Shown in pieces: positions 1 through 64,000 of a DNA stretch of 64,000 bases (positions within the stretch are counted from its first letter, which is position 1; the number at the start of each line of letters is the position of its first letter). The DNA is from an uncultured virus (IMG/VR IMGVR_UViG_3300028569_000010) (taxonomy: Duplodnaviria > Heunggongvirae > Uroviricota > Caudoviricetes): the IMG/VR virus record IMGVR_UViG_3300028569_000010, one strand, 5' to 3'. The position numbers and the translations under genes were made by a program. The notes under the pieces were generated by a model that ran no database searches, was not told the DNA's origin, and saw only the letters and a list, made by a program, of their open reading frames with translations.

Positions 1-309
1 AGACAATCTATAGTTATAATTAGTTTGCCAACCATTTTTAAGTATTTCTTTTTCACGCTCAATTAATAACTCTTTAATTTGTTTAGTAATTGGCGCATTT
101 AGGTTTAAATTATTTTTGTGAGATTCATACCAAGCGTTGCCCTTTTTACTATTAACATACTCTTCTAGATCTTTTTCACTATCAAAAACTTTTATATCGT
201 GATTAGTAGAAACTTCTCTACCAAAATATAAATTACCAAAAGATAATATTTCTGAAGAAGTATTATGTATTACTGCGTACCAAATATTTTCAGCTTTGTA
301 ATTATACAT
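1..309 (-). CDS. Hypothetical protein (partial, runs off the window); possible tail-fibre-associated protein
   Basis: ATG at 309 overlaps the stop of the 2801-aa gene; frame (MYNYKAENIWYAVIHN...) is open to position 1. Confidence 0.6.
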   Translation of the reverse strand, partial: MYNYKAENIWYAVIHNTSSEILSFGNLYFGREVSTNHDIKVFDSEKDLEEYVNSKKGNAWYESHKNNLNLNAPITKQIKELLIEREKEILKNGWQTNYNYRLS

Positions 310-3300
310 TAATAGCACCTAAATCATTTATAGTCCAATCGCTGGATAGTAAGTAATTACGAGCAGACATTAGTGAAACAGATGAGCCATCATAGTAAGA
401 AGATGCGTGTAAAACTACGTTACGCTGAACTTGAGATGTTGACCATCTTACTAAGATATTACTATAAGTTTGTGTGCTTAAAGATGACGCATTTGTAAAC
501 ATAAAGCTCATATCTTTGACCTTACTTATATCCCAAAATCCAATGTTTTTGTTAAAGCTTGAAGCTCCATTAAACATATTGGTCATGCTTACAACGTTAT
601 ATGTATCCCATCCAGCTATGTCTTCGTCAAAAGATATAGCCCCAGCAAACATGGCGCTCATATCTACAACCTTGCTAGTATCCCAACTATTTAAACTTCT
701 ATTAAATGATATAGCTCCAGCAAAACATGAATTCATACTAATCACACTAGATGTATTCCATGCGTCTATATCTACATTGAAAGATGAGCAATCTTTAAAC
801 ATATAGCTAATATCAGTAACATTTACTACATTCCAATTTTCCAAACTGGTGGAAGAAATTGGTGGTTCATCTAATATTGATGATGTGTGGTATTCACCAA
901 GTGACACATTACCAAAATCATTGACACTATTTAATTTAACTGGTAATTCACTATTAGTTAACTGCGACACTTGATATCCTAACTGACCGTATGTATTATC
1001 TCCCCATAGCCATAGATCTTTATTTGATTGAATGGCGGCACTGTGTCGATATCCAGCGTAAATATTTGTAAAAGTAAGATCATTTCTAATAATGCTAGGA
1101 GCATTTATCTTATTTCCACTATTTTTACCCTGCTGATTACCTAGTTGACCATAAGCATTATTACCCCAGCCATAAGCTTTATCTAGAGAATTTATAGCTA
1201 AAGAATAGAACTCTCCAGCACTGATCTTTTTCCATGTAGATCCACTTAGTAAAGTTGGAGTATTAACAGAATTGTTATGTCCTAAACCTAATTGCCCATA
1301 AGCATTATTACCCCATGAGTATAAATTATCGGAAGTATCTATTGCCAAAACGTGATCTCTACCAGCATCTACAGTCTTCCAAGTCTTAATACCAATTTTT
1401 ATAGGTACATTTCTAAGAATAGTATCACCTGTTCCTAGCTGTGAATATTCATTGTTACCCCAGCAATATAATTCATCATTGTCAGAAATTGCTATACTAA
1501 AATCATGACCAGTAGCTACATATATCCATTGTGTATCTATTTGATCTATTAATACTGGAGATAGTCTGTTATTATTAGTGCCATCTCCAATCTGACCATA
1601 AGCGTTGCTGCCGAAAGCGTATAGCTTGCCAGTATTATCTATAGCTAAACTATGATCTCTACCAGCAGCTATATGAGTCCAAGTTTTATTACTAATTCTA
1701 GCTGGAGTAATACGTGTAGTTCTATCACCGTGTCCTAATTGACCAACACTATTATTGCCCCAAGACCATAAATATCCTTGATTGTCTATAGCGAGAGTGT
1801 GATTTTTACCAGTTGCAACTTTTCTCCATCTCTTATTAGTTGATTTTCTTGGAAATGGATTAGAGGCAGTTGATGTATCATATCCTAATTGACCATTAAT
1901 ATTAAGACCAAAAGATAGAATAAAATTACTAGAAGTTTCAGTATCATCTACAGAACCCAACAACTCGCAACCATTAAAGAAACCTATAATAGAATTAGCT
2001 ATTTGTGGAGAATCTTCAGCTGTAACACTTAATAGATTTGTACATCCAGAAAATCTATCTGGTATATTGTTAATAAAGACTGACACGCTACCCCATCTAG
2101 CTATATCGTTTAAGTATATGCGCGAGTCATTATACTTAGTATTAAAATTGCTAACATTTCCGTCTATTCTAACAGTTAACTCTTGTGATAATTTATCAAA
2201 ATAATTTTTGACAATTGGAGCAGATCCAGTTGAAATATCTAAAAATGAATCATCACCAAAATTTACATACATTGAGCTATAAGCTCTACTATTATCGTTG
2301 GTGTTAGTTTTAAAGAAATTTCCTAAGTCAAAGGTAAAATCGTCTGTAGAACTTTTTATCTTGAACACAAAAGAATTATCGCTACCATAATCGTTAATAA
2401 TCCAATCATACTGTTGGCGTAAAGTTTGTCTAGCAGCGTCTGCTATACTATTCTTTGAGTATTCTTGACTTATTCCAAAAGATACATCTGAACGTTTTGG
2501 AGTATCAATATCTCCCCAAAACTCAAGTAATTTATCGTAATTTTGTTTACTAATATCAGTTCCTATAAGCATCCTATTAGCGTCAATCAAACTATCAATT
2601 CTCATTAAACTAATATCTTGATTAAAGCTAGAAGCATTTGTAAACATAGAATTCATATTAAAGACTTTACCAGTGTTCCATCTACCAACATCTCTATTAA
2701 ATGAGACTGCGCTTAGAAACATAGCTCTCATGCTCTTTACATTAGAAACATCCCACTTGGATATATCTCCATTGTAAGCAACGCAATTTAAGAACATAAA
2801 GCTCATATCTAGACATCTAGAAACATCCCAATTTTCTAAAGAGTCATTTAGGCTAACGCAATCCGAGAAACAGGCACTTAGAGTATTGCCTACTTTTGGA
2901 TAATCTTTAGCTGTTATGATCAAATTGCTACAACCTTGGAATTGACGATCAATGTTATCTATAAAGTTAAGTGGACCCCAAGATTTAACTTCTTGAATTT
3001 TTATAGCGTCTCCATCTTCTTTAAACTGCCAACCATCAATAGTACCCTGAATTGTTATTGTGTACTGACCGGGAATAGTATATTCATGTAAAGATTTAAC
3101 TAAATAATTGTTATTAGTAATGAGGTCAAATTTTCCATCACCCCAAGAAACATAGAAGTTATATTTTCCATTAGCAACAAGTGGAAGTTTTACTTCATCA
3201 TTTAGAGAAGTATCTAATGTGGTATTAGCAGTGTTCCAAGTTGATATGAAGGCTGGACTTGTCTTGACTCTTATTAAATCAGAATATTCTCCAACTCCAG

Positions 3301-6300
3301 CGACACTTTCTGGAGCTATTTTAAATAAGTATTCTTGATTAGCATCTAATGATCCGATAGTAAAATAATTATTTGATCCTATAGAATCTGATTTAGTTGT
3401 AAGATATGCTATATCATTTTTTACACCAAGAGCAAATGGTATACTTTGAGGGTTAAAAGTATTTACATAAGAACCAGTTCCATTTAACACTCTAGTCTCA
3501 TCCAAGTAACCCTTAAAGTTTTTAGATGAATTTACAGATGGACCAATTCTGAAGCGCGAAAATAAGAAATTATTATTATCAACTATATCTGATCCAACCT
3601 GTACTCCATTTACAAAAATTCTAGTAATGTTGTTGAATCTAGATACAGCAATGTGTTGCCAAGCATTTTCAACTACACTGCCGCTTGGAACGTTGGATAA
3701 TGTTGTATTGCCAGCTTTATATCTTAAAGAACCATTAGAAATATCTAAGTGGAAATAAGTACCATTAGATGTTGAGTTTATTTCTCCACCATTGATAGAT
3801 GGTCTGAAATCAAAAATTGATTGATCATTTGATAAGTCTGTAGGATAGATCCAAGTTTCTACAGTAAAATCATTTCTACCAAATGAGAATAAATAACTTT
3901 CATCTGTTTCAATTCCAAGTGGAGATGTGGGGCTTACGCCCATGTATAAACTGGATGAACCAAATTTAATAATATTGCCAGTAGAAGTTCCAGACCTTAT
4001 TGTTATAGGAGACTGTTTAGTTTTATCAACAATAGTTTGATTATTGTAATCTAAAAGTATGGCTGGATAAGAAATATTATTTGTAATCTCGACAAAAGTA
4101 TTATTGGGTGGTGTGAAGTTTTGAGCATATTGACCAACTTTAGATACATTTATTAAATCTACATATCCTTTATATGTCACAAAATTACCAGAAGTCCAAG
4201 CCGTATTTCCAAAACGGAAGGATTGTGGTTGAAAATTATTATCATCAATATAATTACCAGAACTTTGTACCCCGTTGATAAATAGTCTACTAAAACCATT
4301 TTTTCTAGATAATGCTACGTGTGACCAAGCTCCAGATGGTATTATAGAACCCGAACTTTGTATTCTAGTAATTCCATCCGTAACATAAGATATAGATCTA
4401 TCATTATTAAGTGTTAAATTCAAGTATGTGCCATCAACTACTCCAGAATCATTTATAGATAAACTATTAATATTACTTGGCCTAAAGTCAAATAGTGGTA
4501 TAGTTCCACTAATAGCAGTTGGGTATATCCAAGCTTCTACTGTGAAGTCTTTTTTACCAAAATGTAAATTTGAGGATATATCACTAGAAATAACATTATT
4601 GCCACTAGTTGGGAATAATATACTATTATTGCCAAATTTTTTGAATGTTGTAGATTGACTAACTACATTTCCAGAATTTTCAATACTTAAAGAATCGTCT
4701 ATTACTTCTTCAAAATTTAATATAACAGAAGAATAATCGCTTGGAGCATAAAGAGTATTAGTATACGATGTATTTACTGAATGATTGCCTGTATATAAAC
4801 CAACACCCTTAAGTACCCTAAAATCGTCAACATAGCCAAGAAAGTTTTGATTAACATAATCTGGCCTATTGTTCCAAGCAGTATAACCTATTCTGCAATT
4901 TTGATTTAAGAAATTAAATCTATCACTCTCTAAGGTGCCAGCGATTATGCCATTTACAAATATTCTAGTTGTTCCTTGATTTCTAGATACTTCTACTTTA
5001 TTCCAAGCACCTAAAGAAAGATTGCCACTAGTAGCAATTCTAGATTTTCCATCTGTATAATAATTAAGACCTCTGTTTTGATTTACTGTTAGTAAAAAGT
5101 ATGTTCCGCCGGGATCAGAATTTTTATTAGTCGGCCTAAAATCAAATAGAAAATACTCATTATCTAATGCTAATGGCCATACCCAAGATTCAACTGTAAA
5201 ATCTTTTAGTCCAAATGCTAGTTCATTATTTGTAAACTGCCTAAAAAACCCATTGCTACCATTTCCAGGTACGAATAATCCACTGGCACCGTTCTTAGCT
5301 GTAGCACTCAATTGAGCGTTTCCAACAATTCCAGACGCATTTTCAAAATTAAGATTTATAGATTGATAGTTTGAAGTAACTACTTTATACTGAGTGTCAA
5401 CAAAATTGTAATTTGGCTTTGTAAAATTATCAACATATATTCCAACGCCATTTACAACTCGTATACCGTCTACTTTACCGACGAAATTTTTAGCGGGATT
5501 ACTTAAAGAAGTATCATAACCAAAAGCAAATGGAGAAGATAAATATTTAAGGTTGTCGGAATAACCGCTAGAAACTACAGTACCGTCTACGAAAATTTTA
5601 CTAATATTATTGAAACGTGAAAACGCAACGTGATGCCAAGTACCACTTGTTAATACAGTATTAGTAACAAAACCAGATCTTTGTGCTTCTGAATCTCTGT
5701 ACTCAAGTCTTCCATTAGGTTTAACTCTTAGTAAGAAATATTCACCCTCTAAGCCTTCTGCGTCTGGATTTAATCCAGATTTTCTAAAATCAAATAATAT
5801 AGACTCTTTATTTACATCATCCATTTTAACAAAGCACTCTACTGTAAAATCATTTAATGCAAACTCTAAGTCTTTTGAAGACTCAGAATAAATACCTCTT
5901 GATGTCGTTAAGCCTTGTAGATATATACTTTTTGTTCCAATGGCAGAATCAGAACTGTAATTGACAGTTCCTAATTTATTTAGGATTAGTGATCCTAAGT
6001 TAGCAGAATTATAAACTCTAGTATCATCAGTAGTGCCACGATCAAAATCTCTTAAATTTTCAAAATCTAAACAATATACAGAAGTTGTACCAATTTTTAC
6101 AGAATGATCTATTACAGGAAGTGGTTGAGTTGGATTAGTCCAATTTAATATAATTCCACTATTACTCTCAGCAAACCCAATAAAGTTAGTAGGCTTTAGT
6201 GGAGGATTAGTTGTATTAGCAGTAACAACATTGCTAGCAGCACTATTATAGTTATTATTAAATGATTGAAGAGTAATATTATATAAAGTATCTCTACTAA

Positions 6301-8707
6301 GATTAGAAATCGTTACAGAACGTCTTAAGTCAGCTGATGGAGAATCAACTACAATTTGATCGTATCTATTATATAGATCGTATTGATTGGTTGGATATGA
6401 ACCTACGCCACTTTGAGTAATACCTGAAATACCATAAAAGGTTATATTCTTAAATGTCTGCATAGTAATAGGTTGTGGTATGCCAGATAAGGCAGCTATG
6501 CCACTATTAAGATATACTGGATAGAAATATCCATTACTTGCACCAACAGTTCCAGAAACGGCCAATGCCATATTATTAAAGTTATTGAATCTTATTAAAG
6601 CTCTATAATCTAAAGAACTTACAGATTCACCGGGATGTCCAGCGAAATCTGGTAAAATAAACGATAGAGTGGCTGAGTCAAATGTTACACTCTCTAATTG
6701 CACAGAGCGTGGTGGACTTGGTGGACCAATACTTCTTACTAATAAGCTAGATGGGGTGCTATAATTACCAGAACCAACACTGTTAATAGCACGAACTCTA
6801 ACTGTGTAAAAAGCACCACCGTTTGGACTTTCAGCGACTTCTCCCTGAATTCCATTAGAACTATTTAATGTATATGTGTTGACGGCTCCTATGTTTAAAT
6901 ATTGTGCTATTCCACTTATTGGTGTGTACTCTAATGTATAGGCATTAATATTTGAGCCACCATTATCTGGAGTTGTCCAATTAATGGTTATAGAATCAAT
7001 ATTATTATTTGCTATAGAAGTAATTAATGGAGCAAAAGGTACTGTTGGGTTTGGAATGGATTGGAAAATATTAGAATAATTGCCAGAGCCAACAGCAGAA
7101 ACAGCAGCAACTCTAAAGTGGTATGTTTGACCATTTGTAAGGCCATTAACATTTTGCCTTGGTTCAGAATTTTCAGCACCATAAGTTAACCATCCAGAAT
7201 TAGCTACACCGCTGTATTGAACAATGTAATCAATAATTCCTAAAGAACTATTAGGAGCAGTCCAACTTAGATGTACTGATTGATTTTTTGGAACGCCACT
7301 TAAGTTAATTGGTGCTTCTGGAGGAACAAAAGAATTATCACCGAATGTTCTAATATCAAAAGCATTGCCTAAATATATTCTTCTCCATTGGCCACTTGGA
7401 GTATAGGCATATAAATATTGATTATCTAATATAAGTTGACCATTTATGCCACTAGCTTCACTATATTGAATAGTACCAGTTGGTACAAAAGACTTGCCAG
7501 AAAGAGCTATATTAAGATTAAGGTCATTGAGTAAAAAGCTGCTTACGGCATTAGTAACCATTAGATCAACTTTACCAGATGAAACATATGGCTCATTATT
7601 AAAAACTAATTGGTTATTTGCATTTTGATACAATACATTAGTTCCACTACCGATATTATTAGATGGCAATAACTGTATGCCACTACTAATTTTTAACCTT
7701 CCAAGTAAATCAACAACTCCACTAATTTCAACATCAGATACTGGAGCAATTCCAGGTTTTCCAATAGATAATCTATGATTAACTGAATCCCACCTAAAAT
7801 ATTGATCTGAGCCAATGGTATTATTATTTGTCCAAAAGGTAACTCTGCCATTATGGCTTACGCCGCTGGAGTACGAAGCATATATATCTGATAGTGGAGG
7901 TAAATCAGACATTGTGATTGTGCGAAATGCTGGATAATCTGGATTACATGGTGGAGCGCCACAGCCGCTTGGCGGGCCAGATAAAAATAATCCAGCATTT
8001 TGCTTTTTAAGTAGCAAATACTCACTTACAGAGCCACTTAATTGGATAATATTACTTAATCCAGTAGTCTGACTTAGTAGTGAATTGTTATATGCATCTA
8101 TGTCAAGTTTATTTCTTAGGAAGTGTTCTGATTGAGTTCCATTAGCAAATTTAATACCAGAGTTACCAACAATATATCCAGATGCATTAATAATTGACTC
8201 GTAACTCTGTCCACCAATATCAATAGCAAACGAAGGATTAGATTTATTAATACCTAGTCTATTTAAAGTAGAATTCCAAACTAAGTTTGGATCATAGTCT
8301 AGAGTATGTGATCCACCCCAAATGGCTAAACCGCTAACTTGCGGATTATTATATGAACCAATTCCAGAGCCAGTATAAACTGAGTGGCTAGCTGGATAAG
8401 TGACATATACTTCTTTTAATCCAGTTGACCAACTTATAATTCCACTAGTGCTAGTTCTAATAGGAAATCTTTGAATCTGATTGCTTGTTATATTGTCACT
8501 AGGAGAAAAATCGGATCTTAAAAAGGTGCCAGAACCAACTTCATAATTGGTCCCATCGGTGATAGCGTAGAATAATAATCCACTATGTGGATATACAGAA
8601 GCAAATGAGCTAAAACCAGCTGGTGGGCCTTCTAATATGATATTTCCAGAACCAACCGTGTAACTTAATTCTTTTATTCTATCATATAGCAGTATTTTAT
8701 CTGACAT
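302..8707 (-). CDS. Giant virion/tail fibre adhesin with FN3, LamG/ConA-like, BspA/DUF285-like and RCC1 repeats
   Basis: FN3 motifs (LSWTAP...YHFRVAAVSAVGSG); four LamG-like units (DFTVExW...WxHVA.SR...FVNG); WDVSNVKSMRAMF-type repeats; RCC1 repeats (WGNNAYGQLG...AGRDHSLAI). Confidence 0.85.
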   Translation of the reverse strand: MSDKILLYDRIKELSYTVGSGNIILEGPPAGFSSFASVYPHSGLLFYAITDGTNYEVGSGTFLRSDFSPSDNITSNQIQRFPIRTSTSGIISWSTGLKEVYVTYPASHSVYTGSGIGSYNNPQVSGLAIWGGSHTLDYDPNLVWNSTLNRLGINKSNPSFAIDIGGQSYESIINASGYIVGNSGIKFANGTQSEHFLRNKLDIDAYNNSLLSQTTGLSNIIQLSGSVSEYLLLKKQNAGLFLSGPPSGCGAPPCNPDYPAFRTITMSDLPPLSDIYASYSSGVSHNGRVTFWTNNNTIGSDQYFRWDSVNHRLSIGKPGIAPVSDVEISGVVDLLGRLKISSGIQLLPSNNIGSGTNVLYQNANNQLVFNNEPYVSSGKVDLMVTNAVSSFLLNDLNLNIALSGKSFVPTGTIQYSEASGINGQLILDNQYLYAYTPSGQWRRIYLGNAFDIRTFGDNSFVPPEAPINLSGVPKNQSVHLSWTAPNSSLGIIDYIVQYSGVANSGWLTYGAENSEPRQNVNGLTNGQTYHFRVAAVSAVGSGNYSNIFQSIPNPTVPFAPLITSIANNNIDSITINWTTPDNGGSNINAYTLEYTPISGIAQYLNIGAVNTYTLNSSNGIQGEVAESPNGGAFYTVRVRAINSVGSGNYSTPSSLLVRSIGPPSPPRSVQLESVTFDSATLSFILPDFAGHPGESVSSLDYRALIRFNNFNNMALAVSGTVGASNGYFYPVYLNSGIAALSGIPQPITMQTFKNITFYGISGITQSGVGSYPTNQYDLYNRYDQIVVDSPSADLRRSVTISNLSRDTLYNITLQSFNNNYNSAASNVVTANTTNPPLKPTNFIGFAESNSGIILNWTNPTQPLPVIDHSVKIGTTSVYCLDFENLRDFDRGTTDDTRVYNSANLGSLILNKLGTVNYSSDSAIGTKSIYLQGLTTSRGIYSESSKDLEFALNDFTVECFVKMDDVNKESILFDFRKSGLNPDAEGLEGEYFLLRVKPNGRLEYRDSEAQRSGFVTNTVLTSGTWHHVAFSRFNNISKIFVDGTVVSSGYSDNLKYLSSPFAFGYDTSLSNPAKNFVGKVDGIRVVNGVGIYVDNFTKPNYNFVDTQYKVVTSNYQSINLNFENASGIVGNAQLSATAKNGASGLFVPGNGSNGFFRQFTNNELAFGLKDFTVESWVWPLALDNEYFLFDFRPTNKNSDPGGTYFLLTVNQNRGLNYYTDGKSRIATSGNLSLGAWNKVEVSRNQGTTRIFVNGIIAGTLESDRFNFLNQNCRIGYTAWNNRPDYVNQNFLGYVDDFRVLKGVGLYTGNHSVNTSYTNTLYAPSDYSSVILNFEEVIDDSLSIENSGNVVSQSTTFKKFGNNSILFPTSGNNVISSDISSNLHFGKKDFTVEAWIYPTAISGTIPLFDFRPSNINSLSINDSGVVDGTYLNLTLNNDRSISYVTDGITRIQSSGSIIPSGAWSHVALSRKNGFSRLFINGVQSSGNYIDDNNFQPQSFRFGNTAWTSGNFVTYKGYVDLINVSKVGQYAQNFTPPNNTFVEITNNISYPAILLDYNNQTIVDKTKQSPITIRSGTSTGNIIKFGSSSLYMGVSPTSPLGIETDESYLFSFGRNDFTVETWIYPTDLSNDQSIFDFRPSINGGEINSTSNGTYFHLDISNGSLRYKAGNTTLSNVPSGSVVENAWQHIAVSRFNNITRIFVNGVQVGSDIVDNNNFLFSRFRIGPSVNSSKNFKGYLDETRVLNGTGSYVNTFNPQSIPFALGVKNDIAYLTTKSDSIGSNNYFTIGSLDANQEYLFKIAPESVAGVGEYSDLIRVKTSPAFISTWNTANTTLDTSLNDEVKLPLVANGKYNFYVSWGDGKFDLITNNNYLVKSLHEYTIPGQYTITIQGTIDGWQFKEDGDAIKIQEVKSWGPLNFIDNIDRQFQGCSNLIITAKDYPKVGNTLSACFSDCVSLNDSLENWDVSRCLDMSFMFLNCVAYNGDISKWDVSNVKSMRAMFLSAVSFNRDVGRWNTGKVFNMNSMFTNASSFNQDISLMRIDSLIDANRMLIGTDISKQNYDKLLEFWGDIDTPKRSDVSFGISQEYSKNSIADAARQTLRQQYDWIINDYGSDNSFVFKIKSSTDDFTFDLGNFFKTNTNDNSRAYSSMYVNFGDDSFLDISTGSAPIVKNYFDKLSQELTVRIDGNVSNFNTKYNDSRIYLNDIARWGSVSVFINNIPDRFSGCTNLLSVTAEDSPQIANSIIGFFNGCELLGSVDDTETSSNFILSFGLNINGQLGYDTSTASNPFPRKSTNKRWRKVATGKNHTLAIDNQGYLWSWGNNSVGQLGHGDRTTRITPARISNKTWTHIAAGRDHSLAIDNTGKLYAFGSNAYGQIGDGTNNNRLSPVLIDQIDTQWIYVATGHDFSIAISDNDELYCWGNNEYSQLGTGDTILRNVPIKIGIKTWKTVDAGRDHVLAIDTSDNLYSWGNNAYGQLGLGHNNSVNTPTLLSGSTWKKISAGEFYSLAINSLDKAYGWGNNAYGQLGNQQGKNSGNKINAPSIIRNDLTFTNIYAGYRHSAAIQSNKDLWLWGDNTYGQLGYQVSQLTNSELPVKLNSVNDFGNVSLGEYHTSSILDEPPISSTSLENWNVVNVTDISYMFKDCSSFNVDIDAWNTSSVISMNSCFAGAISFNRSLNSWDTSKVVDMSAMFAGAISFDEDIAGWDTYNVVSMTNMFNGASSFNKNIGFWDISKVKDMSFMFTNASSLSTQTYSNILVRWSTSQVQRNVVLHASSYYDGSSVSLMSARNYLLSSDWTINDLGAINV

Positions 8708-8724
8708 AATTAATCCTTATAATA

Positions 8725-9708
8725 TCAACTAAATGGGTTTAAATTTGCACTATATGTACAGGATACTCCACTGGCTTCATTTTTTGTTGCGCCAAGATCT
8801 TCACCAAAAATAATAGCGTCATTTAGTTCAGCATCTACATATTCACCGGCTTCATTGAGAACAACAAATGTGAAAAAATGACCATCTATAGCGTTATAAC
8901 CTCTTTTAGTACCAACTGTATTTCTTTCAAAATCAGTCATATCGTCACTATCAGTTCTAGCATTACTATTAGCAACTACAACGAAGTTACTATTTAAAGG
9001 CAAAACTCCGTTTTTAAGATATATAACATATTTACCTGAAGATGTTCTTGTTATACTTCTAACATTGTAAGAATTTTTGACTACGGGTATAGCATTAGAA
9101 ACACCACTATTTGCTCCATCAAAAATAATCCAAGCTTTTGCTACAGATTTACCACTAGAAAACTTAGAACTATCTGTAGTAAAAACAAACTCTCCAGAGT
9201 TTCCAACTAATATGTTTTCTTTTCCAGCTACGCTTGATGTGCCAGAATTATAATCAAAACGCAAACCTACATTATTAAATCCAGAAGCACCTATCCAATT
9301 GTTTGATACGCCAAAATTGCCAGCCATTCTTCTACTGCCGTCCAAAGTCAAAAATACAGTATGTGAATCATTATTGTGTCGATTGCTTATATCATTATGA
9401 TTAAGTCCAGTTGGGCCTGGATATGGAAGAACTTGTTGTTTCAAGTCAGTAGTTGCATTTGGAAATTGAATTCCGTTATCTGCAACAAAGAAGCCAGTTC
9501 CAGTATCACCAACTGTACGTTTAGATCTTACATTTTTTTCAAATGGTGTATCTGTATTAAAATCACCTTTAGAAACTATAGAATTGATAGAATCAACAGC
9601 ATTAAAAAGGTTGTTTCTAATATCTGCTGCTGAAATTAGTCCAGCATTATTATCAGCTAAATCAACTGATATATTATTAAGTAATGTTTGTTTAGTTACT
9701 ACTGCCAT
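8725..9708 (-). CDS. Virion structural protein
   Basis: Lies in the structural operon; N-terminus (DLADNNAGLISAADIRNNL) resembles that of the 1879-aa protein; AKAWIIFDG...SYNVRSITRTSSGKY resembles tail-fibre C-terminal modules. Confidence 0.6.
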   Translation of the reverse strand: MAVVTKQTLLNNISVDLADNNAGLISAADIRNNLFNAVDSINSIVSKGDFNTDTPFEKNVRSKRTVGDTGTGFFVADNGIQFPNATTDLKQQVLPYPGPTGLNHNDISNRHNNDSHTVFLTLDGSRRMAGNFGVSNNWIGASGFNNVGLRFDYNSGTSSVAGKENILVGNSGEFVFTTDSSKFSSGKSVAKAWIIFDGANSGVSNAIPVVKNSYNVRSITRTSSGKYVIYLKNGVLPLNSNFVVVANSNARTDSDDMTDFERNTVGTKRGYNAIDGHFFTFVVLNEAGEYVDAELNDAIIFGEDLGATKNEASGVSCTYSANLNPFS

Positions 9709-9719
9709 GTTTCCTCCAA

Positions 9720-10265
9720 TTAATTTCTAAAATAATTTCCGTCTCTATTATCATAACTATTTCTACGTGAAACAAATTCACTGGCTGGACTATACGGGCC
9801 TAAAATAGCTTGTCCAGCTAAACTATTTCCAGCTTTATAATCTAGCAAGTATTGATCATATTGACTACATATATTATTACGATATAAATTAAGAGTATTA
9901 CTGACGCCGCGAAGATCAATTGATGATGGTCCGTCTTTTATAGAAATAGAATTTCCGGCTTCTGATTTAAGCTCACTACCTAGTATAATACACACAGTCT
10001 TTAGTCCAACAAGATTAATGAAATCAAAATCTTCTACACTTGATGGATTGGGTGCAATGAAATTTACACCAATTGTATAAATAGCCTTAAAATCCGCATC
10101 CTGCTGAACAAATCTAGCAGCCACACAGATTAATTGATTTAATTTATCATCTGAATATTTGTAGGAGGTTGAATCCAAATCATTAATTAAAGATCTAACC
10201 AAAGCTGGTATCTCAAAATTTCCAGTAGAGTTATTATACATAACTCCAGATATAGGTAAAGACAT
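9720..10265 (-). CDS. Putative head-tail adaptor/neck protein
   Basis: VRSLINDLD...YSDDKLNQ N-terminal pattern typical of adaptor proteins; position in the virion operon. Confidence 0.5.
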   Translation of the reverse strand: MSLPISGVMYNNSTGNFEIPALVRSLINDLDSTSYKYSDDKLNQLICVAARFVQQDADFKAIYTIGVNFIAPNPSSVEDFDFINLVGLKTVCIILGSELKSEAGNSISIKDGPSSIDLRGVSNTLNLYRNNICSQYDQYLLDYKAGNSLAGQAILGPYSPASEFVSRRNSYDNRDGNYFRN

Positions 10266-10290
10266 ATTTGTTCCTTTAGTAGTTTAATTA

Positions 10291-10299
10291 ATAATACAC
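10291..10299 (-). promoter_or_regulatory. Candidate late promoter GTGTATTAT
   Basis: Same 9-mer precedes four leftward gene starts. Confidence 0.55.
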
Positions 10300-10302
10300 C
10301 TT

Positions 10303-13300
10303 TTAGAAGTAAAATAGATCATAATATAAACCAAAGATAGTATTTTCTATTTTCATTATGTATGGTAAATTCATCGTTAAGTAGTTAAAATGAACTTTAT
10401 TTTCTACGTATTCTAAAGTACAATTAGAAGTAAAAGTAGCGTCTAATAATAATAAAGATGTAGTAGATTCAGTATATAGTGACTCTGTACTATACCCATA
10501 AGTATTTTTTGCAAAAACTTTGTATGTATAAGATGTACCCGGTCGTAATCCAGAGGCTATAAGTGTAGTATTATTATAATCCCCACTCGGCAATATAGTT
10601 TGATAAGATGATGAATTATATCCACTTTGTGATATTTCATAATATACAGTAGAGTTGCCATCAAATGATGGCTTTAACCAACTTATATTAAGCTTATCTC
10701 TTCCAGCATTTTTTTCTGGAGGTAAAGAAACTATTAATGATCTAACTGGAGTTGGTGGTCTTAGGTAGTTACATAAAATAGTATTACTGTAATCATTAGT
10801 ATAATTTAATGGATCATTGTAATTAATATTCCTAATTCTAACATTATAGTTAGAGGGTTCCATTAAATAAAAACCGCTATCTAGCTCAGAAACAATAGAA
10901 CCACCTATAGCAAAATTATCTGGAGTATAACTAATATTGTATGTAGTAGATTGATTTATATTTGTTAACTCTATGTTGTAGCCTAGTTTTTCTGAGCCTT
11001 CAAGTAGGGTGTTGGGAGTAATATTTAAATAAATTTTGTCTTGAATAAATCCATCATTTATGATTGACTTACCACTAAAAGGTATTCTTAAAATATCTAT
11101 TTCATTAACACTGTCTAAAAATACATTGGACAAAGAGGTAAATGAAACATCTTTGTTTACTAATGAATCTAAGTATAGATTAGATAAGGATAGATATGAA
11201 ACATTGTTATTTATCAAAGAATCTAGGTATAAATTAGATAATCTTAATGTGGTTATATTAAAATTATATATGAAATCGTTAGATAAATTAGAGATAGCAC
11301 CTATTAATGGCATTAAAAGAATACCAGAATTAGATACTACTTGTGGAGTATTTGGATCTATTGTATTTAATTCCGCTTGATAAATAGTGTTGTTATCTTT
11401 GAAGAAATTTAAACCACTTAAACTTAAGAATGGCTGTAATGGATTTAGTCCATTTAAATAAGTAAAGGAGTTTTCATTTTCTTTTTTTCTTTTCCATCTA
11501 TAATTAACAATTCCTTCATATGTAGATGATGCTGCTATAGCAAAAACTGCTGTAGAATCTTTAGAAATAACCGAATGTAAATTTTGTCGTATGGATATAA
11601 TAGGTGGAAAAACGTTTAAAACTACATCATTAGATACTAGAGAAGAAGCTCCGTCAACGCCCAATACACCTACTCTATATACTTCATTATTATTTTTATT
11701 ACTCAATAGATTTGACAAAAGTAGAAAATCTCTATTCTCATTTTGAATATTAGAATAAGTATTTGTAAGTGTATCTTTCTTTTGCCACTGAAAAAACAAT
11801 GGAGCGCTAGTATTTGTTATATTCGCATTTACTGTAAATGCTGCTGAGTGGGCAGAAGCTACTTGATTTGTGGGCTGATTTTGAATAGATATTACTGGTC
11901 TATCTATAGACAATGTTGAAAAATTACTAATGACACTATTAGCGCCGTCACTACCAGAAATTTTAACTCTATATCTATCTAAGTTATTATTTAGATAGGT
12001 AAGATTTGAAAGCACTAGTTTGTTATTATTAGTATTTTCTATATCAACATATTGAGATAACTGTGTGTTAAATTTTTGCCATCGATAAGACAACACCTCA
12101 TTGAAATTAATAGATCCTGAAATCGAAACTTCTGCAACTCCACTGATTCCAATAAAAGAAATTGGGGGCTGTTGATTAATGACTATAGTTGGTTTATCTA
12201 AGTAAATAGTAAATAAAGAACTATACTTAGGAGTAGATCCTTGATCGCTAGTATAATATCGTCTAAAGTTTTGATTATTATAGTTTAAATATTTTGCATT
12301 ACTTACAGAAAAATAATCTCCAGACTCTCCAATTATATCATTCCAATTTTTAGAAATAGTATCATATTTTTGCCATATTCCAAATAATTCTCCAGATACT
12401 TTTGTTACTTCATTAAATTCTAATTCTGCTGTAGAAAATAATGTAAATGATCTATCTTGACCAATATTTCCACTTATGCTAGATATTAGCTGTGTGTCAT
12501 CAATAATATTAATTTTTGGAGCATATGGTACATTAATGTTAAAAAACTGACTAGTATTTACATTTTTAGAATATTTTGCACTTAAAGAAACTCTATATAC
12601 GTCATTATCATCTGTATCATATTCTAAATCTGTAAGCCTTAATGAAGGAGAAGTAGCTCCAGATATATTAATAAAAACATTATCAAATTCATTAGATCGC
12701 CTTTGCCACTGGTATAATATTTCATCACCACTTGTGATCGTAGCGCTAACAGACAAATCTATAATTCCAGATACAGCTATTGGAAAAAATGTATTTGGAT
12801 TAATGACTGTAATAGTAGATTTAGGAACTCTTAAGTTTGCGTATTGACTATATTTGAATCTATTTAAATTTGCTATATATAAGTTGGCCCTATACAATGA
12901 TTCATCATCTTGTAAATTATTTAGATTATTTACAGAAAGAAAATTAGAATTAGCACTTGGTATATTAATAAATTGACTATCTGACGGTCTTTTTCTTTGC
13001 CAATTGTAATTTACTGGAGTTCCATCATCGGTAGATGCTTCAACATAAAAACTAGCAATGCCTTGATCTGAATTAGTATCCTGTGGCTGAGTTTCTATAA
13101 TTATTTTTGGAATTTTTGTTAAAGTAATTTTAGCTATATTACTAAACGTACTTGACTGTGAGTATAATGTTTTTATTTTTACTCTATATTCATTTAAGTT
13201 GTCTTTTTCATAAGAAAGAGATTTTAATTTTAACTTATTGTCTGTAGCATTTATTATATCCTCAAAAGCTCCAATACCATTTCTTCTTACTTGCCACTGG

Positions 13301-13770
13301 TACAACAACTTAGTATCTATATTAACTTTTGCTACAATAAATAATTCTGTACTATCCAAAAATCCTAAATCAATATTTTTTAGATTATTAGTAATCGTAA
13401 TGATTGGCTCTGGTATATCTTTGACTATAGATAAAGTTGCTTCCTGACTATATACAGGTGACTCTTTGCCATAGTGACCTATATAGACTCTATATTTTGA
13501 TCCACTATCATCTAAACTTGGATTCGAAATTAATAACGTGGAACCTTTAGCAAATGGTATATCAACAAATTTATCTTCAAAAAATCTTTTTTTTTGCCAC
13601 TGATAATAATAAGACGGCAATTGATCAATTGTAGAGCTAATACTAAAAATAGCTATATCATCATAAACAGTAGCATTTTTGGGCTGTTCTGTTATTACTA
13701 CTGTGATCGGTTCTCTTCTTAGTACTGGTTCATAGCCGCAAGGGCAATGACAATCTTCTGGCCTGCCCAT
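10303..13770 (-). CDS. Ig-like repeat and FN3 virion protein
   Basis: About eight repeats of IxxQP...YQWQ...I.gA....L.L..L....D...YRV; C-terminal FN3 (ISWLKPSFDG...YTYKVFAKN). Confidence 0.8.
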   Translation of the reverse strand: MGRPEDCHCPCGYEPVLRREPITVVITEQPKNATVYDDIAIFSISSTIDQLPSYYYQWQKKRFFEDKFVDIPFAKGSTLLISNPSLDDSGSKYRVYIGHYGKESPVYSQEATLSIVKDIPEPIITITNNLKNIDLGFLDSTELFIVAKVNIDTKLLYQWQVRRNGIGAFEDIINATDNKLKLKSLSYEKDNLNEYRVKIKTLYSQSSTFSNIAKITLTKIPKIIIETQPQDTNSDQGIASFYVEASTDDGTPVNYNWQRKRPSDSQFINIPSANSNFLSVNNLNNLQDDESLYRANLYIANLNRFKYSQYANLRVPKSTITVINPNTFFPIAVSGIIDLSVSATITSGDEILYQWQRRSNEFDNVFINISGATSPSLRLTDLEYDTDDNDVYRVSLSAKYSKNVNTSQFFNINVPYAPKINIIDDTQLISSISGNIGQDRSFTLFSTAELEFNEVTKVSGELFGIWQKYDTISKNWNDIIGESGDYFSVSNAKYLNYNNQNFRRYYTSDQGSTPKYSSLFTIYLDKPTIVINQQPPISFIGISGVAEVSISGSINFNEVLSYRWQKFNTQLSQYVDIENTNNNKLVLSNLTYLNNNLDRYRVKISGSDGANSVISNFSTLSIDRPVISIQNQPTNQVASAHSAAFTVNANITNTSAPLFFQWQKKDTLTNTYSNIQNENRDFLLLSNLLSNKNNNEVYRVGVLGVDGASSLVSNDVVLNVFPPIISIRQNLHSVISKDSTAVFAIAASSTYEGIVNYRWKRKKENENSFTYLNGLNPLQPFLSLSGLNFFKDNNTIYQAELNTIDPNTPQVVSNSGILLMPLIGAISNLSNDFIYNFNITTLRLSNLYLDSLINNNVSYLSLSNLYLDSLVNKDVSFTSLSNVFLDSVNEIDILRIPFSGKSIINDGFIQDKIYLNITPNTLLEGSEKLGYNIELTNINQSTTYNISYTPDNFAIGGSIVSELDSGFYLMEPSNYNVRIRNINYNDPLNYTNDYSNTILCNYLRPPTPVRSLIVSLPPEKNAGRDKLNISWLKPSFDGNSTVYYEISQSGYNSSSYQTILPSGDYNNTTLIASGLRPGTSYTYKVFAKNTYGYSTESLYTESTTSLLLLDATFTSNCTLEYVENKVHFNYLTMNLPYIMKIENTIFGLYYDLFYF

Positions 13771-13785
13771 ATTATGAAGCCTCTC

Positions 13786-14394
13786 TTATGTTAGATACTT
13801 ATAGAGTAATAGCTTTCTATCAATATCTGTATTAAGATTAAGATTAAGATTATGCAAATTAAAACTTTGGTTAAGTAGTTGTTCGTATTTAATTGTAACT
13901 ACATTTTTACCAGCAATTCTGTATTCTGATCTTATATTATCTATTAGATCTGATGTCTTTGTAAAATTTTCACGATCTTTATCAGTTAATGAGCCAAAAA
14001 AATATTCATTATTTACAGTATCAAAATCATATTTTATGTATAGCATAATACATTCTGAAATAGGTAAATAATATTGGCTTACTAAAAAGTCTGTAAATCC
14101 ACAGTGTATAATATTTTTATTCAAGTGCTTAGTAAAATAAATTAGATCGCTTACTGTATCTATGTTATCTTTTAAAGAAAGTCCATCCAGGCTAAGTTTG
14201 TGCTGATAGAAAGAAGAAAAAGCGCGTATGTCTACATCTTTAAGAGTTAGTATACTGTCATTAATAGATTTTGGCAATTGTAAGTATTCCTCATCTATCG
14301 TATAAACAGTGGATAAATCATTATTTCCTGTTAATAAAAGATGTGACAAATATTTATCAAATGGTAAGATATTTGATATTACAGAGTAAATCAT
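13786..14394 (-). CDS. Hypothetical protein
   Basis: 202-aa ORF, translationally coupled to the upstream gene. Confidence 0.6.
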   Translation of the reverse strand: MIYSVISNILPFDKYLSHLLLTGNNDLSTVYTIDEEYLQLPKSINDSILTLKDVDIRAFSSFYQHKLSLDGLSLKDNIDTVSDLIYFTKHLNKNIIHCGFTDFLVSQYYLPISECIMLYIKYDFDTVNNEYFFGSLTDKDRENFTKTSDLIDNIRSEYRIAGKNVVTIKYEQLLNQSFNLHNLNLNLNTDIDRKLLLYKYLT

Positions 14395-15812
14395 TATGAA
14401 ACCTCATGTTTAATTGCGTGATTATTTAATGTTAGGTCTGTAAAAATATTTCCATTTATATCTCTAGAATAAACAGGGCCGTATGTAACACCGCCTTGGC
14501 TATTAGTACTTACAGACAATCCACTTGGGGGTGTTTTTAAACTACCAAACAACAAAGAAAAATTTAACTTTGTTAGAGAACTAGGAGCAAAGGCGTGTAC
14601 AACTGGTTGTATAGAAACGATGTTTTTATTTGTATTTAAATTTACGTTGAAATTAGCTACTTGTTCTTGATCGTCTGATATTAAAGATCCATTGCCAGAA
14701 GGAGTTGTAAAACTATCCCCACCAGCAAAAGGTTCTGATACACTAGAAAGATCTCCACTAGCAAATGTATTTTGAACAAAAGAAGAGTATGGAGTTTTTT
14801 CACAACTAACTACTCCAAGAAAATTATTTAAATCTACTTGTCCAGATACAGATTTTATAGAATAGAAATCGTCTATTAAGGTTCTCCATCCTAAGTTTGA
14901 AGCATTACCAGCATTTGGAGAATTATCTGAAGTATGACCCCAAACAACTCCAAATACAGCATGTGCGGCAGTATTAACTGATTGATAAGTAGTTCTAGTT
15001 TTGTTTAAATACAAATCATTTGCTACAGAATTTGCAGAACGATTAATTTTTAGTTCTAGAAATCCACCATTTTCTGCTAATGATGTATTATCTAATTTAT
15101 ATTTTAGTTCTATGTAATTCCAATTGTCTGGTATCAAAGTATTATTTATACTACTTGTACCTAAAAGAATAAATTTTGATGGATCTATAGATAAGTTAGA
15201 ATCAGCACCAGATCCAACAGTAACTAAATTATGTGGTTCGTCAACAAATCTCACGCAAACAGGAGGACCAAAAGGAAAAAATGCATATTCTACACAGATA
15301 GATACTGATCTAAAATCATTTATAGCAGAAAAACCCACCGATGTTAAAGTATCATCTAGTACAGAGTTTGTATTCCAAGCACGTAATTGTATAGTACCAT
15401 TATTTGTAGAGCAAAGATAAAAATGTGGTCTGTAGTTTGCATCTGTTATACAAGCAAAAGGAGTAAATATAGATACTCCATCTCCCCAGCGACCGTTTGA
15501 AGGTTTGGAGTAATGATAAGCAAAACCTAAGACGCCTTCATTTATATTATCTCTAAATGGAACAGCGACTTTTGGATAAAAATTCTTGTGGTATCTAGTT
15601 TGTATTCCAGAATTACCGGGATTATAAGTTGAATCCTGCCTACTACTAATCATAGACAAACAACTCAATTGATTTCTGGCAGTAGGACCAGAAACGATAG
15701 TTGGAGTCACAACACCAGCAACATTACTTGGGCCGAAAGGAATATTTATGAAGTCCTTTACAGCTGTATAGCTCTGATATCTTTCGAACCCTTCAAAATT
15801 TGTTAATGCCAT
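14394..15812 (-). CDS. Putative virion structural protein (beta-rich)
   Basis: 472-aa ORF in the structural operon with GGAG RBS; WNYIELK...LELKIN resembles a lectin-like fold. Confidence 0.55.
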   Translation of the reverse strand: MALTNFEGFERYQSYTAVKDFINIPFGPSNVAGVVTPTIVSGPTARNQLSCLSMISSRQDSTYNPGNSGIQTRYHKNFYPKVAVPFRDNINEGVLGFAYHYSKPSNGRWGDGVSIFTPFACITDANYRPHFYLCSTNNGTIQLRAWNTNSVLDDTLTSVGFSAINDFRSVSICVEYAFFPFGPPVCVRFVDEPHNLVTVGSGADSNLSIDPSKFILLGTSSINNTLIPDNWNYIELKYKLDNTSLAENGGFLELKINRSANSVANDLYLNKTRTTYQSVNTAAHAVFGVVWGHTSDNSPNAGNASNLGWRTLIDDFYSIKSVSGQVDLNNFLGVVSCEKTPYSSFVQNTFASGDLSSVSEPFAGGDSFTTPSGNGSLISDDQEQVANFNVNLNTNKNIVSIQPVVHAFAPSSLTKLNFSLLFGSLKTPPSGLSVSTNSQGGVTYGPVYSRDINGNIFTDLTLNNHAIKHEVS

Positions 15813-15824
15813 ATCTTATCTCCA

Positions 15825-18800
15825 TTATTGAATTATTCCAGATACTCTATTACTAATATCACCTAATCCATTTTGATTAATAGCTCTAATATTAAAGAAC
15901 CAATCAAAAGTAGTATCTAAATTTGTAATTGTTGCAAAATTTTCTACAGACTGAGTGTTAAAATTATATACACTTGAATAAGCATTATTTTTTAAGCCAC
16001 TGTATGATACTAAATAATCAGTAATAACACTGCCACCATTACCTGGATCACCAGAACCTACGCCACTTGTAATAATATTTGGTATATTCCAATATAGTCT
16101 AACTCTATCAGTTTTTACACCACTAGCAATAGAGCCATTGTTAAAAATAAATACTCCAGATGTATTGAAAGGTCTATATGGAATTCTTGAAGGGGTAATA
16201 TCTGGAGTTTCTGAAGTGAATGGGCCATTACCAACATAATTTTTAGCAGAAACCTTAAACTTATAAGATGCACCATTTTGTAAGTTTGATATATATGAAG
16301 AAGTAGAAGAACTTACACCTTCATTAAAAGTTAGTGTAGCAGTATCAAAAGATCCATAAGAATCGTTAGGTTTACTTATTTGTCTATATTGTACTGTATA
16401 ATCAGTTATACTTCCTCCACCATCGTTTGCTGGTGGATTCCAAGATAAAGCTACTCCGCTGCTATTTGAAACTCCGTTTAAATTAAGTGGAGAGCTAGGA
16501 GTAACTCCAGAAATTACTAAGATTGAATTTGAAAGTTGTGTAGGTATACCAGTTCCGAATGTATTTTCAGCACTTACTTTAAATACATATCCACTACCAA
16601 GTAATAAGTTTGGTATAGATAAAGAATTTACATTTCCACTAGAAAAAGTTGTAGTATAGATACTATCATTGTTTATAGCGTAAGCAATATGATATTTACT
16701 TATGTTAGATCCACCAGCAAAAAATGGTGGCAACCAATTAACAGTAAGCTCTCTGAAGTTTGTGCGAGTAATATTTAAATTTCTTGGTTCTGAAGGTAGT
16801 TGATTAATAGGTGTACCAACAATATTTTGACTATAGGTTCCGATGCCTACGCTATTAACAGCAGCTACTCTGACTGTATATTGAATACCATTAATAAGAT
16901 TTAGGATATTAAAAGTGTTATTTGTTGAATTTGTGTTTACTGTAGTATATGTCAATCCATCGTTAGAACTATACTGAATAGAATAATTAGAAATAGAAGC
17001 GCCACCGTTGCTAGCGGGTGGAGTCCAAGACAAAGACAATGATGTATTTGAACCCTGAATAGTTAGATTGGTTGGTGATTCTGGAGCAGATATTGACGGA
17101 GTTACTGATATACTAGGTATAGAATATTCGCTCTGCCCTATTCTGTTAATAGCAGCTACTCTGAATATATATGATGTTCCATTAACAAGAGACGTTACTA
17201 TAGCATTTGTATCTGTAGATACTGGTTTAACAAATGTTGTCCACGTTGTGCCACCATTACTTGAATATTGTACATTGTAGTTAAGAACTGGTATACTTTC
17301 AGCGAATGGTGCGGTCCAAGATAAAGATACTCTTTGATTGCCTTTTATTGCCAATAATCCTGCTGGAGAATTTGGTACACTAGCTCCAATAGAAACAAGG
17401 ATAGTAGTTGGAATTCCACTAACAACAGGTGTGGCAAAAGAAGCACCACCAATATTAATATCTAGCGGCTTGTTAATTGTAAATATATCTGTTATTTTAT
17501 GACTATTAGATGGATTTAAGCCATCAACAAATGTATAGTGAGATAATATTTCATTATTAGTCTGAGCAGAGCGCGCATCAGATATATAAACTCTTCTTGA
17601 ATTATTTAAATTATATGGATATGAAGATCTTACGGTAGAAATATTACCATTATTTCCTATAAATAAACTTGGTCCAGTATTACCGGCAGTTGGATTAACT
17701 ACATCATTAGAGATAGCTACGTTTGGAAAAGATAACGATCTATTATTAAGACTATCATCAACTAAACTGTTTGCTAAAGATATTCTAATACCACTTAATC
17801 CTACGTTTAATTGATTTGATCTTGATTGTAAAGATTGTGGTGTAAAATTATTTGAATATAATCCACTATTTACTAATAGTATATCATCAACATGACCAAA
17901 AAAACCATCGACGCGAGTCATTACGTTTGGTAAAAGTGTGCCTTCTAAATTATTAGTATCAAAATCAAACGCAGTCTTGGTTAAGGAATTAAATAATATT
18001 GGAATAGAATTAGAGTAATTATATTCATCTATGAAAGATGATCCTCTTTGAATGCCATTAACGAATAGTCTAGTAACTTTATTTGTTCTTGAAATAGCTA
18101 CGTGTTGCCAAGCATTTGCAGAAAGTATGCCTGTAGGTGTTACTATTTTAGTGCTTCTGAGTCCATTAGAGTCAACAATATTGTATAGCAATTCTCTTTG
18201 TTTTGTCAAAACTAATGAATGATATACTCCATTTGTTACAGCAGTATTATTTGTTAGGTTGTTTGGTCTAGAATCATAAAGATATCGTAATCTATCAAAT
18301 GTAAAAGTTTGTGGCCTTAACATAAACTCAACTGTAAAATCCGATGTGCCTACTTGTAGAGGCTGTTGAGTAGAAATATATGTATCTGTTGATGAAGCAT
18401 TTTCTTGTACAACTACTCCAATCTCAAAAAATGTTGGTATTCTACCACTGGTGTATATTGTATAGTTTCCATCTGTACCCACTCCTATATTTTGGTTTCC
18501 AGTAGACATATAAAATAATTGACCTGGAAATTCTTCAAATCTAAATTCTAGTGGAGTTTGACCAGTAATCTGTGTTATATCTTTTGCTAGTGGATAAAAA
18601 TACCCTTCTGTACTGAGATAGGTTCCAGAACTTACTCGACCGAACACAGCAAATGTATCTTTAACGTTTGGGTTAGGACTAATATCTTGTCGTATATAGT
18701 TTAAATTTGCATTTCCTAATCTCATAACAATGCCTTGCTCGTCTGGAGTAACTGCATCAGAGACTATTCTATCTTCTCTAATATACTGCAAATACATATT

Positions 18801-21464
18801 AGAGATTTTCATTAAAAATTGTTCATCTAAACCAGAAGGTATGATTTGTCCTATATCAGTCTCATCACAGCTAACCCAAACAGGTCTATATTCTCCATTA
18901 ATAGAAGCAGCTACAATATAATGACCTTTATTTATATCTAAAGATGCATCTCTATTAATAAGTGGTATTTCTTTTCTATTTATCCATTGTGCATTTTTAA
19001 GTATCAATATTCCACTAGTTGGAAAATCTGCTGATACTGGAGCATCTATATTGGACTTTGCATATCCCTCTACTACTAAATCAAAAATATCAAATTGATT
19101 TTCTCCTCTAATAAATGTTACTTTATCTTTGGAAAATGAAGCAACAGTATTAGTATTGTTTCCATCTACAAAATTTACATCAAGAGTTCTATCATTTCTT
19201 GCATACTGTAACTGTACACCTTGATTATTATTGTTAAAAGTTGTTAGCAACTGTTGAGTAACTTTGCCATCTGGAGATGGATTTTTATACTCTACCAATT
19301 GATTGTATTCATTTTCAGACTTACTAATAAAACTAGCATATACTCCACTAGAGGGATTTTCTAAAGAATTGTTTGGTTTAAAAATTAACTTAGAATTATC
19401 AATAGATAATGTGTTTCCGCTAGTTGTTAAATCTAAACCATCTTCATAACCTAAAATTTTTCTTGTCTTAAGAAATCCTTGATTATTAATTCTAAAACTA
19501 ATATTAGATAACCAAGAAGAATCTCTATTAAAATTCTTAGTCAGAGCAATATTATTTAGTGTTACATTGTTTTTATCAAAATTATTATTGAAAATTCCTA
19601 TACCGTTGACTATTCTAATATCATCAACATATCCAACATAATTATTAATATTATAGTGAGTGGATGTCCAATTCGTGTGGCCAAATCTGAAAGCCTGAGC
19701 TAAATATTGAGTACTATCACTTATAGATCCAGATAATACTCCATTAATAAATATTTTAAGTGTTCCATTTATTCTACTTAGAACTATGTGATTCCAAGAT
19801 AAAGTAGATACAAGCTGAGTAGAATTAGTTGTGAGGGTGATTAGATTACTACTATCTAAGTTTGTAGAATACTGTAATCTTCCATCTGATAATAAATACA
19901 ATAAGACATATGCGCCATTAGCATTTGTCGGTCGCATATCTAATAAAAATCTATATATGTCAGTAGATGATGGCAGGCTATCGGGCCTAATCCAAAAATC
20001 TATAGTAAAGTCATTAGATCCAAATGCAAAACTGTTAGATATAGCAGTTTGTATACCCTGTCTTCCAGAGCCATTTAAGTATAAACTTTGATTACTAGAT
20101 TTATAATGAGAAGTAGATAGAGCGCTATTGATATTAGTAACAATATGATTACTATCTGAAAAATCAGAAATATTTTGATTAAAATTGATTAATAAAGATG
20201 GCTTCTTAACATCTGGAGTATCGATAGAAATAGTAGGTGCCAAGTAGGAAATGCTGTATTCTCTATTATACCAGTAGTCTTTAGACTTTAAATATAATCC
20301 AGCGGTATTAATTATATCATCAGCAAATAACCCCTGGGCATTTCCATTATTATCAATGTTAGATGACAAATAAAACTTTTTGAGTTGCGGCAATAGTATA
20401 CTGTTCTGTATAACTAAATTATTTACTATAGCATTTCTCCACGCATGGGCTGGAGAACCAAGGTCATAAAAATTATCAGCTTCTGGTATAATGCTACCTT
20501 TTGAAGTAACTAAGCCCTCCGATTTATGCAAATTAGTTGTACCTAAACCAACGTATCCATCTTTAGAAAGAAAAAGTGAAATATTATTTGTGTCACCTTC
20601 AAATTGTGGTGGTTTATTAAACGAAAGACTATCTATAAATTCTATAGACTTATCAAGATATAAACTTCTCCACCAATAATTTCTACTTCCTAAGTCAAAG
20701 AGCGCAATAGATTGATCGTTATTAATATTTAATCTACCAGAAACCGTTGGGCCTATATTGCCGCCAACCTGTAAAACTGCTTCGTCATGTAAAACAATTC
20801 CAGTAGAGCTAACAGTTGGGGCTATAGCTAATTTTAAATTTGATGATAATAATTTACCAAAAATTAATGGTCTTAAATCATGCCTACTATTACCAGAAGA
20901 ACCACACATATCATCATAGTCAATATCATATGATGAAATAAATAAGTTGTAATTTTTTTCTAAGTCTGGGAATTTATTTAAATGATATCCAGCAGCATGT
21001 CCTAAAGCTATATTAAAATTATTGTGTTTATTTAAATAAAGTGAGTAATTACCAATAGAAATGTTTCCAACGCCATCTATAATGCTAGGGAGAGCGTTAT
21101 ACCCTATAGCAGTATTTTTACTACCATAGAGATTACAACTCATAGCAAAAGAGCCTATAGCTGTATTGAACCTAGATTGATAATTAGATGCTAGAGCAGA
21201 ATAACCAAAAGCCGAATTGTCTTCGCTTAGATAATTAACAGTACTAAAAGATCTAGATAAAGTATTTTCACCAGCTTTTGTCGTTCGATCTTCAGCGGTA
21301 GCAAAATTAGCAGTATTTAAATTTGTAGATATAAGAATATTAGGCAAAGAATCTAAGATATTTATTAGACTTTGACGTAAATCTTTTGGAGAAATTCTAC
21401 CAGCATTATTGTCTGGTAGAACATCATTGATGCTATCTACTAATTGATTTTTTGATAGAATCAT
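15825..21464 (-). CDS. Large tail fibre/virion protein with LamG and FN3 domains
   Basis: NTAIGxxAL repeats, two LamG-like units and five C-terminal FN3 repeats (LSWTPPASNGG...Y.VRVAAVN). Confidence 0.85.
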   Translation of the reverse strand: MILSKNQLVDSINDVLPDNNAGRISPKDLRQSLINILDSLPNILISTNLNTANFATAEDRTTKAGENTLSRSFSTVNYLSEDNSAFGYSALASNYQSRFNTAIGSFAMSCNLYGSKNTAIGYNALPSIIDGVGNISIGNYSLYLNKHNNFNIALGHAAGYHLNKFPDLEKNYNLFISSYDIDYDDMCGSSGNSRHDLRPLIFGKLLSSNLKLAIAPTVSSTGIVLHDEAVLQVGGNIGPTVSGRLNINNDQSIALFDLGSRNYWWRSLYLDKSIEFIDSLSFNKPPQFEGDTNNISLFLSKDGYVGLGTTNLHKSEGLVTSKGSIIPEADNFYDLGSPAHAWRNAIVNNLVIQNSILLPQLKKFYLSSNIDNNGNAQGLFADDIINTAGLYLKSKDYWYNREYSISYLAPTISIDTPDVKKPSLLINFNQNISDFSDSNHIVTNINSALSTSHYKSSNQSLYLNGSGRQGIQTAISNSFAFGSNDFTIDFWIRPDSLPSSTDIYRFLLDMRPTNANGAYVLLYLLSDGRLQYSTNLDSSNLITLTTNSTQLVSTLSWNHIVLSRINGTLKIFINGVLSGSISDSTQYLAQAFRFGHTNWTSTHYNINNYVGYVDDIRIVNGIGIFNNNFDKNNVTLNNIALTKNFNRDSSWLSNISFRINNQGFLKTRKILGYEDGLDLTTSGNTLSIDNSKLIFKPNNSLENPSSGVYASFISKSENEYNQLVEYKNPSPDGKVTQQLLTTFNNNNQGVQLQYARNDRTLDVNFVDGNNTNTVASFSKDKVTFIRGENQFDIFDLVVEGYAKSNIDAPVSADFPTSGILILKNAQWINRKEIPLINRDASLDINKGHYIVAASINGEYRPVWVSCDETDIGQIIPSGLDEQFLMKISNMYLQYIREDRIVSDAVTPDEQGIVMRLGNANLNYIRQDISPNPNVKDTFAVFGRVSSGTYLSTEGYFYPLAKDITQITGQTPLEFRFEEFPGQLFYMSTGNQNIGVGTDGNYTIYTSGRIPTFFEIGVVVQENASSTDTYISTQQPLQVGTSDFTVEFMLRPQTFTFDRLRYLYDSRPNNLTNNTAVTNGVYHSLVLTKQRELLYNIVDSNGLRSTKIVTPTGILSANAWQHVAISRTNKVTRLFVNGIQRGSSFIDEYNYSNSIPILFNSLTKTAFDFDTNNLEGTLLPNVMTRVDGFFGHVDDILLVNSGLYSNNFTPQSLQSRSNQLNVGLSGIRISLANSLVDDSLNNRSLSFPNVAISNDVVNPTAGNTGPSLFIGNNGNISTVRSSYPYNLNNSRRVYISDARSAQTNNEILSHYTFVDGLNPSNSHKITDIFTINKPLDINIGGASFATPVVSGIPTTILVSIGASVPNSPAGLLAIKGNQRVSLSWTAPFAESIPVLNYNVQYSSNGGTTWTTFVKPVSTDTNAIVTSLVNGTSYIFRVAAINRIGQSEYSIPSISVTPSISAPESPTNLTIQGSNTSLSLSWTPPASNGGASISNYSIQYSSNDGLTYTTVNTNSTNNTFNILNLINGIQYTVRVAAVNSVGIGTYSQNIVGTPINQLPSEPRNLNITRTNFRELTVNWLPPFFAGGSNISKYHIAYAINNDSIYTTTFSSGNVNSLSIPNLLLGSGYVFKVSAENTFGTGIPTQLSNSILVISGVTPSSPLNLNGVSNSSGVALSWNPPANDGGGSITDYTVQYRQISKPNDSYGSFDTATLTFNEGVSSSTSSYISNLQNGASYKFKVSAKNYVGNGPFTSETPDITPSRIPYRPFNTSGVFIFNNGSIASGVKTDRVRLYWNIPNIITSGVGSGDPGNGGSVITDYLVSYSGLKNNAYSSVYNFNTQSVENFATITNLDTTFDWFFNIRAINQNGLGDISNRVSGIIQ

Positions 21465-21486
21465 TTAACATATTTCTTATTAATAG

Positions 21487-22167
21487 TTAGTTAAAAACAA
21501 TCTGCAAAGATTCTGCATCAAATCTTATATTATCTCCAGCAAATACTAATCTTGGATTAGACAAGGTAGAATACATTAATAAATTACCAGAATTATAAGT
21601 AACATTGTCAAGAACAGCAACGCCAGAAACAAATCCCCAATCTTGTAACGCTGTTGAAAAAACAATTTGATATTTATTGACTAAATATCTGCTTGGAACT
21701 GGATAAGTATTATAATTAGTATTACTACCGATAGTTGTTCCAGAGCCATAAACATTATTAGCGCCACTAGCAAAATAAAAAGTTGTATTTGGGAACTGTG
21801 AAAATCTTACGGTTTCTGCTGTAGATCCACCAGCGCGACTTTGTGTTAAGTACACGGGATAAAATAATCCATTGACTCCACTTCCAACTCCAGCGTTATT
21901 CCTAGTGCCAGATACTGCAAATGATACATTATCTGCATCACTAGCAAATCTCCAAGCGTCGGAAAGTAATCCAACATTAACTCTAGAATATCCAGTTATA
22001 CCAGAAGCATTTCCGCTAGGTATTTCAGCGATAGTATTGCCACCATCAAAATCTCTTGCTGGGTTAGAAAGTAATGCTACAGATATTGAACTTGGCATTG
22101 GAAAAGCTTGATTGGCAAAAACGTGATGCAATAAACCAGATTCAAGATAGTCAGATAAAGCTGCCAT
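21487..22167 (-). CDS. Phage tail/virion protein
   Basis: MAALSDYLE...YSRV...F.TA..DWG.V..VA..D....GNLL pattern seen in small phage tail proteins. Confidence 0.6.
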   Translation of the reverse strand: MAALSDYLESGLLHHVFANQAFPMPSSISVALLSNPARDFDGGNTIAEIPSGNASGITGYSRVNVGLLSDAWRFASDADNVSFAVSGTRNNAGVGSGVNGLFYPVYLTQSRAGGSTAETVRFSQFPNTTFYFASGANNVYGSGTTIGSNTNYNTYPVPSRYLVNKYQIVFSTALQDWGFVSGVAVLDNVTYNSGNLLMYSTLSNPRLVFAGDNIRFDAESLQIVFN

Positions 22168-22210
22168 TTGTTGTCTCCATTAATTTTCAGTTCCTTAGTC
22201 TATACAGATA

Positions 22211-22219
22211 ATAATACAC
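22211..22219 (-). promoter_or_regulatory. Candidate late promoter GTGTATTAT
   Basis: Directly downstream of the capsid terminator and upstream of the 226-aa gene. Confidence 0.55.
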
Positions 22220-22251
22220 AAAAAGCCACCCCCAAGTTAATGAGAGTGGCT
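22220..22251 (-). terminator. Rho-independent terminator after the major capsid gene
   Basis: Minus strand AGCCACTCTC-loop-GGGGGTGGCT followed by a T run. Confidence 0.7.
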
Positions 22252-22275
22252 AATTGTATGGGAATTTGATAGTAA

Positions 22276-23283
22276 TTAGAATGAACCTAAGATAATTCTT
22301 CGGTTATCTAACACGCCAAATCCAAGTTCCGCAAAGCCGTAGTATCCGGCTCTCTGCTGTCTGTGAAGAGTGGGATCTTCGAATACCTGTAACTGTTCCT
22401 TAACAGGCATTACAAAGCTATCCTTAGTTGACTGATCAAGACCAACGACTAGTTCTAGATCGCTAGCCTGAACATTGCCACCAAGCTGTGAGGAAAAGAA
22501 TGTCTGATATTCCTGACCTTCGCCTAGTTCGTCAAGATCATGAAGATTTACGCCATAGATTCTTGTGATGGGAGCGCCATCGCCAGAAGCACTGTAAATC
22601 TCACGACGAGTTACTTCGTCAATCTGATCAAGACCCCAATTACGAACATCCTCTAAAGCTTCTGGAGATACGTATAGATCAGTTAGGCGACCACGACCAA
22701 CTGATGCGCTATTACCACCAGAATTACGACGCATTACTGTCTGAAGAAGAGAAACAAGTCTCTTGCTGAAAAGACCAGCAGTTGCATCTGCATCAAAAAC
22801 AAGAATGTTACGATCAACGCCAGCAGCTAGAAGTGTGTGCCAGCCATCGTCATTCATCTTCTTTGTAAAGCCAGCTTCCATGACTTGCATGGCGCGTGAC
22901 ACAACATCCCAACGAGCATCGCGGGCGTAGCGAAGAAGATAATCAATTGAAGAAGTAATACTATATGTTGGAATCATCACATAGTCACTCTCAACTGAAC
23001 GTTCTGGAATTCTACCGTGGCCTGGATTAGTATAGGCAACGTGATCGCCTTCTAAGCCGGGAGCCACAAGGTCCAATGGAAACTCGGTGTTAGCACCGGG
23101 TTCTACATTAATGGTTTCAAAGATGTTACCAAGAATGTTACCGACAAGAATACCCTTACGCAAGGGTAGCTCAAGTGCTTTAGCAAACTCTCTCTGAGCA
23201 GCTTGAGCAACATTGATATCTGCATCCCCTGACTTGCGTAGGAGACTGATGAACTCATCACTAGGTCTATTATTAGTTGGCAT
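22276..23283 (-). CDS. Major capsid protein (probably HK97 fold)
   Basis: 335 aa, strong AGGAG RBS, codon usage suggesting high expression; gene order portal-protease-decoration-capsid; followed by a terminator. Confidence 0.8.
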   Translation of the reverse strand: MPTNNRPSDEFISLLRKSGDADINVAQAAQREFAKALELPLRKGILVGNILGNIFETINVEPGANTEFPLDLVAPGLEGDHVAYTNPGHGRIPERSVESDYVMIPTYSITSSIDYLLRYARDARWDVVSRAMQVMEAGFTKKMNDDGWHTLLAAGVDRNILVFDADATAGLFSKRLVSLLQTVMRRNSGGNSASVGRGRLTDLYVSPEALEDVRNWGLDQIDEVTRREIYSASGDGAPITRIYGVNLHDLDELGEGQEYQTFFSSQLGGNVQASDLELVVGLDQSTKDSFVMPVKEQLQVFEDPTLHRQQRAGYYGFAELGFGVLDNRRIILGSF

Positions 23284-23313
23284 AAAAATTTCTCCTTTAG
23301 TTTATTAAATTAG

Positions 23314-23763
23314 TCAGGGTAGGTTTACTTCGACTTTGGCATAACCATCTTCATCTTTGCTAGTTAAAAATCCACCAACCTTGTTACCGCTAGCAACAGT
23401 ACTGAAATTTCCAGCTGTTACTGTGCAACGATAGGCTGTAGCACCAGCAGATGGTGAGCCAGTTACGTTATTGGTGACTACATATCCTTTACGTAGGACT
23501 GTTACCTTGCCACCCTTTTGTACCTCATCCTTGTATAGATTAAGGTGTGTTCTAGTTAGATCCTTGTTTACAACATCGTTAAGAAGAACACCAACTGGAA
23601 TTCCAGATGTTGAGTACTTAACAAGGTTGACACCTTGATCCATTGAAGCGCCCGAACCAGCTGTTGTATCATGGCAAGCTACTCCACCGCGTGTAGCAGT
23701 TGCGTCATTATAAAAAAAGCTGATATCAGTTTGAAGTTCATATCTATCTGATTTTAAAGCCAT
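23314..23763 (-). CDS. Capsid decoration/cement protein
   Basis: 149 aa immediately upstream of the capsid gene; PVGVLLNDVV...G.V.T...K.EVNLP pattern. Confidence 0.6.
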   Translation of the reverse strand: MALKSDRYELQTDISFFYNDATATRGGVACHDTTAGSGASMDQGVNLVKYSTSGIPVGVLLNDVVNKDLTRTHLNLYKDEVQKGGKVTVLRKGYVVTNNVTGSPSAGATAYRCTVTAGNFSTVASGNKVGGFLTSKDEDGYAKVEVNLP

Positions 23764-23780
23764 AGTTAATTCTCCTTATA

Positions 23781-25241
23781 TTATTTAACACGTAGTACAT
23801 TTGTCTCAAGCCACTCTGCAATACTTGCTCTTGTGGCCTCTAATTGATCTACCTCATCAGAAGCGTTAATTAAAGTGGCTTCGGTTGAATCTACGTTTGT
23901 GAAAAGTTCTTCAGTAACTTCATCAGCCTTTGATTCTTCTTCAGCATACTTCTTATCCTTCTTTTCCTCAGTCTTTTCTGCATCTTTCTTACTATCCTCT
24001 TGCTTAAGAGCCTTTTCTTTCTTCATTGTAACCTTTTTCATAGCGGCTACAATAAGATCGAAACTTGTATCGTCTAATTCTTCATAAGAGGCTAAAGACT
24101 CTTCTGTTTCTTCTTCTGAGAAACCTAGATTTAGAAGACTAGCTTTGCGTGACATTCTGCTCTTCTCTTTTTTCATCTTCTTTAGCTCTTCTTCTTTATT
24201 CTTCATATCTTCTTCATACTTAGCTAAAGTTTCTTCTAGAGATGTAATCTTTACGTCTCTTTCTGATAATGACTTGTTAAGATTTTCAATTGAGTCTGCT
24301 TTTGTTGTTAATTCGGCTTGTAGCTTTGAAACAACATCTTCATGTTCTTTTGAGTTAAAAACTTCAACTGAAGCACGGAGTGTAGCATTTTCCTCTTTAA
24401 TGGATGCTAACTCAGCGCGAAGATCATTCACTTGCTGTTCTAGTACTGTGTTTTCTGTCATAATATCTCCTTCACTGTTATTAAACTTAAAAGTTATTAT
24501 TTTATCTGAGCTAGCACGACTAGCATCTAAGATGACACTTCTTGGATTAGCTGGTTTTGACACCAAGCCTTTGCCGGAAAAAGAAATGTCTTTTAAAGAT
24601 CTGCCTATCTTACGTCCCTCGTACTCTCCAGTTCCACCATAAGCTCTTAAATGCTTTGTTAAAAATGCCGATGCTTCGCTTCTTGGTAGTAATTCAGTAG
24701 ATCCACTTTCATCCATGACTGCATAATCAAATCCAGAAAAAAGACATTCCATTGATACAAACCATTTGCCTTCTTCAATTTCAGCAATTAGTTGTTTCAT
24801 CCTGTCTCTATTTTCTTGATTCGTCCAACTGTTGTATAATACAGCTTCTGTAACAATATCGAAATCAGAAACATAAGTATCTATATCAGCTAAAATCTTA
24901 CCGTCACGATCTACTACATAACTACCAGTTATATGCCCAATAATATCGTTCTCATTGTGCATAAAATTAAATTGTTTATCTTCTGGAGTCTTGCGCGCGG
25001 CCCAAGTTGTAGCTGCGGCAAAGACATCATCATTTTTATTCCATCCGGTAGAAACCAAAATTGATTTAATATAATATAAATCTACTTGTTTAGGATTAGC
25101 ACTATTTGCTATAACCTTATTTATACATAATGGATTGAGGTGTTCTTCTGAAAGTATAGCGGGTGAACAATACGCTATGGATACTTGTTTTTCTACAAGT
25201 TCTCCAATACCATCTTGTAATTCTTTTTTATATACATTCAT
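23781..25241 (-). CDS. Prohead protease-scaffold fusion
   Basis: N-terminal domain with NFMHNE...IIGHI and VSMEC motifs; C-terminal E/K-rich coiled coil; lies between portal and capsid genes. Confidence 0.65.
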   Translation of the reverse strand: MNVYKKELQDGIGELVEKQVSIAYCSPAILSEEHLNPLCINKVIANSANPKQVDLYYIKSILVSTGWNKNDDVFAAATTWAARKTPEDKQFNFMHNENDIIGHITGSYVVDRDGKILADIDTYVSDFDIVTEAVLYNSWTNQENRDRMKQLIAEIEEGKWFVSMECLFSGFDYAVMDESGSTELLPRSEASAFLTKHLRAYGGTGEYEGRKIGRSLKDISFSGKGLVSKPANPRSVILDASRASSDKIITFKFNNSEGDIMTENTVLEQQVNDLRAELASIKEENATLRASVEVFNSKEHEDVVSKLQAELTTKADSIENLNKSLSERDVKITSLEETLAKYEEDMKNKEEELKKMKKEKSRMSRKASLLNLGFSEEETEESLASYEELDDTSFDLIVAAMKKVTMKKEKALKQEDSKKDAEKTEEKKDKKYAEEESKADEVTEELFTNVDSTEATLINASDEVDQLEATRASIAEWLETNVLRVK

Positions 25242-25258
25242 ATTTGCCTCTTATGAAG

Positions 25259-25267
25259 ATAATACAC
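25259..25267 (-). promoter_or_regulatory. Candidate late promoter GTGTATTAT
   Basis: In the short gap before the protease-scaffold gene. Confidence 0.55.
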
Positions 25268-25276
25268 AAAAAGTAG

Positions 25277-27274
25277 TTAATTCTGTGTTATATACTCTAT
25301 ATACTTACCAAGCACACTATTTTTATAGTCTTCTAAGCTTAATTTATCTAGTGATATACCACTATTTTTAAGCATTTTTCTAAAATCTTGTGGCACTTTG
25401 GCATTAGATCTTAGCAAAGAAACTATATCCTCATTTGATACACTAGATAATGGATGTAAGTTAGTAAAAATATCTAATTTAATATTTTCTAATTGTTTTA
25501 CCTCACCTTTGGTTAACTGTCTTAGATTTGATTTATCTAAACTGTTTAAATATGGTTCAACAACAAGGGTAGCAATAGCACTTATAGTGTTTTCTGACCA
25601 AACTAAAAGTTCTGCAACTCCAGGTTTTGATTTAGGCTTATCTACTCTTTTTTTTCTAACATTGGTATCTTGCTTGAACAATGGGCGACCGTTAGGATTT
25701 GGTGGCTTGGGAGCGTTTTGTTTAGTTACCTTTGCTTGTTTATCTATTTTTTGTAATTCAAATTTTTGATTAGCATTATGAAATGGGCTTGCTTTAGGTG
25801 GACCAGAATTTTCTCTCCTTTCCATTTCTCTTTTGAGTCTTATTCTTTCTATATCTGGAATCTCCTTAAACCGCTCAATGAGAGTTTCGTGACTTATAAT
25901 ATCTCTATCAGCTAACTGTATTAATAAATTCTTTTCAGCTGCTTCATCAGATAATGTCATTTGATCAAATTGTATATGAGCCTTATATCTAAAACCCATA
26001 GCCTTTCTTACAATCTCAAGTTCTTTTTCCCAAAATTGTGCTAGTTGATCACGACCATATTGCAATCTTTCAACAAGTGTTTTTAGTGAAATAAAATTAT
26101 TGGTAAATCCACCACCATTAGTAGCCATACCAGTTAGAGTTGGGGGAACTCCAAGTCCAGCATATATACTGTTAAGAACAGATGTATATTTTTCAGAACC
26201 TAAGAATTTATATACTTCGCTACTAGATTCTGTAAACGATAATTCTGGACCCCACACTAATTCCATTGTTCCGCCACCAACGTTACTAGCTAATATGTCT
26301 CTTAATTTATTTATAGCAGCTTTATTTGGTAAAATTTTATATTCTAAATTACCAAGAGTCCATAGTCTAATATTAGATATAGCTCCATCTAAAGCTGACA
26401 AATCTGCTAATCTCATTTTTTCAAGCATTATAATATCGTCAAGAATTGCATATATCATTGGATTGGCCCACTGTCTCCAATCATCCTTTTTATAATAAAA
26501 AACACTTAGCCTTTCGTTGTCTAGCGGTATTTGTCTTTCACCTTTTAATAAGCTTTCTTTAATATTTTTGGGAAGACTATCAAGAACGTGATTGGGTATA
26601 TTTCCAGATTGAAATTTATCTAAAAAATTATCAGCTTTTATTGAGAAATTTTTCATTCCCATAAACAAAGATAAATTGCCATCTTTCATCGATACAGTTA
26701 AAGGATTAAAGAAATTATATCTCCAAGGAATAACATTTTTTTCCATGTTTGGTATTTCAACTTTTATATCACTAGAAATAGCTTTCATATAATTATTTAA
26801 TTGTGGTGTTACTTTTGCGTAACTTCTATATATTATGACATTGCCACACTTATATAAATTATTTAGAAATCTTTCTGATCTTTCTTTTCCATTTACACTT
26901 TTAAACCACTGCTGATAAAATTTTTCTACACTCTTATCACGATGTACAATTTGTATACCTTGACTACCAAAATCTCCCATTAAGTCAATTATATTTCGAA
27001 TAATTCCAACTTTATCGTATGCCTCCATGCACATTTTGATGATTCTTCTCTGCTCATTTGGGACAGCTTCTTCTGGCCTAAATGCATAATAATCATTATG
27101 AGTAAATCCAGGCTTAACGGATTTATTTGGTTCAATATCAATAAAGTTTCTATAATGATTACCAGTAGACTTATTAAGTCCAGAGTAGGCTTCTATGCTT
27201 TCGCTAAATTTGCTAATAGCTATGTTTTTGCTATTTGGTTCATCGTCAGACCATGTAATCATTTCGTCAGTCAT
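25277..27274 (-). CDS. Portal protein
   Basis: 665 aa directly after terminase; IIRNIIDLMGDFG, IYAGLGVPPTL and QLADRDIISHETL portal-like motifs. Confidence 0.75.
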   Translation of the reverse strand: MTDEMITWSDDEPNSKNIAISKFSESIEAYSGLNKSTGNHYRNFIDIEPNKSVKPGFTHNDYYAFRPEEAVPNEQRRIIKMCMEAYDKVGIIRNIIDLMGDFGSQGIQIVHRDKSVEKFYQQWFKSVNGKERSERFLNNLYKCGNVIIYRSYAKVTPQLNNYMKAISSDIKVEIPNMEKNVIPWRYNFFNPLTVSMKDGNLSLFMGMKNFSIKADNFLDKFQSGNIPNHVLDSLPKNIKESLLKGERQIPLDNERLSVFYYKKDDWRQWANPMIYAILDDIIMLEKMRLADLSALDGAISNIRLWTLGNLEYKILPNKAAINKLRDILASNVGGGTMELVWGPELSFTESSSEVYKFLGSEKYTSVLNSIYAGLGVPPTLTGMATNGGGFTNNFISLKTLVERLQYGRDQLAQFWEKELEIVRKAMGFRYKAHIQFDQMTLSDEAAEKNLLIQLADRDIISHETLIERFKEIPDIERIRLKREMERRENSGPPKASPFHNANQKFELQKIDKQAKVTKQNAPKPPNPNGRPLFKQDTNVRKKRVDKPKSKPGVAELLVWSENTISAIATLVVEPYLNSLDKSNLRQLTKGEVKQLENIKLDIFTNLHPLSSVSNEDIVSLLRSNAKVPQDFRKMLKNSGISLDKLSLEDYKNSVLGKYIEYITQN

Positions 27275-27312
27275 ATTAAATCCTCATCAGTTAGATTGTA
27301 GTGCGATAGCAA

Positions 27313-29286
27313 TTAATACACATCTTTCATAGTGTCAGTAAACCAGCTAGGACCAGAATAATAATCTTCTTCTTTTCTTTTAGAAAATTCACCATTAGCA
27401 AAACCACCATAAAAATTATATTCATTTAACGTTGGCGTTCTTTGTATTGTACGCGCTGCCATATTCGCCATTAATAATGCAGAATATCTATCTTTTCTTA
27501 TTTTGTTTTTCTTACCAGTGCCAACCAAGACTTCTGGCGTATCCCACCTATCTCTACCATTTGATGTTTGAGTCATTTGTATCATAGATAATTCATCTTT
27601 AAGTTCTTCAATTTCCATAACGCACTCTTCTAGCGTGTCAAACATTCGATGCTTAGATATGTCTTCTGATTCAGATATTGCTAAATTAATAGCATCAAAG
27701 TCTGGAAAAAGTAAAACTTTATCTTCAAAATCTTTTCTCATGCCGTGATTAGCCTCTGCTAACCATTCATGTCGTGCAAATTGGCACATTTCTAAGATAT
27801 GTAAGCCGCGTTCATCGTCTGTGTCTTTTGGTTTATTATCATCGATTGTTGGCCATATTAAAAATTCTCCAGACTTTAGCTTATCTTTATCATGCAATGA
27901 TTCCATAACTGCTACGCCACCACCTTGAGCGTCAATCGAAACGTGTAGGCATGGAAATAAATGCATTAAATCTCTAATTTTCCTAGCACAATATGAATAA
28001 AAATCTGTTTCAGATACATATCCTTTTTTAACTTTTTCTTTATGTTCCGTGCGAGTAGTTGTCCAACAATGTACTATTTTTCTGTAATTACCATCTAATT
28101 CTAAAACAACAATACTAAAATTATCTACTTCTGAAGCTGGATCGACACCATACACATAACGTTTTTCTTTACCTCCTATTAAAGCGGCGTTAAATTGAAT
28201 TGTATTTCCATTACTATCAACAATATTATTAGTTGCAGAAGCTACACATGATTCTACTAATGATCTTTTGAAAAATCCCTGACTATCTCTAGTAAAACAA
28301 GCTCCATATTCCATCTGATAAATGCCAGTGTGTACAGTAGCTTTAGATCTTGCTACTTGATCAGCATCCATAAAGCCCTTTGGTAATAATTCATATGGTA
28401 TTCGTATTATAGAATACTGTGTCCAATCAAAGTTTTCTGGGGGGTCTTCTCCAAAAATTTCACGTAGCTTGTGTAAATTTCCCCTACTATTAATGATAGA
28501 TTTCCATTTTTTCCAATATGTAGCAAAATGATTAAAGTCATAATAAGCAGTGCCAGACAATATAATCTGATTATCTTTTTTTATTTCTATTGGCTTATCA
28601 AGCTCAATACCTAGTTCTAAAGCCTTTTTCTCTGACGCTAACCTCTTAACGTTCTCTATTGGATTTGCACTTACTGCCGCAAAGCCAGCAACCACGTTTT
28701 CAAATATTTCTCTTGGAACAGAAGCAAACTCGTCACATATGATATCATTAGCTCGTTGACCTCTAATCTTTTGACCATCACCTAAAGGTAAACATGTTAT
28801 AGTACTATCATTTAGTTTAAGTATACAGCGATCAGTATCTCTTCTTGGCCCACTATCTCCATCGCACATATCTCTTAACATTGGAGAATTATTCCAAAGC
28901 GTTTCCATATATTCAAATAATACTTTGGACTGACGAAATGCAGCACCAACAATAACAATTTTTCTTTTTGGCAATATTAGTGCGCGTAATATTGAGTATA
29001 AAGACAACATAAAAGATTTGCCAGCACCGCGAGTAGCAATTAACATTGGGAATTTTCGTTCCCAAAGTTCTCTTAAAATTAACGATTGAGATGGCAATAG
29101 CTGTGTGTTTAAAATATGCCTAGCTATGAATGGCAAATAATCTGGTTGGGTCATTAACCAAGCTAATCTGATATTGAATTCTTCATCATTAGCAGTAACA
29201 AACTGCATTGGATTAAAAAAATTACTACCAACTTGATCTAAACCAAGCCAAGCCTCTTCTATTAGTTTAAGATCATTTACTCCCAC
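27313..29286 (-). CDS. terL: Terminase large subunit
   Basis: Walker A (ATRGAGKS), GQKIRGQRA...DEF Walker B, RNase H-like domain (YGVDPAS), C-terminal KDRYSA. Confidence 0.9.
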   Translation of the reverse strand: MGVNDLKLIEEAWLGLDQVGSNFFNPMQFVTANDEEFNIRLAWLMTQPDYLPFIARHILNTQLLPSQSLILRELWERKFPMLIATRGAGKSFMLSLYSILRALILPKRKIVIVGAAFRQSKVLFEYMETLWNNSPMLRDMCDGDSGPRRDTDRCILKLNDSTITCLPLGDGQKIRGQRANDIICDEFASVPREIFENVVAGFAAVSANPIENVKRLASEKKALELGIELDKPIEIKKDNQIILSGTAYYDFNHFATYWKKWKSIINSRGNLHKLREIFGEDPPENFDWTQYSIIRIPYELLPKGFMDADQVARSKATVHTGIYQMEYGACFTRDSQGFFKRSLVESCVASATNNIVDSNGNTIQFNAALIGGKEKRYVYGVDPASEVDNFSIVVLELDGNYRKIVHCWTTTRTEHKEKVKKGYVSETDFYSYCARKIRDLMHLFPCLHVSIDAQGGGVAVMESLHDKDKLKSGEFLIWPTIDDNKPKDTDDERGLHILEMCQFARHEWLAEANHGMRKDFEDKVLLFPDFDAINLAISESEDISKHRMFDTLEECVMEIEELKDELSMIQMTQTSNGRDRWDTPEVLVGTGKKNKIRKDRYSALLMANMAARTIQRTPTLNEYNFYGGFANGEFSKRKEEDYYSGPSWFTDTMKDVY

Positions 29287-29903
29287 GATTTTATAACCCT
29301 GTCAGCAAATCCGTAGTTCACTGAGTCGTTTGCGTTTATATACCAATCACCATTTTTCATTTTTCTGTATAAGAAATTTTTCACCTTAGAAATATCCCAG
29401 CCTTGATCTTTAAAATACTTGCCCTTTACGCATCTATTAGCGTAGATATCCATCATGATATCACATAAAATTTTTTCATATTTAATCCAATTTTGTACAT
29501 TTAAATAATGACCACTAGCGTCACTAGATCCAAAATGAGACATAAAATAAGAATTGGGAGTCATAAATCGCATATCTGCGGCTTGTAAAATAATACTACT
29601 CATAGACTCTGCCTGTCCGTAGACTATCATAGTCACATGTGATTTGCACATTGTGATAGCATCAAATATAGCCATTCCGTCAGACCATTCACCACCAATA
29701 CTATGCATATGTATAAAAATTTCGTTGGTATTTTCTTGCTCTAAAGCCCTAATATTTTTTAAGAAAGTATTAGCCATTTTATATTCAACGCCGGGATTGT
29801 TGTTCTCGTCGGAAATATATGTATTATGCAAGAATATTTCTCTGGTTTTTGTATTACATCCATAGTTATGTAGGTCAAAAAGTTTATCATTGGTTGTAGA
29901 CAT
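29277..29903 (-). CDS. clpP: ClpP-family serine protease
   Basis: HSIGGEWSDGMAIFD, GQAESMSSIILQA (catalytic Ser), FMSH, DWYINANDSVNYGFADRV; start placed at MSTTND (GGAG RBS). Confidence 0.85.
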   Translation of the reverse strand: MSTTNDKLFDLHNYGCNTKTREIFLHNTYISDENNNPGVEYKMANTFLKNIRALEQENTNEIFIHMHSIGGEWSDGMAIFDAITMCKSHVTMIVYGQAESMSSIILQAADMRFMTPNSYFMSHFGSSDASGHYLNVQNWIKYEKILCDIMMDIYANRCVKGKYFKDQGWDISKVKNFLYRKMKNGDWYINANDSVNYGFADRVIKSWE

Positions 29904-29904
29904 G

Positions 29905-30408
29905 TTATTTTTTTCTCCCAATAGTGTACATTTCATTAACTCGCTTAAAAATGCTACTAACAGCAAGGAAGGCTGATTTTTTGTTTCCACAGAATAAGAC
30001 ATTGATGTTGTTATATAATTGAAATTCAACAAGACACTTTAACATATATTTACCAGTTATTTTTAACGATGATTGATTCTTGATTGGTATTCTAGTATCT
30101 TCTGGAAATTTTATTAATTCTTCTAAAGAGAATTCTAATACTATAAATCTATAGGGAAATTTTTCCATGCGATCAATCTCTTCTAGAAATTGATGTTTTT
30201 TTTGACCTAGATTTATTGCTAATTCTTCTACGCAACCTTTTCTCTCTACGCACACCTTGTCTTCTAATCCAAGTATGGTATAATCTCCAGTATCTAATTT
30301 TTGATCAATCATGCCAGCACATGTGTTGAACTTGCTAAAATAATAACCCTCCTGTTCTCTAGTGTCTTTAATGACTGTGAAAGGTGGAGCAATCTTATAA
30401 TTTCCCAT
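29905..30408 (-). CDS. ERCC4/XPF-family nuclease
   Basis: IKDTREQ, TGDY and VERKG motifs. Confidence 0.8.
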   Translation of the reverse strand: MGNYKIAPPFTVIKDTREQEGYYFSKFNTCAGMIDQKLDTGDYTILGLEDKVCVERKGCVEELAINLGQKKHQFLEEIDRMEKFPYRFIVLEFSLEELIKFPEDTRIPIKNQSSLKITGKYMLKCLVEFQLYNNINVLFCGNKKSAFLAVSSIFKRVNEMYTIGRKK

Positions 30409-30661
30409 CTATAATCTCTCTAAATAGTTTTTCGTATTGTTTTTCTTTATTTTTTATACTGTCGTGGCAAGACCTACATAGTGTTATGCCATTACAAGTT
30501 TCATATCTTAAAGATGCGGCACTAGCCCAAGTTCTAATATGATGAACCTGTAGTCGAATTTTACACTTACATCCAGGCATTTGACATTGCTTCTTGTCTC
30601 TTTTTAAAACATCTTTCCTAAAACGTTCATAAACATCTTCTGAAATTTTTCTGTTATTCAT
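30395..30661 (-). CDS. HNH endonuclease
   Basis: RDKKQCQMPGC...QVHHI...NGITLCRSCH. Confidence 0.85.
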   Translation of the reverse strand: MNNRKISEDVYERFRKDVLKRDKKQCQMPGCKCKIRLQVHHIRTWASAASLRYETCNGITLCRSCHDSIKNKEKQYEKLFREIIDGKL

Positions 30662-30917
30662 AATTTTTCTACTTTATCGATTCTGATAAGTCGTTTTACT
30701 TTTCTGCAAAGTATTCTACTTGGTATAGATTTACTTTTACTTAATATTTGTTTTATTATTCTATCCACAACCATAAAGCAGGCATCATCATAATCGTTTG
30801 CTTCTATGAATATTAAATTAAAGAAAATGGTAAAGTATATCCTACTAAATGTATAGAGTAGGGTAAAAGCTCTTGATAAACGTCGGAAAGATCTGTAGTT
30901 ATTCTATAGTTTTGCAT
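30658..30917 (-). pseudogene. Small gene interrupted by a 5-bp tandem duplication
   Basis: Removing one ATTAA copy at 30812-30821 restores an 84-aa ORF that fills the gap between gmd and the HNH gene, overlapping both. Confidence 0.6.
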
Positions 30918-31956
30918 CTAACATAAGTTTTACTAAACCCTCTAGGTCATATTTGTGAGTCCATTTTAAAATGTTTTTCGCTTTATTACAATTTCCTCTT
31001 AAAAATGGAACTTCTGACGGTCTTACTAATTCTGGATCTATATAGATAGCATCTCGCCAATTTATAATACTGTTGATACCTACATATTTGAAAGATAGTT
31101 CTAAAAATTCCCATATAGTATGAGAATTGCCTGTACATATCACATAGTCATCTGGATTTTCTTGCTGTAGCATAAGCCACATGGCTTCAACGTAATCACC
31201 AGCATATCCCCAATCTCTATACGTATCTATATTACCAAGTCTTAGTTTAGGAAATATATCTTCTCCAACTATAATATTTTGATTACTAAAAGAAACCCTA
31301 TTTGATGAGCGATCATTAGAATTGAGCCATCTTACAAAATTTGCAACCCATTTGACTATTTTTTGAGTAACAAAGTTATCGCCCCTACGTGGGCCTTCGT
31401 GATTAAAAAGTATTCCGCAACTACCATGTATATTGTAAGCGTCACGATAAAGTCTAACAAGATAATGGGCAGCACATTTAGATATAGCATATGGAGAATT
31501 AGGCATAAATTTTGTGTCTTCATTTTGGTATTTATTACCATCCTTATCTATATCATAAGAACTACCAAACATTTCGCTAGATGAAGCTTGGTAAAACTTG
31601 CAATTATTGCCCGTATCTACAATAGATTGAAGTATATTTAAGCAGCCTTTGCCAGTTATATCCCATGTTAATGCTGGTTGACTAAACGAGGTTGCAACAT
31701 GCGATTGTGCTGCTAGATTATAGACCTCATCTACATCTTCGTTATTCTTAAATATATTTACCACACTACTTACATCTGTTATGTCTCCTTCAATCAATTT
31801 GAAACTATTATGGTCAGACAGATGTTTTATTCTTTGGGTATTATCAACACTACAGCGTCGAGTCACCCCAATAACGTTGTAATCTTTCTCTAATAATAGG
31901 TCTGCTAAGTGACTTCCGTCCTGTCCTGTAATTCCAAATATAATTGCTTGTTTCAT
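30904..31956 (-). CDS. gmd: GDP-mannose 4,6-dehydratase
   Basis: GITGQDGS, YNLAAQSHV, FYQASSSEMFG, SPYAISK, GILFNHEGPRRG, RDWGYAGDYVEAMWLMLQQ. Confidence 0.95.
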   Translation of the reverse strand: MKQAIIFGITGQDGSHLADLLLEKDYNVIGVTRRCSVDNTQRIKHLSDHNSFKLIEGDITDVSSVVNIFKNNEDVDEVYNLAAQSHVATSFSQPALTWDITGKGCLNILQSIVDTGNNCKFYQASSSEMFGSSYDIDKDGNKYQNEDTKFMPNSPYAISKCAAHYLVRLYRDAYNIHGSCGILFNHEGPRRGDNFVTQKIVKWVANFVRWLNSNDRSSNRVSFSNQNIIVGEDIFPKLRLGNIDTYRDWGYAGDYVEAMWLMLQQENPDDYVICTGNSHTIWEFLELSFKYVGINSIINWRDAIYIDPELVRPSEVPFLRGNCNKAKNILKWTHKYDLEGLVKLMLDAKL

Positions 31957-32576
31957 TTGTTTTTCCTTAATATTGATACCCACAGCCCATTCCACCAATT
32001 TTCCAAATCTTCATTATAATTTGCTGGCAAATCCCATTCTTTAATGATGGAGAGTTTATTTGCTTCTATTGCTCTACGTGTTCCATTTCTAACCTCTATA
32101 CCATTCCAATCATCACAGAGATAGATAAATTCATCATCCATATTATCATAATAATATTCTATAGCTTTAAATTGACTCTCTTCCTTATGACAACCATCAT
32201 AGAAATATATATTGAATTTTTTTGACTGTAACTTATCTTGAGTCATAAAAGAGTCAGAGTTAATAAATTCAAATGGTACTCCTACGTCTTTTAAATTTTC
32301 TTGAAATATGTTTTCACTTCCTTCAAATTGTGAAAAATTATCTATAGCTACAGCATATTTAGGAGAATTACCAAGCAAAGCTGAGTAAAAGGTTGCCCCA
32401 CCCCAAACGCCAATCTCCAAGTACCTAGAATCAGGCATTTCAAGGAGCTTATTGAGAAAGTTTCGCACCTTAAAACTAGACATACCGCTCATTTGTAAAG
32501 CGTGTTGATTCAATTTAGTATTTTGGTCTACTGTAGATAATGAGTGCTGAATGTGATCTATCAAGATATACTTCAT
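31953..32576 (-). CDS. Class I SAM-dependent methyltransferase (Methyltransf_24-like)
   Basis: YLEIGVWGGAT motif I; FYDGCH; DDWN. Confidence 0.8.
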   Translation of the reverse strand: MKYILIDHIQHSLSTVDQNTKLNQHALQMSGMSSFKVRNFLNKLLEMPDSRYLEIGVWGGATFYSALLGNSPKYAVAIDNFSQFEGSENIFQENLKDVGVPFEFINSDSFMTQDKLQSKKFNIYFYDGCHKEESQFKAIEYYYDNMDDEFIYLCDDWNGIEVRNGTRRAIEANKLSIIKEWDLPANYNEDLENWWNGLWVSILRKNK

Positions 32577-32578
32577 AA

Positions 32579-33373
32579 TTAATCCTTAATAGTATCCGGC
32601 GTAAGAAATGGTTGATCTATTGTATTATCTGCGTAGGTATGATATGAGGATAAACGCTCCTTCTCTTTTTCCATAGCAAGGCGCATTTTCTCCATCTCAA
32701 TTCCATATTGTTTCATTTTATCTGGATTGTCAACTAGCATTGCAACCCAACTAGTAAAACTTTGTTTAGAATCCTCAAGCCTCTTAATTCTCTGTTCGCG
32801 CGTACCCTTCATTTCACGAAGTATAGCGGCCTTCTTTGTTTGTAGTTCGCGGTAGTCTTTATTTAAAGCCTCCTGTGAAGCGCGCAGAGAGGCAACCTGT
32901 CTTTCTAAGTTTAGTATATAGTCCATATCCTGCTGATCTCTGTCGCGTTCGCGTTCGGCCTTTATCATCTTATCGTATATATTAATTTGTACTATATTAT
33001 CTTTATTGCTTCTTAAACACCTATTCATTAATATCTCTAATTTAATAACGTCTATTACTTGCAACTCTTCTGTCGGAAAAACGTCATCATTAAACTGAGA
33101 TATAATACGCCCCCAATGGTATTTAAATAATTCTAATTCTTCATCAGTAAACTGTGAAGCAAGTTCGCTCCAGTATGGCCTATCTTCTAATGAATATGTG
33201 GCCTCTTCTTCTGGTGATAAATTATGTCTAAACTTACGTTTTATAAACTGATCAATAGACTCAACATCGCGGTTAAGTTCTTTAGCTATATCTTCTGGCG
33301 TCATTGTATTAATTAGACGCGAAATAATACGCTCTTCTTCCTTGGAAATACGCCCCTTACGCATTGTCAACAT
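32579..33373 (-). CDS. HTH and coiled-coil protein (possible terminase small subunit)
   Basis: N-terminal TPEDIAKELNR helix-turn-helix-like segment and long coiled coil; upstream of packaging genes. Confidence 0.4.
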   Translation of the reverse strand: MLTMRKGRISKEEERIISRLINTMTPEDIAKELNRDVESIDQFIKRKFRHNLSPEEEATYSLEDRPYWSELASQFTDEELELFKYHWGRIISQFNDDVFPTEELQVIDVIKLEILMNRCLRSNKDNIVQINIYDKMIKAERERDRDQQDMDYILNLERQVASLRASQEALNKDYRELQTKKAAILREMKGTREQRIKRLEDSKQSFTSWVAMLVDNPDKMKQYGIEMEKMRLAMEKEKERLSSYHTYADNTIDQPFLTPDTIKD

Positions 33374-33857
33374 CTCCCACTATTTCTTTTATTATCGCAA
33401 TGATTTTTTCTTTTTTGGCTTTTGTCATAGGAACATTATTGATAAACTTAAGATAATCTGAACGCAAGCGTGAGGGGAGATGTTCTGTAATTAATGCGTC
33501 GATATCTTTAAAATCAACGTCGTGAGTAGTTTCATTTTTTTCTACATTTTCTTCATAAGATAAAGACATTGGTAAACAAACTTTTCTTTTTTCACCATTG
33601 TTACTAAATGAGTAATTGTCGCGTATGAAATTTTTTAATCTATTTGACAAGTGGACTGAAAGGAAGTTTTCAAGGGGGCGCGTTTCGTCGTAGCGTTCTA
33701 AAGCGTCTACGCAGATTATAAAAGATTCTTGTTTTATATCATTAACGTCGTAACCATAAAATGTATACTTGGGCGATATCCTATCTATGACTTTATTAAT
33801 TTGGTCAATGACTTCTTGTTCGGTCATATTAGATGGGACTTTCATAGTTTTCGCCAT
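33357..33857 (-). CDS. Phage sigma-70-family sigma factor (candidate late sigma)
   Basis: Region-2-like DIKQESFIICVDALERYD...LENFLSVHLSNRLKNFIRD. Confidence 0.7.
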   Translation of the reverse strand: MAKTMKVPSNMTEQEVIDQINKVIDRISPKYTFYGYDVNDIKQESFIICVDALERYDETRPLENFLSVHLSNRLKNFIRDNYSFSNNGEKRKVCLPMSLSYEENVEKNETTHDVDFKDIDALITEHLPSRLRSDYLKFINNVPMTKAKKEKIIAIIKEIVGDVDNA

Positions 33858-34483
33858 CCTTTACCACTATAGTATTTTAAACAGTCAGAAGAGTTATCGT
33901 ATATAATAAGCCCCTTGGCCTTTGGAGCTTCATCGCAACTATCATAAACTGGCGTTTGGTTTAGTTCACTAATTGGTAAAGATATAATATTACCATTACG
34001 TCTAACTAGTGTGCAGTTTTCATCTAAAGAAACAGATTCAAGCAAACCATCAGCATTAGAATAAATAACTGTGTAAGGGAAAGATAACAGTTCGTTAATG
34101 CTACAAGGTGGTTCTATAGATCCACATATAACTTGATCATCTACACACATCATATTGACGGGCGATGTAGTTATATTAGTCTGGTGGACTTTACCATCAT
34201 AGTAAATAGATATGGGGCGTGATCTAGATAGGAAATGTTTAGAGTCGCGTTTAATAATCTGGCCAATACCGCGTTCTGCTATCTTAACCTCGTTTGGTAA
34301 AACTACTTTTAATACTGAATAAATATATTGTTTGTTTAGTTCTGCAACATCAAGAGTGTGGGCTACATTCTCATCTAATTGAGATGAGGTAATTTCCAGT
34401 AAATTATTAGATCCAAGAACATAATCTAATTTGCAATTATTGAGGGGGATTTCTTGGTACATCGTCTGAGTCCTTTTCATCAA
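33842..34483 (-). CDS. Hypothetical protein
   Basis: ORF coupled to the sigma gene; C-terminal GLIIYDNSSDCLKYYSGKGW resembles fibre-type motifs. Confidence 0.55.
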   Translation of the reverse strand: MMKRTQTMYQEIPLNNCKLDYVLGSNNLLEITSSQLDENVAHTLDVAELNKQYIYSVLKVVLPNEVKIAERGIGQIIKRDSKHFLSRSRPISIYYDGKVHQTNITTSPVNMMCVDDQVICGSIEPPCSINELLSFPYTVIYSNADGLLESVSLDENCTLVRRNGNIISLPISELNQTPVYDSCDEAPKAKGLIIYDNSSDCLKYYSGKGWRKL

Positions 34484-34610
34484 TATCCTTGTTTTCTAGA
34501 AGTGTATCTAGGGAGCGATCATCTTGGGCTAAATCTTCAATGATAGAGCTATTTAAGTTAGCACTGGCGCGACAATGCAATTGTGATTCAACTAGTTTTG
34601 GTTCATTCAT
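34437..34610 (-). CDS. Small hypothetical protein, first gene of the leftward arm
   Basis: AGGAG RBS before MNEPK; GTGTATAAT upstream. Confidence 0.5.
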   Translation of the reverse strand: MNEPKLVESQLHCRASANLNSSIIEDLAQDDRSLDTLLENKDIDEKDSDDVPRNPPQ

Positions 34611-34628
34611 ATTGTTTCTCCTTACGGT

Positions 34629-34637
34629 ATTATACAC
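34629..34637 (-). promoter_or_regulatory. Candidate late promoter GTGTATAAT
   Basis: At the head of the leftward arm. Confidence 0.5.
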
Positions 34638-34773
34638 TACTTTGGTGCGATTTGTAGCAAAAAGGTTTTACTGGGGAGGATTGGGTAGTACATTACGTTA
34701 ATAATTTTGAATCGTGAATGAACCACCCCCGAAAAACACGGCACCCCACTGAGAAGATACCTAGAAGATAAAA

Positions 34774-34802
34774 CCCCCCCCAGCGTCAGTGTCAGTGTCA
34801 GT
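34774..34802. repeat. C8 tract and (GTCAGT)x3 at the strand-divergence point
   Basis: cccccccc-agc-gtcagt-gtcagt-gtcagt. Confidence 0.8.
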
Positions 34803-34805
34803 ACC

Positions 34806-34883
34806 TAAGTCGTTAGTATATAAGGAGTTAGGTTCGATAGTCAGCGGCGAGTTTGATGTAAGTCTTTATATATCAACAACTTA
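34806..34883. repeat. Bipartite palindromic element E1 (25-28-25)
   Basis: Boxes taagtcgttagtatataaggagtta and taagtctttatatatcaacaactta. Confidence 0.9.
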
Positions 34884-34913
34884 CGACAAAAACAATTATT
34901 TTGGATTTTTGTC

Positions 34914-34941
34914 TTGACAACTCAAGTTTGCTCTGTATAAT
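34914..34941 (+). promoter_or_regulatory. Sigma70-type early promoter
   Basis: TTGACA-16-TATAAT followed by GTCGATA. Confidence 0.85.
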
Positions 34942-34982
34942 GTCGATATAAGAAGTAAGAGAGAAAGAAAGAGAAAAGAGAA

Positions 34983-35201
34983 ATGGAAAAAGTCACTCAT
35001 ATCAACAGTTTTATTGGTTCGCTTCCCCGCATTGTCCAGAAGAAAATCTGGAAAGTGACCGATACCGATGGTACGGTTGTTCAGTATGTTTCCGCTTCCG
35101 ATAATCGCAAGTATACTGCACAAGCGTACATTGATGAAAAGTATGTCGGTCAAAAACTTGTCCTGACGTTCTCACACTTCAAGGGATTGATGACCCTCTA
35201 A
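34983..35201 (+). CDS. Small hypothetical early protein
   Basis: First ORF after the E1 promoter, purine-rich leader. Confidence 0.65.
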   Translation: MEKVTHINSFIGSLPRIVQKKIWKVTDTDGTVVQYVSASDNRKYTAQAYIDEKYVGQKLVLTFSHFKGLMTL

Positions 35202-35424
35202 TAGAGGGGGTTGATAACGAGAAAAGATTTGATAGAGTATTAGAAAGAGAAAGAGAGAAAAATGAAAACGTTTTACTTCTTCAGTTATGGTGAACACAAG
35301 TTTATCGGCCAAGCAGAATCTACCGATTGGATGACAGCCCAAAAAATTGTTGCAAATGCGACAGGGTTCCCTATCGATGATCTGCTACCCTATAGTTCAA
35401 AAAATATTTGGGAATTCTAAGGGA

Positions 35425-35454
35425 TTGACAAGTTGATAGCCGATACTGTATAAT
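35425..35454 (+). promoter_or_regulatory. Sigma70-type promoter
   Basis: TTGACA-18-TATAAT with GCCGATA in the spacer. Confidence 0.75.
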
Positions 35455-35481
35455 AGAGAAACAAAAGAAAAGGAAAATAAT

Positions 35482-35670
35482 ATGAACAGCCTTGATAAGA
35501 TTCTGGCCGCTATGCGTACTGGTAAGTATGGTAGCGTATTCGACACCGCCGGTAATGTTCACGTTGGTATTATAAATGGCCTCATGCGTGAGGATGGTAG
35601 TGGTAAAAACTGGATTGTTACGATTACTAATAAGACGGTAAGTGAAAACGTGTTTATTCACGCACAATAA
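35482..35670 (+). CDS. Small hypothetical early protein
   Basis: AGGA RBS, follows the promoter. Confidence 0.65.
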   Translation: MNSLDKILAAMRTGKYGSVFDTAGNVHVGIINGLMREDGSGKNWIVTITNKTVSENVFIHAQ

Positions 35671-36020
35671 AACAAGGAGTCAAGGATGATACAGATAGAT
35701 TGGGTACAAATAGGTGTGGGATTTATTGCTGGTATTATTAGTAGTTATCTTGTTTGTGACATTGTTTTTCCCGTAGGAGATAAGGATGAATAAGGTTTTT
35801 ACTGTTGCTTTTCTTCTAGGTTGTATTGTTACATACTTCATTTCTTAATAAGGTGGATAATGTATAACTTTGATGACGTAAACGATATCCTTGCAGAAAT
35901 GCGTGATGAGCGTATGATTGAACCTATTGACGATCCTAACATTCAAACCAACTTTTACGATTGGGCAGAAGTTGTGGGTATTATGTGGGATATTGAACCT
36001 GAATCTACATTCATTTGACG

Positions 36021-36098
36021 TAAAGCCTTGCTACTAAAGGACTTAGAGCGAGGCGGGCGAGGCGGATTCGTCGTAAGTCTTTATCCCACAATGGTTTA
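36021..36098. repeat. Element E2
   Basis: taaagccttgctactaaaggactta-28-taagtctttatcccacaatggttta; TTGACA at 36130. Confidence 0.9.
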
Positions 36099-36180
36099 CG
36101 ACAAAAGTATTTTTTCTTGATTTTTCCGCTTGACATTGCCGATACATAGTGTAGAATAAGCGTACCAAAGGGAGATAATC

Positions 36181-36885
36181 ATGAAAGTTGCAAACGGTAA
36201 TGATAAGTTGGGTAAGGGATGTCTTGTTGTTTCGCGTCCCGTGGGAGATACTTGTCCCTCATCTTGTGCATTTTTGGGTAACGGCTGTTATGCTGAACAG
36301 ACTGAGAAAATGTACCCTAATGTTCGCCCCGCTGGTATGCAAAATGTTATTACTGAAAAGCACCGTATTCGTGCTATGATTCTGGACGCTATTCGGCAGG
36401 GTAAGTCTATCCGCTGGCATGAGCGTGGCGATTGGTTTCTCAATGGTGAGTTAGATTTAGAATATCTCGCCAATGTAACGTGGGCGTGTGAGAGTCTTAT
36501 TGCAGATGGTACAACGCTGCCCGATATGTGGTTTTATACTCATATCTATGATGATCGTCTGGTAAGTCTTAGTAAGTATATGAAAGTATATGCTAGTGTG
36601 CATAATAATGAGGATATGGGTGCGGCTCTTGCGATGGGATTCAAACTCTTCGCATGGTGTGATAGCGACCAGAAAATCGCCCCGAAGCGTCCGAAGCGTA
36701 AAGCCGCCGCTGATGCTTGGCGTAAGAGTCTCCCTAAACTTGTTGTATTGAATGGTACTAAGTTTGTAACTTGCCCCGAGATTCGTCGTGGTCGCGGTGT
36801 TGTAACTTGCACCCCCACTAAGGGTAGTGTATCATGCGACTTGTGCGTTCGTGGTTTGGCTAATGTTCTGTTTCCATCTCACTGA
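36181..36885 (+). CDS. GP88-like phage protein (Cys-rich, possibly Fe-S)
   Basis: GNDKLG...TCPSSC....GCYA, IRWHERGDW, YTH and C-terminal CP...C..C motifs. Confidence 0.65.
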   Translation: MKVANGNDKLGKGCLVVSRPVGDTCPSSCAFLGNGCYAEQTEKMYPNVRPAGMQNVITEKHRIRAMILDAIRQGKSIRWHERGDWFLNGELDLEYLANVTWACESLIADGTTLPDMWFYTHIYDDRLVSLSKYMKVYASVHNNEDMGAALAMGFKLFAWCDSDQKIAPKRPKRKAAADAWRKSLPKLVVLNGTKFVTCPEIRRGRGVVTCTPTKGSVSCDLCVRGLANVLFPSH

Positions 36886-37134
36886 GGATAATATGAAAAG
36901 TTTTACATACGAGTGTGTTACTCTGGAAGATGTATGCAAGCACAATAAACTAGACTATCAAGAAATCGTGCAGGCAGTTTGTGATAGTGATATATCTTTC
37001 GGTAGTAATGCTGACACACTAATGACACGCAGTATGGTGCAGGATATTGTAGATGATTGTTATGAGGATATTTCTGTACAGTTAGATTGGGCCGGTTTTG
37101 ATGATCGAATCCTAATCAGTCTTGGTTCTTGACA

Positions 37135-37212
37135 TAAACCCTTGCCACTAAAGGACTTAGGGCGAGGTCGCCCCGCCAAAATCGTCGTAAGTCTTTGTGT
37201 CACAATACTTTA
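37135..37212. repeat. Element E3
   Basis: taaacccttgccactaaaggactta-28-taagtctttgtgtcacaatacttta; TTGACA at 37244. Confidence 0.9.
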
Positions 37213-37294
37213 CGTCAAATCAAAAAAAATCTGAATTTTCTTCTTGACAACTGAAGTTTGGCCTGTATAATGCCGATATAGAAAGTAAGGAGAA

Positions 37295-37483
37295 ATGAAA
37301 ATGGAAACACTTTATCTGAGCGATTGCTGTGGTGAATATCTCGCGGATGAGCATGTGGAATATGAGGTTTGCCCGCGATGCAAGGAACATTGTGAAGTGT
37401 TGACTGAGGACTACACGACGGTTCCTATGGTTGACGAAGATGGCATCCTGTGGTATGTTCAACTAAATAGGAGAAAGAGATGA
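37295..37483 (+). CDS. Small zinc-finger-like protein
   Basis: SDCCG...CPRCKEHC; AGGAG RBS. Confidence 0.65.
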   Translation: MKMETLYLSDCCGEYLADEHVEYEVCPRCKEHCEVLTEDYTTVPMVDEDGILWYVQLNRRKR

Positions 37484-37701
37484 GTCACCCTGACCCCCTG
37501 TTTGATCCCGATAACTTTTACGAGGACGATATGAATTACGACGATTACAATGACTTTTATGAGGATACGAATGAGGAAACGACCGATGAATCTTGGGATG
37601 ATTCATATGATGATAGTATGGATGGGGATCATGAAAGTGGTTTATCTTCCGCAGGATGGGGAACTGACGAGGACTACGGCTATTACGGAGAAAATGAGTA
37701 A
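37480..37701 (+). CDS. Extremely acidic small protein
   Basis: 73 aa, D/E-rich, no K or R. Confidence 0.65.
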   Translation: MSHPDPLFDPDNFYEDDMNYDDYNDFYEDTNEETTDESWDDSYDDSMDGDHESGLSSAGWGTDEDYGYYGENE

Positions 37702-37907
37702 TGCTACATAGATTTTACGATATCAAATTTGAAAATGAGCAGTTTGCAGAGTTTGCGCATGATAAGGAATATGTGTTGGATGTGCCAGACTATGAAATGA
37801 ATACCCCTCTTGAGAGGCAGGAGTATGTTGGGAATATGCTCGACATTATCGTTGCTGCTAGTGGGCTGAACGTGTGTTCATTTAGCACTGACCACAATAT
37901 TAGTTGA
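37701..37907 (+). CDS. Small hypothetical protein
   Basis: Coupled ORF ending 2 bp before E4. Confidence 0.6.
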   Translation: MLHRFYDIKFENEQFAEFAHDKEYVLDVPDYEMNTPLERQEYVGNMLDIIVAASGLNVCSFSTDHNIS

Positions 37908-37909
37908 CC

Positions 37910-37987
37910 TAAAGCCTTGTCCCTAAAGAACTTAGGGCGAGGCGGGCGGGCCGAATTCGTCGTAAGTCCTTTGGTATCAACATCTTA
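37910..37987. repeat. Element E4 (with an extra single box at 38047-38071)
   Basis: taaagccttgtccctaaagaactta-28-taagtcctttggtatcaacatctta; third box starts 84 bp after box 2; TTGACT at 38104. Confidence 0.9.
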
Positions 37988-38156
37988 CAACCATTTTTCC
38001 AAGAAACCATGTGTCCATTGGTGTGATGAAAAATGTCTCCTAGACCTAAAGCCATATAAAATAAGGACTTAGGGAAAATCCAAAAATCTTTTAAAGATAG
38101 GATTTGACTTTGGTCGATAACTAAGATATAATTCAGCATAAGAAAGAGAGAATGAA

Positions 38157-38342
38157 ATGGTTATCGAAGTTTTCAAGAATGGTCGAACGATTGGTTTTGT
38201 GGTTGCGAAAGATAGGCTGTCTTCGGTCGATCTGATCGTTAAGACTTTCCCCCAAGTGGATCGCGTTGAGACAAATTCATCGCTCCCCAAGAGTGATCCG
38301 CGATGCAAGGAAATCGCAGAAAATGTTTACGCTTGGGCTTGA
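38157..38342 (+). CDS. Small hypothetical early protein
   Basis: First ORF after the promoter at 38104-38132. Confidence 0.6.
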   Translation: MVIEVFKNGRTIGFVVAKDRLSSVDLIVKTFPQVDRVETNSSLPKSDPRCKEIAENVYAWA

Positions 38343-38392
38343 CACCCTACCAAAACTTGCTAGAATCCAACCAACACAGAAAAGGAAAGAAT

Positions 38393-38710
38393 ATGAAACA
38401 GAAATTTGAGATTATCGAAAACGCTAAGAAACAGGCCCGCATGTGCTTCCTCGGAATCGCTATCCCGACCGAAGTGAAGAATATCGACGGAGAGATGATA
38501 CAGGTCGAAAAGGTTCTCAAGTTCAATCGCAAGGCACTTCGTAACATGGGTAAGGATCATCGCAAGCAAAGTGTCGATCCTCGCTATATTGGGGGAGAAG
38601 ACAAGATGATTGTGAAAGTTGGCAAGCCAGGAAGCAAAGAGCGTGTGGAGGCTTTGGCTCAGATGTACGCAAGTGCGGGAGATGCTGACTACTCCGCTTT
38701 CAAAGACTGA
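38393..38710 (+). CDS. Hypothetical protein
   Basis: MKQKFE start with AGGA RBS after the promoter at 38339-38366; stop is 3 bp before E5. Confidence 0.6.
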   Translation: MKQKFEIIENAKKQARMCFLGIAIPTEVKNIDGEMIQVEKVLKFNRKALRNMGKDHRKQSVDPRYIGGEDKMIVKVGKPGSKERVEALAQMYASAGDADYSAFKD

Positions 38711-38713
38711 ACA

Positions 38714-38791
38714 TAACCCGTTGCTGCATAAGGACTTGCGGCGAGGCGGGCGGGCCGAATTTGCCATAAGTCTAATGATACCAACACTTTA
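38714..38791. repeat. Element E5
   Basis: taacccgttgctgcataaggacttg-28-taagtctaatgataccaacacttta; TTGACT at 38822. Confidence 0.85.
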
Positions 38792-38886
38792 TGTCTAGAA
38801 AGATTTTTCTAAAGATTATGCTTGACTCTTGACGATCTATACTGTAGAATGTAGAAAAGTTGAAAGTCTCACTAAAAGGAAAAGTT

Positions 38887-39291
38887 ATGAATGATTTGGT
38901 TGTTATTTCTGGTGGTTGCTTTGTTCTTGCTTGTGTTGTTTTGTTTGTATTCTATTACATTTTGAATGGGGTTCATGGTTCACTCGCCAACTCTAATGTT
39001 GGAGAAATCTATAACTTTGAATATGAGCAACCCCTTACTGGAGAGTATAGGCGTTTTCTCGCTAAAGTTGTCTCTCCCGTTGTGATGATGACTGATAATG
39101 ATGTAAAGAGGTTGAACGCTAAAAGTAGGTATCGTAGGTATGATCCCAACTTCGTTCGTGGTAAGTGTTTGGTCACTTGTCAAATGGTTGACGGTACGAT
39201 CCGTAACTTCTACGCTGAACGTACTAGGAATGTCCGTAAGTTGCCTGTAAAAAATAAGTTGCTCTATAAAGTTGCATCATTCATGATTTGA
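38887..39291 (+). CDS. Membrane-anchored hypothetical protein
   Basis: N-terminal hydrophobic helix; C-terminal domain ends DGTIRNFYAER (SH3/WYL-like, weak). Confidence 0.6.
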   Translation: MNDLVVISGGCFVLACVVLFVFYYILNGVHGSLANSNVGEIYNFEYEQPLTGEYRRFLAKVVSPVVMMTDNDVKRLNAKSRYRRYDPNFVRGKCLVTCQMVDGTIRNFYAERTRNVRKLPVKNKLLYKVASFMI

Positions 39292-39305
39292 TTGCTGTTT
39301 CGTCC

Positions 39306-39383
39306 TAAGTTGTTGCAAACACAGCACTTAGGGCGAATTCGGCGGGCTGGGATCGACGTAAGTCCTTTCATATCAATAACTTA
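39306..39383. repeat. Element E6
   Basis: taagttgttgcaaacacagcactta-28-taagtcctttcatatcaataactta; TTGACA at 39404. Confidence 0.9.
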
Positions 39384-39673
39384 GGATAAAATTCAAGTTT
39401 GTCTTGACAGATGTCGATACATGGTGTAAGATGGTATGCACAAAGGAGTTATGTATATGTCAAAAGAGGAAGATTGGGTACAACCGGAAGAAGAGACAGA
39501 ATGGCAACTCTTGGTAGAGTGGGAGGAATGGGTAAGATCACACCCAACCCCACCGACGCGGGAGGATGGGCAGTCCTGCCCAAACTAGAAAGATCATTGA
39601 TTTTTCCGCATAGCCAGCACGTTTGCCTAAAGTTAGACTTGACAGATGGACGATAATAAGGTATACTGAGCAT

Positions 39674-40186
39674 ATGAATATATTCGTATTAGATAACGAT
39701 CCGCGAACGTCAGCAGAGTATATGTGTGATAAGCATATACCTAAGATGATCGTAGAGACATTCCAGATGATGGGTAGTGCTTTGAGGCGTCATGGTGCTA
39801 CAGATGAGCAGATGCCACTTACGCAGGCCGGAAAACCCCTAGTTGGTGGATATAAACATCACCCGTGTACCGTATGGGCGGGAGATAGTATATGTAACTT
39901 TGTCTGGTTAGGAATACATGGTATATCATTGTGTGACGAGTTTATGCTACGCTATCGTAAAGTCCATAGTTGTGATATGAAAATACGTCAAATGTGTGAA
40001 CTTATGGATATGCTGCCAAATATACCGCAAACACCATATGCACTGGCTATGCCAGATGAGTATAAGTCAGAAAATGCTATTGACTCTTACCGTCGATACT
40101 ATACAATGGAAAAGGCTCGTTTTGCCAAATGGGAGAAGGGCCGCGAGGCTCCATGCTGGTGGAATAAGGAGGAATGTTATGTATAA
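39674..40186 (+). CDS. Pyrimidine-dimer DNA glycosylase/endonuclease V-like protein
   Basis: MNIFVLD...A...CDKHIPKMIVE...HHPCTVWA...AMPDEYK...SYRRYY; ATG 6 nt after a -10 box (leaderless). Confidence 0.8.
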   Translation: MNIFVLDNDPRTSAEYMCDKHIPKMIVETFQMMGSALRRHGATDEQMPLTQAGKPLVGGYKHHPCTVWAGDSICNFVWLGIHGISLCDEFMLRYRKVHSCDMKIRQMCELMDMLPNIPQTPYALAMPDEYKSENAIDSYRRYYTMEKARFAKWEKGREAPCWWNKEECYV

Positions 40187-40427
40187 TATATTTGATAGTT
40201 ATGAACCATATGAACTTCGTGATATGTATAATGATGGCATGAATAGTTGGCCTGACGATTTTAGGCATTGGATGCACGACCAAATGGCTAATGATTTGTT
40301 AGACCAGTGGCTTGAAACTGTTACAGATGAAGAGTATATGGAACGTGCTAAAGATATTATTGAATCTGAAACGTATGGATATGAAGATGAGGATGGTAAC
40401 GAAATGCTAGATTTCAAGGTGGAATAA
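40178..40427 (+). CDS. Acidic hypothetical protein
   Basis: MYNIFDSYEPYE start (approximate) after AGGAGG RBS. Confidence 0.55.
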
Positions 40428-40592
40428 TGGTAGATTATACTGATGAAACATTCTCAACCGTAGAGCATATCGCTAATGGTAAGGGGCTGGCATTAGTCTG
40501 TAATTATCACTATGAGTTGACAAACGCTGACGGTGTGGTATACTGGTCTTATTATCTCAGGGACATCCTAAACTTTCTAAAGGAATATAAAA

Positions 40593-41075
40593 ATGCCTAA
40601 TTGGTGCATGAATAATGTTACTATTACTCACCCCAAGCGTGATAAGTTGCAGGAGTTTGTTGACGCATACAATAGTGGCGGCGTGTGTAACCATTTCGCC
40701 CCACAGCCTAAAGACTTGAACGAACATGACTGTTTTGCCCCCAATGGGTGGTATACTTGGCGTTGTAATAACTGGGGAACTAAATGGGATTTTGGTAGAG
40801 AAGATGGACAAGACCCTATAGAGATTATCAACGATGAAGTGAGTTTTAGTTGTCATACTGCGTGGTCGCCCCCCATTGAGTTTTACAATATGCTCCAGAA
40901 GAAAAAGTATAGTATTCATGCTACATACTGGGAACCCGGTATTGGATTCTGTGGAACATACGAGAATGGCGTAGAAGATACTATTGAATATGAAGATAAG
41001 TCTGAAATTCCAGATGAGTTGTGGGATGAGTATGGAATGGCAGACTTTTTCGAAGAGACGGAGGCTGACGCTTGA
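40593..41075 (+). CDS. DUF1281/YubB ferredoxin-like family protein, copy 1
   Basis: MPNWCMN...WYTWRCNNWGTKWD...TAWSPP...YWEPGIGFCG. Confidence 0.75.
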   Translation: MPNWCMNNVTITHPKRDKLQEFVDAYNSGGVCNHFAPQPKDLNEHDCFAPNGWYTWRCNNWGTKWDFGREDGQDPIEIINDEVSFSCHTAWSPPIEFYNMLQKKKYSIHATYWEPGIGFCGTYENGVEDTIEYEDKSEIPDELWDEYGMADFFEETEADA

Positions 41076-41118
41076 CCTGTGCGAGACTGTGTGGTATACT
41101 CATGCAGTCTCGCATATT

Positions 41119-41191
41119 GGGGGTGTAACTTAGCGACTAAAGTAGCGGTCTTTTAAACCGTTTATCGTGGGTTTGAGTCCCACCGCCCCCA
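41119..41191 (+). tRNA. tRNA-Lys(UUU)
   Basis: Acceptor GGGGGTG/CGCCCCC; anticodon arm gcggt-ctTTTaa-accgt; T arm gtggg-tttgagt-cccac. Confidence 0.85.
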
Positions 41192-41403
41192 TTTCTTTAT
41201 AAAGGGTGTATTATGATAGAGTTATATGTTATGATTATGTTATGGATTTTGATCTTTGGATTTACTGGAGATAATCATGGAGAGTAACTTTGTATATAAT
41301 GAATACGTTATGGGTGACGCTGACTACTACGAAGACCAAGAATACCCTAAACAGACTTGGGACTACTATGAACTCTATGGTGAAGAGATAGACGAACTAG
41401 ACG

Positions 41404-41481
41404 TAAGTAGTTGATAAATAAGGACTTATGGATGATGCGAGCCGCCGAACTTGATCTAAGTCCTTGTGGCGTAAAGACTTA
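41404..41481. repeat. Element E7
   Basis: taagtagttgataaataaggactta-28-taagtccttgtggcgtaaagactta; TTGACA at 41513. Confidence 0.9.
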
Positions 41482-41562
41482 CGACAAATAAATATTTTTC
41501 AAGGTTTCGCTATTGACAAGCCGATAATAGAGTGTAGAATGGTGGAGTAAGACAAAACAAAC

Positions 41563-41644
41563 GTGATGCTGGCAAAGTGGAGGCCACAACCTAGTTGTCG
41601 GGTAAAACCAACTCTCGCCTTTAGAGTAAAGAGACAACCATCAC
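41563..41644 (+). ncRNA. Candidate structured ncRNA (multi-stem junction)
   Basis: Downstream of a strong promoter with no convincing ORF; GTGATG/CATCAC closing stem encloses four short hairpins. Confidence 0.4.
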
Positions 41645-41764
41645 ACAAACATCCGTGGGTTAATGCCTTGAACTAGATTAGGATAAGCCATTACGATAAA
41701 ACCTGCTGGAGATGCAGCATAAAGGTTGACAGCGGGCTTATACGCTGTATAGTAGTGCTAGTCT

Positions 41765-41939
41765 ATGGGGGATAGCGTCCCGACCACGACGCAATATCAT
41801 CAAGATCAAAACCAAAAAGCCTTGGGAAATGTCAACGGGTCATAGGGAAGATCGATATACCGTAATGGACAATCGGCCCAAGCGGCTGCGAACCCGTAAG
41901 GCTCTTGACAAGCAGTGGCGTAACGAGTACGATATCTAA
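41765..41939 (+). pseudogene. Frameshifted paralog of the 46847-47047 basic peptide
   Basis: RPRRNIIKIKTKKPWEMSTGHRED...MDNRPKRLRTRK is out of frame with the ATG by one G in a G5 run. Confidence 0.55.
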
Positions 41940-41953
41940 ATAAGGAAAATACT

Positions 41954-42484
41954 ATGCCTAATTGGTGCATGAATAGTCTGACGGTTTCCCATACCGATAA
42001 GGATATGGTTCAAAAGTTCGCTGACGCATGGAACTCTGGTAGTAGGTGTCAACAGTTTATTCCTATGCCAGAGGGTGAAGATTCGACGATGAGCGGCCAA
42101 CGTCGCGGCGCAACGCTCGTCGAGATGCTCGTCGTCATCGATTGGTATTCTTGGAATATTTCAAACTGGGGAACCAAGTGGGACTTTGGTAAGGAAGAGT
42201 ATGAAGATGCCGCTGAAGTAAATCAGAATAAAGATAAATATGAGGTTTGTGTTGGCCTAAACACCGACCCATCGCCACCCATTGACTTCTATAACCATCT
42301 GGTAAAACTTGGATATAATGTTCACGCCAGTTATTTTGAGCCGGGAATGGGATTCTGTGGTATATATCACGATGGATATGATAACTACATAGACTACGGT
42401 GATGACAAGGATAGTATTCCTGTTGGTGTATGGAATGACTTCGGCTTGGATGATTTCTTTGAAATGATGGAAGAAGACGCTTGA
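41954..42484 (+). CDS. DUF1281/YubB-like protein, copy 2, with a 20-aa prepilin-leader insert
   Basis: Paralog of 40593-41075; insert STMSGQRRGATLVEMLVVID. Confidence 0.75.
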   Translation: MPNWCMNSLTVSHTDKDMVQKFADAWNSGSRCQQFIPMPEGEDSTMSGQRRGATLVEMLVVIDWYSWNISNWGTKWDFGKEEYEDAAEVNQNKDKYEVCVGLNTDPSPPIDFYNHLVKLGYNVHASYFEPGMGFCGIYHDGYDNYIDYGDDKDSIPVGVWNDFGLDDFFEMMEEDA

Positions 42485-42836
42485 CAAGTCGATAATACAT
42501 AGTATAATAAGAGAACAATACAAAGGAAAAAGAATGAGAATCTTTCGTAAAATCATTTTGTTCTTCCCATCATTGACCATGTTCTTTTTAGCATACTTTA
42601 CTTTCATTTGTGATAGTGAGGCTACTAAATTTAGTTTTAGGTGGAAATAATGACTAAAGACAATATTATTGCTGCTAAAGCATTTATTCAAGTACGAGAA
42701 GAACTCATAGAAATTAAGAGTCTGGTTAGACAGTTTATAGATGAAATTGCGGGCGTCCCTTTTAGGGCTGTTGACTGTGACCAAGAAGCCGTGTATGATT
42801 TGTGGAACAAACTAATTAAAGCAGCAGGATCGACCA

Positions 42837-43061
42837 ATGACCGTTAATGAACTTATTGAGGCTCTGAACCACTATCCCGGCGATATGACGGTATTGACCC
42901 TTGGTTATGAGGGTGGGTATGATGATGTGGGTATACACACCGAAGATATTGTGTTCAATGTTCATGATAAAGACACCTGGTATTATGGGCCTCATGAGTG
43001 TGTGAAGTATACCGATAGTGATATTAGTATGAAATGTTTGATTGTTGGAAGAGGTAGGTAA
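42837..43061 (+). CDS. Small phage hypothetical protein
   Basis: MTVNELIEALNHYPGDM.V...GYEGG pattern. Confidence 0.6.
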   Translation: MTVNELIEALNHYPGDMTVLTLGYEGGYDDVGIHTEDIVFNVHDKDTWYYGPHECVKYTDSDISMKCLIVGRGR

Positions 43062-43065
43062 ATAT

Positions 43066-43380
43066 ATGGAGTGGAATAACTCTCATAAGAATCCGCCAGA
43101 GAGTGGACAGAAGGTTTATTACTTTGGGCCTAACATTGGCATAGGTATTGGTTTTTATTCTTACGAAAAAGATAGACACTTTTATCCAATCTACTATAAG
43201 AATGGCATAAAAATGTTTGACCCTAAACCAGTACAACTTTGTCCACATATATTTGAGAATGTTAACTTGGGAGTGGTAGACGCTTGTGATGCTCCGTTCT
43301 GGCTACCATATGATTACGAACGGGCTAAGAGTTGGTGTCCGATTATTCCAGAAGAATATACCAAAGATTTGTACGACTGA
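43066..43380 (+). CDS. Hypothetical protein
   Basis: MEW...PPESGQKV...FWLP, DUF551-like outline (weak). Confidence 0.5.
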   Translation: MEWNNSHKNPPESGQKVYYFGPNIGIGIGFYSYEKDRHFYPIYYKNGIKMFDPKPVQLCPHIFENVNLGVVDACDAPFWLPYDYERAKSWCPIIPEEYTKDLYD

Positions 43381-43503
43381 ACATGGAATTGAAAACTCTT
43401 AGCGATATTTGCCCATGTGGGGCGTGTGAAGTTTTAGTATGGAAATACGACAATAATGGCTTAATCTGGAATTTTTGCCAGCAATGCCACTGGTGGTATG
43501 TCG

Positions 43504-43581
43504 CAAATGATTGATAGATAAGGACTTACAGCTAGGTGGGCGGGCCGGATTTGACCTAAGTGCTTATATATCAACAACTTA
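43504..43581. repeat. Element E8
   Basis: caaatgattgatagataaggactta-28-taagtgcttatatatcaacaactta; TTGACT at 43602. Confidence 0.9.
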
Positions 43582-43770
43582 GGATTTTCTAAAGTTTTCT
43601 CTTGACTTTGGACGATGATAGTGTAGAATCATGAGTATGAATACTAAATATATTTGGCGTGTTTTTAAAAATAACAAGTTTATTGGTTACGTTTATTCGC
43701 CTAGCGAAATAGACGCAATGCGTAAGGCTAATGAAAAGTTTGGTTCTTATATTCTTATTGAGCGTATAAG

Positions 43771-44247
43771 ATGAAAACTTTATATGGCGAAGTGCGATTT
43801 CACCTGGGTGGTGGAGCCAATTATATGCACTGGCAATTGAAAATTAAACAAGGTGGCAAGACCGTAGAAGTTTGCTATTTTGATCCGTCTGAGTATCAGT
43901 TGGAGATGAGGGGTTGCAAACTCCGTAACCGTCCTAATAAAGCCAAGCAAGTTTTTGAGGCTGGTGTGCATGATGTGAGTGGCTGGGTAAGATGTGAAGA
44001 AACAATGTTGAGAAAAAGTTTTTATCCTGTTTTGCCTGTTGACAATCTTGAGCGTGTGTTTTATAATCCACTGCGTGACCCACACTGGCGACGAGAAAGT
44101 GATAATAATGAGTTTATTTGGGATGAGACTGAGTATGCTACGCTGATTACGCATGGCAAGCAAGTGTACATTCTAGAAGAACACGACTGTGTATTTGACG
44201 ATCTTAGAGAAATTGACCCAAAGTATTTAGGAGATTTTAAGGTATGA
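43771..44247 (+). CDS. Hypothetical protein
   Basis: 158-aa ORF coupled to its neighbours. Confidence 0.6.
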   Translation: MKTLYGEVRFHLGGGANYMHWQLKIKQGGKTVEVCYFDPSEYQLEMRGCKLRNRPNKAKQVFEAGVHDVSGWVRCEETMLRKSFYPVLPVDNLERVFYNPLRDPHWRRESDNNEFIWDETEYATLITHGKQVYILEEHDCVFDDLREIDPKYLGDFKV

Positions 44248-44612
44248 TTAGTATTCAGGTGACGATTGCCGAGGCTATTGCTATTGCTAACACGGCGAGT
44301 AACGATCTGCATGATCGTATCGTGAAGAGTATCGAAGTGGCTCTTGGTATCAATCAGAGTCGTGATGTAACGATTACTAAGATGCCGGGAGATAATCGTA
44401 TTCCTTGTATCAAGGCTATTCGCTCGCACTCTGGATGGGGCCTGAGAGAGGCTAAAGAGTGGACGGATGTGTTGGTTGGGCGTTGGGATAGCACTTATAA
44501 TGGTTGGACTAAGGGTGCCTCAAAACACACCATTAAGTTGGCAACCCCCGCCGCAGCCGAGGCTCTCATGCGTGATCTGGTTGGTTTGGGTTGTGAAGGG
44601 TTTCTTTCTTAG
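44244..44612 (+). CDS. Ribosomal protein bL12 (L7/L12) C-terminal-domain-like protein
   Basis: VTIT..GDNRIPCIKAIRSHSGWGLREAKEWTD...AAEALMRDL..LG matches the KI.VIK.VR..TGLGLKEAK..V pattern. Confidence 0.7.
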   Translation: MISIQVTIAEAIAIANTASNDLHDRIVKSIEVALGINQSRDVTITKMPGDNRIPCIKAIRSHSGWGLREAKEWTDVLVGRWDSTYNGWTKGASKHTIKLATPAAAEALMRDLVGLGCEGFLS

Positions 44613-44620
44613 GAGTAACA

Positions 44621-45226
44621 ATGCTTAAATACAAAAAGTATTACGGGCAGTATACTGACGGCGGTAGTCGTAACAGTTTCTATACTATTAAAGATAGTAA
44701 ATATGGATTTAAGGAGTTTCCTAGTAAAGATTTGGCTATATTTTCATACGCCGTACAAAAGAAACTTTCTGAACATAATCTTGCCCCATATGTATACAGT
44801 CAAGTAGGACGTATTCGTATTCCAGAATATATTTCTACAAAAGAAGGTATAACTAAAACTCACGATATTCTTAGTGGGTGGGGTTACTTGACTGAAATAG
44901 CACAATTTTATGAATGTGCAAACTATGGAAATGATTACGAATGTGACGAACATTGTTATTACGAGGGTAACTGTAAAAACTACGATAAAATCTCTACTTT
45001 ATTTGATATGGCATCAGAACTTGGTATTGAGTACTCTGATGGTCATAATGGAAATCTTGGCTGGGTAAAACGTAATAGGAGAAAGACTCTTGTTATCATT
45101 GACCTTGGGCGTGAAAGTATTGGAGATTATGATCGTGGTATTTACCCTAATGTAGATGAATATGGAGAATACGACGATTACAATAACTATAGTGGTTGCT
45201 CATGTACTGCCTGTAGGAAATGGTAA
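44621..45226 (+). CDS. Protein kinase-like fold protein
   Basis: YGFKEF (catalytic Lys), LAPYVY, SDGHNGNLG (DxHxxN loop), IIDLG (DFG-like). Confidence 0.65.
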   Translation: MLKYKKYYGQYTDGGSRNSFYTIKDSKYGFKEFPSKDLAIFSYAVQKKLSEHNLAPYVYSQVGRIRIPEYISTKEGITKTHDILSGWGYLTEIAQFYECANYGNDYECDEHCYYEGNCKNYDKISTLFDMASELGIEYSDGHNGNLGWVKRNRRKTLVIIDLGRESIGDYDRGIYPNVDEYGEYDDYNNYSGCSCTACRKW

Positions 45227-45471
45227 TGCCTAAATACTACATAAACTGCGGCACTTTACAACTTATATACTCAACTGATAAAAATGCAGAAGACGCTGCC
45301 GTTTCTGCACTGTGGGAAACAAACAAGAATGACGTTCTAGATGAGTACTTCTACATAGACGAACGTGGATATAGAGACTACACAAACGCAGACAAAGAAA
45401 CTACGGTCATAAAGATGAAGACAATCTGTAGGAAAGCAGGATGGGAGATAAATAAGGAAGATAATTCATAA
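45226..45471 (+). CDS. Hypothetical protein
   Basis: Its stop TAA is the first three bases of E9 box 1. Confidence 0.6.
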   Translation: MPKYYINCGTLQLIYSTDKNAEDAAVSALWETNKNDVLDEYFYIDERGYRDYTNADKETTVIKMKTICRKAGWEINKEDNS

Positions 45472-45546
45472 GTCCAAGTGGCATAAGCACTTAGAGCTAG
45501 CCACGCCCGCCGGATTCGCCCTAAGTCCTTATCTGACAACAACTTA
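45469..45546. repeat. Element E9
   Basis: taagtccaagtggcataagcactta-28-taagtccttatctgacaacaactta; TTGACA at 45578. Confidence 0.9.
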
Positions 45547-45651
45547 CGTCAAATTCTTTTTTTCTAAAGAGAATGGCTTGACAGAGACGATAATTAGAGT
45601 ATACTTAGGACATGATGATTGATAGCCTACTAAATGAAAAAGGAGATGATT

Positions 45652-45894
45652 ATGAAAAAGTTTACGTTTCGCGTTGATGTGCTGAGTGATTCGTTTGTCG
45701 ATGTTGATGGTATTCGTCAGACTCTTTCTGAGGCTGTGAATGGGCTGGGTGCCTATACTGCCGCTACCCCAACTGGTACTGAGGATCTGACCGACCAGGG
45801 TCTGAAGGTGTTCGCAAAGCGTGTCATGGGCATTAGCCTTGCAACGCCGAAGGTGAAGAAGGCCAAGGCGGTCGCTGAAACTGTCGAGGCTTGA
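45652..45894 (+). CDS. Hypothetical protein
   Basis: AGGAG RBS before MKKFTF; GC-richer codon usage. Confidence 0.6.
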   Translation: MKKFTFRVDVLSDSFVDVDGIRQTLSEAVNGLGAYTAATPTGTEDLTDQGLKVFAKRVMGISLATPKVKKAKAVAETVEA

Positions 45895-46125
45895 TTTTCT
45901 AAAGTGTATCTGCTAGAATGACGATACTAGATGAAGTAGTAGTAATCTAGTGTCCATTCTGGCTAACTAAAGGATGTAATATGAAAGTAGTTGGTATTGG
46001 TACTAAACTCAAACTGGGTACAGTACTGAAGATTTTGAAGGATAGTGTGATTGTAAATCGTCAAGGTAAGAATGTCGCTGTGACGTTCTCTCAAGTTGAA
46101 CATGAAGTTTTTGGAGGTTGATATT

Positions 46126-46341
46126 ATGGGTTATCTTGCTCTTAGTAAGGCTATTCGTGTTGGTAAGACGCTTCGTTGTAAGTATCCGAAGCACGGTAGT
46201 CAGAATGTGTTGAAGTGGCATGAGGGTGTTATTGAGAAGGCCGACTTTGGCCCTAATGGTGCCTATGCTCTGATTCGTTCTGATAGTAATAAGTATCGTA
46301 CCCTCCGCTGCGATAAGATGATCGACGCCACGGTGTCGTGA
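46126..46341 (+). CDS. Small SH3/WYL-like hypothetical protein
   Basis: GGAGG RBS; C-terminal YRTLRCDKMI resembles the WYL RxFxxDRI motif (weak). Confidence 0.5.
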   Translation: MGYLALSKAIRVGKTLRCKYPKHGSQNVLKWHEGVIEKADFGPNGAYALIRSDSNKYRTLRCDKMIDATVS

Positions 46342-46392
46342 CCTTGACGGGGCGAGTAGCCCATGCTATAATGGTGTGGGCTACTCGTTTGC

Positions 46393-46468
46393 GGGGCGGA
46401 AGGTAAGCCGGTTGCATCCGACACTCTTATAAGGTGTTCATAGGTAGGTTCGACTCCTACCCGCCCTA
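46393..46468 (+). tRNA. tRNA-Ile(UAU)
   Basis: Acceptor GGGGCGG/CCGCCCT with A73; anticodon arm acact-ctTATaa-ggtgt; T arm gtagg-ttcgact-cctac. Confidence 0.85.
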
Positions 46469-46638
46469 CTGTTCGGGTTTACGAACTGTGGAGGGTGCAT
46501 GATAGAACTATTTATATTGATATGGATATGGAGTATGCTATTCTCAGATAAAAACTAAATAATATAACGAATGTGGATTGTGTTGAGACAAACTAACGTA
46601 ATAAATAAAGCGTCAAATGAATCCCTAATATTCAATAT

Positions 46639-47019
46639 ATGAGAAGGACCGAAAGGATGATACAGTGGATTGGTGCTTTCGTGGCAGTACTTGGCTTACT
46701 ATATACTGGTGTAAAAGATTATCAGCACGGAGATATATCTTTCCCCAAAATAAAACAGAAAGAGTTGACAAAGCCAAAGCATCCGATACAATACTGTCTA
46801 ATGGCTTACGACCCTAACCTAAATAAAGTTTTTTACTTACACGAAAATGGACAATGGCATGATTACGCTCCAGAACAACGACGATATGAGACAACGCCGC
46901 AAGGTGTTCAAGATCAAGGTAAAGAAACCGTGGGAACTATCTACGGGACACAGGGAAGATCGCGGGGATACTACTATGGACAACAGGCCCAAGCGTATGC
47001 GAACACGCAAAGACATTGA
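46639..47019 (+). CDS. Membrane-anchored hypothetical protein (overlaps the next ORF)
   Basis: N-terminal TM segment WIGAFVAVLGLLY. Confidence 0.45.
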   Translation: MRRTERMIQWIGAFVAVLGLLYTGVKDYQHGDISFPKIKQKELTKPKHPIQYCLMAYDPNLNKVFYLHENGQWHDYAPEQRRYETTPQGVQDQGKETVGTIYGTQGRSRGYYYGQQAQAYANTQRH

Positions 47020-47047
47020 GCGTTCGTGGCAGATGGAGAATGACTAA
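46847..47047 (+). CDS. Basic peptide (KKPWE.STGHRED...MDNRPKR.RTRK)
   Basis: Protein-level paralog at 41765-41939 supports this frame. Confidence 0.6.
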   Translation: MDNGMITLQNNDDMRQRRKVFKIKVKKPWELSTGHREDRGDTTMDNRPKRMRTRKDIERSWQMEND

Positions 47048-47191
47048 TGTATCACTATATTACTGTGCAGATTGTGATGCGTGACTGTCATTCTGAAGAG
47101 GATGCACAAATGAAATGCGAAAGATTGTTACCATATAATCCAGATGAGAATTCTACTTATATGGAATCGTGGGAAATAATAGATGTAAGAG

Positions 47192-47428
47192 ATGCCAAAG
47201 ATGAATAACGAACATATAGGAACATACATATATGATGAACGCTTAGACTATGGTGTTTATGAAGTATATGCTATGTATGACTCATGGAAAGATCGTGATA
47301 ACAGAAACGCCGCGTGGTATGACATATATGACAAAAATGGAATATGCGTAAACGAAGGTAATCCATACTACCAAATACCTACGTGGCAAGAGATATTTGA
47401 TACATATTATATGGAGCATGTGAACTAA
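47192..47428 (+). CDS. Hypothetical protein
   Basis: 78-aa ORF before E10. Confidence 0.55.
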   Translation: MPKMNNEHIGTYIYDERLDYGVYEVYAMYDSWKDRDNRNAAWYDIYDKNGICVNEGNPYYQIPTWQEIFDTYYMEHVN

Positions 47429-47460
47429 GGCTTGGGAAGACTAGACACCGCGATTCGTTC

Positions 47461-47538
47461 TAAGTCCTTGATGCGACAAGACTTACGGCGAATCCGGCCC
47501 GCCGAATCGATCCTAAGTCTTTATGTGGCAACGACTTA
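47461..47538. repeat. Element E10
   Basis: taagtccttgatgcgacaagactta-28-taagtctttatgtggcaacgactta; TTGACT at 47571. Confidence 0.9.
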
Positions 47539-47617
47539 CGACAAATCCAAAAAATCCTAATGCTAACCCCTTGACTTGGACGATTATAGATGTATAATCA
47601 GCGTACTGGAGAAAAGA

Positions 47618-47857
47618 ATGATTGCCTTCGCTAATGCAGACAGTGTTGTAGAAGTTGGATGTGCTATGTGTGGTACATCATATGCAATTATGTATAATCG
47701 TGAGGATATGGTAGATTGGTTGTCTGGTCAAGGATTTATTCAAGACCTTATGCCATACCTTTCTGATGCTGAACGTGAACTGTTTATCTCTAGAACGTGC
47801 GGAGACTGTTTCGATAAACTGTTTCCAGCCCCTATTGACAACGAAGAAAACGTCTGA
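47618..47857 (+). CDS. Small zinc-binding protein
   Basis: CAMC...IQDLMPYLSDAERELFISRTCGDCF; GGAG RBS. Confidence 0.6.
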   Translation: MIAFANADSVVEVGCAMCGTSYAIMYNREDMVDWLSGQGFIQDLMPYLSDAERELFISRTCGDCFDKLFPAPIDNEENV

Positions 47858-47896
47858 TACAATACACTAAGTTGATTTCCCACTACTAAGGAGTTT

Positions 47897-49108
47897 ATGA
47901 TGATTTCTGAATATACTAAGATTGTCCCTGTTGATTCTACGAAGAATGCTGGTTCGTTTGTGCGTAATCTTACTGGTAATACTGGTACGGGTTTTGCGGA
48001 AGGTACGCATGTTCATAAGGATTGGTGGGCTAAGACCCTTTCCTATGATACGGTTCTGACTCGCGTTCAGGCCGATATTGATAATCGTGAAGATATTATG
48101 GTCAAGGTGAAGGATATTCACCCTGAGTTCAATGAGCAGGATCAGTTCTGCTTTGGAGTTGACGGTCGCCAGTTTGTTCCTACGGATTGGAGTCTCCAGC
48201 AGTTTTCTACTCGCCTTGCGGCTCCCTCTACTTCTGTCATGCGTGAAATGCGTGGCGTCGAAGGGTTTGATCGTCAAGATGCAGAGTTGATGGTTGATTT
48301 TGCCAATAACTATCTGCGTAGGCTTGATCCTGACAAGGAGTTCCGCCTGCGTACTTATGTCGATGGTACTTGTCGTGCGTTCGTGACTGATAAGTATGCA
48401 CCTGTCGATAATCGCTGGTATCTTGAAACTCTCCGCGAGTTCCTGCCCAGTGCTAGGTTCTCACACTGGCGTGGAGATGAGGATACCCTGTATGGTAATC
48501 TTCTCCTTCCCGATAGTATTATGGACTATGGACAGGATGACGATACGGATTATGGTGGAATGGTTTCCATCGGTAACTGCGAGATCGGCAAGCGTCGTTT
48601 GTCGCAGACTCCCAGCATCTTTCGTGCTATCTGTATGAACGGGTGCATTTGGGGTCAGAATAAGGGTAAGGATATTTCCAAGGTTCATCGTGGAACTATC
48701 GACCTTATCGACCTAAAGACTCGTATCGCTGAGAATATCGAATATCAGTTGAGCATCCTGCCCGATGGTATTAGAAAGTTTCTTGACACTCGTACTCAGA
48801 AGATTGGTACGCATAGTATCAAGGGTGTAATCGCTGCGATTTGCGATGATTATCGCCTTGATAAGAAACAGTCTACGGAAGTGCTGGAACAGTTTATCAC
48901 CCACGAACACGATCACCAAAATCTGTTCGGTGTTATCAACGCCGTCACCCGTGCTGGTCAAGAATTCAATGCGGAAGCATGGTACAATCTTGATGAAGTT
49001 GGTGGAAAGTTGATGGAAGTTTCTGCCGCTCGTTGGGATACCATCCTGCGTCGTGCTGATACCTACACCTACAAAGAATATGAGAAGGTTTTTGCCGTAA
49101 TGGCATAG
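47897..49108 (+). CDS. DUF932-family protein
   Basis: RAFVTDKYAPVDN...GNCEIG...IFRAICMNGCI...H.G...NLFGVINAVTRAGQ. Confidence 0.75.
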   Translation: MMISEYTKIVPVDSTKNAGSFVRNLTGNTGTGFAEGTHVHKDWWAKTLSYDTVLTRVQADIDNREDIMVKVKDIHPEFNEQDQFCFGVDGRQFVPTDWSLQQFSTRLAAPSTSVMREMRGVEGFDRQDAELMVDFANNYLRRLDPDKEFRLRTYVDGTCRAFVTDKYAPVDNRWYLETLREFLPSARFSHWRGDEDTLYGNLLLPDSIMDYGQDDDTDYGGMVSIGNCEIGKRRLSQTPSIFRAICMNGCIWGQNKGKDISKVHRGTIDLIDLKTRIAENIEYQLSILPDGIRKFLDTRTQKIGTHSIKGVIAAICDDYRLDKKQSTEVLEQFITHEHDHQNLFGVINAVTRAGQEFNAEAWYNLDEVGGKLMEVSAARWDTILRRADTYTYKEYEKVFAVMA

Positions 49109-49118
49109 TGGGAAGGGC

Positions 49119-49170
49119 ATGGCGGTTGGGGTGCATAATCTATAACTTATCCCCCAGCCGCTATCCTTTT
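49119..49170 (+). terminator. Hairpin terminator after the DUF932 gene
   Basis: atggcggttggggg...cccccagccgctat followed by cctttt. Confidence 0.6.
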
Positions 49171-49183
49171 CGCCCTCTTGACG

Positions 49184-49261
49184 TAAACCCTTGTAGCCTA
49201 AAGACTTAGAGCGAACGGGGCGCGCCGAAATCATCCTAAGTTCTTATGTAGCAAGGACTTG
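49184..49261. repeat. Element E11
   Basis: taaacccttgtagcctaaagactta-28-taagttcttatgtagcaaggacttg; overlaps TTGCGT-17-TATAAT. Confidence 0.9.
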
Positions 49262-49432
49262 CGTCAAGTCGCCAGTTTTGTTATAATGGGATGTGTGGGT
49301 ATTCTCTATTGTCTATGTGGTATAGATAACATAGAGATATTGGACAATTTTCCCTCAAGTTCAGCGGCTGTCTCAGCCGATATAATAAGGTATTGCTAGA
49401 TATTCACAGTCAGCGAAAAAGGAGATTTTTAT

Positions 49433-49660
49433 ATGCAGAATGACGCAAAAATAATTGACAATCCAGATGTATGTAATTTAGTAATGACGGAGAAGGGTAA
49501 GCCTGAAGGATATCTTATGTGTAAGGCTATGAATGTATTTGATAACAAGTATCGCGTTAACATATATAGTAAGCGCCTCGTAGATGGTATAGAGGGTAAC
49601 GCTATAAGCCACACTTATTTTGTATCTTACGCAAAGGATAAGATTAAGTTCTTGTCCTAG
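49433..49660 (+). CDS. Hypothetical protein
   Basis: AGGAG RBS; NVFDNKYRVNIY motif. Confidence 0.6.
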   Translation: MQNDAKIIDNPDVCNLVMTEKGKPEGYLMCKAMNVFDNKYRVNIYSKRLVDGIEGNAISHTYFVSYAKDKIKFLS

Positions 49661-49807
49661 CTTATCTTATAAGGTACTGCCACATGCTGATAGTCAGCGA
49701 GTTTCGCTTGACTTTAGTGTGGCCCTGTTGTATAATTATATGGTCGTGTCTTATCTAAACAAACAAAGTATTCCGTGATATCCACAGTCAGCGTATAAGG
49801 AGCTATA

Positions 49808-50236
49808 ATGAAACTAAAGCGTGGTCAAAAACTATGTAAGAGTTGTAATGGTATAAATGGTGCTAGATCACATACATGTAAACATTGTAATAAGCAATTT
49901 GAGGTACGCGGTGATACAGTACAAAAAATAAAAGTTAAACGTAAGAAAAAGGGATTTGAAAAGAGTACTGATTGGAAAACTATTAAGCTTGGTGATGTTA
50001 TATATGTTAATGGGCGCACTGGTAATTACTATATAGGACAAGATGGAAATAAAACATATACTACAGACAAGGGTGTATATACTGTTACGGATATAAAGGA
50101 CAATGGATTTTCTGTTTACGGCAAGCGTGGCTATACATACATATACATGGGTAAAGAGCGTAAGTTTCAATATCTAGATAATATGTTTCAAGCCCCCCAT
50201 AAGATATATCTTAAAAAGACTCCCGAATTGTTCTAA
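49808..50236 (+). CDS. Zinc-ribbon basic protein
   Basis: GQKLCKSCNGINGARSHTCKHC; AGGAG RBS. Confidence 0.65.
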   Translation: MKLKRGQKLCKSCNGINGARSHTCKHCNKQFEVRGDTVQKIKVKRKKKGFEKSTDWKTIKLGDVIYVNGRTGNYYIGQDGNKTYTTDKGVYTVTDIKDNGFSVYGKRGYTYIYMGKERKFQYLDNMFQAPHKIYLKKTPELF

Positions 50237-50261
50237 GTTTATATATTATGAGTCAGGATGT

Positions 50262-50579
50262 GTGCTAAAACTCCTCAAAAATAAAGGGATATTTATGAAG
50301 AAATCACAGCCAACAAAGAAGAAATTCTATTCTTACATGACAGATAGATTTGGTTATAAGTATAATAGCGAAGACGGCTATATGCTATTACTTGATTGTA
50401 TAGATAAAGCCTCTAGTTCTGATACTAAGTGTAAAGAACTTGTTGAATTGGTCTTAATGAATAAGACTGATAGACTTATTTTTAGAAATAAACTTGCTGA
50501 GAGTGGTAGAGAGTTTACTCCATTACAAGTAGATGAATACTTATCCATAGTAGAGTACGCACTAGAGAACCTACCCTAG
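50262..50579 (+). CDS. Hypothetical protein
   Basis: ORF on the coding strand; start uncertain. Confidence 0.55.
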   Translation: MLKLLKNKGIFMKKSQPTKKKFYSYMTDRFGYKYNSEDGYMLLLDCIDKASSSDTKCKELVELVLMNKTDRLIFRNKLAESGREFTPLQVDEYLSIVEYALENLP

Positions 50580-50888
50580 TACCCATACACCTACACACAC
50601 ATAGAGACATAGAAAGATAATCATAAGAGAATAATAATAATTATATGTGAGCAGCCCACATTACTTTATATTTTACCTATTAACACATCCCTATCCCCTT
50701 ATCGTCTGTATGTAGGTAGTATAGTATGTATATTCCTTTATATGTATTTATGTGTTTAATGCACTTATAGCATTAGTGTAGATCATACCTAAATTGTGTA
50801 ATCACTTATGGTTATTAACCCACAGAATGATATAATACCAAAAGAGAAAAGGGTAGAAAACCCACAAAAAAACAAAATAAGGTGAAAA

Positions 50889-51149
50889 ATGGAGAATATT
50901 AGAGAAGAAATGGATCAAGTAATTAACGCATTGGAGAGAAAAGGAGTCCACTTAAATAGTCATGTAAAAAATGATGTAACGGGGCTTGGCGATATAGTTG
51001 AGTCAACTCTTAAGACATTTGGGATAACAGAAGAGAGATTTAAGAGATGGTTCAATTTAAAAGAATGTAATTGCTCAAAAAGAAAACAGTGGTTGAATAA
51101 TCTATTCTCTTGGGAAAAAGTACATAAGAATGATAGCAATAACGCTTGA
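50889..51149 (+). CDS. Phage hypothetical protein
   Basis: GLGDIVE.T...FGI...CNC..RK..LN motif. Confidence 0.6.
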   Translation: MENIREEMDQVINALERKGVHLNSHVKNDVTGLGDIVESTLKTFGITEERFKRWFNLKECNCSKRKQWLNNLFSWEKVHKNDSNNA

Positions 51150-51735
51150 TAAAGAAATAAATGGTAATTGGCTATTACAACAAGTACACAATGAAATAAA
51201 TAAGTGTGGAACTGGGAAAGATAGAATTCTATACATAGAAATAAAGAATATAGAACAAACAATTGACGATTTTATACCTAAACTTGAATATAAGGAGAAA
51301 CATAATGGGCAAATGTCAGAACCAACACAAAATGATAATTGATTGGGAAGGTGGCTTGATTTCTGACAGACCATGTATTAATGAGGCAAGCGGTTATACT
51401 GTTGACTCATTTGGCATACTTCATTTATGTAATGAATGCTTTGAAGATGATTTTAAGCGTATACTAAACTCACAAGATTTGACGCTAGAAAAAAACTAAA
51501 GTTGCCCATTGACAGATGTCGATAATGTAGTATACTGTTGCATATACGCATACTTGAAATGGAGAAATACAATGAAGTGGATCAAGGTGAGCATAGAACT
51601 TGGTATTGACGATAAGTTGAGTGAAGATAGGGAAGAGATTGCAAAATATCTCAATAATAAACTATATATGGACCCAGAATTCTTTGGTGAATTTGGGCCA
51701 GAAAATATAGTTGAAGTAGTTGAGATGAAAGACTA

Positions 51736-52134
51736 ATGCAAAAAACAGCAACAATTGCAGTAATAAGTACAGAAAACAAACTATTAATACTACAACGTGG
51801 ATCAACAGCCCCTTGGATGCCAAATAGATATTGTTTACCGGGTGGCAAACAAGAAGAGAATGAATCTTTGAAAGAGTGTGCTGCTAGAGAACTAGAAGAA
51901 GAAACACAAATATACATAAAAAATACAGACTACTTGATACCAAGAAGAATAATATATACCCCAAGTTTTAGTAAATTAGTTTTTGTATTCAAACCATACA
52001 GTGGTAAAGTTATTCTGAATTGTGAGCATGATGATTATAAGTGGGTTACTAAAGAAGAATCTAAACAATATAAAATAGTACCTAGCTTAAAAACAACGAT
52101 AAAATATCTATACGATAACAACTTGATTGCATGA
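51736..52134 (+). CDS. NUDIX hydrolase
   Basis: PGGKQEENESLKECAARELEEETQI Nudix box; LN.EHDDYKWV. Confidence 0.9.
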   Translation: MQKTATIAVISTENKLLILQRGSTAPWMPNRYCLPGGKQEENESLKECAARELEEETQIYIKNTDYLIPRRIIYTPSFSKLVFVFKPYSGKVILNCEHDDYKWVTKEESKQYKIVPSLKTTIKYLYDNNLIA

Positions 52135-52947
52135 AAACGTTAATAAAAAAAATAGAGTTAGATTGCGAAATTATAGAAATACATCATAATCAATATGTAA
52201 AAACAAAACCATACTTGGTTAGAGTATTTAGTTACATCAACTTTGATCCAGAAGAATTACGTTTAGATGAAGAAGAAATTAAAAATCTATACAACATACT
52301 GAAAGAAAGAAATCTTATATGACTTATATATGTCAAAATTGTGATAGTACAAACATTGGATGGGATGCTTGGGTAGACCAAAATGGTGAACTATTGGCTG
52401 GCCCGTTCGATCATTGTCAGTGTATGGATTGTGGCTCTGAGGATATTGAGGATATTGAGTAGTGTATAACGTACTAAGATTCATATTCTCTTTACAATGT
52501 ATATTGGGTTCATTTGATATACTTATAGAAAAGCCAGAGTTTAGTCTACCATTTAATACAGGCTGGATTCTTATAACTGGTTTAGGTTTTTTAGCTTGTA
52601 GAAATAATAAATAATGATTAGTTTTATTATTCAAGTTGTTGCAATAGTTAAAAAGCCATTATTACCACAGATGGTTCATGATGATATGACTAGGATAATT
52701 ATCTCTATATTTGGATTGATTATAATTTCATTGATCTTATACAAGATAGCAAAATATTATGGAAATTAACACAGTAAAAAGATGAATATATTACTAGAAA
52801 AACATGAAATATTTCTTATTTTAGAAGCACTAGATTCTTATCAATTAGAAGTAGAACACGGCGAAGCCAATGGGTATGAATTTACTTGGAAAGAAAAAGA
52901 AGTAGAAAGTCTTAAGAAATTATTTGAGCGATATTTGGAGGATTAAT

Positions 52948-53295
52948 ATGGGTGCAACATTTGATTACAGGGTCTATAATAGTGATAACAGTCAAGATAT
53001 ACAAAAATCTTGGCTAAATGATCGTATAGACGTAATAAATGATTATGTAGATAATTATTTGTGTGACAATGAAGAAGCATTATATGAAGATGCTATGGAT
53101 AATATAGGATATTCTGGAGAAATCAATACGCTTGAAGAAAATATTAAGTGGATTCGCGTGACTCCATTTAGTAGTGAAAGAGAGGCAGCAGATTATATTT
53201 CAAGCAATCATAAAAAATGGGAAGACCCTATGGGTGTTCCATTTATGAATGGTGAAGATATAAACTATGCCGTTGGTGGTTGGTGTTCAATTTAA
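52948..53295 (+). CDS. Hypothetical protein
   Basis: GGAGG RBS before MGATFD. Confidence 0.55.
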   Translation: MGATFDYRVYNSDNSQDIQKSWLNDRIDVINDYVDNYLCDNEEALYEDAMDNIGYSGEINTLEENIKWIRVTPFSSEREAADYISSNHKKWEDPMGVPFMNGEDINYAVGGWCSI

Positions 53296-53308
53296 AAAGG
53301 AGAAATTT

Positions 53309-53527
53309 ATGAAGAATTTTATTTTTGCAATGATTGCTACGTTTATTTTTACTGGTAGTTCGTTTGGTGGAGAGTGTCTCAATGGCACTTGTAATCTTCG
53401 TTCTAGGACTGTGAATGTAACAAGAGAAATTGTCAATGTTCCAGTTGTAGTTACTAGGAAAGTTGTAGATACAACTCGTAATACTACAAAGCGAACAGTT
53501 AATCGCGTTCGTAATATTGTTCGTTAA
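53309..53527 (+). CDS. Small secreted peptide
   Basis: Signal peptide MKNFIFAMIATFIFTGSSFG, CLNGTC motif, basic tail. Confidence 0.6.
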   Translation: MKNFIFAMIATFIFTGSSFGGECLNGTCNLRSRTVNVTREIVNVPVVVTRKVVDTTRNTTKRTVNRVRNIVR

Positions 53528-53552
53528 ATTCTTTAAGTTAAAGGAGTAACTT

Positions 53553-53891
53553 ATGAAAACTTTGTTCTATACTTTTATATTGATGATATTTGCTACTTCG
53601 GCAATTGCATCAAACCCTATTTATAATCATAACGGTCAAACTATACAGTATAAGTATAGTACAAACACTATGATTGATCAAGATAGGTGCCAAGCAGAAG
53701 CAAACCATATGGCCGCTAATAACATTGCCGGTCATGTATGGGGAGTTATAGGTAATTTTGAAGGGGTTGGTTATGGCAATAGTCCAAATTGTCAAACTTG
53801 TACTCCCAGTTCAAATATGAGAATGACGGGAGATGCTTCGGCTTTGGGCAGAAATGGTAAATGGTATAGAGTTAGAAGTTGGCGTTATTGA
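53553..53891 (+). CDS. Secreted protein, minimal CAP/SCP-like
   Basis: Signal peptide; AEANHMAA...GH...EGVGYG...GKWYRVR resembles the CAP fold pattern. Confidence 0.5.
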   Translation: MKTLFYTFILMIFATSAIASNPIYNHNGQTIQYKYSTNTMIDQDRCQAEANHMAANNIAGHVWGVIGNFEGVGYGNSPNCQTCTPSSNMRMTGDASALGRNGKWYRVRSWRY

Positions 53892-53899
53892 AAAAAAAC

Positions 53900-53928
53900 T
53901 TGACACAGGGGTAGATGGGTAGTATACT
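53900..53928 (+). promoter_or_regulatory. Sigma70-type promoter of the tRNA cluster
   Basis: TTGACA-17-TATACT. Confidence 0.8.
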
Positions 53929-53940
53929 TGTAGTGTCAGT

Positions 53941-54013
53941 GGCCCTATCGTCTAACGGTTCAGGACTTCGGATTTTCGTTCCGAATATCGGGGTTCGAAT
54001 CCCCGTAGGGTCA
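53941..54013 (+). tRNA. tRNA-Glu(UUC)
   Basis: GGCCCTA/TAGGGTC; tcgga-ttTTCgt-tccga; GGTTCGAATCC. Confidence 0.9.
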
Positions 54014-54017
54014 TTTT

Positions 54018-54089
54018 GCCGATGTAGCACAACGGTAGTGCAATTGATTTGTAATCAATAGGTTGAAGGTTCAAATCCTTTCGTCGGCT
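54018..54089 (+). tRNA. tRNA-Thr(UGU)
   Basis: GCCGATG/CGTCGGC; attga-ttTGTaa-tcaat. Confidence 0.9.
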
Positions 54090-54201
54090 CTGTAACTAAA
54101 AATAACTTTATTATTCTTTAGTAATAACAAATTTCTTTCTACTTCAGCAAGAGATTTGGCAGCAAAAGTTAGTGACACTTTTTGTGTAGGTTAAATTCTA
54201 C

Positions 54202-54272
54202 TCCGAGATGGTGAAACGGTATCACAGTTGACTTTGGATCAATTTTTCTACGTTCGAATCGTAGTCTCGGAA
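54202..54272 (+). tRNA. tRNA-Gln(UUG)
   Basis: TCCGAGA/TCTCGGA; gttga-ctTTGga-tcaat. Confidence 0.9.
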
Positions 54273-54277
54273 CTAGA

Positions 54278-54358
54278 TGCCTCGTGGCGGAATGGTAAAC
54301 GCACTTGACTGTTAATCAAGCGTCGAAAGACATGTACGTTCGAGTCGTACCGAGGCAG
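54278..54358 (+). tRNA. tRNA-Asn(GUU) with extended variable arm
   Basis: TGCCTCG/CGAGGCA; cttga-ctGTTaa-tcaag; 13-nt variable region cGTCgaaaGACat. Confidence 0.85.
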
Positions 54359-54361
54359 TTT

Positions 54362-54446
54362 GGCTGGATGGCAGAGTGGTCTAATGCACCGGTTTACTAA
54401 ACCGACGAGGAAAAATCCTCCACAAGTTCGAATCTTGTTCCAGCCG
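54362..54446 (+). tRNA. tRNA-Ser(ACU)
   Basis: GGCTGGA/TCCAGCC with G73; cggt-ttACTaa-accg; long variable arm gagga-aaaa-tcctc. Confidence 0.85.
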
Positions 54447-54506
54447 TTTTAAGATGTTCGATTCATTGCCATATGGTGTATATATTACTACACATAGGAG
54501 ATTACA

Positions 54507-54947
54507 ATGAAACCAAAGACATTAAAAGAACAGATATTAGAACTTAAAAACCAAGGTTATTCCTACAATGAAATTAAAGAAAAGCTTGGATGTTCAAAAG
54601 CCACTATATCTTATCACGTAGGCATAGGGCAGAAAGATAAGACCAAACAAAGAACTAGGGATGGTAGAACTAAAGTAAGAAAATACTTACAAGAATATAA
54701 AGCTGGTAAGAAATGCGCGGATTGCGGAGAAAACTATCCATACTGGATTTTAGAGTTTGATCATTTAAGAGATAAAAAATTTACAATAGGACAATTTAGT
54801 TCTAAGACAGTAGATCTAGTAGTAATTAAAGAAGAAATAGAAAAATGCGATATAGTATGCTCTAACTGTCATAGAAATAGAACTTTTAATAGATTGGTTA
54901 AAGACGGGGGTGGGGTATCTTGGGAACATTGTGACTATCCAGAATAA
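54507..54947 (+). CDS. HTH-HNH endonuclease (probable homing endonuclease) within the tRNA cluster
   Basis: GYSYNEIKEKLGCSKATISYH HTH; CADCG...LEFDHL...CDIVCSNCHRNRT. Confidence 0.85.
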   Translation: MKPKTLKEQILELKNQGYSYNEIKEKLGCSKATISYHVGIGQKDKTKQRTRDGRTKVRKYLQEYKAGKKCADCGENYPYWILEFDHLRDKKFTIGQFSSKTVDLVVIKEEIEKCDIVCSNCHRNRTFNRLVKDGGGVSWEHCDYPE

Positions 54948-54951
54948 GTTA

Positions 54952-55033
54952 GGTAGATTACTCAAGTGGACAACGAGGGCAGACTGTAAATCTGCTGGCA
55001 TTGCCTTCGCTGGTTCGAATCCAGCATCTACCA
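54952..55033 (+). tRNA. tRNA-Tyr(GUA)
   Basis: GGTAGAT/ATCTACC; gcaga-ctGTAaa-tctgc; long variable arm. Confidence 0.9.
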
Positions 55034-55119
55034 GATTTTTTAAAGATCTACCTTGACACATGACGATACTGTGTTATAATGGGCGTATACACCACATTCG
55101 ATAATTTGGAGAATAACTA

Positions 55120-55581
55120 ATGGGAATGGGAAGTTTTGCGGTCAATAGTTTTGTTATTGGATATGATGATCTTAAGAAGATCTGTCCAGATGAGATTAAA
55201 TCTATTGAGCAAGAGTTGTATTTTGGTGATATTGGTTGGAATGGTATTGGTCGATGGTTGGCATGGAACGATCCTGACCAAATAGAGGATAGTATATCAG
55301 ACTCTATTGATTGTGAGGATGTAGAGGACTGTCAAAAGATTGCAGAAGAATTGGTAATTAAATATGATAAGCATATTCAAGCACTAAAAGATTCATTCTC
55401 TAACAAAACCGGCCTAACTCTATACTTTGACTCTTATGATGAGGATGGTGGGGATAGATATGATGAGCCTAATGACGAGGATGGCTGTATATTCTGTGTA
55501 GATGGCATGGTAGTATTGTCTCCTGCTGGTGAAAAGTTCAAGGATATTGTTACTGAGCGTAGATGGACACAGTTTGGATGA
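55120..55581 (+). CDS. Acidic hypothetical protein
   Basis: Promoter at 55053-55080 and GGAG RBS. Confidence 0.65.
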   Translation: MGMGSFAVNSFVIGYDDLKKICPDEIKSIEQELYFGDIGWNGIGRWLAWNDPDQIEDSISDSIDCEDVEDCQKIAEELVIKYDKHIQALKDSFSNKTGLTLYFDSYDEDGGDRYDEPNDEDGCIFCVDGMVVLSPAGEKFKDIVTERRWTQFG

Positions 55582-55835
55582 TCTGGAAAGAAATAAAAAC
55601 TTGGGCCACAAACAAAGGTTATAAAGTAGATCGTAAGTCTATTGAAGGACAAGATAAGAAATATGTCTACTCTTGGAAGTACAATGATGTAGAGGGAATT
55701 ACATACAGTACAAATGAATGCGCAACCATGATATACAATCATATGACTAATAATGAGTTTGTAGAATATCAGAAAGAGTACGAGAAAACCAAAGTAAAAG
55801 AAGATATTATTATTGCGGGTGTAACTCAATGGTAG
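55563..55835 (+). CDS. Hypothetical protein (3' end overlaps tRNA-Gly)
   Basis: Stop TAG lies inside the tRNA D arm. Confidence 0.55.
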   Translation: MDTVWMIWKEIKTWATNKGYKVDRKSIEGQDKKYVYSWKYNDVEGITYSTNECATMIYNHMTNNEFVEYQKEYEKTKVKEDIIIAGVTQW

Positions 55836-55888
55836 AGTAACTGCCTTCCAAGCAGAATACGAGGGTTCGATTCCCTCTACCCGCTCCA
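55815..55888 (+). tRNA. tRNA-Gly(UCC) with encoded CCA
   Basis: GCGGGTG/TACCCGC-T-CCA; ctgc-ctTCCaa-gcag. Confidence 0.92.
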
Positions 55889-55907
55889 ATTTTAACTAGG
55901 AGTAATT

Positions 55908-56174
55908 ATGACAGTTCAAGAATTGCGTTCGATGGGATTTAAGGTAAAGGTTCTTCACTTTAGGAAGCCTATTACTAAATATAAAGTAAGCGGTGAAAAG
56001 TATGTAGATTATTCTACACCTAGTCCAAAGGGTGGAGCAACACAGATAATTATAGATAGTCCAGATGGGCAACATTTTGAAGGTAAGGCTAAGTGTAGTG
56101 ATAATGATAACTACGATAAAAAGCTTGGCATAAGGATTGCTCTAGGTCGAGCGGGATTAAACTATAGTTTTTAG
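55908..56174 (+). CDS. Phage hypothetical protein
   Basis: G.AKCS..DNYDKKLGIRIALGRA motif; AGGAG RBS. Confidence 0.65.
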   Translation: MTVQELRSMGFKVKVLHFRKPITKYKVSGEKYVDYSTPSPKGGATQIIIDSPDGQHFEGKAKCSDNDNYDKKLGIRIALGRAGLNYSF

Positions 56175-56183
56175 GAATATTAT

Positions 56184-56504
56184 ATGCCATATATTAAAAA
56201 AGATAATCGTACTGTTTTAGATAGATATATTAATCACTTATCTGAAGCAATTAGTGATAAACATACTAATGAAGATATTATGAATATTATGGGAGATCTA
56301 AACTATAGTATTACTAGACTTTGTGCTAGTGTTATAAGTGAAAATATAACTTACTCTAAGATAGGTATGATTACTGGCGTCCTTGAAAATGTAAAACAAG
56401 AACTCTATCGTAGAATAGCAGTTCCTTACGAAGAAAATAAAGTGATTGAAAATGGCGACGTTGAAGAATTTACAAAAATAGATTTCTGGAAACACACTAC
56501 TTGA
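56184..56504 (+). CDS. Phage hypothetical protein
   Basis: MPYIK...GDLNYSITRL...GVLENVKQELYRR..PYE..K..ENGDV motif. Confidence 0.65.
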   Translation: MPYIKKDNRTVLDRYINHLSEAISDKHTNEDIMNIMGDLNYSITRLCASVISENITYSKIGMITGVLENVKQELYRRIAVPYEENKVIENGDVEEFTKIDFWKHTT

Positions 56505-56954
56505 CAAACGCCGATAGACGAGTTAGAATATGGCTATTCTGATTCGTCTACATTGGGAGGATTTATGACTATTCAAATTGATTATAATACAGCAGCAATG
56601 GAATGTGCCAGATATATTTTTGATAGTGACTGTGAACAGGTTAGTTATCAAGATTATATTCAAGAAGGAAATGATCCCAGAGAGCATATTCTGTATTGTG
56701 CGGCTGTTGTTTTGGGTGAAACAGAAGATTTTCAAGGTGATATAGACGAATACATTAAGATGGAGAATGAATACAATGAAGCAAGTGGTTCTTAGGGTTG
56801 ATGGGGGTATTGTTGATACTATTACTATTCCACAAGGGGTAGAAGTTGTTATTCGTGACTATGATATGGTTAATACTATAGATAATGAGTTGGTGCAAAC
56901 TGATGATACCGGAAAAGAGTATGTGGAAATAGTATTTGAGGAAACAGAGTACGC

Positions 56955-57713
56955 ATGATTCGCCAAAGAATTAACTACTGGTCAACTTCTAAGGTCGCGG
57001 ATTTTATTCGCGGCGAGGATAAGCCTCATGCTTTGGGCTGGCATGAATGGGATGAATGGCACAAAGATATTAAACAGAGAAAGCCTGCACGATATTGGTT
57101 GAGTGAAAAAGGACTAAATATTCTACAGAATACCATATATTACCCATACGATCTTTATCATACAATAGAGATTTATGTGCGAAATCGTTGGATAGATAAA
57201 ACTCATGTATTGAATACCGGATTAAAACCGGGACAGTATTATGAATTTGACTACAAAGTTTTGCACGGTTTATTCTATGAATTGACAGATTATGTAGAAG
57301 TAGAATTGGCCGGGATGCAAACTTGGCATAATGAAAATAAATACAATTTTGTTAAAGGAAGATGTGCGGAAGCAGGATTAGATTATTTGGAGTGGGCAAG
57401 TTCTTTAACCTATGATGACGCTTTTTTAAGAAAAAATGATAAGCGTAAGGGTAAACTTACGCCACAAGCAATATCAGCACAAAAAGTGCGTGAACTTTAT
57501 GAATGGTGGAAAATAACAAGACCCAATAGACCCGAACCTAGCGTAGTTGCTAAATATAACGAGATAGTTGGAGATACTGTACTTGATGGTAAACTTTCTG
57601 CTAAGAAACGGGCTTGTCTTACCAAAATCAACAAGATCGAAGATGGATACGAAAAAGAGGATACTGACAAACTTATCGAACTTATTAAGATAAGAAGGGA
57701 AATTTGGACATGA
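56955..57713 (+). CDS. Phage hypothetical protein
   Basis: 252 aa; ELYEWWK..RPNR...DTDKLIELIKIR..WT. Confidence 0.65.
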   Translation: MIRQRINYWSTSKVADFIRGEDKPHALGWHEWDEWHKDIKQRKPARYWLSEKGLNILQNTIYYPYDLYHTIEIYVRNRWIDKTHVLNTGLKPGQYYEFDYKVLHGLFYELTDYVEVELAGMQTWHNENKYNFVKGRCAEAGLDYLEWASSLTYDDAFLRKNDKRKGKLTPQAISAQKVRELYEWWKITRPNRPEPSVVAKYNEIVGDTVLDGKLSAKKRACLTKINKIEDGYEKEDTDKLIELIKIRREIWT

Positions 57714-57930
57714 CAAAGGTTGTTTTTGAATTTAATTTACCAGATGATCAACATGATTATGAAGTAATGAATCAGTCTAGTAAGATGCAGTCTTTTTTAT
57801 GGGATTTTAGTCAACAACTACGATCATGGTATAAATATCATCACGATTTCAAAGACGCCGATGATGCACTAGACAAGATAAGAGATGAGTTTTATCGACT
57901 ACTTAATGAACATAATGTGAATATAGACCT

Positions 57931-58302
57931 ATGAAAGCAAATCTAGAACACGACTTATTTCCCTCTGAATATATCAGAAACAAATGTAAAAATAGTGAAA
58001 TTTATTCACAAAATTTATACGCTTGTCTTTGTAATAATAGGTTTTTTAAGAATAACGAAGAATGGAGTTGTTCTTGGAGAATGGCGGGAGGAATAGTAGC
58101 AGACTTAAGAGATAAGGGAGAAGAATATACCGATTGGTATTGCAGTGGGATACTTGGAGATAAAGTTGATGGATATGTTGCCGAAAGCGTTGTAACATCA
58201 GAAATTGCTAATGATCTTTTAAATCTAGGATGGACTATTAAGCCTTATGAACCAAGATTAGAACCGGGAGTATATAGAAATGAGTGGCGAATTACCAGAT
58301 AG
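57931..58302 (+). CDS. Phage hypothetical protein
   Basis: QNLYACLCNN...CSWRMAGGIVA...Y.DWYCSG motif. Confidence 0.65.
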   Translation: MKANLEHDLFPSEYIRNKCKNSEIYSQNLYACLCNNRFFKNNEEWSCSWRMAGGIVADLRDKGEEYTDWYCSGILGDKVDGYVAESVVTSEIANDLLNLGWTIKPYEPRLEPGVYRNEWRITR

Positions 58303-58918
58303 TAAAATACCGTGGTGGGACAATCATTATGAAGATGTTTATAGTGAAGAAGTAGAAGATGGCTATCCTTATGATACGGGAACCAAAGTGCAGGAATGAA
58401 AACTTATAAAGAAGTTAAACGCAAAGTTGAGGATAAGGTATACTGCGATCTTTGTGGACAAAGTTGTACGCTAGATCAGTTTGGTAGTGAATATGCTACA
58501 CTAGAGGCTATATGGGGATATGGCTCAAAAAAAGATGGAGAGAAGTTTGATATACAAATTTGCGAAAACTGTTTTAATGAAACTTTAAACTGGATGAAAG
58601 AAAAAAGAAGAATAAATTTAGGCTCGTTCTCATACCCTCATAATAAAGACCCGTTGAATGGAGAAAACTATAACATAATATGAGAAAACGAAAGAAAGAG
58701 AAAAGGGCTAAAGGTATCAAGGGTTATTTGCTTTATAGTCCAGTAACCCAAAATCATTTTTTTAGAGTACACAATAAGAAAGATCCGACTAAATTTAAGG
58801 ATTATAAAATAACCGCAGAAGATATAGAGATCAAACTATTGTCTAATTTTAATGCTCTAATAGAACTTGATACTGGTGAAAAAATACTAGATTATACTAG
58901 AGAAGTATTGGGGCACTA

Positions 58919-59542
58919 ATGAATAATCATATAACTCTCATTGGCGATGTTCACGGTAAATATGATCGTTACCATAAAATCATTCGTCAAACTGAGCGGC
59001 ACCCATACTCTGTACAAGTTGGGGATTTTGGCTTTGACTATACGACATTAAAGAATGTTGATCCGAAAAATCATGTATTTATTGGTGGGAATCATGACCA
59101 ATATGATATTATAAATGATGTCCCCAATTATCTTGGAGACTATGGATATGTGAATAATTTTAATGGTATTGACTTCTTCTTCTTTCGCGGTGCTTACAGT
59201 ATTGATAGACAATATAGAACAATAGGCATCGACTGGTGGGAGCAGGAGCAACTAAAGATGGAAGACTTTATTAAGGCAAGAGAACTTTATAGAGATATTA
59301 AGCCAAATATTATGATAACTCATGATTGTCCACAAGAGATTGTTCTACAAATGCTAAGGCCGGGAGATAGAGTATTTGAAAATCATACCTCTTGGGCTTT
59401 ACAGGAGTTGTTTAATATTCATCAACCAAAGATGTGGTTTTTTGGTCACTGGCATAAGTCACGACAAATTCAGCATGGAAACACAAAGTTTATTTGTTTG
59501 AATGAGTTGGAAACTTATACTTTGACTAAAGATTCCTATTGA
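58919..59542 (+). CDS. Calcineurin-like metallophosphoesterase
   Basis: IGDVHG, VGDFG, GGNHD, THDCP, FGHWH. Confidence 0.9.
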   Translation: MNNHITLIGDVHGKYDRYHKIIRQTERHPYSVQVGDFGFDYTTLKNVDPKNHVFIGGNHDQYDIINDVPNYLGDYGYVNNFNGIDFFFFRGAYSIDRQYRTIGIDWWEQEQLKMEDFIKARELYRDIKPNIMITHDCPQEIVLQMLRPGDRVFENHTSWALQELFNIHQPKMWFFGHWHKSRQIQHGNTKFICLNELETYTLTKDSY

Positions 59543-59575
59543 CAAACGTCGATAGTGTGGTAACATAACAATATT

Positions 59576-59669
59576 GATGCCGAAAGGTTGGGATCGCGGG
59601 TAATCCCATAATCAATTTCCGTAGACTTTTTAGCGTGGTTTTGTGTAAGATTGAAAACCACGATTCATC
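59576..59669 (+). ncRNA. Candidate structured leader or ncRNA
   Basis: After promoter 59539-59566; GATG/CATC closure with hairpins tgggat/atccca and cgtggtttt/aaaaccacg. Confidence 0.35.
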
Positions 59670-60664
59670 TTATAAAGAGATAATTATTTATGGACTGCCC
59701 TAATTGCTTAACTCCATGGAAATGTAATGGCCCCCATCTTGAGAAAAGCGATTTTAACTACTATAAAAGCAGTGAAGGTTATTGGGTATTCAAGCCTTTA
59801 TTACAAAAATATGTTTTTATTCCTTTTGAAAAAGAGTATGATGAAAATCAGCTCTTAGATATAAGCAATACATTGAAAATATTGAATAAAGAAAAGTATA
59901 AGAGTCAAAATAAAAGATTAGAAGTTTTACAAAAACTAAGTGACTTAGATCAGGAATTAGGATTAGTCTAATGAAAATGGGATCAGTGGTTGTATTTGAA
60001 CCAAATAACTTTAATCCAGAATTTTGGAAACAATTTCCAGAAGAGGATAAGATTAAATATTATGGGCCTTTGGGCTATGGTTCAAACAAGAAAAAGTTTT
60101 TCGTATTTTTAACAGAAATTTATGCTGCTCCCCGATGGGAGTTCTTACCAGTACGGTTTTTATAGGATACAAATCAAATCTTCCTAAGAAAAACCCTAAA
60201 GACAAAGAAGAAAAATATGTCGTGGCAAGCAAGCCTGCTTAAAATTATGGAAATTTGTTGCGGTATATTATTAGCACGATTAATATTATTTTTTATAAAC
60301 AAGATCAAGAACTGAATTAACAGTCACCTTTGGGTTGATCGCCAAGGGTAGCGTCCTGAGCCTCTGGTTCATCTATTGTAGGGATTTCCCTCTCGATGTT
60401 CAATGCTCAATAATGGGGGCGCTTTCAATACGCCGGAGAAATTATGAATAGTTTATTTAACTTGTTGTTGGCAGCATCACTGGCTTTTCCGACATCTATT
60501 ATTATATCTTTTCTATATTATATGGGATGTGCTATTGTAGTAAACTGCTTTAAGTATAATTATGGTAATGAAAATTATTGGATATTTTCTCACGCTGTTG
60601 TAATATTGGTAATTAGTTGGATAATTAGTTTTGGACTTTACATTATATTCTTAGAAAGAGAACT

Positions 60665-60961
60665 ATGAAAGGCCCACTAATCTACTACGAAATTAAGGAT
60701 ATATATGGTACTGATTTATCTAGTACCAAATTGGCTACACAATTAGGCAAAGATATAATGGGCGATATTGATCTAGGATTTAATGTGGAACTAGACTTTA
60801 AAGATGTTCGTAGTATAACTAACGGATGGGCTAGAAATGTGGTAGGAACTATTGCTAAAAAACATGGCGAAGATTTTGTAAAAAGCCACATACTAATTAG
60901 TAACATGACTAAAGGTGTTCGCAAAACTATGTTGGAAGGCATTGGAGATATATTGGTATGA
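60665..60961 (+). CDS. STAS-like (DUF4325) protein, copy 1
   Basis: DLSS...A..L...I.......VELDFKDVRSIT..WA..VVG.IA...G..FV...I.I.NM pattern. Confidence 0.65.
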   Translation: MKGPLIYYEIKDIYGTDLSSTKLATQLGKDIMGDIDLGFNVELDFKDVRSITNGWARNVVGTIAKKHGEDFVKSHILISNMTKGVRKTMLEGIGDILV

Positions 60962-61191
60962 CATTTGAAGAATTTCAAACCAAAGTAGACGATACGTTTA
61001 TGGCTAATCAACCCCCAAAAATTCTTGCTACTAATCGGTGGAGATATGGTCAAACAATAATGAATGTTTTACACGATGTTTGGCATCAAAAATATCTGGA
61101 AATTAGCGATTCAGATATGGATTGTTTTTATACTAATCGTAATGTTGATATGGTATTAAATAAACTGGAGAAAGAATGGAAGTTAAAGTAA
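60958..61191 (+). CDS. Hypothetical protein, copy 1
   Basis: WRYGQT.MNVL...DCFY; paralog of 62430-62657. Confidence 0.65.
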   Translation: MTFEEFQTKVDDTFMANQPPKILATNRWRYGQTIMNVLHDVWHQKYLEISDSDMDCFYTNRNVDMVLNKLEKEWKLK

Positions 61192-62136
61192 AACAAGAAT
61201 ACCAAACTTTAGATAAGAACAACTTTGATCAAGTGTGTTGTCTTGTGGATCGCATAGTAGAAGATATTTGTATTACATCAGAACTAGAAAAAAATCCATT
61301 TTGGCACGAAGAATTAAAAATATCCATGATAAAAGACTATATGATAGACCTTATTAATCCAGACCTTTTAGATTTTAACAAGGATATTGCATGAACATAT
61401 CAATTTGGTATAGAAACGGTGAATATCACTGGGAATTTTATGATGGGCCAGATGGCATCGACCATTTTACAGGTTTTTCCTCTAGTCTGGGAGAGGCTTT
61501 TGAATCTATAATCAAACAACAACTAATGAATTCCATGCAATATCAATAAACTCAAGCCTGTCTTGACAAACGCCGATAACATGGTATAAATAGTCAGTAT
61601 TGACACTTTAAGGCTAGTTTCTTGCAATAAAAGGACACTTTTGACACTTATGAACTACTATATTGAAAAACACGATATGGAAATGATCTTGGATGCTCTG
61701 GAGAATCTTGTGGCGGATATGAAACACGCTAAAGATAATGGTCATTATAGACTTGTCGATTATCCTTATTCTATTGATGATGTTAATGGTCTTTTAAAGA
61801 GTTTTACAGAGAATAACTAATGACCGAAAACCCACTACAACTAGCAACTAAAAATTGGATAGAAGCAGTCCAGAAGTATTATGAGAATACTCGTAGTAAT
61901 GAATTAACCCAAATACATATGAGGGGGCATTTTAGCGGTTGGAGCGAAAGAGAGATAGTGAATTTAGCGAACAAATTGGCTAAAAATGAAAACGATTATC
62001 CTTTGTGGAGAGACTTGGAAAAGTAACAATTTTTCAAGATAGTTGTATCCCTACCAAGGGAGGATTGCTTAATATTAGTGCAGAAAAAATTTCAACATGA
62101 CACAAGAAGAATTTTAATATAAAAAGAAGAGGAACT

Positions 62137-62433
62137 ATGAAAGGCCCACTAATCTATTACGAAATCAAACATATGTATGGTACTGATTTAAGCAGCACCA
62201 AAAAAGCTAGTGAATTACGACAAAGCATCCTAGAAGAAATAGGTCTAGGATTTAATGTAGAGATTGATTTTAAAGGTGTTCGTTCAGTTACTAATGGGTG
62301 GGCTAGAAATCTAATTGGTGTTATAGCTAAAGAACAAGGATCGGACTTTGTTAAGAGTCATATACTCCTTATCAATATGAGTAAGAATATTAGAACAACA
62401 TTACTTGAGGGTGTGGAGGATATATTAGTATGA
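62137..62433 (+). CDS. STAS-like (DUF4325) protein, copy 2
   Basis: Same length (98 aa) as 60665-60961 and clearly similar. Confidence 0.65.
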   Translation: MKGPLIYYEIKHMYGTDLSSTKKASELRQSILEEIGLGFNVEIDFKGVRSVTNGWARNLIGVIAKEQGSDFVKSHILLINMSKNIRTTLLEGVEDILV

Positions 62434-62657
62434 AGTTTGTAGAATTTCTATATAAAGTTGATGAGACTTTTATGAGCAATCAACCTCCAAAGGTTTCTGC
62501 CGCTAATCAGTGGAGATATGGTCAAACAGTAATGAATGTTCTTTGGGATATTTGGCCCGAGAAACACGACGAAATTAAAGACAGCGATTTTAACTGTTTT
62601 TATACTAATCGTAATGTTCCTATGGTTCTAAATAAATTAGAGAAAGAATGGCGATGA
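62430..62657 (+). CDS. Hypothetical protein, copy 2
   Basis: Paralog of 60958-61191. Confidence 0.65.
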   Translation: MKFVEFLYKVDETFMSNQPPKVSAANQWRYGQTVMNVLWDIWPEKHDEIKDSDFNCFYTNRNVPMVLNKLEKEWR

Positions 62658-62920
62658 ACAGAGATATAGATTCTGATAAAGATTTTAGCATGAGCGTGGA
62701 TGAATACTTAGCAACTTACAAACCCGGCCCGTTCATTCCTTATGCCGTCTACAACGCTCACAGAGACTCTATAACGGTCTATTTTAAAAAAGAGAGAGAC
62801 TACACACAGCCATTAAACGATGCCTTAGAACTGCATTTATCGCAAGAAACAAATGAGATAGTGGGAGCGACTATTTTCAATATCAAGAAACTTTGTGACA
62901 AACAAAATGAAACTAACTAA
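62648..62920 (+). CDS. DUF2283-like small protein
   Basis: YNAHRDSITVYF...LELHLSQETNEIVGATI pattern. Confidence 0.45.
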   Translation: MAMNRDIDSDKDFSMSVDEYLATYKPGPFIPYAVYNAHRDSITVYFKKERDYTQPLNDALELHLSQETNEIVGATIFNIKKLCDKQNETN

Positions 62921-63055
62921 TCAAGACTTAGATATACTACGAGAACTTTTAGAAGATAAGATAGATCAAATAGATCGTGGGCCAGAAAATGAAGTTGATA
63001 AACAAATGCCGGTACACCTCAATCTTCTCAAAAAATTAGACACGATGTATTTTTC

Positions 63056-63616
63056 ATGATATACTTTATTGCAGATCCTCATTTTGGACATCATAAAATA
63101 ATTCAATATTGTAATCGTCCATTTGATAATGTTCACATAATGGATCAGGTTATATTCGATAATATTAACGAAGTTGTTGGGCCAGATGATACTCTGTATA
63201 TTCTTGGAGACTTTTGTTTTAGAGGAAAGAAGCCACTTGAGTACAGAATAAGAATAGTTTGTCAAGATATTCATTTAATTTTGGGGAATCACGACAAAAG
63301 AACTGATTTTTATCCCAGTGATCTTGTTACAGATATGAACGGGTTTTCTTCTGTTCAAGAGGTAAAAGAAATAATATATTGTAACCAAAGAATATATCTA
63401 AGTCATTATCCTCACAGAAGTTGGCCCGCTAGTCATAAGGGTAGTTTTATGCTATACGGTCATGTGCATTCTAATATAGATCATGAAGATAGGGTATCTT
63501 CTAAAAAAACACTAGATGTTGGTGTTGATAACTGTAAAAATTATGGTAAACCTTTTGGTCAACCATTTTCTTTTAAAGAGATACAGAGTATAATGAGTAA
63601 GAGAGGTTTACAGTGA
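63056..63616 (+). CDS. Calcineurin-like metallophosphoesterase
   Basis: ADPHFGH, LGDF, GNHD, HYP, YGHVH, DVGVD. Confidence 0.9.
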   Translation: MIYFIADPHFGHHKIIQYCNRPFDNVHIMDQVIFDNINEVVGPDDTLYILGDFCFRGKKPLEYRIRIVCQDIHLILGNHDKRTDFYPSDLVTDMNGFSSVQEVKEIIYCNQRIYLSHYPHRSWPASHKGSFMLYGHVHSNIDHEDRVSSKKTLDVGVDNCKNYGKPFGQPFSFKEIQSIMSKRGLQ

Positions 63617-64000
63617 GTAATTATCTAAATTTTGATATACCTATATTTACTTGTTATTTAGATTCATCTTTCCTTTATAATAAACCGGCTAGTGTAAATG
63701 CTAAACGAATCCCTGTAGAAGTATTTTCTTACACAAGTATACCACAAAGATGTGGTTTATTTTCTATTATGACTGAATATGGCAGTCAACACGCTAGAGT
63801 TCCTTTACATTATTTAAGGACGAATGATTCTGGAGGAACAAATTACCCATTAGATTGGATTCAACTATGGGATAGTATGAGCTATTATGGTAGCATTAAT
63901 ATTAACTCGTACACAAAGAATAGAGCAGCTAACATAATATTAAAAAACAAGAAACAAGAAAAAGTAAAATATCTGTTCACTATAGATTGGTGTTTTGGCC
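63613..64000 (+). CDS. Hypothetical protein (partial)
   Basis: GTG start coupled to the upstream stop, GAGG RBS; open to the window end. Confidence 0.55.
   Translation, partial: MSNYLNFDIPIFTCYLDSSFLYNKPASVNAKRIPVEVFSYTSIPQRCGLFSIMTEYGSQHARVPLHYLRTNDSGGTNYPLDWIQLWDSMSYYGSININSYTKNRAANIILKNKKQEKVKYLFTIDWCFG

Follow-up and report, generated by a model that had tools for sequence, protein, structure and literature searches.

A 78-bp element of invariant geometry accompanies early promoters in a clade of uncultured freshwater phages

The early region of the uncultured lake phage analysed here (a single stretch of 64,000 nucleotides, referred to below as the window) contains eleven copies of a 78-bp element. 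The anatomy and lengths of the element are invariant, it shows no sign of selection for hairpin formation, it is linked on one side to promoters at phased distances, and it is conserved throughout a clade of related phages. At a probability of about 0.5, we interpret it as a composite operator in double-stranded DNA for a sequence-specific protein that would co-regulate the early promoters leading individual gene cassettes. That a protein binds, in what stoichiometry and with which sign of control is what we infer from the sequence.

All eleven elements (E1-E11) lie on the + strand between positions 34806 and 49261 (Table 1), and each consists of two boxes with a 9-7-9 arrangement of arms and core (15-7-15 if the flanks are counted) separated by 28 GC-rich bp. 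The four half-sites follow one 16-bp consensus, approximately yTTGnCs-TAAGTCCTT, and form two inverted-repeat boxes with a centre-to-centre distance of 53 bp (five helical turns). Conservation is highest in the inner arms, the strongest bases being TAAGTCC / GGACTTA, and the centre of the element is GC-rich and GGCCGGCC-like. The preliminary description had placed eleven elements of 25-28-25 geometry at these starts, and every coordinate was matched. Its statement that there were none elsewhere in the window also holds, as a scan of all 64 kb with a weight matrix returned exactly these eleven, each on the + strand. With simpler patterns, ACTTA-N28-TAAGT with at most one mismatch gave 17 matches in the 64-kb window versus 5.79 ± 2.28 in shuffled sequence; 11 of these are the elements, and the remaining six, whose spacers are AT-rich, fall outside 34.8-49.3 kb. 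The box pattern with up to three mismatches gave 39 matches in the window (14.8 ± 4.2 expected), picking up 21 of the 22 element boxes and the additional box after E4. The latter begins 84 bp past E4 box 2, as had been reported, and is probably a scar from a deletion or recombination within an element.

Table 1. Elements, associated promoters and related features of the window
Feature	Coordinates	Strand	Remarks	Basis
GC-elevated early region	34806..50000	.	Matches array extent; GC ~0.40-0.43 vs ~0.32 in flanks	
E1 element	34806..34883	+	Box 1, 28-bp spacer, box 2	Pattern and weight-matrix scans
Promoter after E1	34914..34941	+	TTGACA-16-TATAAT, gap 30 bp	
E2 element	36021..36098	+	Ahead of GP88/DUF7227 gene	
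Promoter after E2	36130..36157	+	Gap 31 bp	
E3 element	37135..37212	+		Weight-matrix scan
Promoter after E3	37244..37271	+	Gap 31 bp	
E4 element	37910..37987	+		Weight-matrix scan
Lone extra box	38047..38071	+	Box-1-like, without GC spacer or second box	
Promoter after E4	38104..38132	+	116 bp past E4, 32 bp past extra box	
E5 element	38714..38791	+		Weight-matrix scan
Promoter after E5	38822..38850	+	Gap 30 bp	
E6 element	39306..39383	+		Weight-matrix scan
Promoter after E6	39404..39432	+	Gap 20 bp	
E7 element	41404..41481	+		Weight-matrix scan
Promoter after E7	41513..41540	+	Gap 31 bp	
E8 element	43504..43581	+		Weight-matrix scan
Promoter after E8	43602..43629	+	Gap 20 bp	
E9 element	45469..45546	+	Initial TAA doubles as stop of ORF 45220-45471	
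Promoter after E9	45578..45605	+	Gap 31 bp	
E10 element	47461..47538	+		Weight-matrix scan
Promoter after E10	47571..47598	+	Gap 32 bp	
E11 element	49184..49261	+	Last of the array	Weight-matrix scan
Putative promoter at E11	49259..49287	+	TTGCGT-17-TATAAT, overlapping E11 box 2	By eye

A promoter is found 20-32 bp downstream of nine of the eleven elements. Ten had been described as lying 20 or 30-32 bp before a -35 box, which is correct for these nine, but the promoter of E4 is 116 bp away and only the extra box stands at 32 bp. Similarly, the reported overlap of E11 with its -35 box can be read by eye, but that hexamer is weak, fitting 3/6 positions, and the putative promoter is absent from the promoter scan list. 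The window also has predicted promoters of this class, whose spacer contains CGATA, that lack an element (at 35425, 39639, 40080, 42481 and 51509), so the element is an add-on and not a core part of the promoter. Only about one third of the strong promoter-like sites on the + strand of the window bear an element.

On their other side the elements adjoin the end of the upstream gene within 0-3 bp, and in relatives the 3' ends of tRNAs as well. ORF ends agree with the earlier observation that E2, E3 and E4 start 2 bp past a stop codon and E5 3 bp past it, and that E9 uses the stop codon as its first three bases. Such abutment would also suit a role at 3' ends or boundaries. The first gene downstream of 26 elements is a homologue of the GP88-like (GP88/DUF7227) gene.

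The element is not a peculiarity of one phage. We identified about 400 unique copies, distributed over some 66 groups of related contigs from uncultured freshwater phages, with one array in one orientation per genome (21, 6, 13, 16 and 11 copies; none in the shuffled control). In each genome the array region has 42-45% GC versus 33-35% in the rest of the genome. There was no nucleotide match to cultured phages; the terminase does not exceed 27% identity to that of any cultured phage (Bacillus and Microcystis siphovirus-type records), and no T4 hallmark PHROGs were found among the structural proteins. The constancy of lengths amid varying cores and spacers extends well beyond the window. At related loci, 312 unique GC-rich instances have a 28-bp spacer; spacers of 27 bp number 2, those of 29 bp number 4, and each remaining length between 18 and 39 bp occurs 0-2 times. 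This test is independent of the element-scan filter but is based on loci retrieved by the N28 pattern, so that the seed copies were preselected for a 28-bp spacer. The box core is 7 bp long in 625 instances, with 0-2 for each of the other lengths from 3 to 11 bp. The sequences within this frame are free to change: within one genome, roughly every second variable position differs between copies, and the 7-bp cores vary both among the elements of one genome and among orthologous elements of close relatives.

The link to promoters is likewise seen in the relatives. Among 280 dereplicated modules, a sigma-70-like promoter lies downstream in 173 and on the opposite side in 14, while 107 have no promoter under the criteria used. 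The gaps cluster at 19-21 bp (23 modules), 29-32 bp (65), 40-42 bp (21) and 50-53 bp (7), with 57 others, and peak at 20, 30-31 and 41 bp. This phasing could be partly inherited, because an element and its promoter may duplicate together.

In the operator reading, a sequence-specific dimeric protein, encoded by either phage or host, would occupy each box, placing two dimers on one face of the helix around a stiff GC-rich core. The -35 hexamer of the sigma-70-type promoter at the head of an early cassette would lie a whole number of helical turns from this complex, and such complexes would jointly set the output, or the timing, of the early promoters that lead cassettes, of which each genome has 11-21. 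The preliminary description had suggested that the elements could activate promoters. The promoter link itself stands, being one-sided with the preferred gaps given above, whereas for the sign we lean, by a narrow balance, towards a negative role, with early promoters shut off or RNA polymerase held, or towards insulation against read-through from upstream. The lean stems from the near-consensus quality of the promoters, the presence of promoters of the same class without an element and the single case of overlap with a -35 box.

Two known modes of regulation resemble this arrangement. Dimers of protein p4 of phage phi29 bind inverted repeats upstream of early and late promoters and act through contacts with RNA polymerase, and repression can occur by holding the polymerase. 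Shared features are the widely spaced inverted repeats upstream of strong early promoters and the importance of helical phase. In phi29, four sites are grouped in one control region; here 11-21 copies extend across 15-21 kb, neither their sequence nor their geometry is related to that of the phi29 sites, and a p4-like gene was not found. The KorB operators of IncP plasmids, which are palindromic, and the stoperators of Cluster A mycobacteriophages, which are asymmetric, are single 13-bp sites with a known cognate repressor. As in those systems, where one regulator serves many units, one motif is present a dozen or more times per mobile genome, and like global operators the elements occur in many copies per genome, in a single orientation and tied to promoters. 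The unit here, however, is 78 bp long with four half-sites, and a clear candidate for its binder was not found.

An alternative that we consider rather unlikely is that the elements serve as a PeSL-like portable scaffold for recombination, a patch of homology for the gain, loss and exchange of cassettes between co-infecting relatives, with plasticity itself under selection. The element and its promoter would act as such a patch because they are the only sequence common to otherwise unrelated cassettes. Mosaic junctions do occur in elements, without demonstrable enrichment. In contig L041, the element that precedes the GP88-like gene agrees with L001 in its left flank and box-1 core, but with L016 in its spacer, box 2 and promoter. 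Among element pairs from different contigs, 274 are at least 85% alike in one flank and at most 45% in the other (177 are alike on both sides), but this comparison places the breakpoint in or beside the element by design and cannot show enrichment. The ends of homology blocks shared with relatives are barely enriched at elements: in the window, distinct ends fall in an element (±15 bp) in 8/46 cases on the left and 3/44 on the right, versus 8% expected. The GP88-like cassette is placed differently in the window and in most relatives, in a homology block that begins 10 bp before E2, but its right breakpoint is the stop of the gene and not an element. Exchange would also be in keeping with the scar-like extra box after E4, the frequent termination of large contigs inside the array region, the presence of HNH homing endonuclease genes in the arrays of relatives, and the partial homogenisation of variable parts in genome G001 (identity 0.564 within the genome vs 0.45-0.50 between genomes). 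Against this, the order of early genes is broadly kept among relatives, four whole records lack a tyrosine recombinase or Y1 transposase, and homologous exchange leaves the invariant 7- and 28-bp lengths and the four conserved half-sites unexplained.

The PeSL (promoter-early stem-loop) cassette of T4-type phages is nevertheless the closest analogue of the element, although the element is not a member of that class. PeSL is a small repeated cassette with a strong sigma-70-like early promoter, an AT-rich upstream tract and a palindrome, located directly past the upstream stop and at mosaic junctions, and concentrated in plastic DNA that carries small accessory genes (PMC2839356), all of which has parallels here, the promoter being found at 9/11 window elements and 173/280 modules. 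That source describes, for phages RB49 and phi1, a stem-loop with neither a constant sequence nor a constant placement with respect to the promoter, for which transcription termination was demonstrated (PMC2839356). In contrast, the present element has a conserved sequence, a fixed 25-28-25 layout and a phased upstream placement. Neither a variable stem-loop maintained for its structure nor residence in a T4-type myovirus applies to it, as there is no selection for pairing and the terminase and structural proteins described above are not those of T4-type phages.

Integron attC sites are of variable length and delimit cassettes without promoters; an adjacent IntI integrase recognises them in folded, single-stranded form. 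The elements resemble them as imperfect palindromes at the boundaries of cassettes that share one orientation. However, their length is invariant, they show no pairing selection and their cassettes bear their own promoters, and PF00589 (tyrosine recombinase) had 0 matches in four whole records, three of them at least 90% complete (control, 14/14 genomes). The integron-like mechanism raised earlier is therefore not upheld. The boxes also recall the core site of a tyrosine recombinase, with inverted arms around a 7-bp centre, but the likeness is confined to geometry; with no PF00589 match in these records and with cores that differ within a genome and between orthologues, this assignment was rejected.

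The identity of the binder bears on another, improbable, explanation, namely that a host architectural protein such as IHF bends the DNA upstream of early promoters and boosts them right after injection. Six window boxes match the IHF consensus WATCAANNNNTTR exactly, as had been claimed (34871, 37975, 39371, 41404(-), 43504(-) and 43569), and the whole window has 17 matches versus 8.8 expected. Box 2 has an AT-rich core with C-AA-N4-TTA in about 65% of copies, and strong conservation of the motif over a diverse clade would fit a conserved host factor. A phage-encoded candidate was not found: no HU/IHF gene was seen in four whole records, families common to at least three of the four include no clear sequence-specific DNA-binding domain in Pfam, and Pfam scans of the window proteins gave no clear candidate regulator. 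The sole HTH family among the shared families proved to be HNH homing endonucleases. Nevertheless, the exact E. coli consensus fits only 6/22 boxes in the window and 25/206 dereplicated elements (12%), with none in the centre of the element. IHF does not require a palindrome, four half-sites or a fixed 28-bp GC core, and the most conserved bases of the element fall outside its consensus. The proposals that the binder is IHF or a phage-encoded HU/IHF protein are thus not sustained.

Very unlikely, in our judgement, is that the element functions as an RNA or single-stranded DNA hairpin, whether by terminating transcription, being cut by RNase III, stabilising the 3' end of the upstream cassette or extruding as a cruciform. 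Each copy can form a long hairpin of about -27 kcal/mol next to an upstream stop codon or tRNA end, no intrinsic terminators were found between cassettes on the + strand of the early region of the window, and PeSL stem-loops do function as terminators (PMC2839356). However, the Watson-Crick fraction is the one that column composition predicts, both in the global hairpin and in each of the two local ones (n=383; for example, 0.58 vs 0.63 expected at stem pair 19:60 and 0.46 vs 0.49 at 20:59), and no covariation was found at any variable stem position. The mean folding energy of native elements (-27.35 kcal/mol) is matched by that of half-swapped chimeras (-28.49 kcal/mol, n=233), the top and bottom strands fold alike (-27.35 and -27.28 kcal/mol, n=233), and swapping the 7-bp cores between elements caused no significant change in folding (n=139). 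An intrinsic terminator or RNase III hairpin was rejected for lack of compensatory change, of a U tract 3' of the stems, of strand-specific stability and of an Rfam family at E <= 0.1. Together with the phasing of the promoters, these results support the earlier suggestion that the elements act as phased protein sites on duplex DNA, not as hairpins, as far as sequence comparison can indicate.

Enterobacterial BIME-1/RIP elements consist of a pair of converging palindromic units with an IHF site between them, and REP/BIME sequences in general are host-chromosomal and moved by RAYT transposases. The present elements share with them the two mirrored, imperfect palindromic units of ~35-40 bp, a linker of fixed type and an extragenic location just past genes; they are unlike them in being phage-only and promoter-coupled, with a GC-rich centre that lacks the IHF consensus. 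In 596 Gb of bacterial genome contigs there were 34 pattern matches, with genuine arrays only in two short MAG contigs (L121, 17.7 kb, and L147, 20.9 kb), and PF01797 (Y1 transposase) had 0 matches in the four whole records, so no membership in REP/BIME was found. Spread of a selfish miniature inverted repeat (REP/BIME- or MITE-like) inside the early region is exceedingly unlikely: the paired palindromic units are indeed head-to-head with a linker, multicopy and intergenic, but there is only a single array, placement and orientation relative to promoters are fixed, copies of one genome are widely diverged, the four whole records have no RAYT-type transposase, and bacterial chromosomes lack the arrays.

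The statement in the preliminary description that the architecture is undescribed holds in that no described counterpart was found in the published work searched. Tentatively, the elements may represent an undescribed class of phage cis-element, in which a platform of four half-sites for a factor that no recognisable DNA-binding gene of the phage specifies, either a conserved host protein or a small early protein of new fold, would form phased nucleoprotein units that set both early-promoter timing and the boundaries of cassette exchange. If this is true, the GC-elevated, first-expressed region of these phages would be a series of phased nucleoprotein units, and the arrangement would point to a general, still unnamed design principle of the early regions of lytic phages.

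All eleven element starts proposed in the preliminary description (E1-E11, 34806-49261) were confirmed on the + strand of the window. Each 78-bp element consists of box 1, a 25-bp inverted repeat of 9-7-9 layout (two arms around a 7-bp core), 28 GC-rich bases, and a second 9-7-9 box (box 2). Searching the window for ACTTA-N28-TAAGT with at most one mismatch returned 17 matches, compared with 5.8 +/- 2.3 in shuffled sequences; eleven of them are the elements and the other six, found elsewhere in the window, have AT-rich spacers. The box pattern recovers 21 of the 22 boxes of the window, together with an extra box after E4, a lone copy that looks like a scar. A weight matrix detects the eleven elements only across the 64 kb, in agreement with the claim that none occur elsewhere in the window, and the reported positions relative to upstream stop codons and details of the flanks are correct as well.

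The oriented consensus of the family reads cTtGaCG / TAAaCCCTT-N7-AAGGACTTA / GGGCaAG..GGCCGGCC..tTtGaCG / TAAGTCCTT-N7-AAcaaCTTA / CGaCAAA (slashes at the box limits), so that the element amounts to a 16-bp half-site (about yTTGnCs-TAAGTCCTT) repeated four times, with the highest conservation in the two inner copies. The 7-bp cores are AT-rich in box 2 and more GC-rich in box 1. Element lengths are essentially invariant: among unique copies, 312 have a 28-bp spacer, two a 27-bp and four a 29-bp one, and 625 boxes have a 7-bp core, with at most two boxes for every other core length, in a test that was independent of the element-scan filter but used loci retrieved with the N28 pattern. Some lineages have preferences of their own. 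Among the four whole records of related phages (G001-G004), G004 frequently carries TAAGTGCTT as a lineage-specific half-site or core variant, and in G001 (loci L152-L156, 21 elements) about half of the box-2 cores are ATTTTTC, ATTTCTC or ATTCTTC, with a variable-part identity of 0.564 within the genome compared with 0.45-0.50 between genomes. This homogenisation of the box-2 cores points to gene conversion or to a lineage-specific requirement.

The pattern AAGGACTTA-N28-TAAGTCYTT matched IMG/VR contigs in 119 stretches, often more than once per stretch, and scans of the fetched loci yielded 385-413 unique elements in about 66 contig groups. The element-bearing contigs are relatives of the window phage, with which they have many early, middle and structural proteins in common, in a broadly similar order. 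Each whole record contains a single array in a single orientation (21 elements in the 88 kb of G001, 13 in the 128 kb of G003, 16 in the 231 kb of G004 and six in the 131 kb of G002, where the array is truncated by the contig end); the shuffled control contained no elements. Across bacterial and archaeal genomes totalling 596 Gb the pattern matched 34 times, with genuine arrays on two short MAG contigs only and the other 32 matches single and at chance level. Three of these 32, on one 1.67-Mb gammaproteobacterial contig, were rejected by the weight-matrix scan. Each of the 24 runs listed as containing DNA of the window is a lake or freshwater metagenome, and none is an RNA data set. Megablast found no match for 7.3 kb of the early region among 50,697 phage records, blastn with one element and its promoter gave a weak match in T4-like phages to the promoter part only (E = 0.4), and the terminase of the window shows no more than 27% identity to any record. 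Literature searches on the motifs, on phage intergenic repeats and on early promoters turned up no description of the element. G002 has the element array and genes of early, middle and repair/replication type in common with the window phage and the other three whole records, and the terminase and structural module of the others was not found in it at blastp E <= 1e-5; lineages with different virion modules may share one early region.

The elements are tied to promoters on one side. Among 280 dereplicated modules, 173 have a sigma-70-type promoter within 110 bp on one side and 14 on the other. Gaps between element and -35 hexamer are most frequent at 20, 30-31 and 41 bp, and a smaller maximum lies near 52 bp. 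At the three main gaps, box 2's conserved inner arm lies about four, five or six turns from the hexamer if 10.5 bp per turn is assumed. In the window, the gaps claimed earlier are correct overall, except that E4 itself lies 116 bp from its promoter and it is the extra box that stands 32 bp upstream; the -35 said to be overlapped by E11 can be read inside that element, as a weak hexamer (3/6). The early promoters have an AT-rich tract upstream, often CTAAAG 7-8 bp upstream of the -35, and CGATA(A) within the -35/-10 spacer. The shared CGATA(A) and the frequent CTAAAG make them a special class beyond the sigma-70 consensus. Promoters of the same class also occur without an element, so the element is an addition to cassette-leading promoters and not a promoter part. 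Likewise, no element precedes the sigma-70-like promoter matches that lie just 5' of tRNA-Lys(ttt) and tRNA-Ile(tat) inside the early region. No + strand intrinsic terminator was found between the cassettes of the window.

The most likely reading, to which we give a probability of about one half, is that the elements form an operator array for one putative DNA-binding protein, and that a candidate binder occupying it would coordinate the promoters that lead the early cassettes. Within this reading we have a slight preference for negative control or insulation, given that the predicted promoters lie close to the consensus and would function in its absence. Families common to at least three of the four whole records include ligase, ThyX, UvdE, endonuclease VII, ERCC4 nuclease, a sigma-like protein and many small proteins without a Pfam family, with no clear sequence-specific binder among them. 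The only HTH protein of the window was rejected as binder, its family being that of HNH homing endonucleases; in three relatives, a copy of this family sits inside the array and is encoded on the other strand from the early genes.

Several observations point to exchange of cassettes at the elements, which the preliminary description had offered as a possible role. Mosaic elements are present among the relatives, and many pairs of elements are alike on one flank only, a comparison whose design is incapable of showing enrichment at elements. The GP88-like cassette (GP88/DUF7227), headed by E2, has changed place in the window compared with most relatives; its left breakpoint falls at E2 and its right one at the gene end. 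Homology-block ends in the window show only weak enrichment at elements (left ends 8 of 46, right ends 3 of 44; expectation 8%). Neither a tyrosine recombinase nor a Y1 transposase was detected in the four whole records, in searches whose controls scored. In our view, exchange does take place at the elements, probably as a by-product of shared sequence, and does not account for their exact geometry. One study proposes such a by-product for the promoter-early stem-loops (PeSLs), the repeated early cassettes of T4-type phages (PMC2839356).

All the elements are able to form a long hairpin, and selection for pairing was therefore tested. The top mutual-information pairs are adjacent columns and not pairing partners. 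The Watson-Crick fraction equals the product of column frequencies for the global and both local hairpins, and at two variable inner-stem positions it is slightly below that expectation. Native elements are no stabler than chimeras of halves from different elements (-27.35 vs -28.49 kcal/mol, n=233), and the two strands fold alike (-27.35 vs -27.28 kcal/mol, n=233). For a local hairpin with box-1R as its loop, in which the box-1 core pairs with the spacer and which visual inspection had suggested, a longest-run test gave 4.23 vs 3.82 +/- 0.05, a value inflated by relatedness, and the core-swap folding control did not bear the hairpin out (p = 0.10). The elements have no Rfam match. Their self-complementarity follows from the four conserved half-sites, which is what symmetric reading of duplex DNA by a protein would produce.

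The six matches to the IHF consensus in the window elements do exist, and the consensus fits 6 of the 22 window boxes but 25 of 206 dereplicated elements. A phage-encoded binder of HU/IHF type gained no backing, as no protein of that family was found in the four whole records, where the controls scored. Programmed DNA ends at the elements were rejected: three of 45 contig ends lie inside an element, at differing positions, and contig ends have no fixed place in the elements. Resemblances of box 1 in E2 and E3 to a T3 promoter, to CIRCE, to the core site of lambda, and of the TTGACG flanks to a -35 hexamer were set aside, since each is confined to a few copies or has the wrong orientation or spacing. 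An operator array of the kind we favour would work like both the PeSL cassettes and the genome-wide operator sets known from other mobile genomes. The element nevertheless lacks defining features of each of the PeSL, attC, REP/BIME, IHF-site and RNA hairpin families.

From 34.8 kb on, every gene of the window is on the + strand. The array coincides with a sharply bounded GC island (about 41-45% GC, with 32-35% in the remaining genome) in every relative examined (loci L023, L051, L080, L025, L042 and others), and in the four whole records GC content is 0.42-0.45 within the array and 0.33-0.35 beyond it; host codon adaptation or avoidance of AT-directed silencing is our guess at its cause. Two neighbouring genes, one of whose products weakly matches Sigma70_r2, point away from E1 and are conserved in G001, G003 and G004; they may encode late-transcription factors of the phage itself. 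The start of the E7 cassette has about 400 bp without a + strand ORF of at least 40 aa and no Rfam match, and may be a non-coding RNA. An extremely acidic early protein could be a DNA mimic or anti-restriction candidate.

Coordinates of features in the window and, for the HNH family, in whole records of related phages
Feature	Position	Strand	Remarks
Virion and packaging genes	300-34,480	-	tailed-phage type; include terminase, protease, giant structural proteins (2,801 and 1,879 aa)
264-aa protein	32579-33373	-	homologue in a relative has a weak HTH_61 match
Small protein	33357-33857	-	weak Sigma70_r2 match
C run and repeat	34770-34805		eight C, then tandem GTCAGT repeat (agcgtcagtgtcagtgtcagtacc); directly before E1, within the 320-bp gap between divergent gene blocks
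Element-bearing stretch	34806-50000		GC 40-43%, about 32% on both sides
Early promoters of the shared-motif class	35425, 36130, 38104, 39404, 39639, 41513, 42481, 43602, 45578, 47571, 51509		
Same-class promoters without element	35425, 39639, 40080, 42481, 51509		
Acidic early protein	37480-37701		73 aa, D/E/Y-rich, conserved among relatives
Promoter matches before tRNA-Lys and tRNA-Ile	41072, 46344		
tRNA genes (nine)	41118-41192, 46393-46469 and 53940-55888		
ORF-free start of E7 cassette	41540-41950		
Conserved block within it	41643-41796		80-82% identical to relatives
Small basic protein	53267-53527		signal-peptide-like start, CxNGxC motif, very basic repeat (RxVxVTR), pI about 11.5; homologues in all four whole records
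HNH homing-endonuclease-like family, window	54507-54947	+	N-terminal HTH
HNH family, G001	27105-27749		
HNH family, G002	129747-130175		
HNH family, G004	168002-168424		

Early regions decide the success of phage infection, and their control logic in uncultured phages is almost unknown. Here, one exactly built element marks 11-21 early transcription units per genome across a clade of lake phages (128-231 kb; four whole records examined), and its sequence can serve as a handle for locating early regions and the borders of cassettes on phage contigs from metagenomes. It raises a well-defined biochemical problem, the identity of the binder of yTTGnCs-TAAGTCCTT, and offers a natural test system for the tuning of already strong promoters by upstream, helically phased sites. 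If the elements also steer cassette exchange, they would connect regulation with how fast host-takeover and anti-defence genes are gained and lost.

Follow-up and report, generated by a model that had tools for sequence, protein, structure and literature searches.

Apparent illegitimate capture of a 57-nt planctomycete DNA fragment, in frame, by a DUF1281-like gene of an uncultured freshwater phage

Stretches that match exactly between a phage genome and a bacterial one are a standard signal for the identity of the host (Edwards et al. 2016, PMC5831537). In that study, the longest exact match led to the correct host species in about 40% of the 820 phages, and short exact phage–host matches are likewise used for host prediction by PHIST (PMC8826084). 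Where phage and bacterium have a stretch of sequence in common, letter for letter, this is taken as evidence of infection, as can be done for the locus described here. Most of the stretches used for host prediction belong to att sites, spacers, prophages or conserved genes, whereas the present one is a non-homologous 57-nt scrap within an unrelated phage open reading frame (ORF), whose donor gene, empty site and two junctions have all been identified.

It is well known that phages capture host DNA by illegitimate recombination. Morons and auxiliary metabolic genes pass from host to phage in this manner, but they are whole functional genes, whereas only 17 codons of one gene and 8 nt of its neighbour were taken here, which favours an accident rather than a function. 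Filler or templated insertions arise during the repair of double-strand breaks, through non-homologous or alternative end joining or through template switching. The present case resembles them in the short foreign fragment, the 0–1 nt of homology and the few duplicated target bases. Rickettsia palindromic elements are similar in that short, hairpin-capable DNA lies in frame in a coding gene and is tolerated in a loop; the segment studied here differs in being single-copy and an ordinary part of a bacterial gene rather than a repeated element. With regard to the type IV prepilin-like DUF1559 proteins of Planctomycetota (PF07963 + PF07596), the donor gene is a full member, and the insert represents the leader and the first 10 mature residues, but the phage protein has no DUF1559 domain and carries the motif internally and truncated. 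The case is a well-resolved example of the known phage–host exact match and of illegitimate capture, not a new kind of system. A literature search on phage illegitimate recombination with target duplication returned nothing relevant. Phages of Planctomycetota are, to our knowledge, hardly known. In Kavagutti et al. 2019 (PMC6802176), Planctomycetes simply appear in the list of predicted hosts.

The window, by which the whole analysed stretch of 64,000 nt is meant, belongs to an uncultured lineage of freshwater phages whose genome measures at least 165 kb and encodes tRNAs of its own. The recipient gene, ORF2 (41954..42484, + strand), encodes a DUF1281-like phage protein of 176 aa assigned to phrog_20518, in which the insert encodes residues 44–63. 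Its translation includes STMSGQRRGATLVEMLVVID and PMPEGEDSTMSGQRRGATLVEMLVVIDWYSWN. A paralogue without the insert, ORF1 (40593..41075, + strand, 160 aa), is 44% identical to ORF2. Both proteins match phrog_20518 with E values of 1e-13 to 1e-16. The match of ORF1 to DUF1281_C stays below the Pfam cut-off (E 9.5e-4; PF18406, 19.5 bits, cut-off 22.8), and ORF2 has no match to the DUF1281/Api92-like profiles PF06924 and PF18406. The best PDB match of the ORF2 model in Foldseek is 2ijr (Api92, DUF1281), a weak one (E 7.2e-3, probability 0.98, TM 0.33/0.22). The AlphaFold2 model itself has a mean pLDDT of 89.8, with values of 55–62 for residues 41–60, where the insert forms a poorly predicted loop, and of 84–98 elsewhere. 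The insertion site is in the linker between two motifs, PxP and WY..NWGTKWD; this linker measures 1–45 aa across 49 aligned homologues (47 IMG/VR loci and the two window proteins, ORF1 and ORF2). With a linker of such freely varying length, the fold would be expected to tolerate the additional piece.

The first-pass annotation, made from the letters of the window, had drawn attention to a GC-rich, in-frame segment in the second DUF1281-like paralogue, to GATT direct repeats bounding it 60 bp apart, to an imperfect inverted repeat within it, and to TDPSPP where the paralogue at 40593..41075 has TAWSPP. All four observations were reproduced. The GC content of 42084–42139 is 66.1% (37/56), that of the remaining ORF2 40–44%, and that of the 2-kb windows of the record 29–43%. 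The GATT copies at 42080 and 42140 are spaced by exactly 60 bp, and the arms GACGATGAGC and GCTCGTCGTC of the inverted repeat match in nine of ten positions. At 63.3% GC, the 60 bp belong to the highest 0.05% of such windows in the 64 kb; as the value is exceeded at one other place (39522, with 0.65) and equalled at two (44540 and 46297, with 0.633), composition alone does not make the segment unique. What places it far beyond chance is the 57/57 bacterial match together with the empty site in homologues, not composition by itself. The GC content at third codon positions (GC3) is 0.80 in the insert, 0.81 in the donor contig, 0.41 in the rest of ORF2 and 0.256 in the phage.

When metagenome contigs were scanned with a 33-mer of the insert, a single record was obtained, a contig of 1814 nt with 66.6% GC (L078), and the one match on it is the donor gene. 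The donor-derived segment of the window (42084..42140, + strand, 57 nt) is identical in 57 of 57 positions to L078:119-175. The gene order on this contig is a PEP-CTERM-like ORF, a 336-aa gene with N_methyl and DUF1559 domains, and, on the opposite strand, a pseudouridine synthase. The upstream ORF ends in VPEPSAIVTGLVGVAAALVFAGRRRNSRR, from which C-terminal residues we take it to be PEP-CTERM-like, and its TGA overlaps the next ATG. The segment consists of the last 8 nt of this ORF and the first 52 nt of the following gene (codons 1–17, MSGQRRGATLVEMLVVI), whose protein matches N_methyl (E 1.1e-5; 25.2 bits, above the cut-off) and DUF1559/SBP_bac_10 (E 2.1e-46) in Pfam. The idea that the start of a bacterial prepilin-type gene had been captured from a planctomycete DUF1559 donor is borne out, with the addition of the 8 nt from the upstream gene. 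The gene pair of DUF1559 and pseudouridine synthase is adjacent in four of the five related genomes searched, at 74–80% nucleotide identity, and the context of the segment in L078 is, by this gene order, chromosomal. The captured piece is an arbitrary fragment of the chromosome, neither a gene start as such nor an mRNA end. Capture of the 5' end of an mRNA is ruled out, as the piece begins within the upstream gene.

The exact 33-mer is absent from the genomes of 185,579 species, each represented by one genome. Relatives of the donor protein occur at 77 loci of this species-genome set, the best with 83% amino acid identity, and the titles of these loci name, nearly throughout, lake MAGs of Planctomycetota, Planctomycetia or Pirellulales, although some labels are clearly automatic. 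The best match of the 57-mer in these 77 GTDB loci is 45/57. The leader MSGQRRGATLVEMLVVI occurs in none of the 13 other fetched members of the 90% protein cluster of the donor, and the 12 full-length ones among them start with MRRTRRGVTLVEILVVV. The absence of the leader from these cluster members and the best GTDB match of 45/57 indicate that the donor is one narrow lineage. By its nearest relatives, it would be a freshwater planctomycete of the Pirellulales type, from the lineage of L078. That the phage acquired the stretch from the bacterium, and not the reverse, follows from its homology over the full length to all orthologues of the donor gene and from the donor-like GC3 of the insert. 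With zero differences in 57 nt and this GC3 retained, the insertion is, as far as sequence can date it, recent.

An empty site in related phages, as anticipated in the first-pass annotation, was found. A scan of IMG/VR with the ORF2 protein gave 77 loci, the closest being L001 (72% by tblastn) and L002 (67%). In L001, L002 and L010, the site reads GAA GAT TGG TAY, whereas the window has GAA GAT T(57 nt)AT TGG TAT. In blastn, L001 aligns to the window on either side of the segment, with exactly 60 nt absent. An alignment was made of 47 of the 77 loci. Set aside were 25 apparent duplicates, judged by identical match statistics and including L004, L006 and L011, as well as four partial matches (L033, L035, L047 and L076) and, for a reading frame that ends after 46 aa, L036. 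The insert is absent from all 47 aligned IMG/VR homologues, and the translations of L004, L006 and L011 likewise lack it. A search of 5.8 billion proteins yielded a relative closer than L001, namely P0017, which is 93% identical over the aligned part, and the five nearest proteins fetched (P0017, P0018, P0019, P0022 and P0023) all read PEGE-DWYSW, with the 20 aa absent. No similar segment occurs among the 47 aligned homologues or the 120 relatives listed from the protein search. Because the closest phage homologues are empty at the site, the event is an insertion of 60 bp, made up of 57 nt from the donor and a 3-nt ATT target duplication. GenBank phages gave no nucleotide match to window positions 38500–46000, and at the protein level just three distant matches with 29–32% identity (Puniceispirillum and Roseobacter phages), which are uninformative on the host.

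The exact junctions bear on how the piece was joined. In the donor, the 57 nt are flanked by CTCG and CGAT; in the phage, by GAAGATT and ATTGG. Between donor and phage, the overlap is 0 nt at the left junction and, with a G, 1 nt at the right. The left target copy, (G)ATT, occupies 42080..42083 (+ strand), at the place where the empty site of L001, L002 and L010 is GAA GAT TGG and the donor has CTCG, not GATT. The right copy, at 42140..42143 (+ strand), begins with the G at 42140 that it has in common with the donor, so that a duplication of 3 nt is certain and 4 nt is the maximum. Microhomology, as first proposed for the insertion, does not fit, because GATT is missing from both ends of the donor segment; (G)ATT is a 3–4 nt duplication of the phage target. 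In the 30 nt that follow, donor and phage agree in 10 of 12 positions of a patch, TTGG..TTCTTG (shuffle p 0.0095; reached by 4 of 255 real donor 30-mers, in a post hoc comparison). This likeness is possibly an aid to joining or else a coincidence. A right junction guided by homology was rejected, since a crossover within the patch would yield an out-of-frame insert of 62 nt.

During infection, a 57-bp piece of the planctomycete chromosome would have been joined into a break in the phage DNA that separated the GAT codon of the recipient gene from the TGG codon. A staggered break may have had its ends filled in and been ligated around the stray fragment. Alternatively, a nascent strand or its polymerase may have changed over to host DNA and then returned, copying 3 nt a second time and re-priming on a single base. 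Both routes are equally expected to give a target duplication of 3–4 nt. A scan of 38 ORFs identified no end-joining or topoisomerase gene. By chance, the total of 60 bp and the donor's own frame kept the phage ORF open, now with MSGQRRGATLVEMLVVI inside it, and the internal, truncated pilin signal would most likely be inactive. Taken as a whole, we give a probability of about 0.8 to the reading that this is a real and recent illegitimate insertion of host chromosomal DNA, probably a harmless repair scar. As a record of illegitimate recombination at zero divergence, complete with donor, recipient, empty site, junctions and the 3–4 nt duplication, it allows the joining mechanism to be discussed from real data.

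Some traits of the segment recall a miniature or insertion-sequence-like (MITE/IS-like) element, namely the target duplication of 3–4 nt and an imperfect terminal inverted repeat of 11 bp. This repeat (42085..42136, + strand) has its arms at about 42085–42095 and 42126–42136, at both ends of the captured piece, and is native to the donor gene; being part of the donor's coding sequence, it is no hallmark of an element. A second copy or a mobile element was rejected, as the segment is single-copy in the window at up to 3 mismatches and has no copy in IMG/VR. When the 57-mer is folded as DNA, its 3' end pairs with 11 of the first 12 nt, which holds for 0.3% of the 586 donor-contig windows of 57 nt, a property tested post hoc. 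The free energy of the 57-mer is ordinary, 11.4% of the donor-contig windows being equally stable. The hairpin as a structural signal was discarded, because its 86-nt context is no more stable than shuffles (z = 0.05).

An exact 57/57 match with a bacterium as its source makes the segment a plausible host fingerprint, as had been suggested. We consider it fairly probable that the lineage of L078 is a host of the phage. This is the simplest reading, because phage DNA recombines where it replicates. The phage and the donor co-occur in the same sequencing runs, as judged from Logan contigs. The window has nine tRNA genes; the codons read by seven of them (AAA, ATA, GAA, ACA, CAA, AGT and GGA) are used often in the phage but seldom in the donor contig. 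In a comparison of window positions 32000–51000 with 176 genomes of the donor's family, matches were obtained to the insert, to tRNA-Lys and to the planctomycete contig G011:C37, besides three isolated weak matches (G172, G137 and G033; E 2e-4 to 6e-3). Positions 1–20000 gave no match to the same 176 genomes. Together, 39 kb were covered (1–20000 and 32000–51000), with two candidates scored per genome and no positive control, and the lack of any spacer-like match in the 176 genomes for those 39 kb is not evidence of absence.

The contig G011:C37 is a chromosomal contig with PSCyt1, PSCyt2 and PSD1 genes. Beside a tRNA-Met gene, it carries an island of lower GC, in which an N6 methylase and an HTH_17 protein are encoded together with a recombinase-like ORF that has no match in Pfam. 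This island also contains a fragment of about 200 nt from a DUF1281-like gene of this phage clade, with the loop DESSPHYWY that is typical of L005 and L013; its nucleotide identity to L013 is 76% over 110 nt. By its sequence, this phage gene fragment in a planctomycete island suggests that DNA has been exchanged in both directions between the partners.

A less direct route is also conceivable, in which the planctomycete-derived insertion was acquired inside a different host, the fragment having come there as transformed environmental DNA or in a transducing particle, on a plasmid or with another phage, so that the match would not identify the host. We regard it as unlikely. The large GC gap speaks in its favour: the phage has 29–43% GC and the donor about 67%, a difference of 25–35 points that is unusually large for a phage and its host, even though phiKZ-like phages of Pseudomonas have a similar gap. 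Also on its side are the lack of a CRISPR-like or other independent match to the 176 donor-family genomes in the 39 kb searched, and the finding that the phage reaches a depth of 26 in run X1 with no contig branching from the donor. The main reading is also weakened by a donor contig of just 1.8 kb, whose exact lineage is missing from the set of 185,579 species. An indirect route would, however, need an extra intermediate step and is less parsimonious. The 57/57 identity and the unameliorated GC3 point instead to a very recent event in a place where both partners co-occur, the fragment in the planctomycete island represents a second exchange in the opposite direction, and the tRNA set of the phage suits a GC-rich host. 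Direct capture from a host of the L078 lineage thus remains the preferred reading. It provides a concrete and testable host hypothesis, a phage of 29–43% GC in a planktonic Pirellulales bacterium of about 67% GC, a pairing that a composition-based host predictor would never propose.

The captured signal might also be functional. The phage protein would then bind the prepilin peptidase or the membrane and act as a decoy or by interference, and the insert would be kept by selection. The donor's own frame is indeed preserved, and with it, in RRG|ATLVE, Gly(-1) and Glu(+5); the four runs examined, moreover, show the insert-bearing allele alone. Nevertheless, such a function appears very improbable. 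The motif is internal, at residues 45–62 of 176, behind a folded strand–helix unit, and so starts at residue 45 of a cytoplasmic-type protein. The hydrophobic helix of prepilins after the cleavage site has about 20 residues. In ORF2, the run comprises 10 residues after the Gly (ATLVEMLVVI), followed by DWYSWN, where the donor continues with AIVGVLAGLLLPAV. The Pfam N_methyl profile (PF07963) gives ORF2 12.7 bits (E 0.099), below its cut-off of 21.2. The DUF1559 domain (PF07596), which spans residues 32–318 of the donor protein, has no match in ORF2, as the insert stops at donor residue 17. The role as a prepilin-peptidase decoy that had been envisaged is therefore unlikely, the signal being internal and truncated to 10 hydrophobic residues. 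There is no need to explain the open reading frame specially: the 57-mer, read by hand, is open in four of its six frames, and every third length preserves the downstream frame. Zero substitutions are no evidence of selection, and nothing similar is present in the 47 aligned or 120 listed homologues. It is slightly less probable still that the leader has been co-opted, its basic residues, the Gly/Glu(+5) motif and the half-helix conferring affinity for the host prepilin peptidase or inner membrane, and interferes with the maturation of the planctomycete's very large complement of DUF1559 prepilins. If it had been, the phage could block superinfection or remodel the planctomycete envelope, and the simultaneous loss of the family's invariant Trp described below would mean a change of function and not decay.

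Whether the recipient gene is decaying or chimeric, as the first reading of the window had raised, can be answered in part. The near-invariant Ala-Trp of the family is replaced in ORF2 by Asp105-Pro106 (codons GAC CCA, 42266..42271, + strand). The Trp is kept in 48 and the preceding Ala in 46 of the 49 aligned homologues, and L001 and L002 have GCA/GCG TGG at this position. Loss of such a residue fits decay, but the reading frame is uninterrupted, and over the long term ORF2 has been constrained like its orthologues L001 and L002 (dN/dS 0.126 and 0.125, respectively), by which long-term decay was rejected. ORF2 retained its function until the recent past and may at present be undergoing drift or a functional shift. 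The Asp-Pro change is also recent, because P0017, at 93% identity, still has Ala-Trp.

The junctions are documented by assembled contigs, for which Logan contigs of four lake-water runs (X1, X3, X4 and X5) were compared with positions 41500–42800. In X1, a contig of 1536 nt (record 3) covers 41522–42800 with no differences and includes both junctions, at a depth of 26 equal to that of the flanks. The left junction is seen in X1 alone, which is possibly the window's own sample; the contigs of X3–X5 stop short at depths of 2.5–4. In X3, record 7 begins 30 nt within the insert and continues through phage sequence to 42419, thus covering the right junction. In X4, record 12 runs from 42084 to 42800 and is preceded by 104 nt of bacterial upstream sequence, which we read as a low-coverage crossover of the assembly graph through the shared 57 nt. 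The bacterial version has contigs of its own in X3 and X5, which match the window at 42084–42140 only and are unlike it in their GC-rich sequence on both sides. The insert-bearing allele is the sole one seen among the contigs of the four runs, none of which is joined across the insert as an empty-site allele of the same phage; contigs drop rare variants, and for this reason the absence of empty-site contigs does not mean that the insert is fixed.

A chimera of phage and bacterial reads, formed in assembly or library preparation, has a practically negligible probability: the evidence consists of contigs rather than raw reads, the 57 nt are common to phage and donor, and X4 record 12 does link bacterial upstream to phage downstream sequence, but with the insert removed no more than 4 nt are common to both genomes at this position, too few for a graph with k = 31 to join them, X1 shows phage, insert and phage at flank depth, the right junction recurs in X3 and X4, and the event is a clean one of 60 bp, after which the phage sequence resumes at the same base, 3 nt being duplicated. 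Seven contigs from three pipelines (JGI/IMG, Logan and ENA) furthermore encode exactly this 176-aa protein, for which both junctions are needed; the contigs may come from few samples, and the longest measures 165,383 nt.

A truncated fragment of a DUF1281-like phage gene lies at positions 12018-12230 of a planctomycete chromosomal contig (L167, on contig C37 of G011, one of the 176 genomes of the donor's family). It shares 76% nucleotide identity with L013, the locus of an IMG/VR phage homologue of ORF2, and is AT-richer than the sequence around it. The island that holds it adjoins a tRNA-Met gene and extends from about position 5400 to the contig end, its other contents being a recombinase-like ORF, an HTH_17 protein, an N6 methylase and a RuvB-like ATPase fragment. 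The fragment represents a transfer of DNA from phage to host, the reverse of the direction taken by the insert in ORF2. A second, related phage variant was found in the lake-water run X5, in which one Logan contig record (record 18) aligns to window 42287-42385 with 9 differences in 99 nt. The sequence preceding 42287 in this record encodes ...NTAWEPP..., so the Ala-Trp pair lost from the ORF2 of the window is kept in the X5 variant.

On the metagenome contig that carries the donor gene (L078), the DUF1559 gene is separated from the pseudouridine synthase gene by a short repeat (1150-1186). Dozens of copies, 90-100% identical over 23-37 nt, occur in the related genomes G002 and G001, and the repeat appears to be a REP-like element carried by these planctomycetes.

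The window has repeats of its own. A 73-nt direct repeat with 75% identity (family D6) has one copy upstream of ORF2 (41782-41854) and the other 5.1 kb downstream (46890-46962), an arrangement suggesting that modules of small genes have been duplicated here. Between the small plus-strand genes of the 34-50 kb region lie copies of an intergenic element of about 91 nt. Nine copies, 62-79% identical to the reference copy, span window 36015-49268, at 36015, 37129, 37904, 38708, 39300, 43498, 45463, 47455 and 49178. Nested inverted repeats, TTGACGTAAAG.../...CTTTACGTCAA and AAGGACTTAG.../...TAAGTCCTT, enclose its GC-rich core, GGCGGGCGGGCCGAAT. The element may be a module with a regulatory or terminator function; alternatively, it may be a small mobile repeat.

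The GC content of the window is blocky, at about 29-35% in 1-22 kb, 24-34 kb and 50-64 kb, 41.6% in 22-24 kb and 37-43% across 34-50 kb. The higher-GC block coincides with the region of small plus-strand genes, which have TTGACA/TATAAT-like motifs upstream. Three very large structural ORFs are on the minus strand, at 302-8707 (2801 aa), 10303-13770 (1155 aa) and 15825-21464 (1879 aa). These ORFs contain repeated domains with matches to baseplate-wedge, virion-structural and RCC1-like PHROGs. The terminase and prohead protease genes are found at 27.3-30.0 kb. The window also encodes nine tRNAs (Lys-TTT, Ile-TAT, Glu-TTC, Thr-TGT, Gln-TTG, Asn-GTT, Ser-ACT, Tyr-GTA and Gly-TCC), located at 41118-41192, 46393-46469 and 53940-55888, seven of them clustered at 53.9-55.9 kb. 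Its tRNA-Lys gene is 81-89% identical, across 44-58 nt, to tRNA genes of the donor's family.
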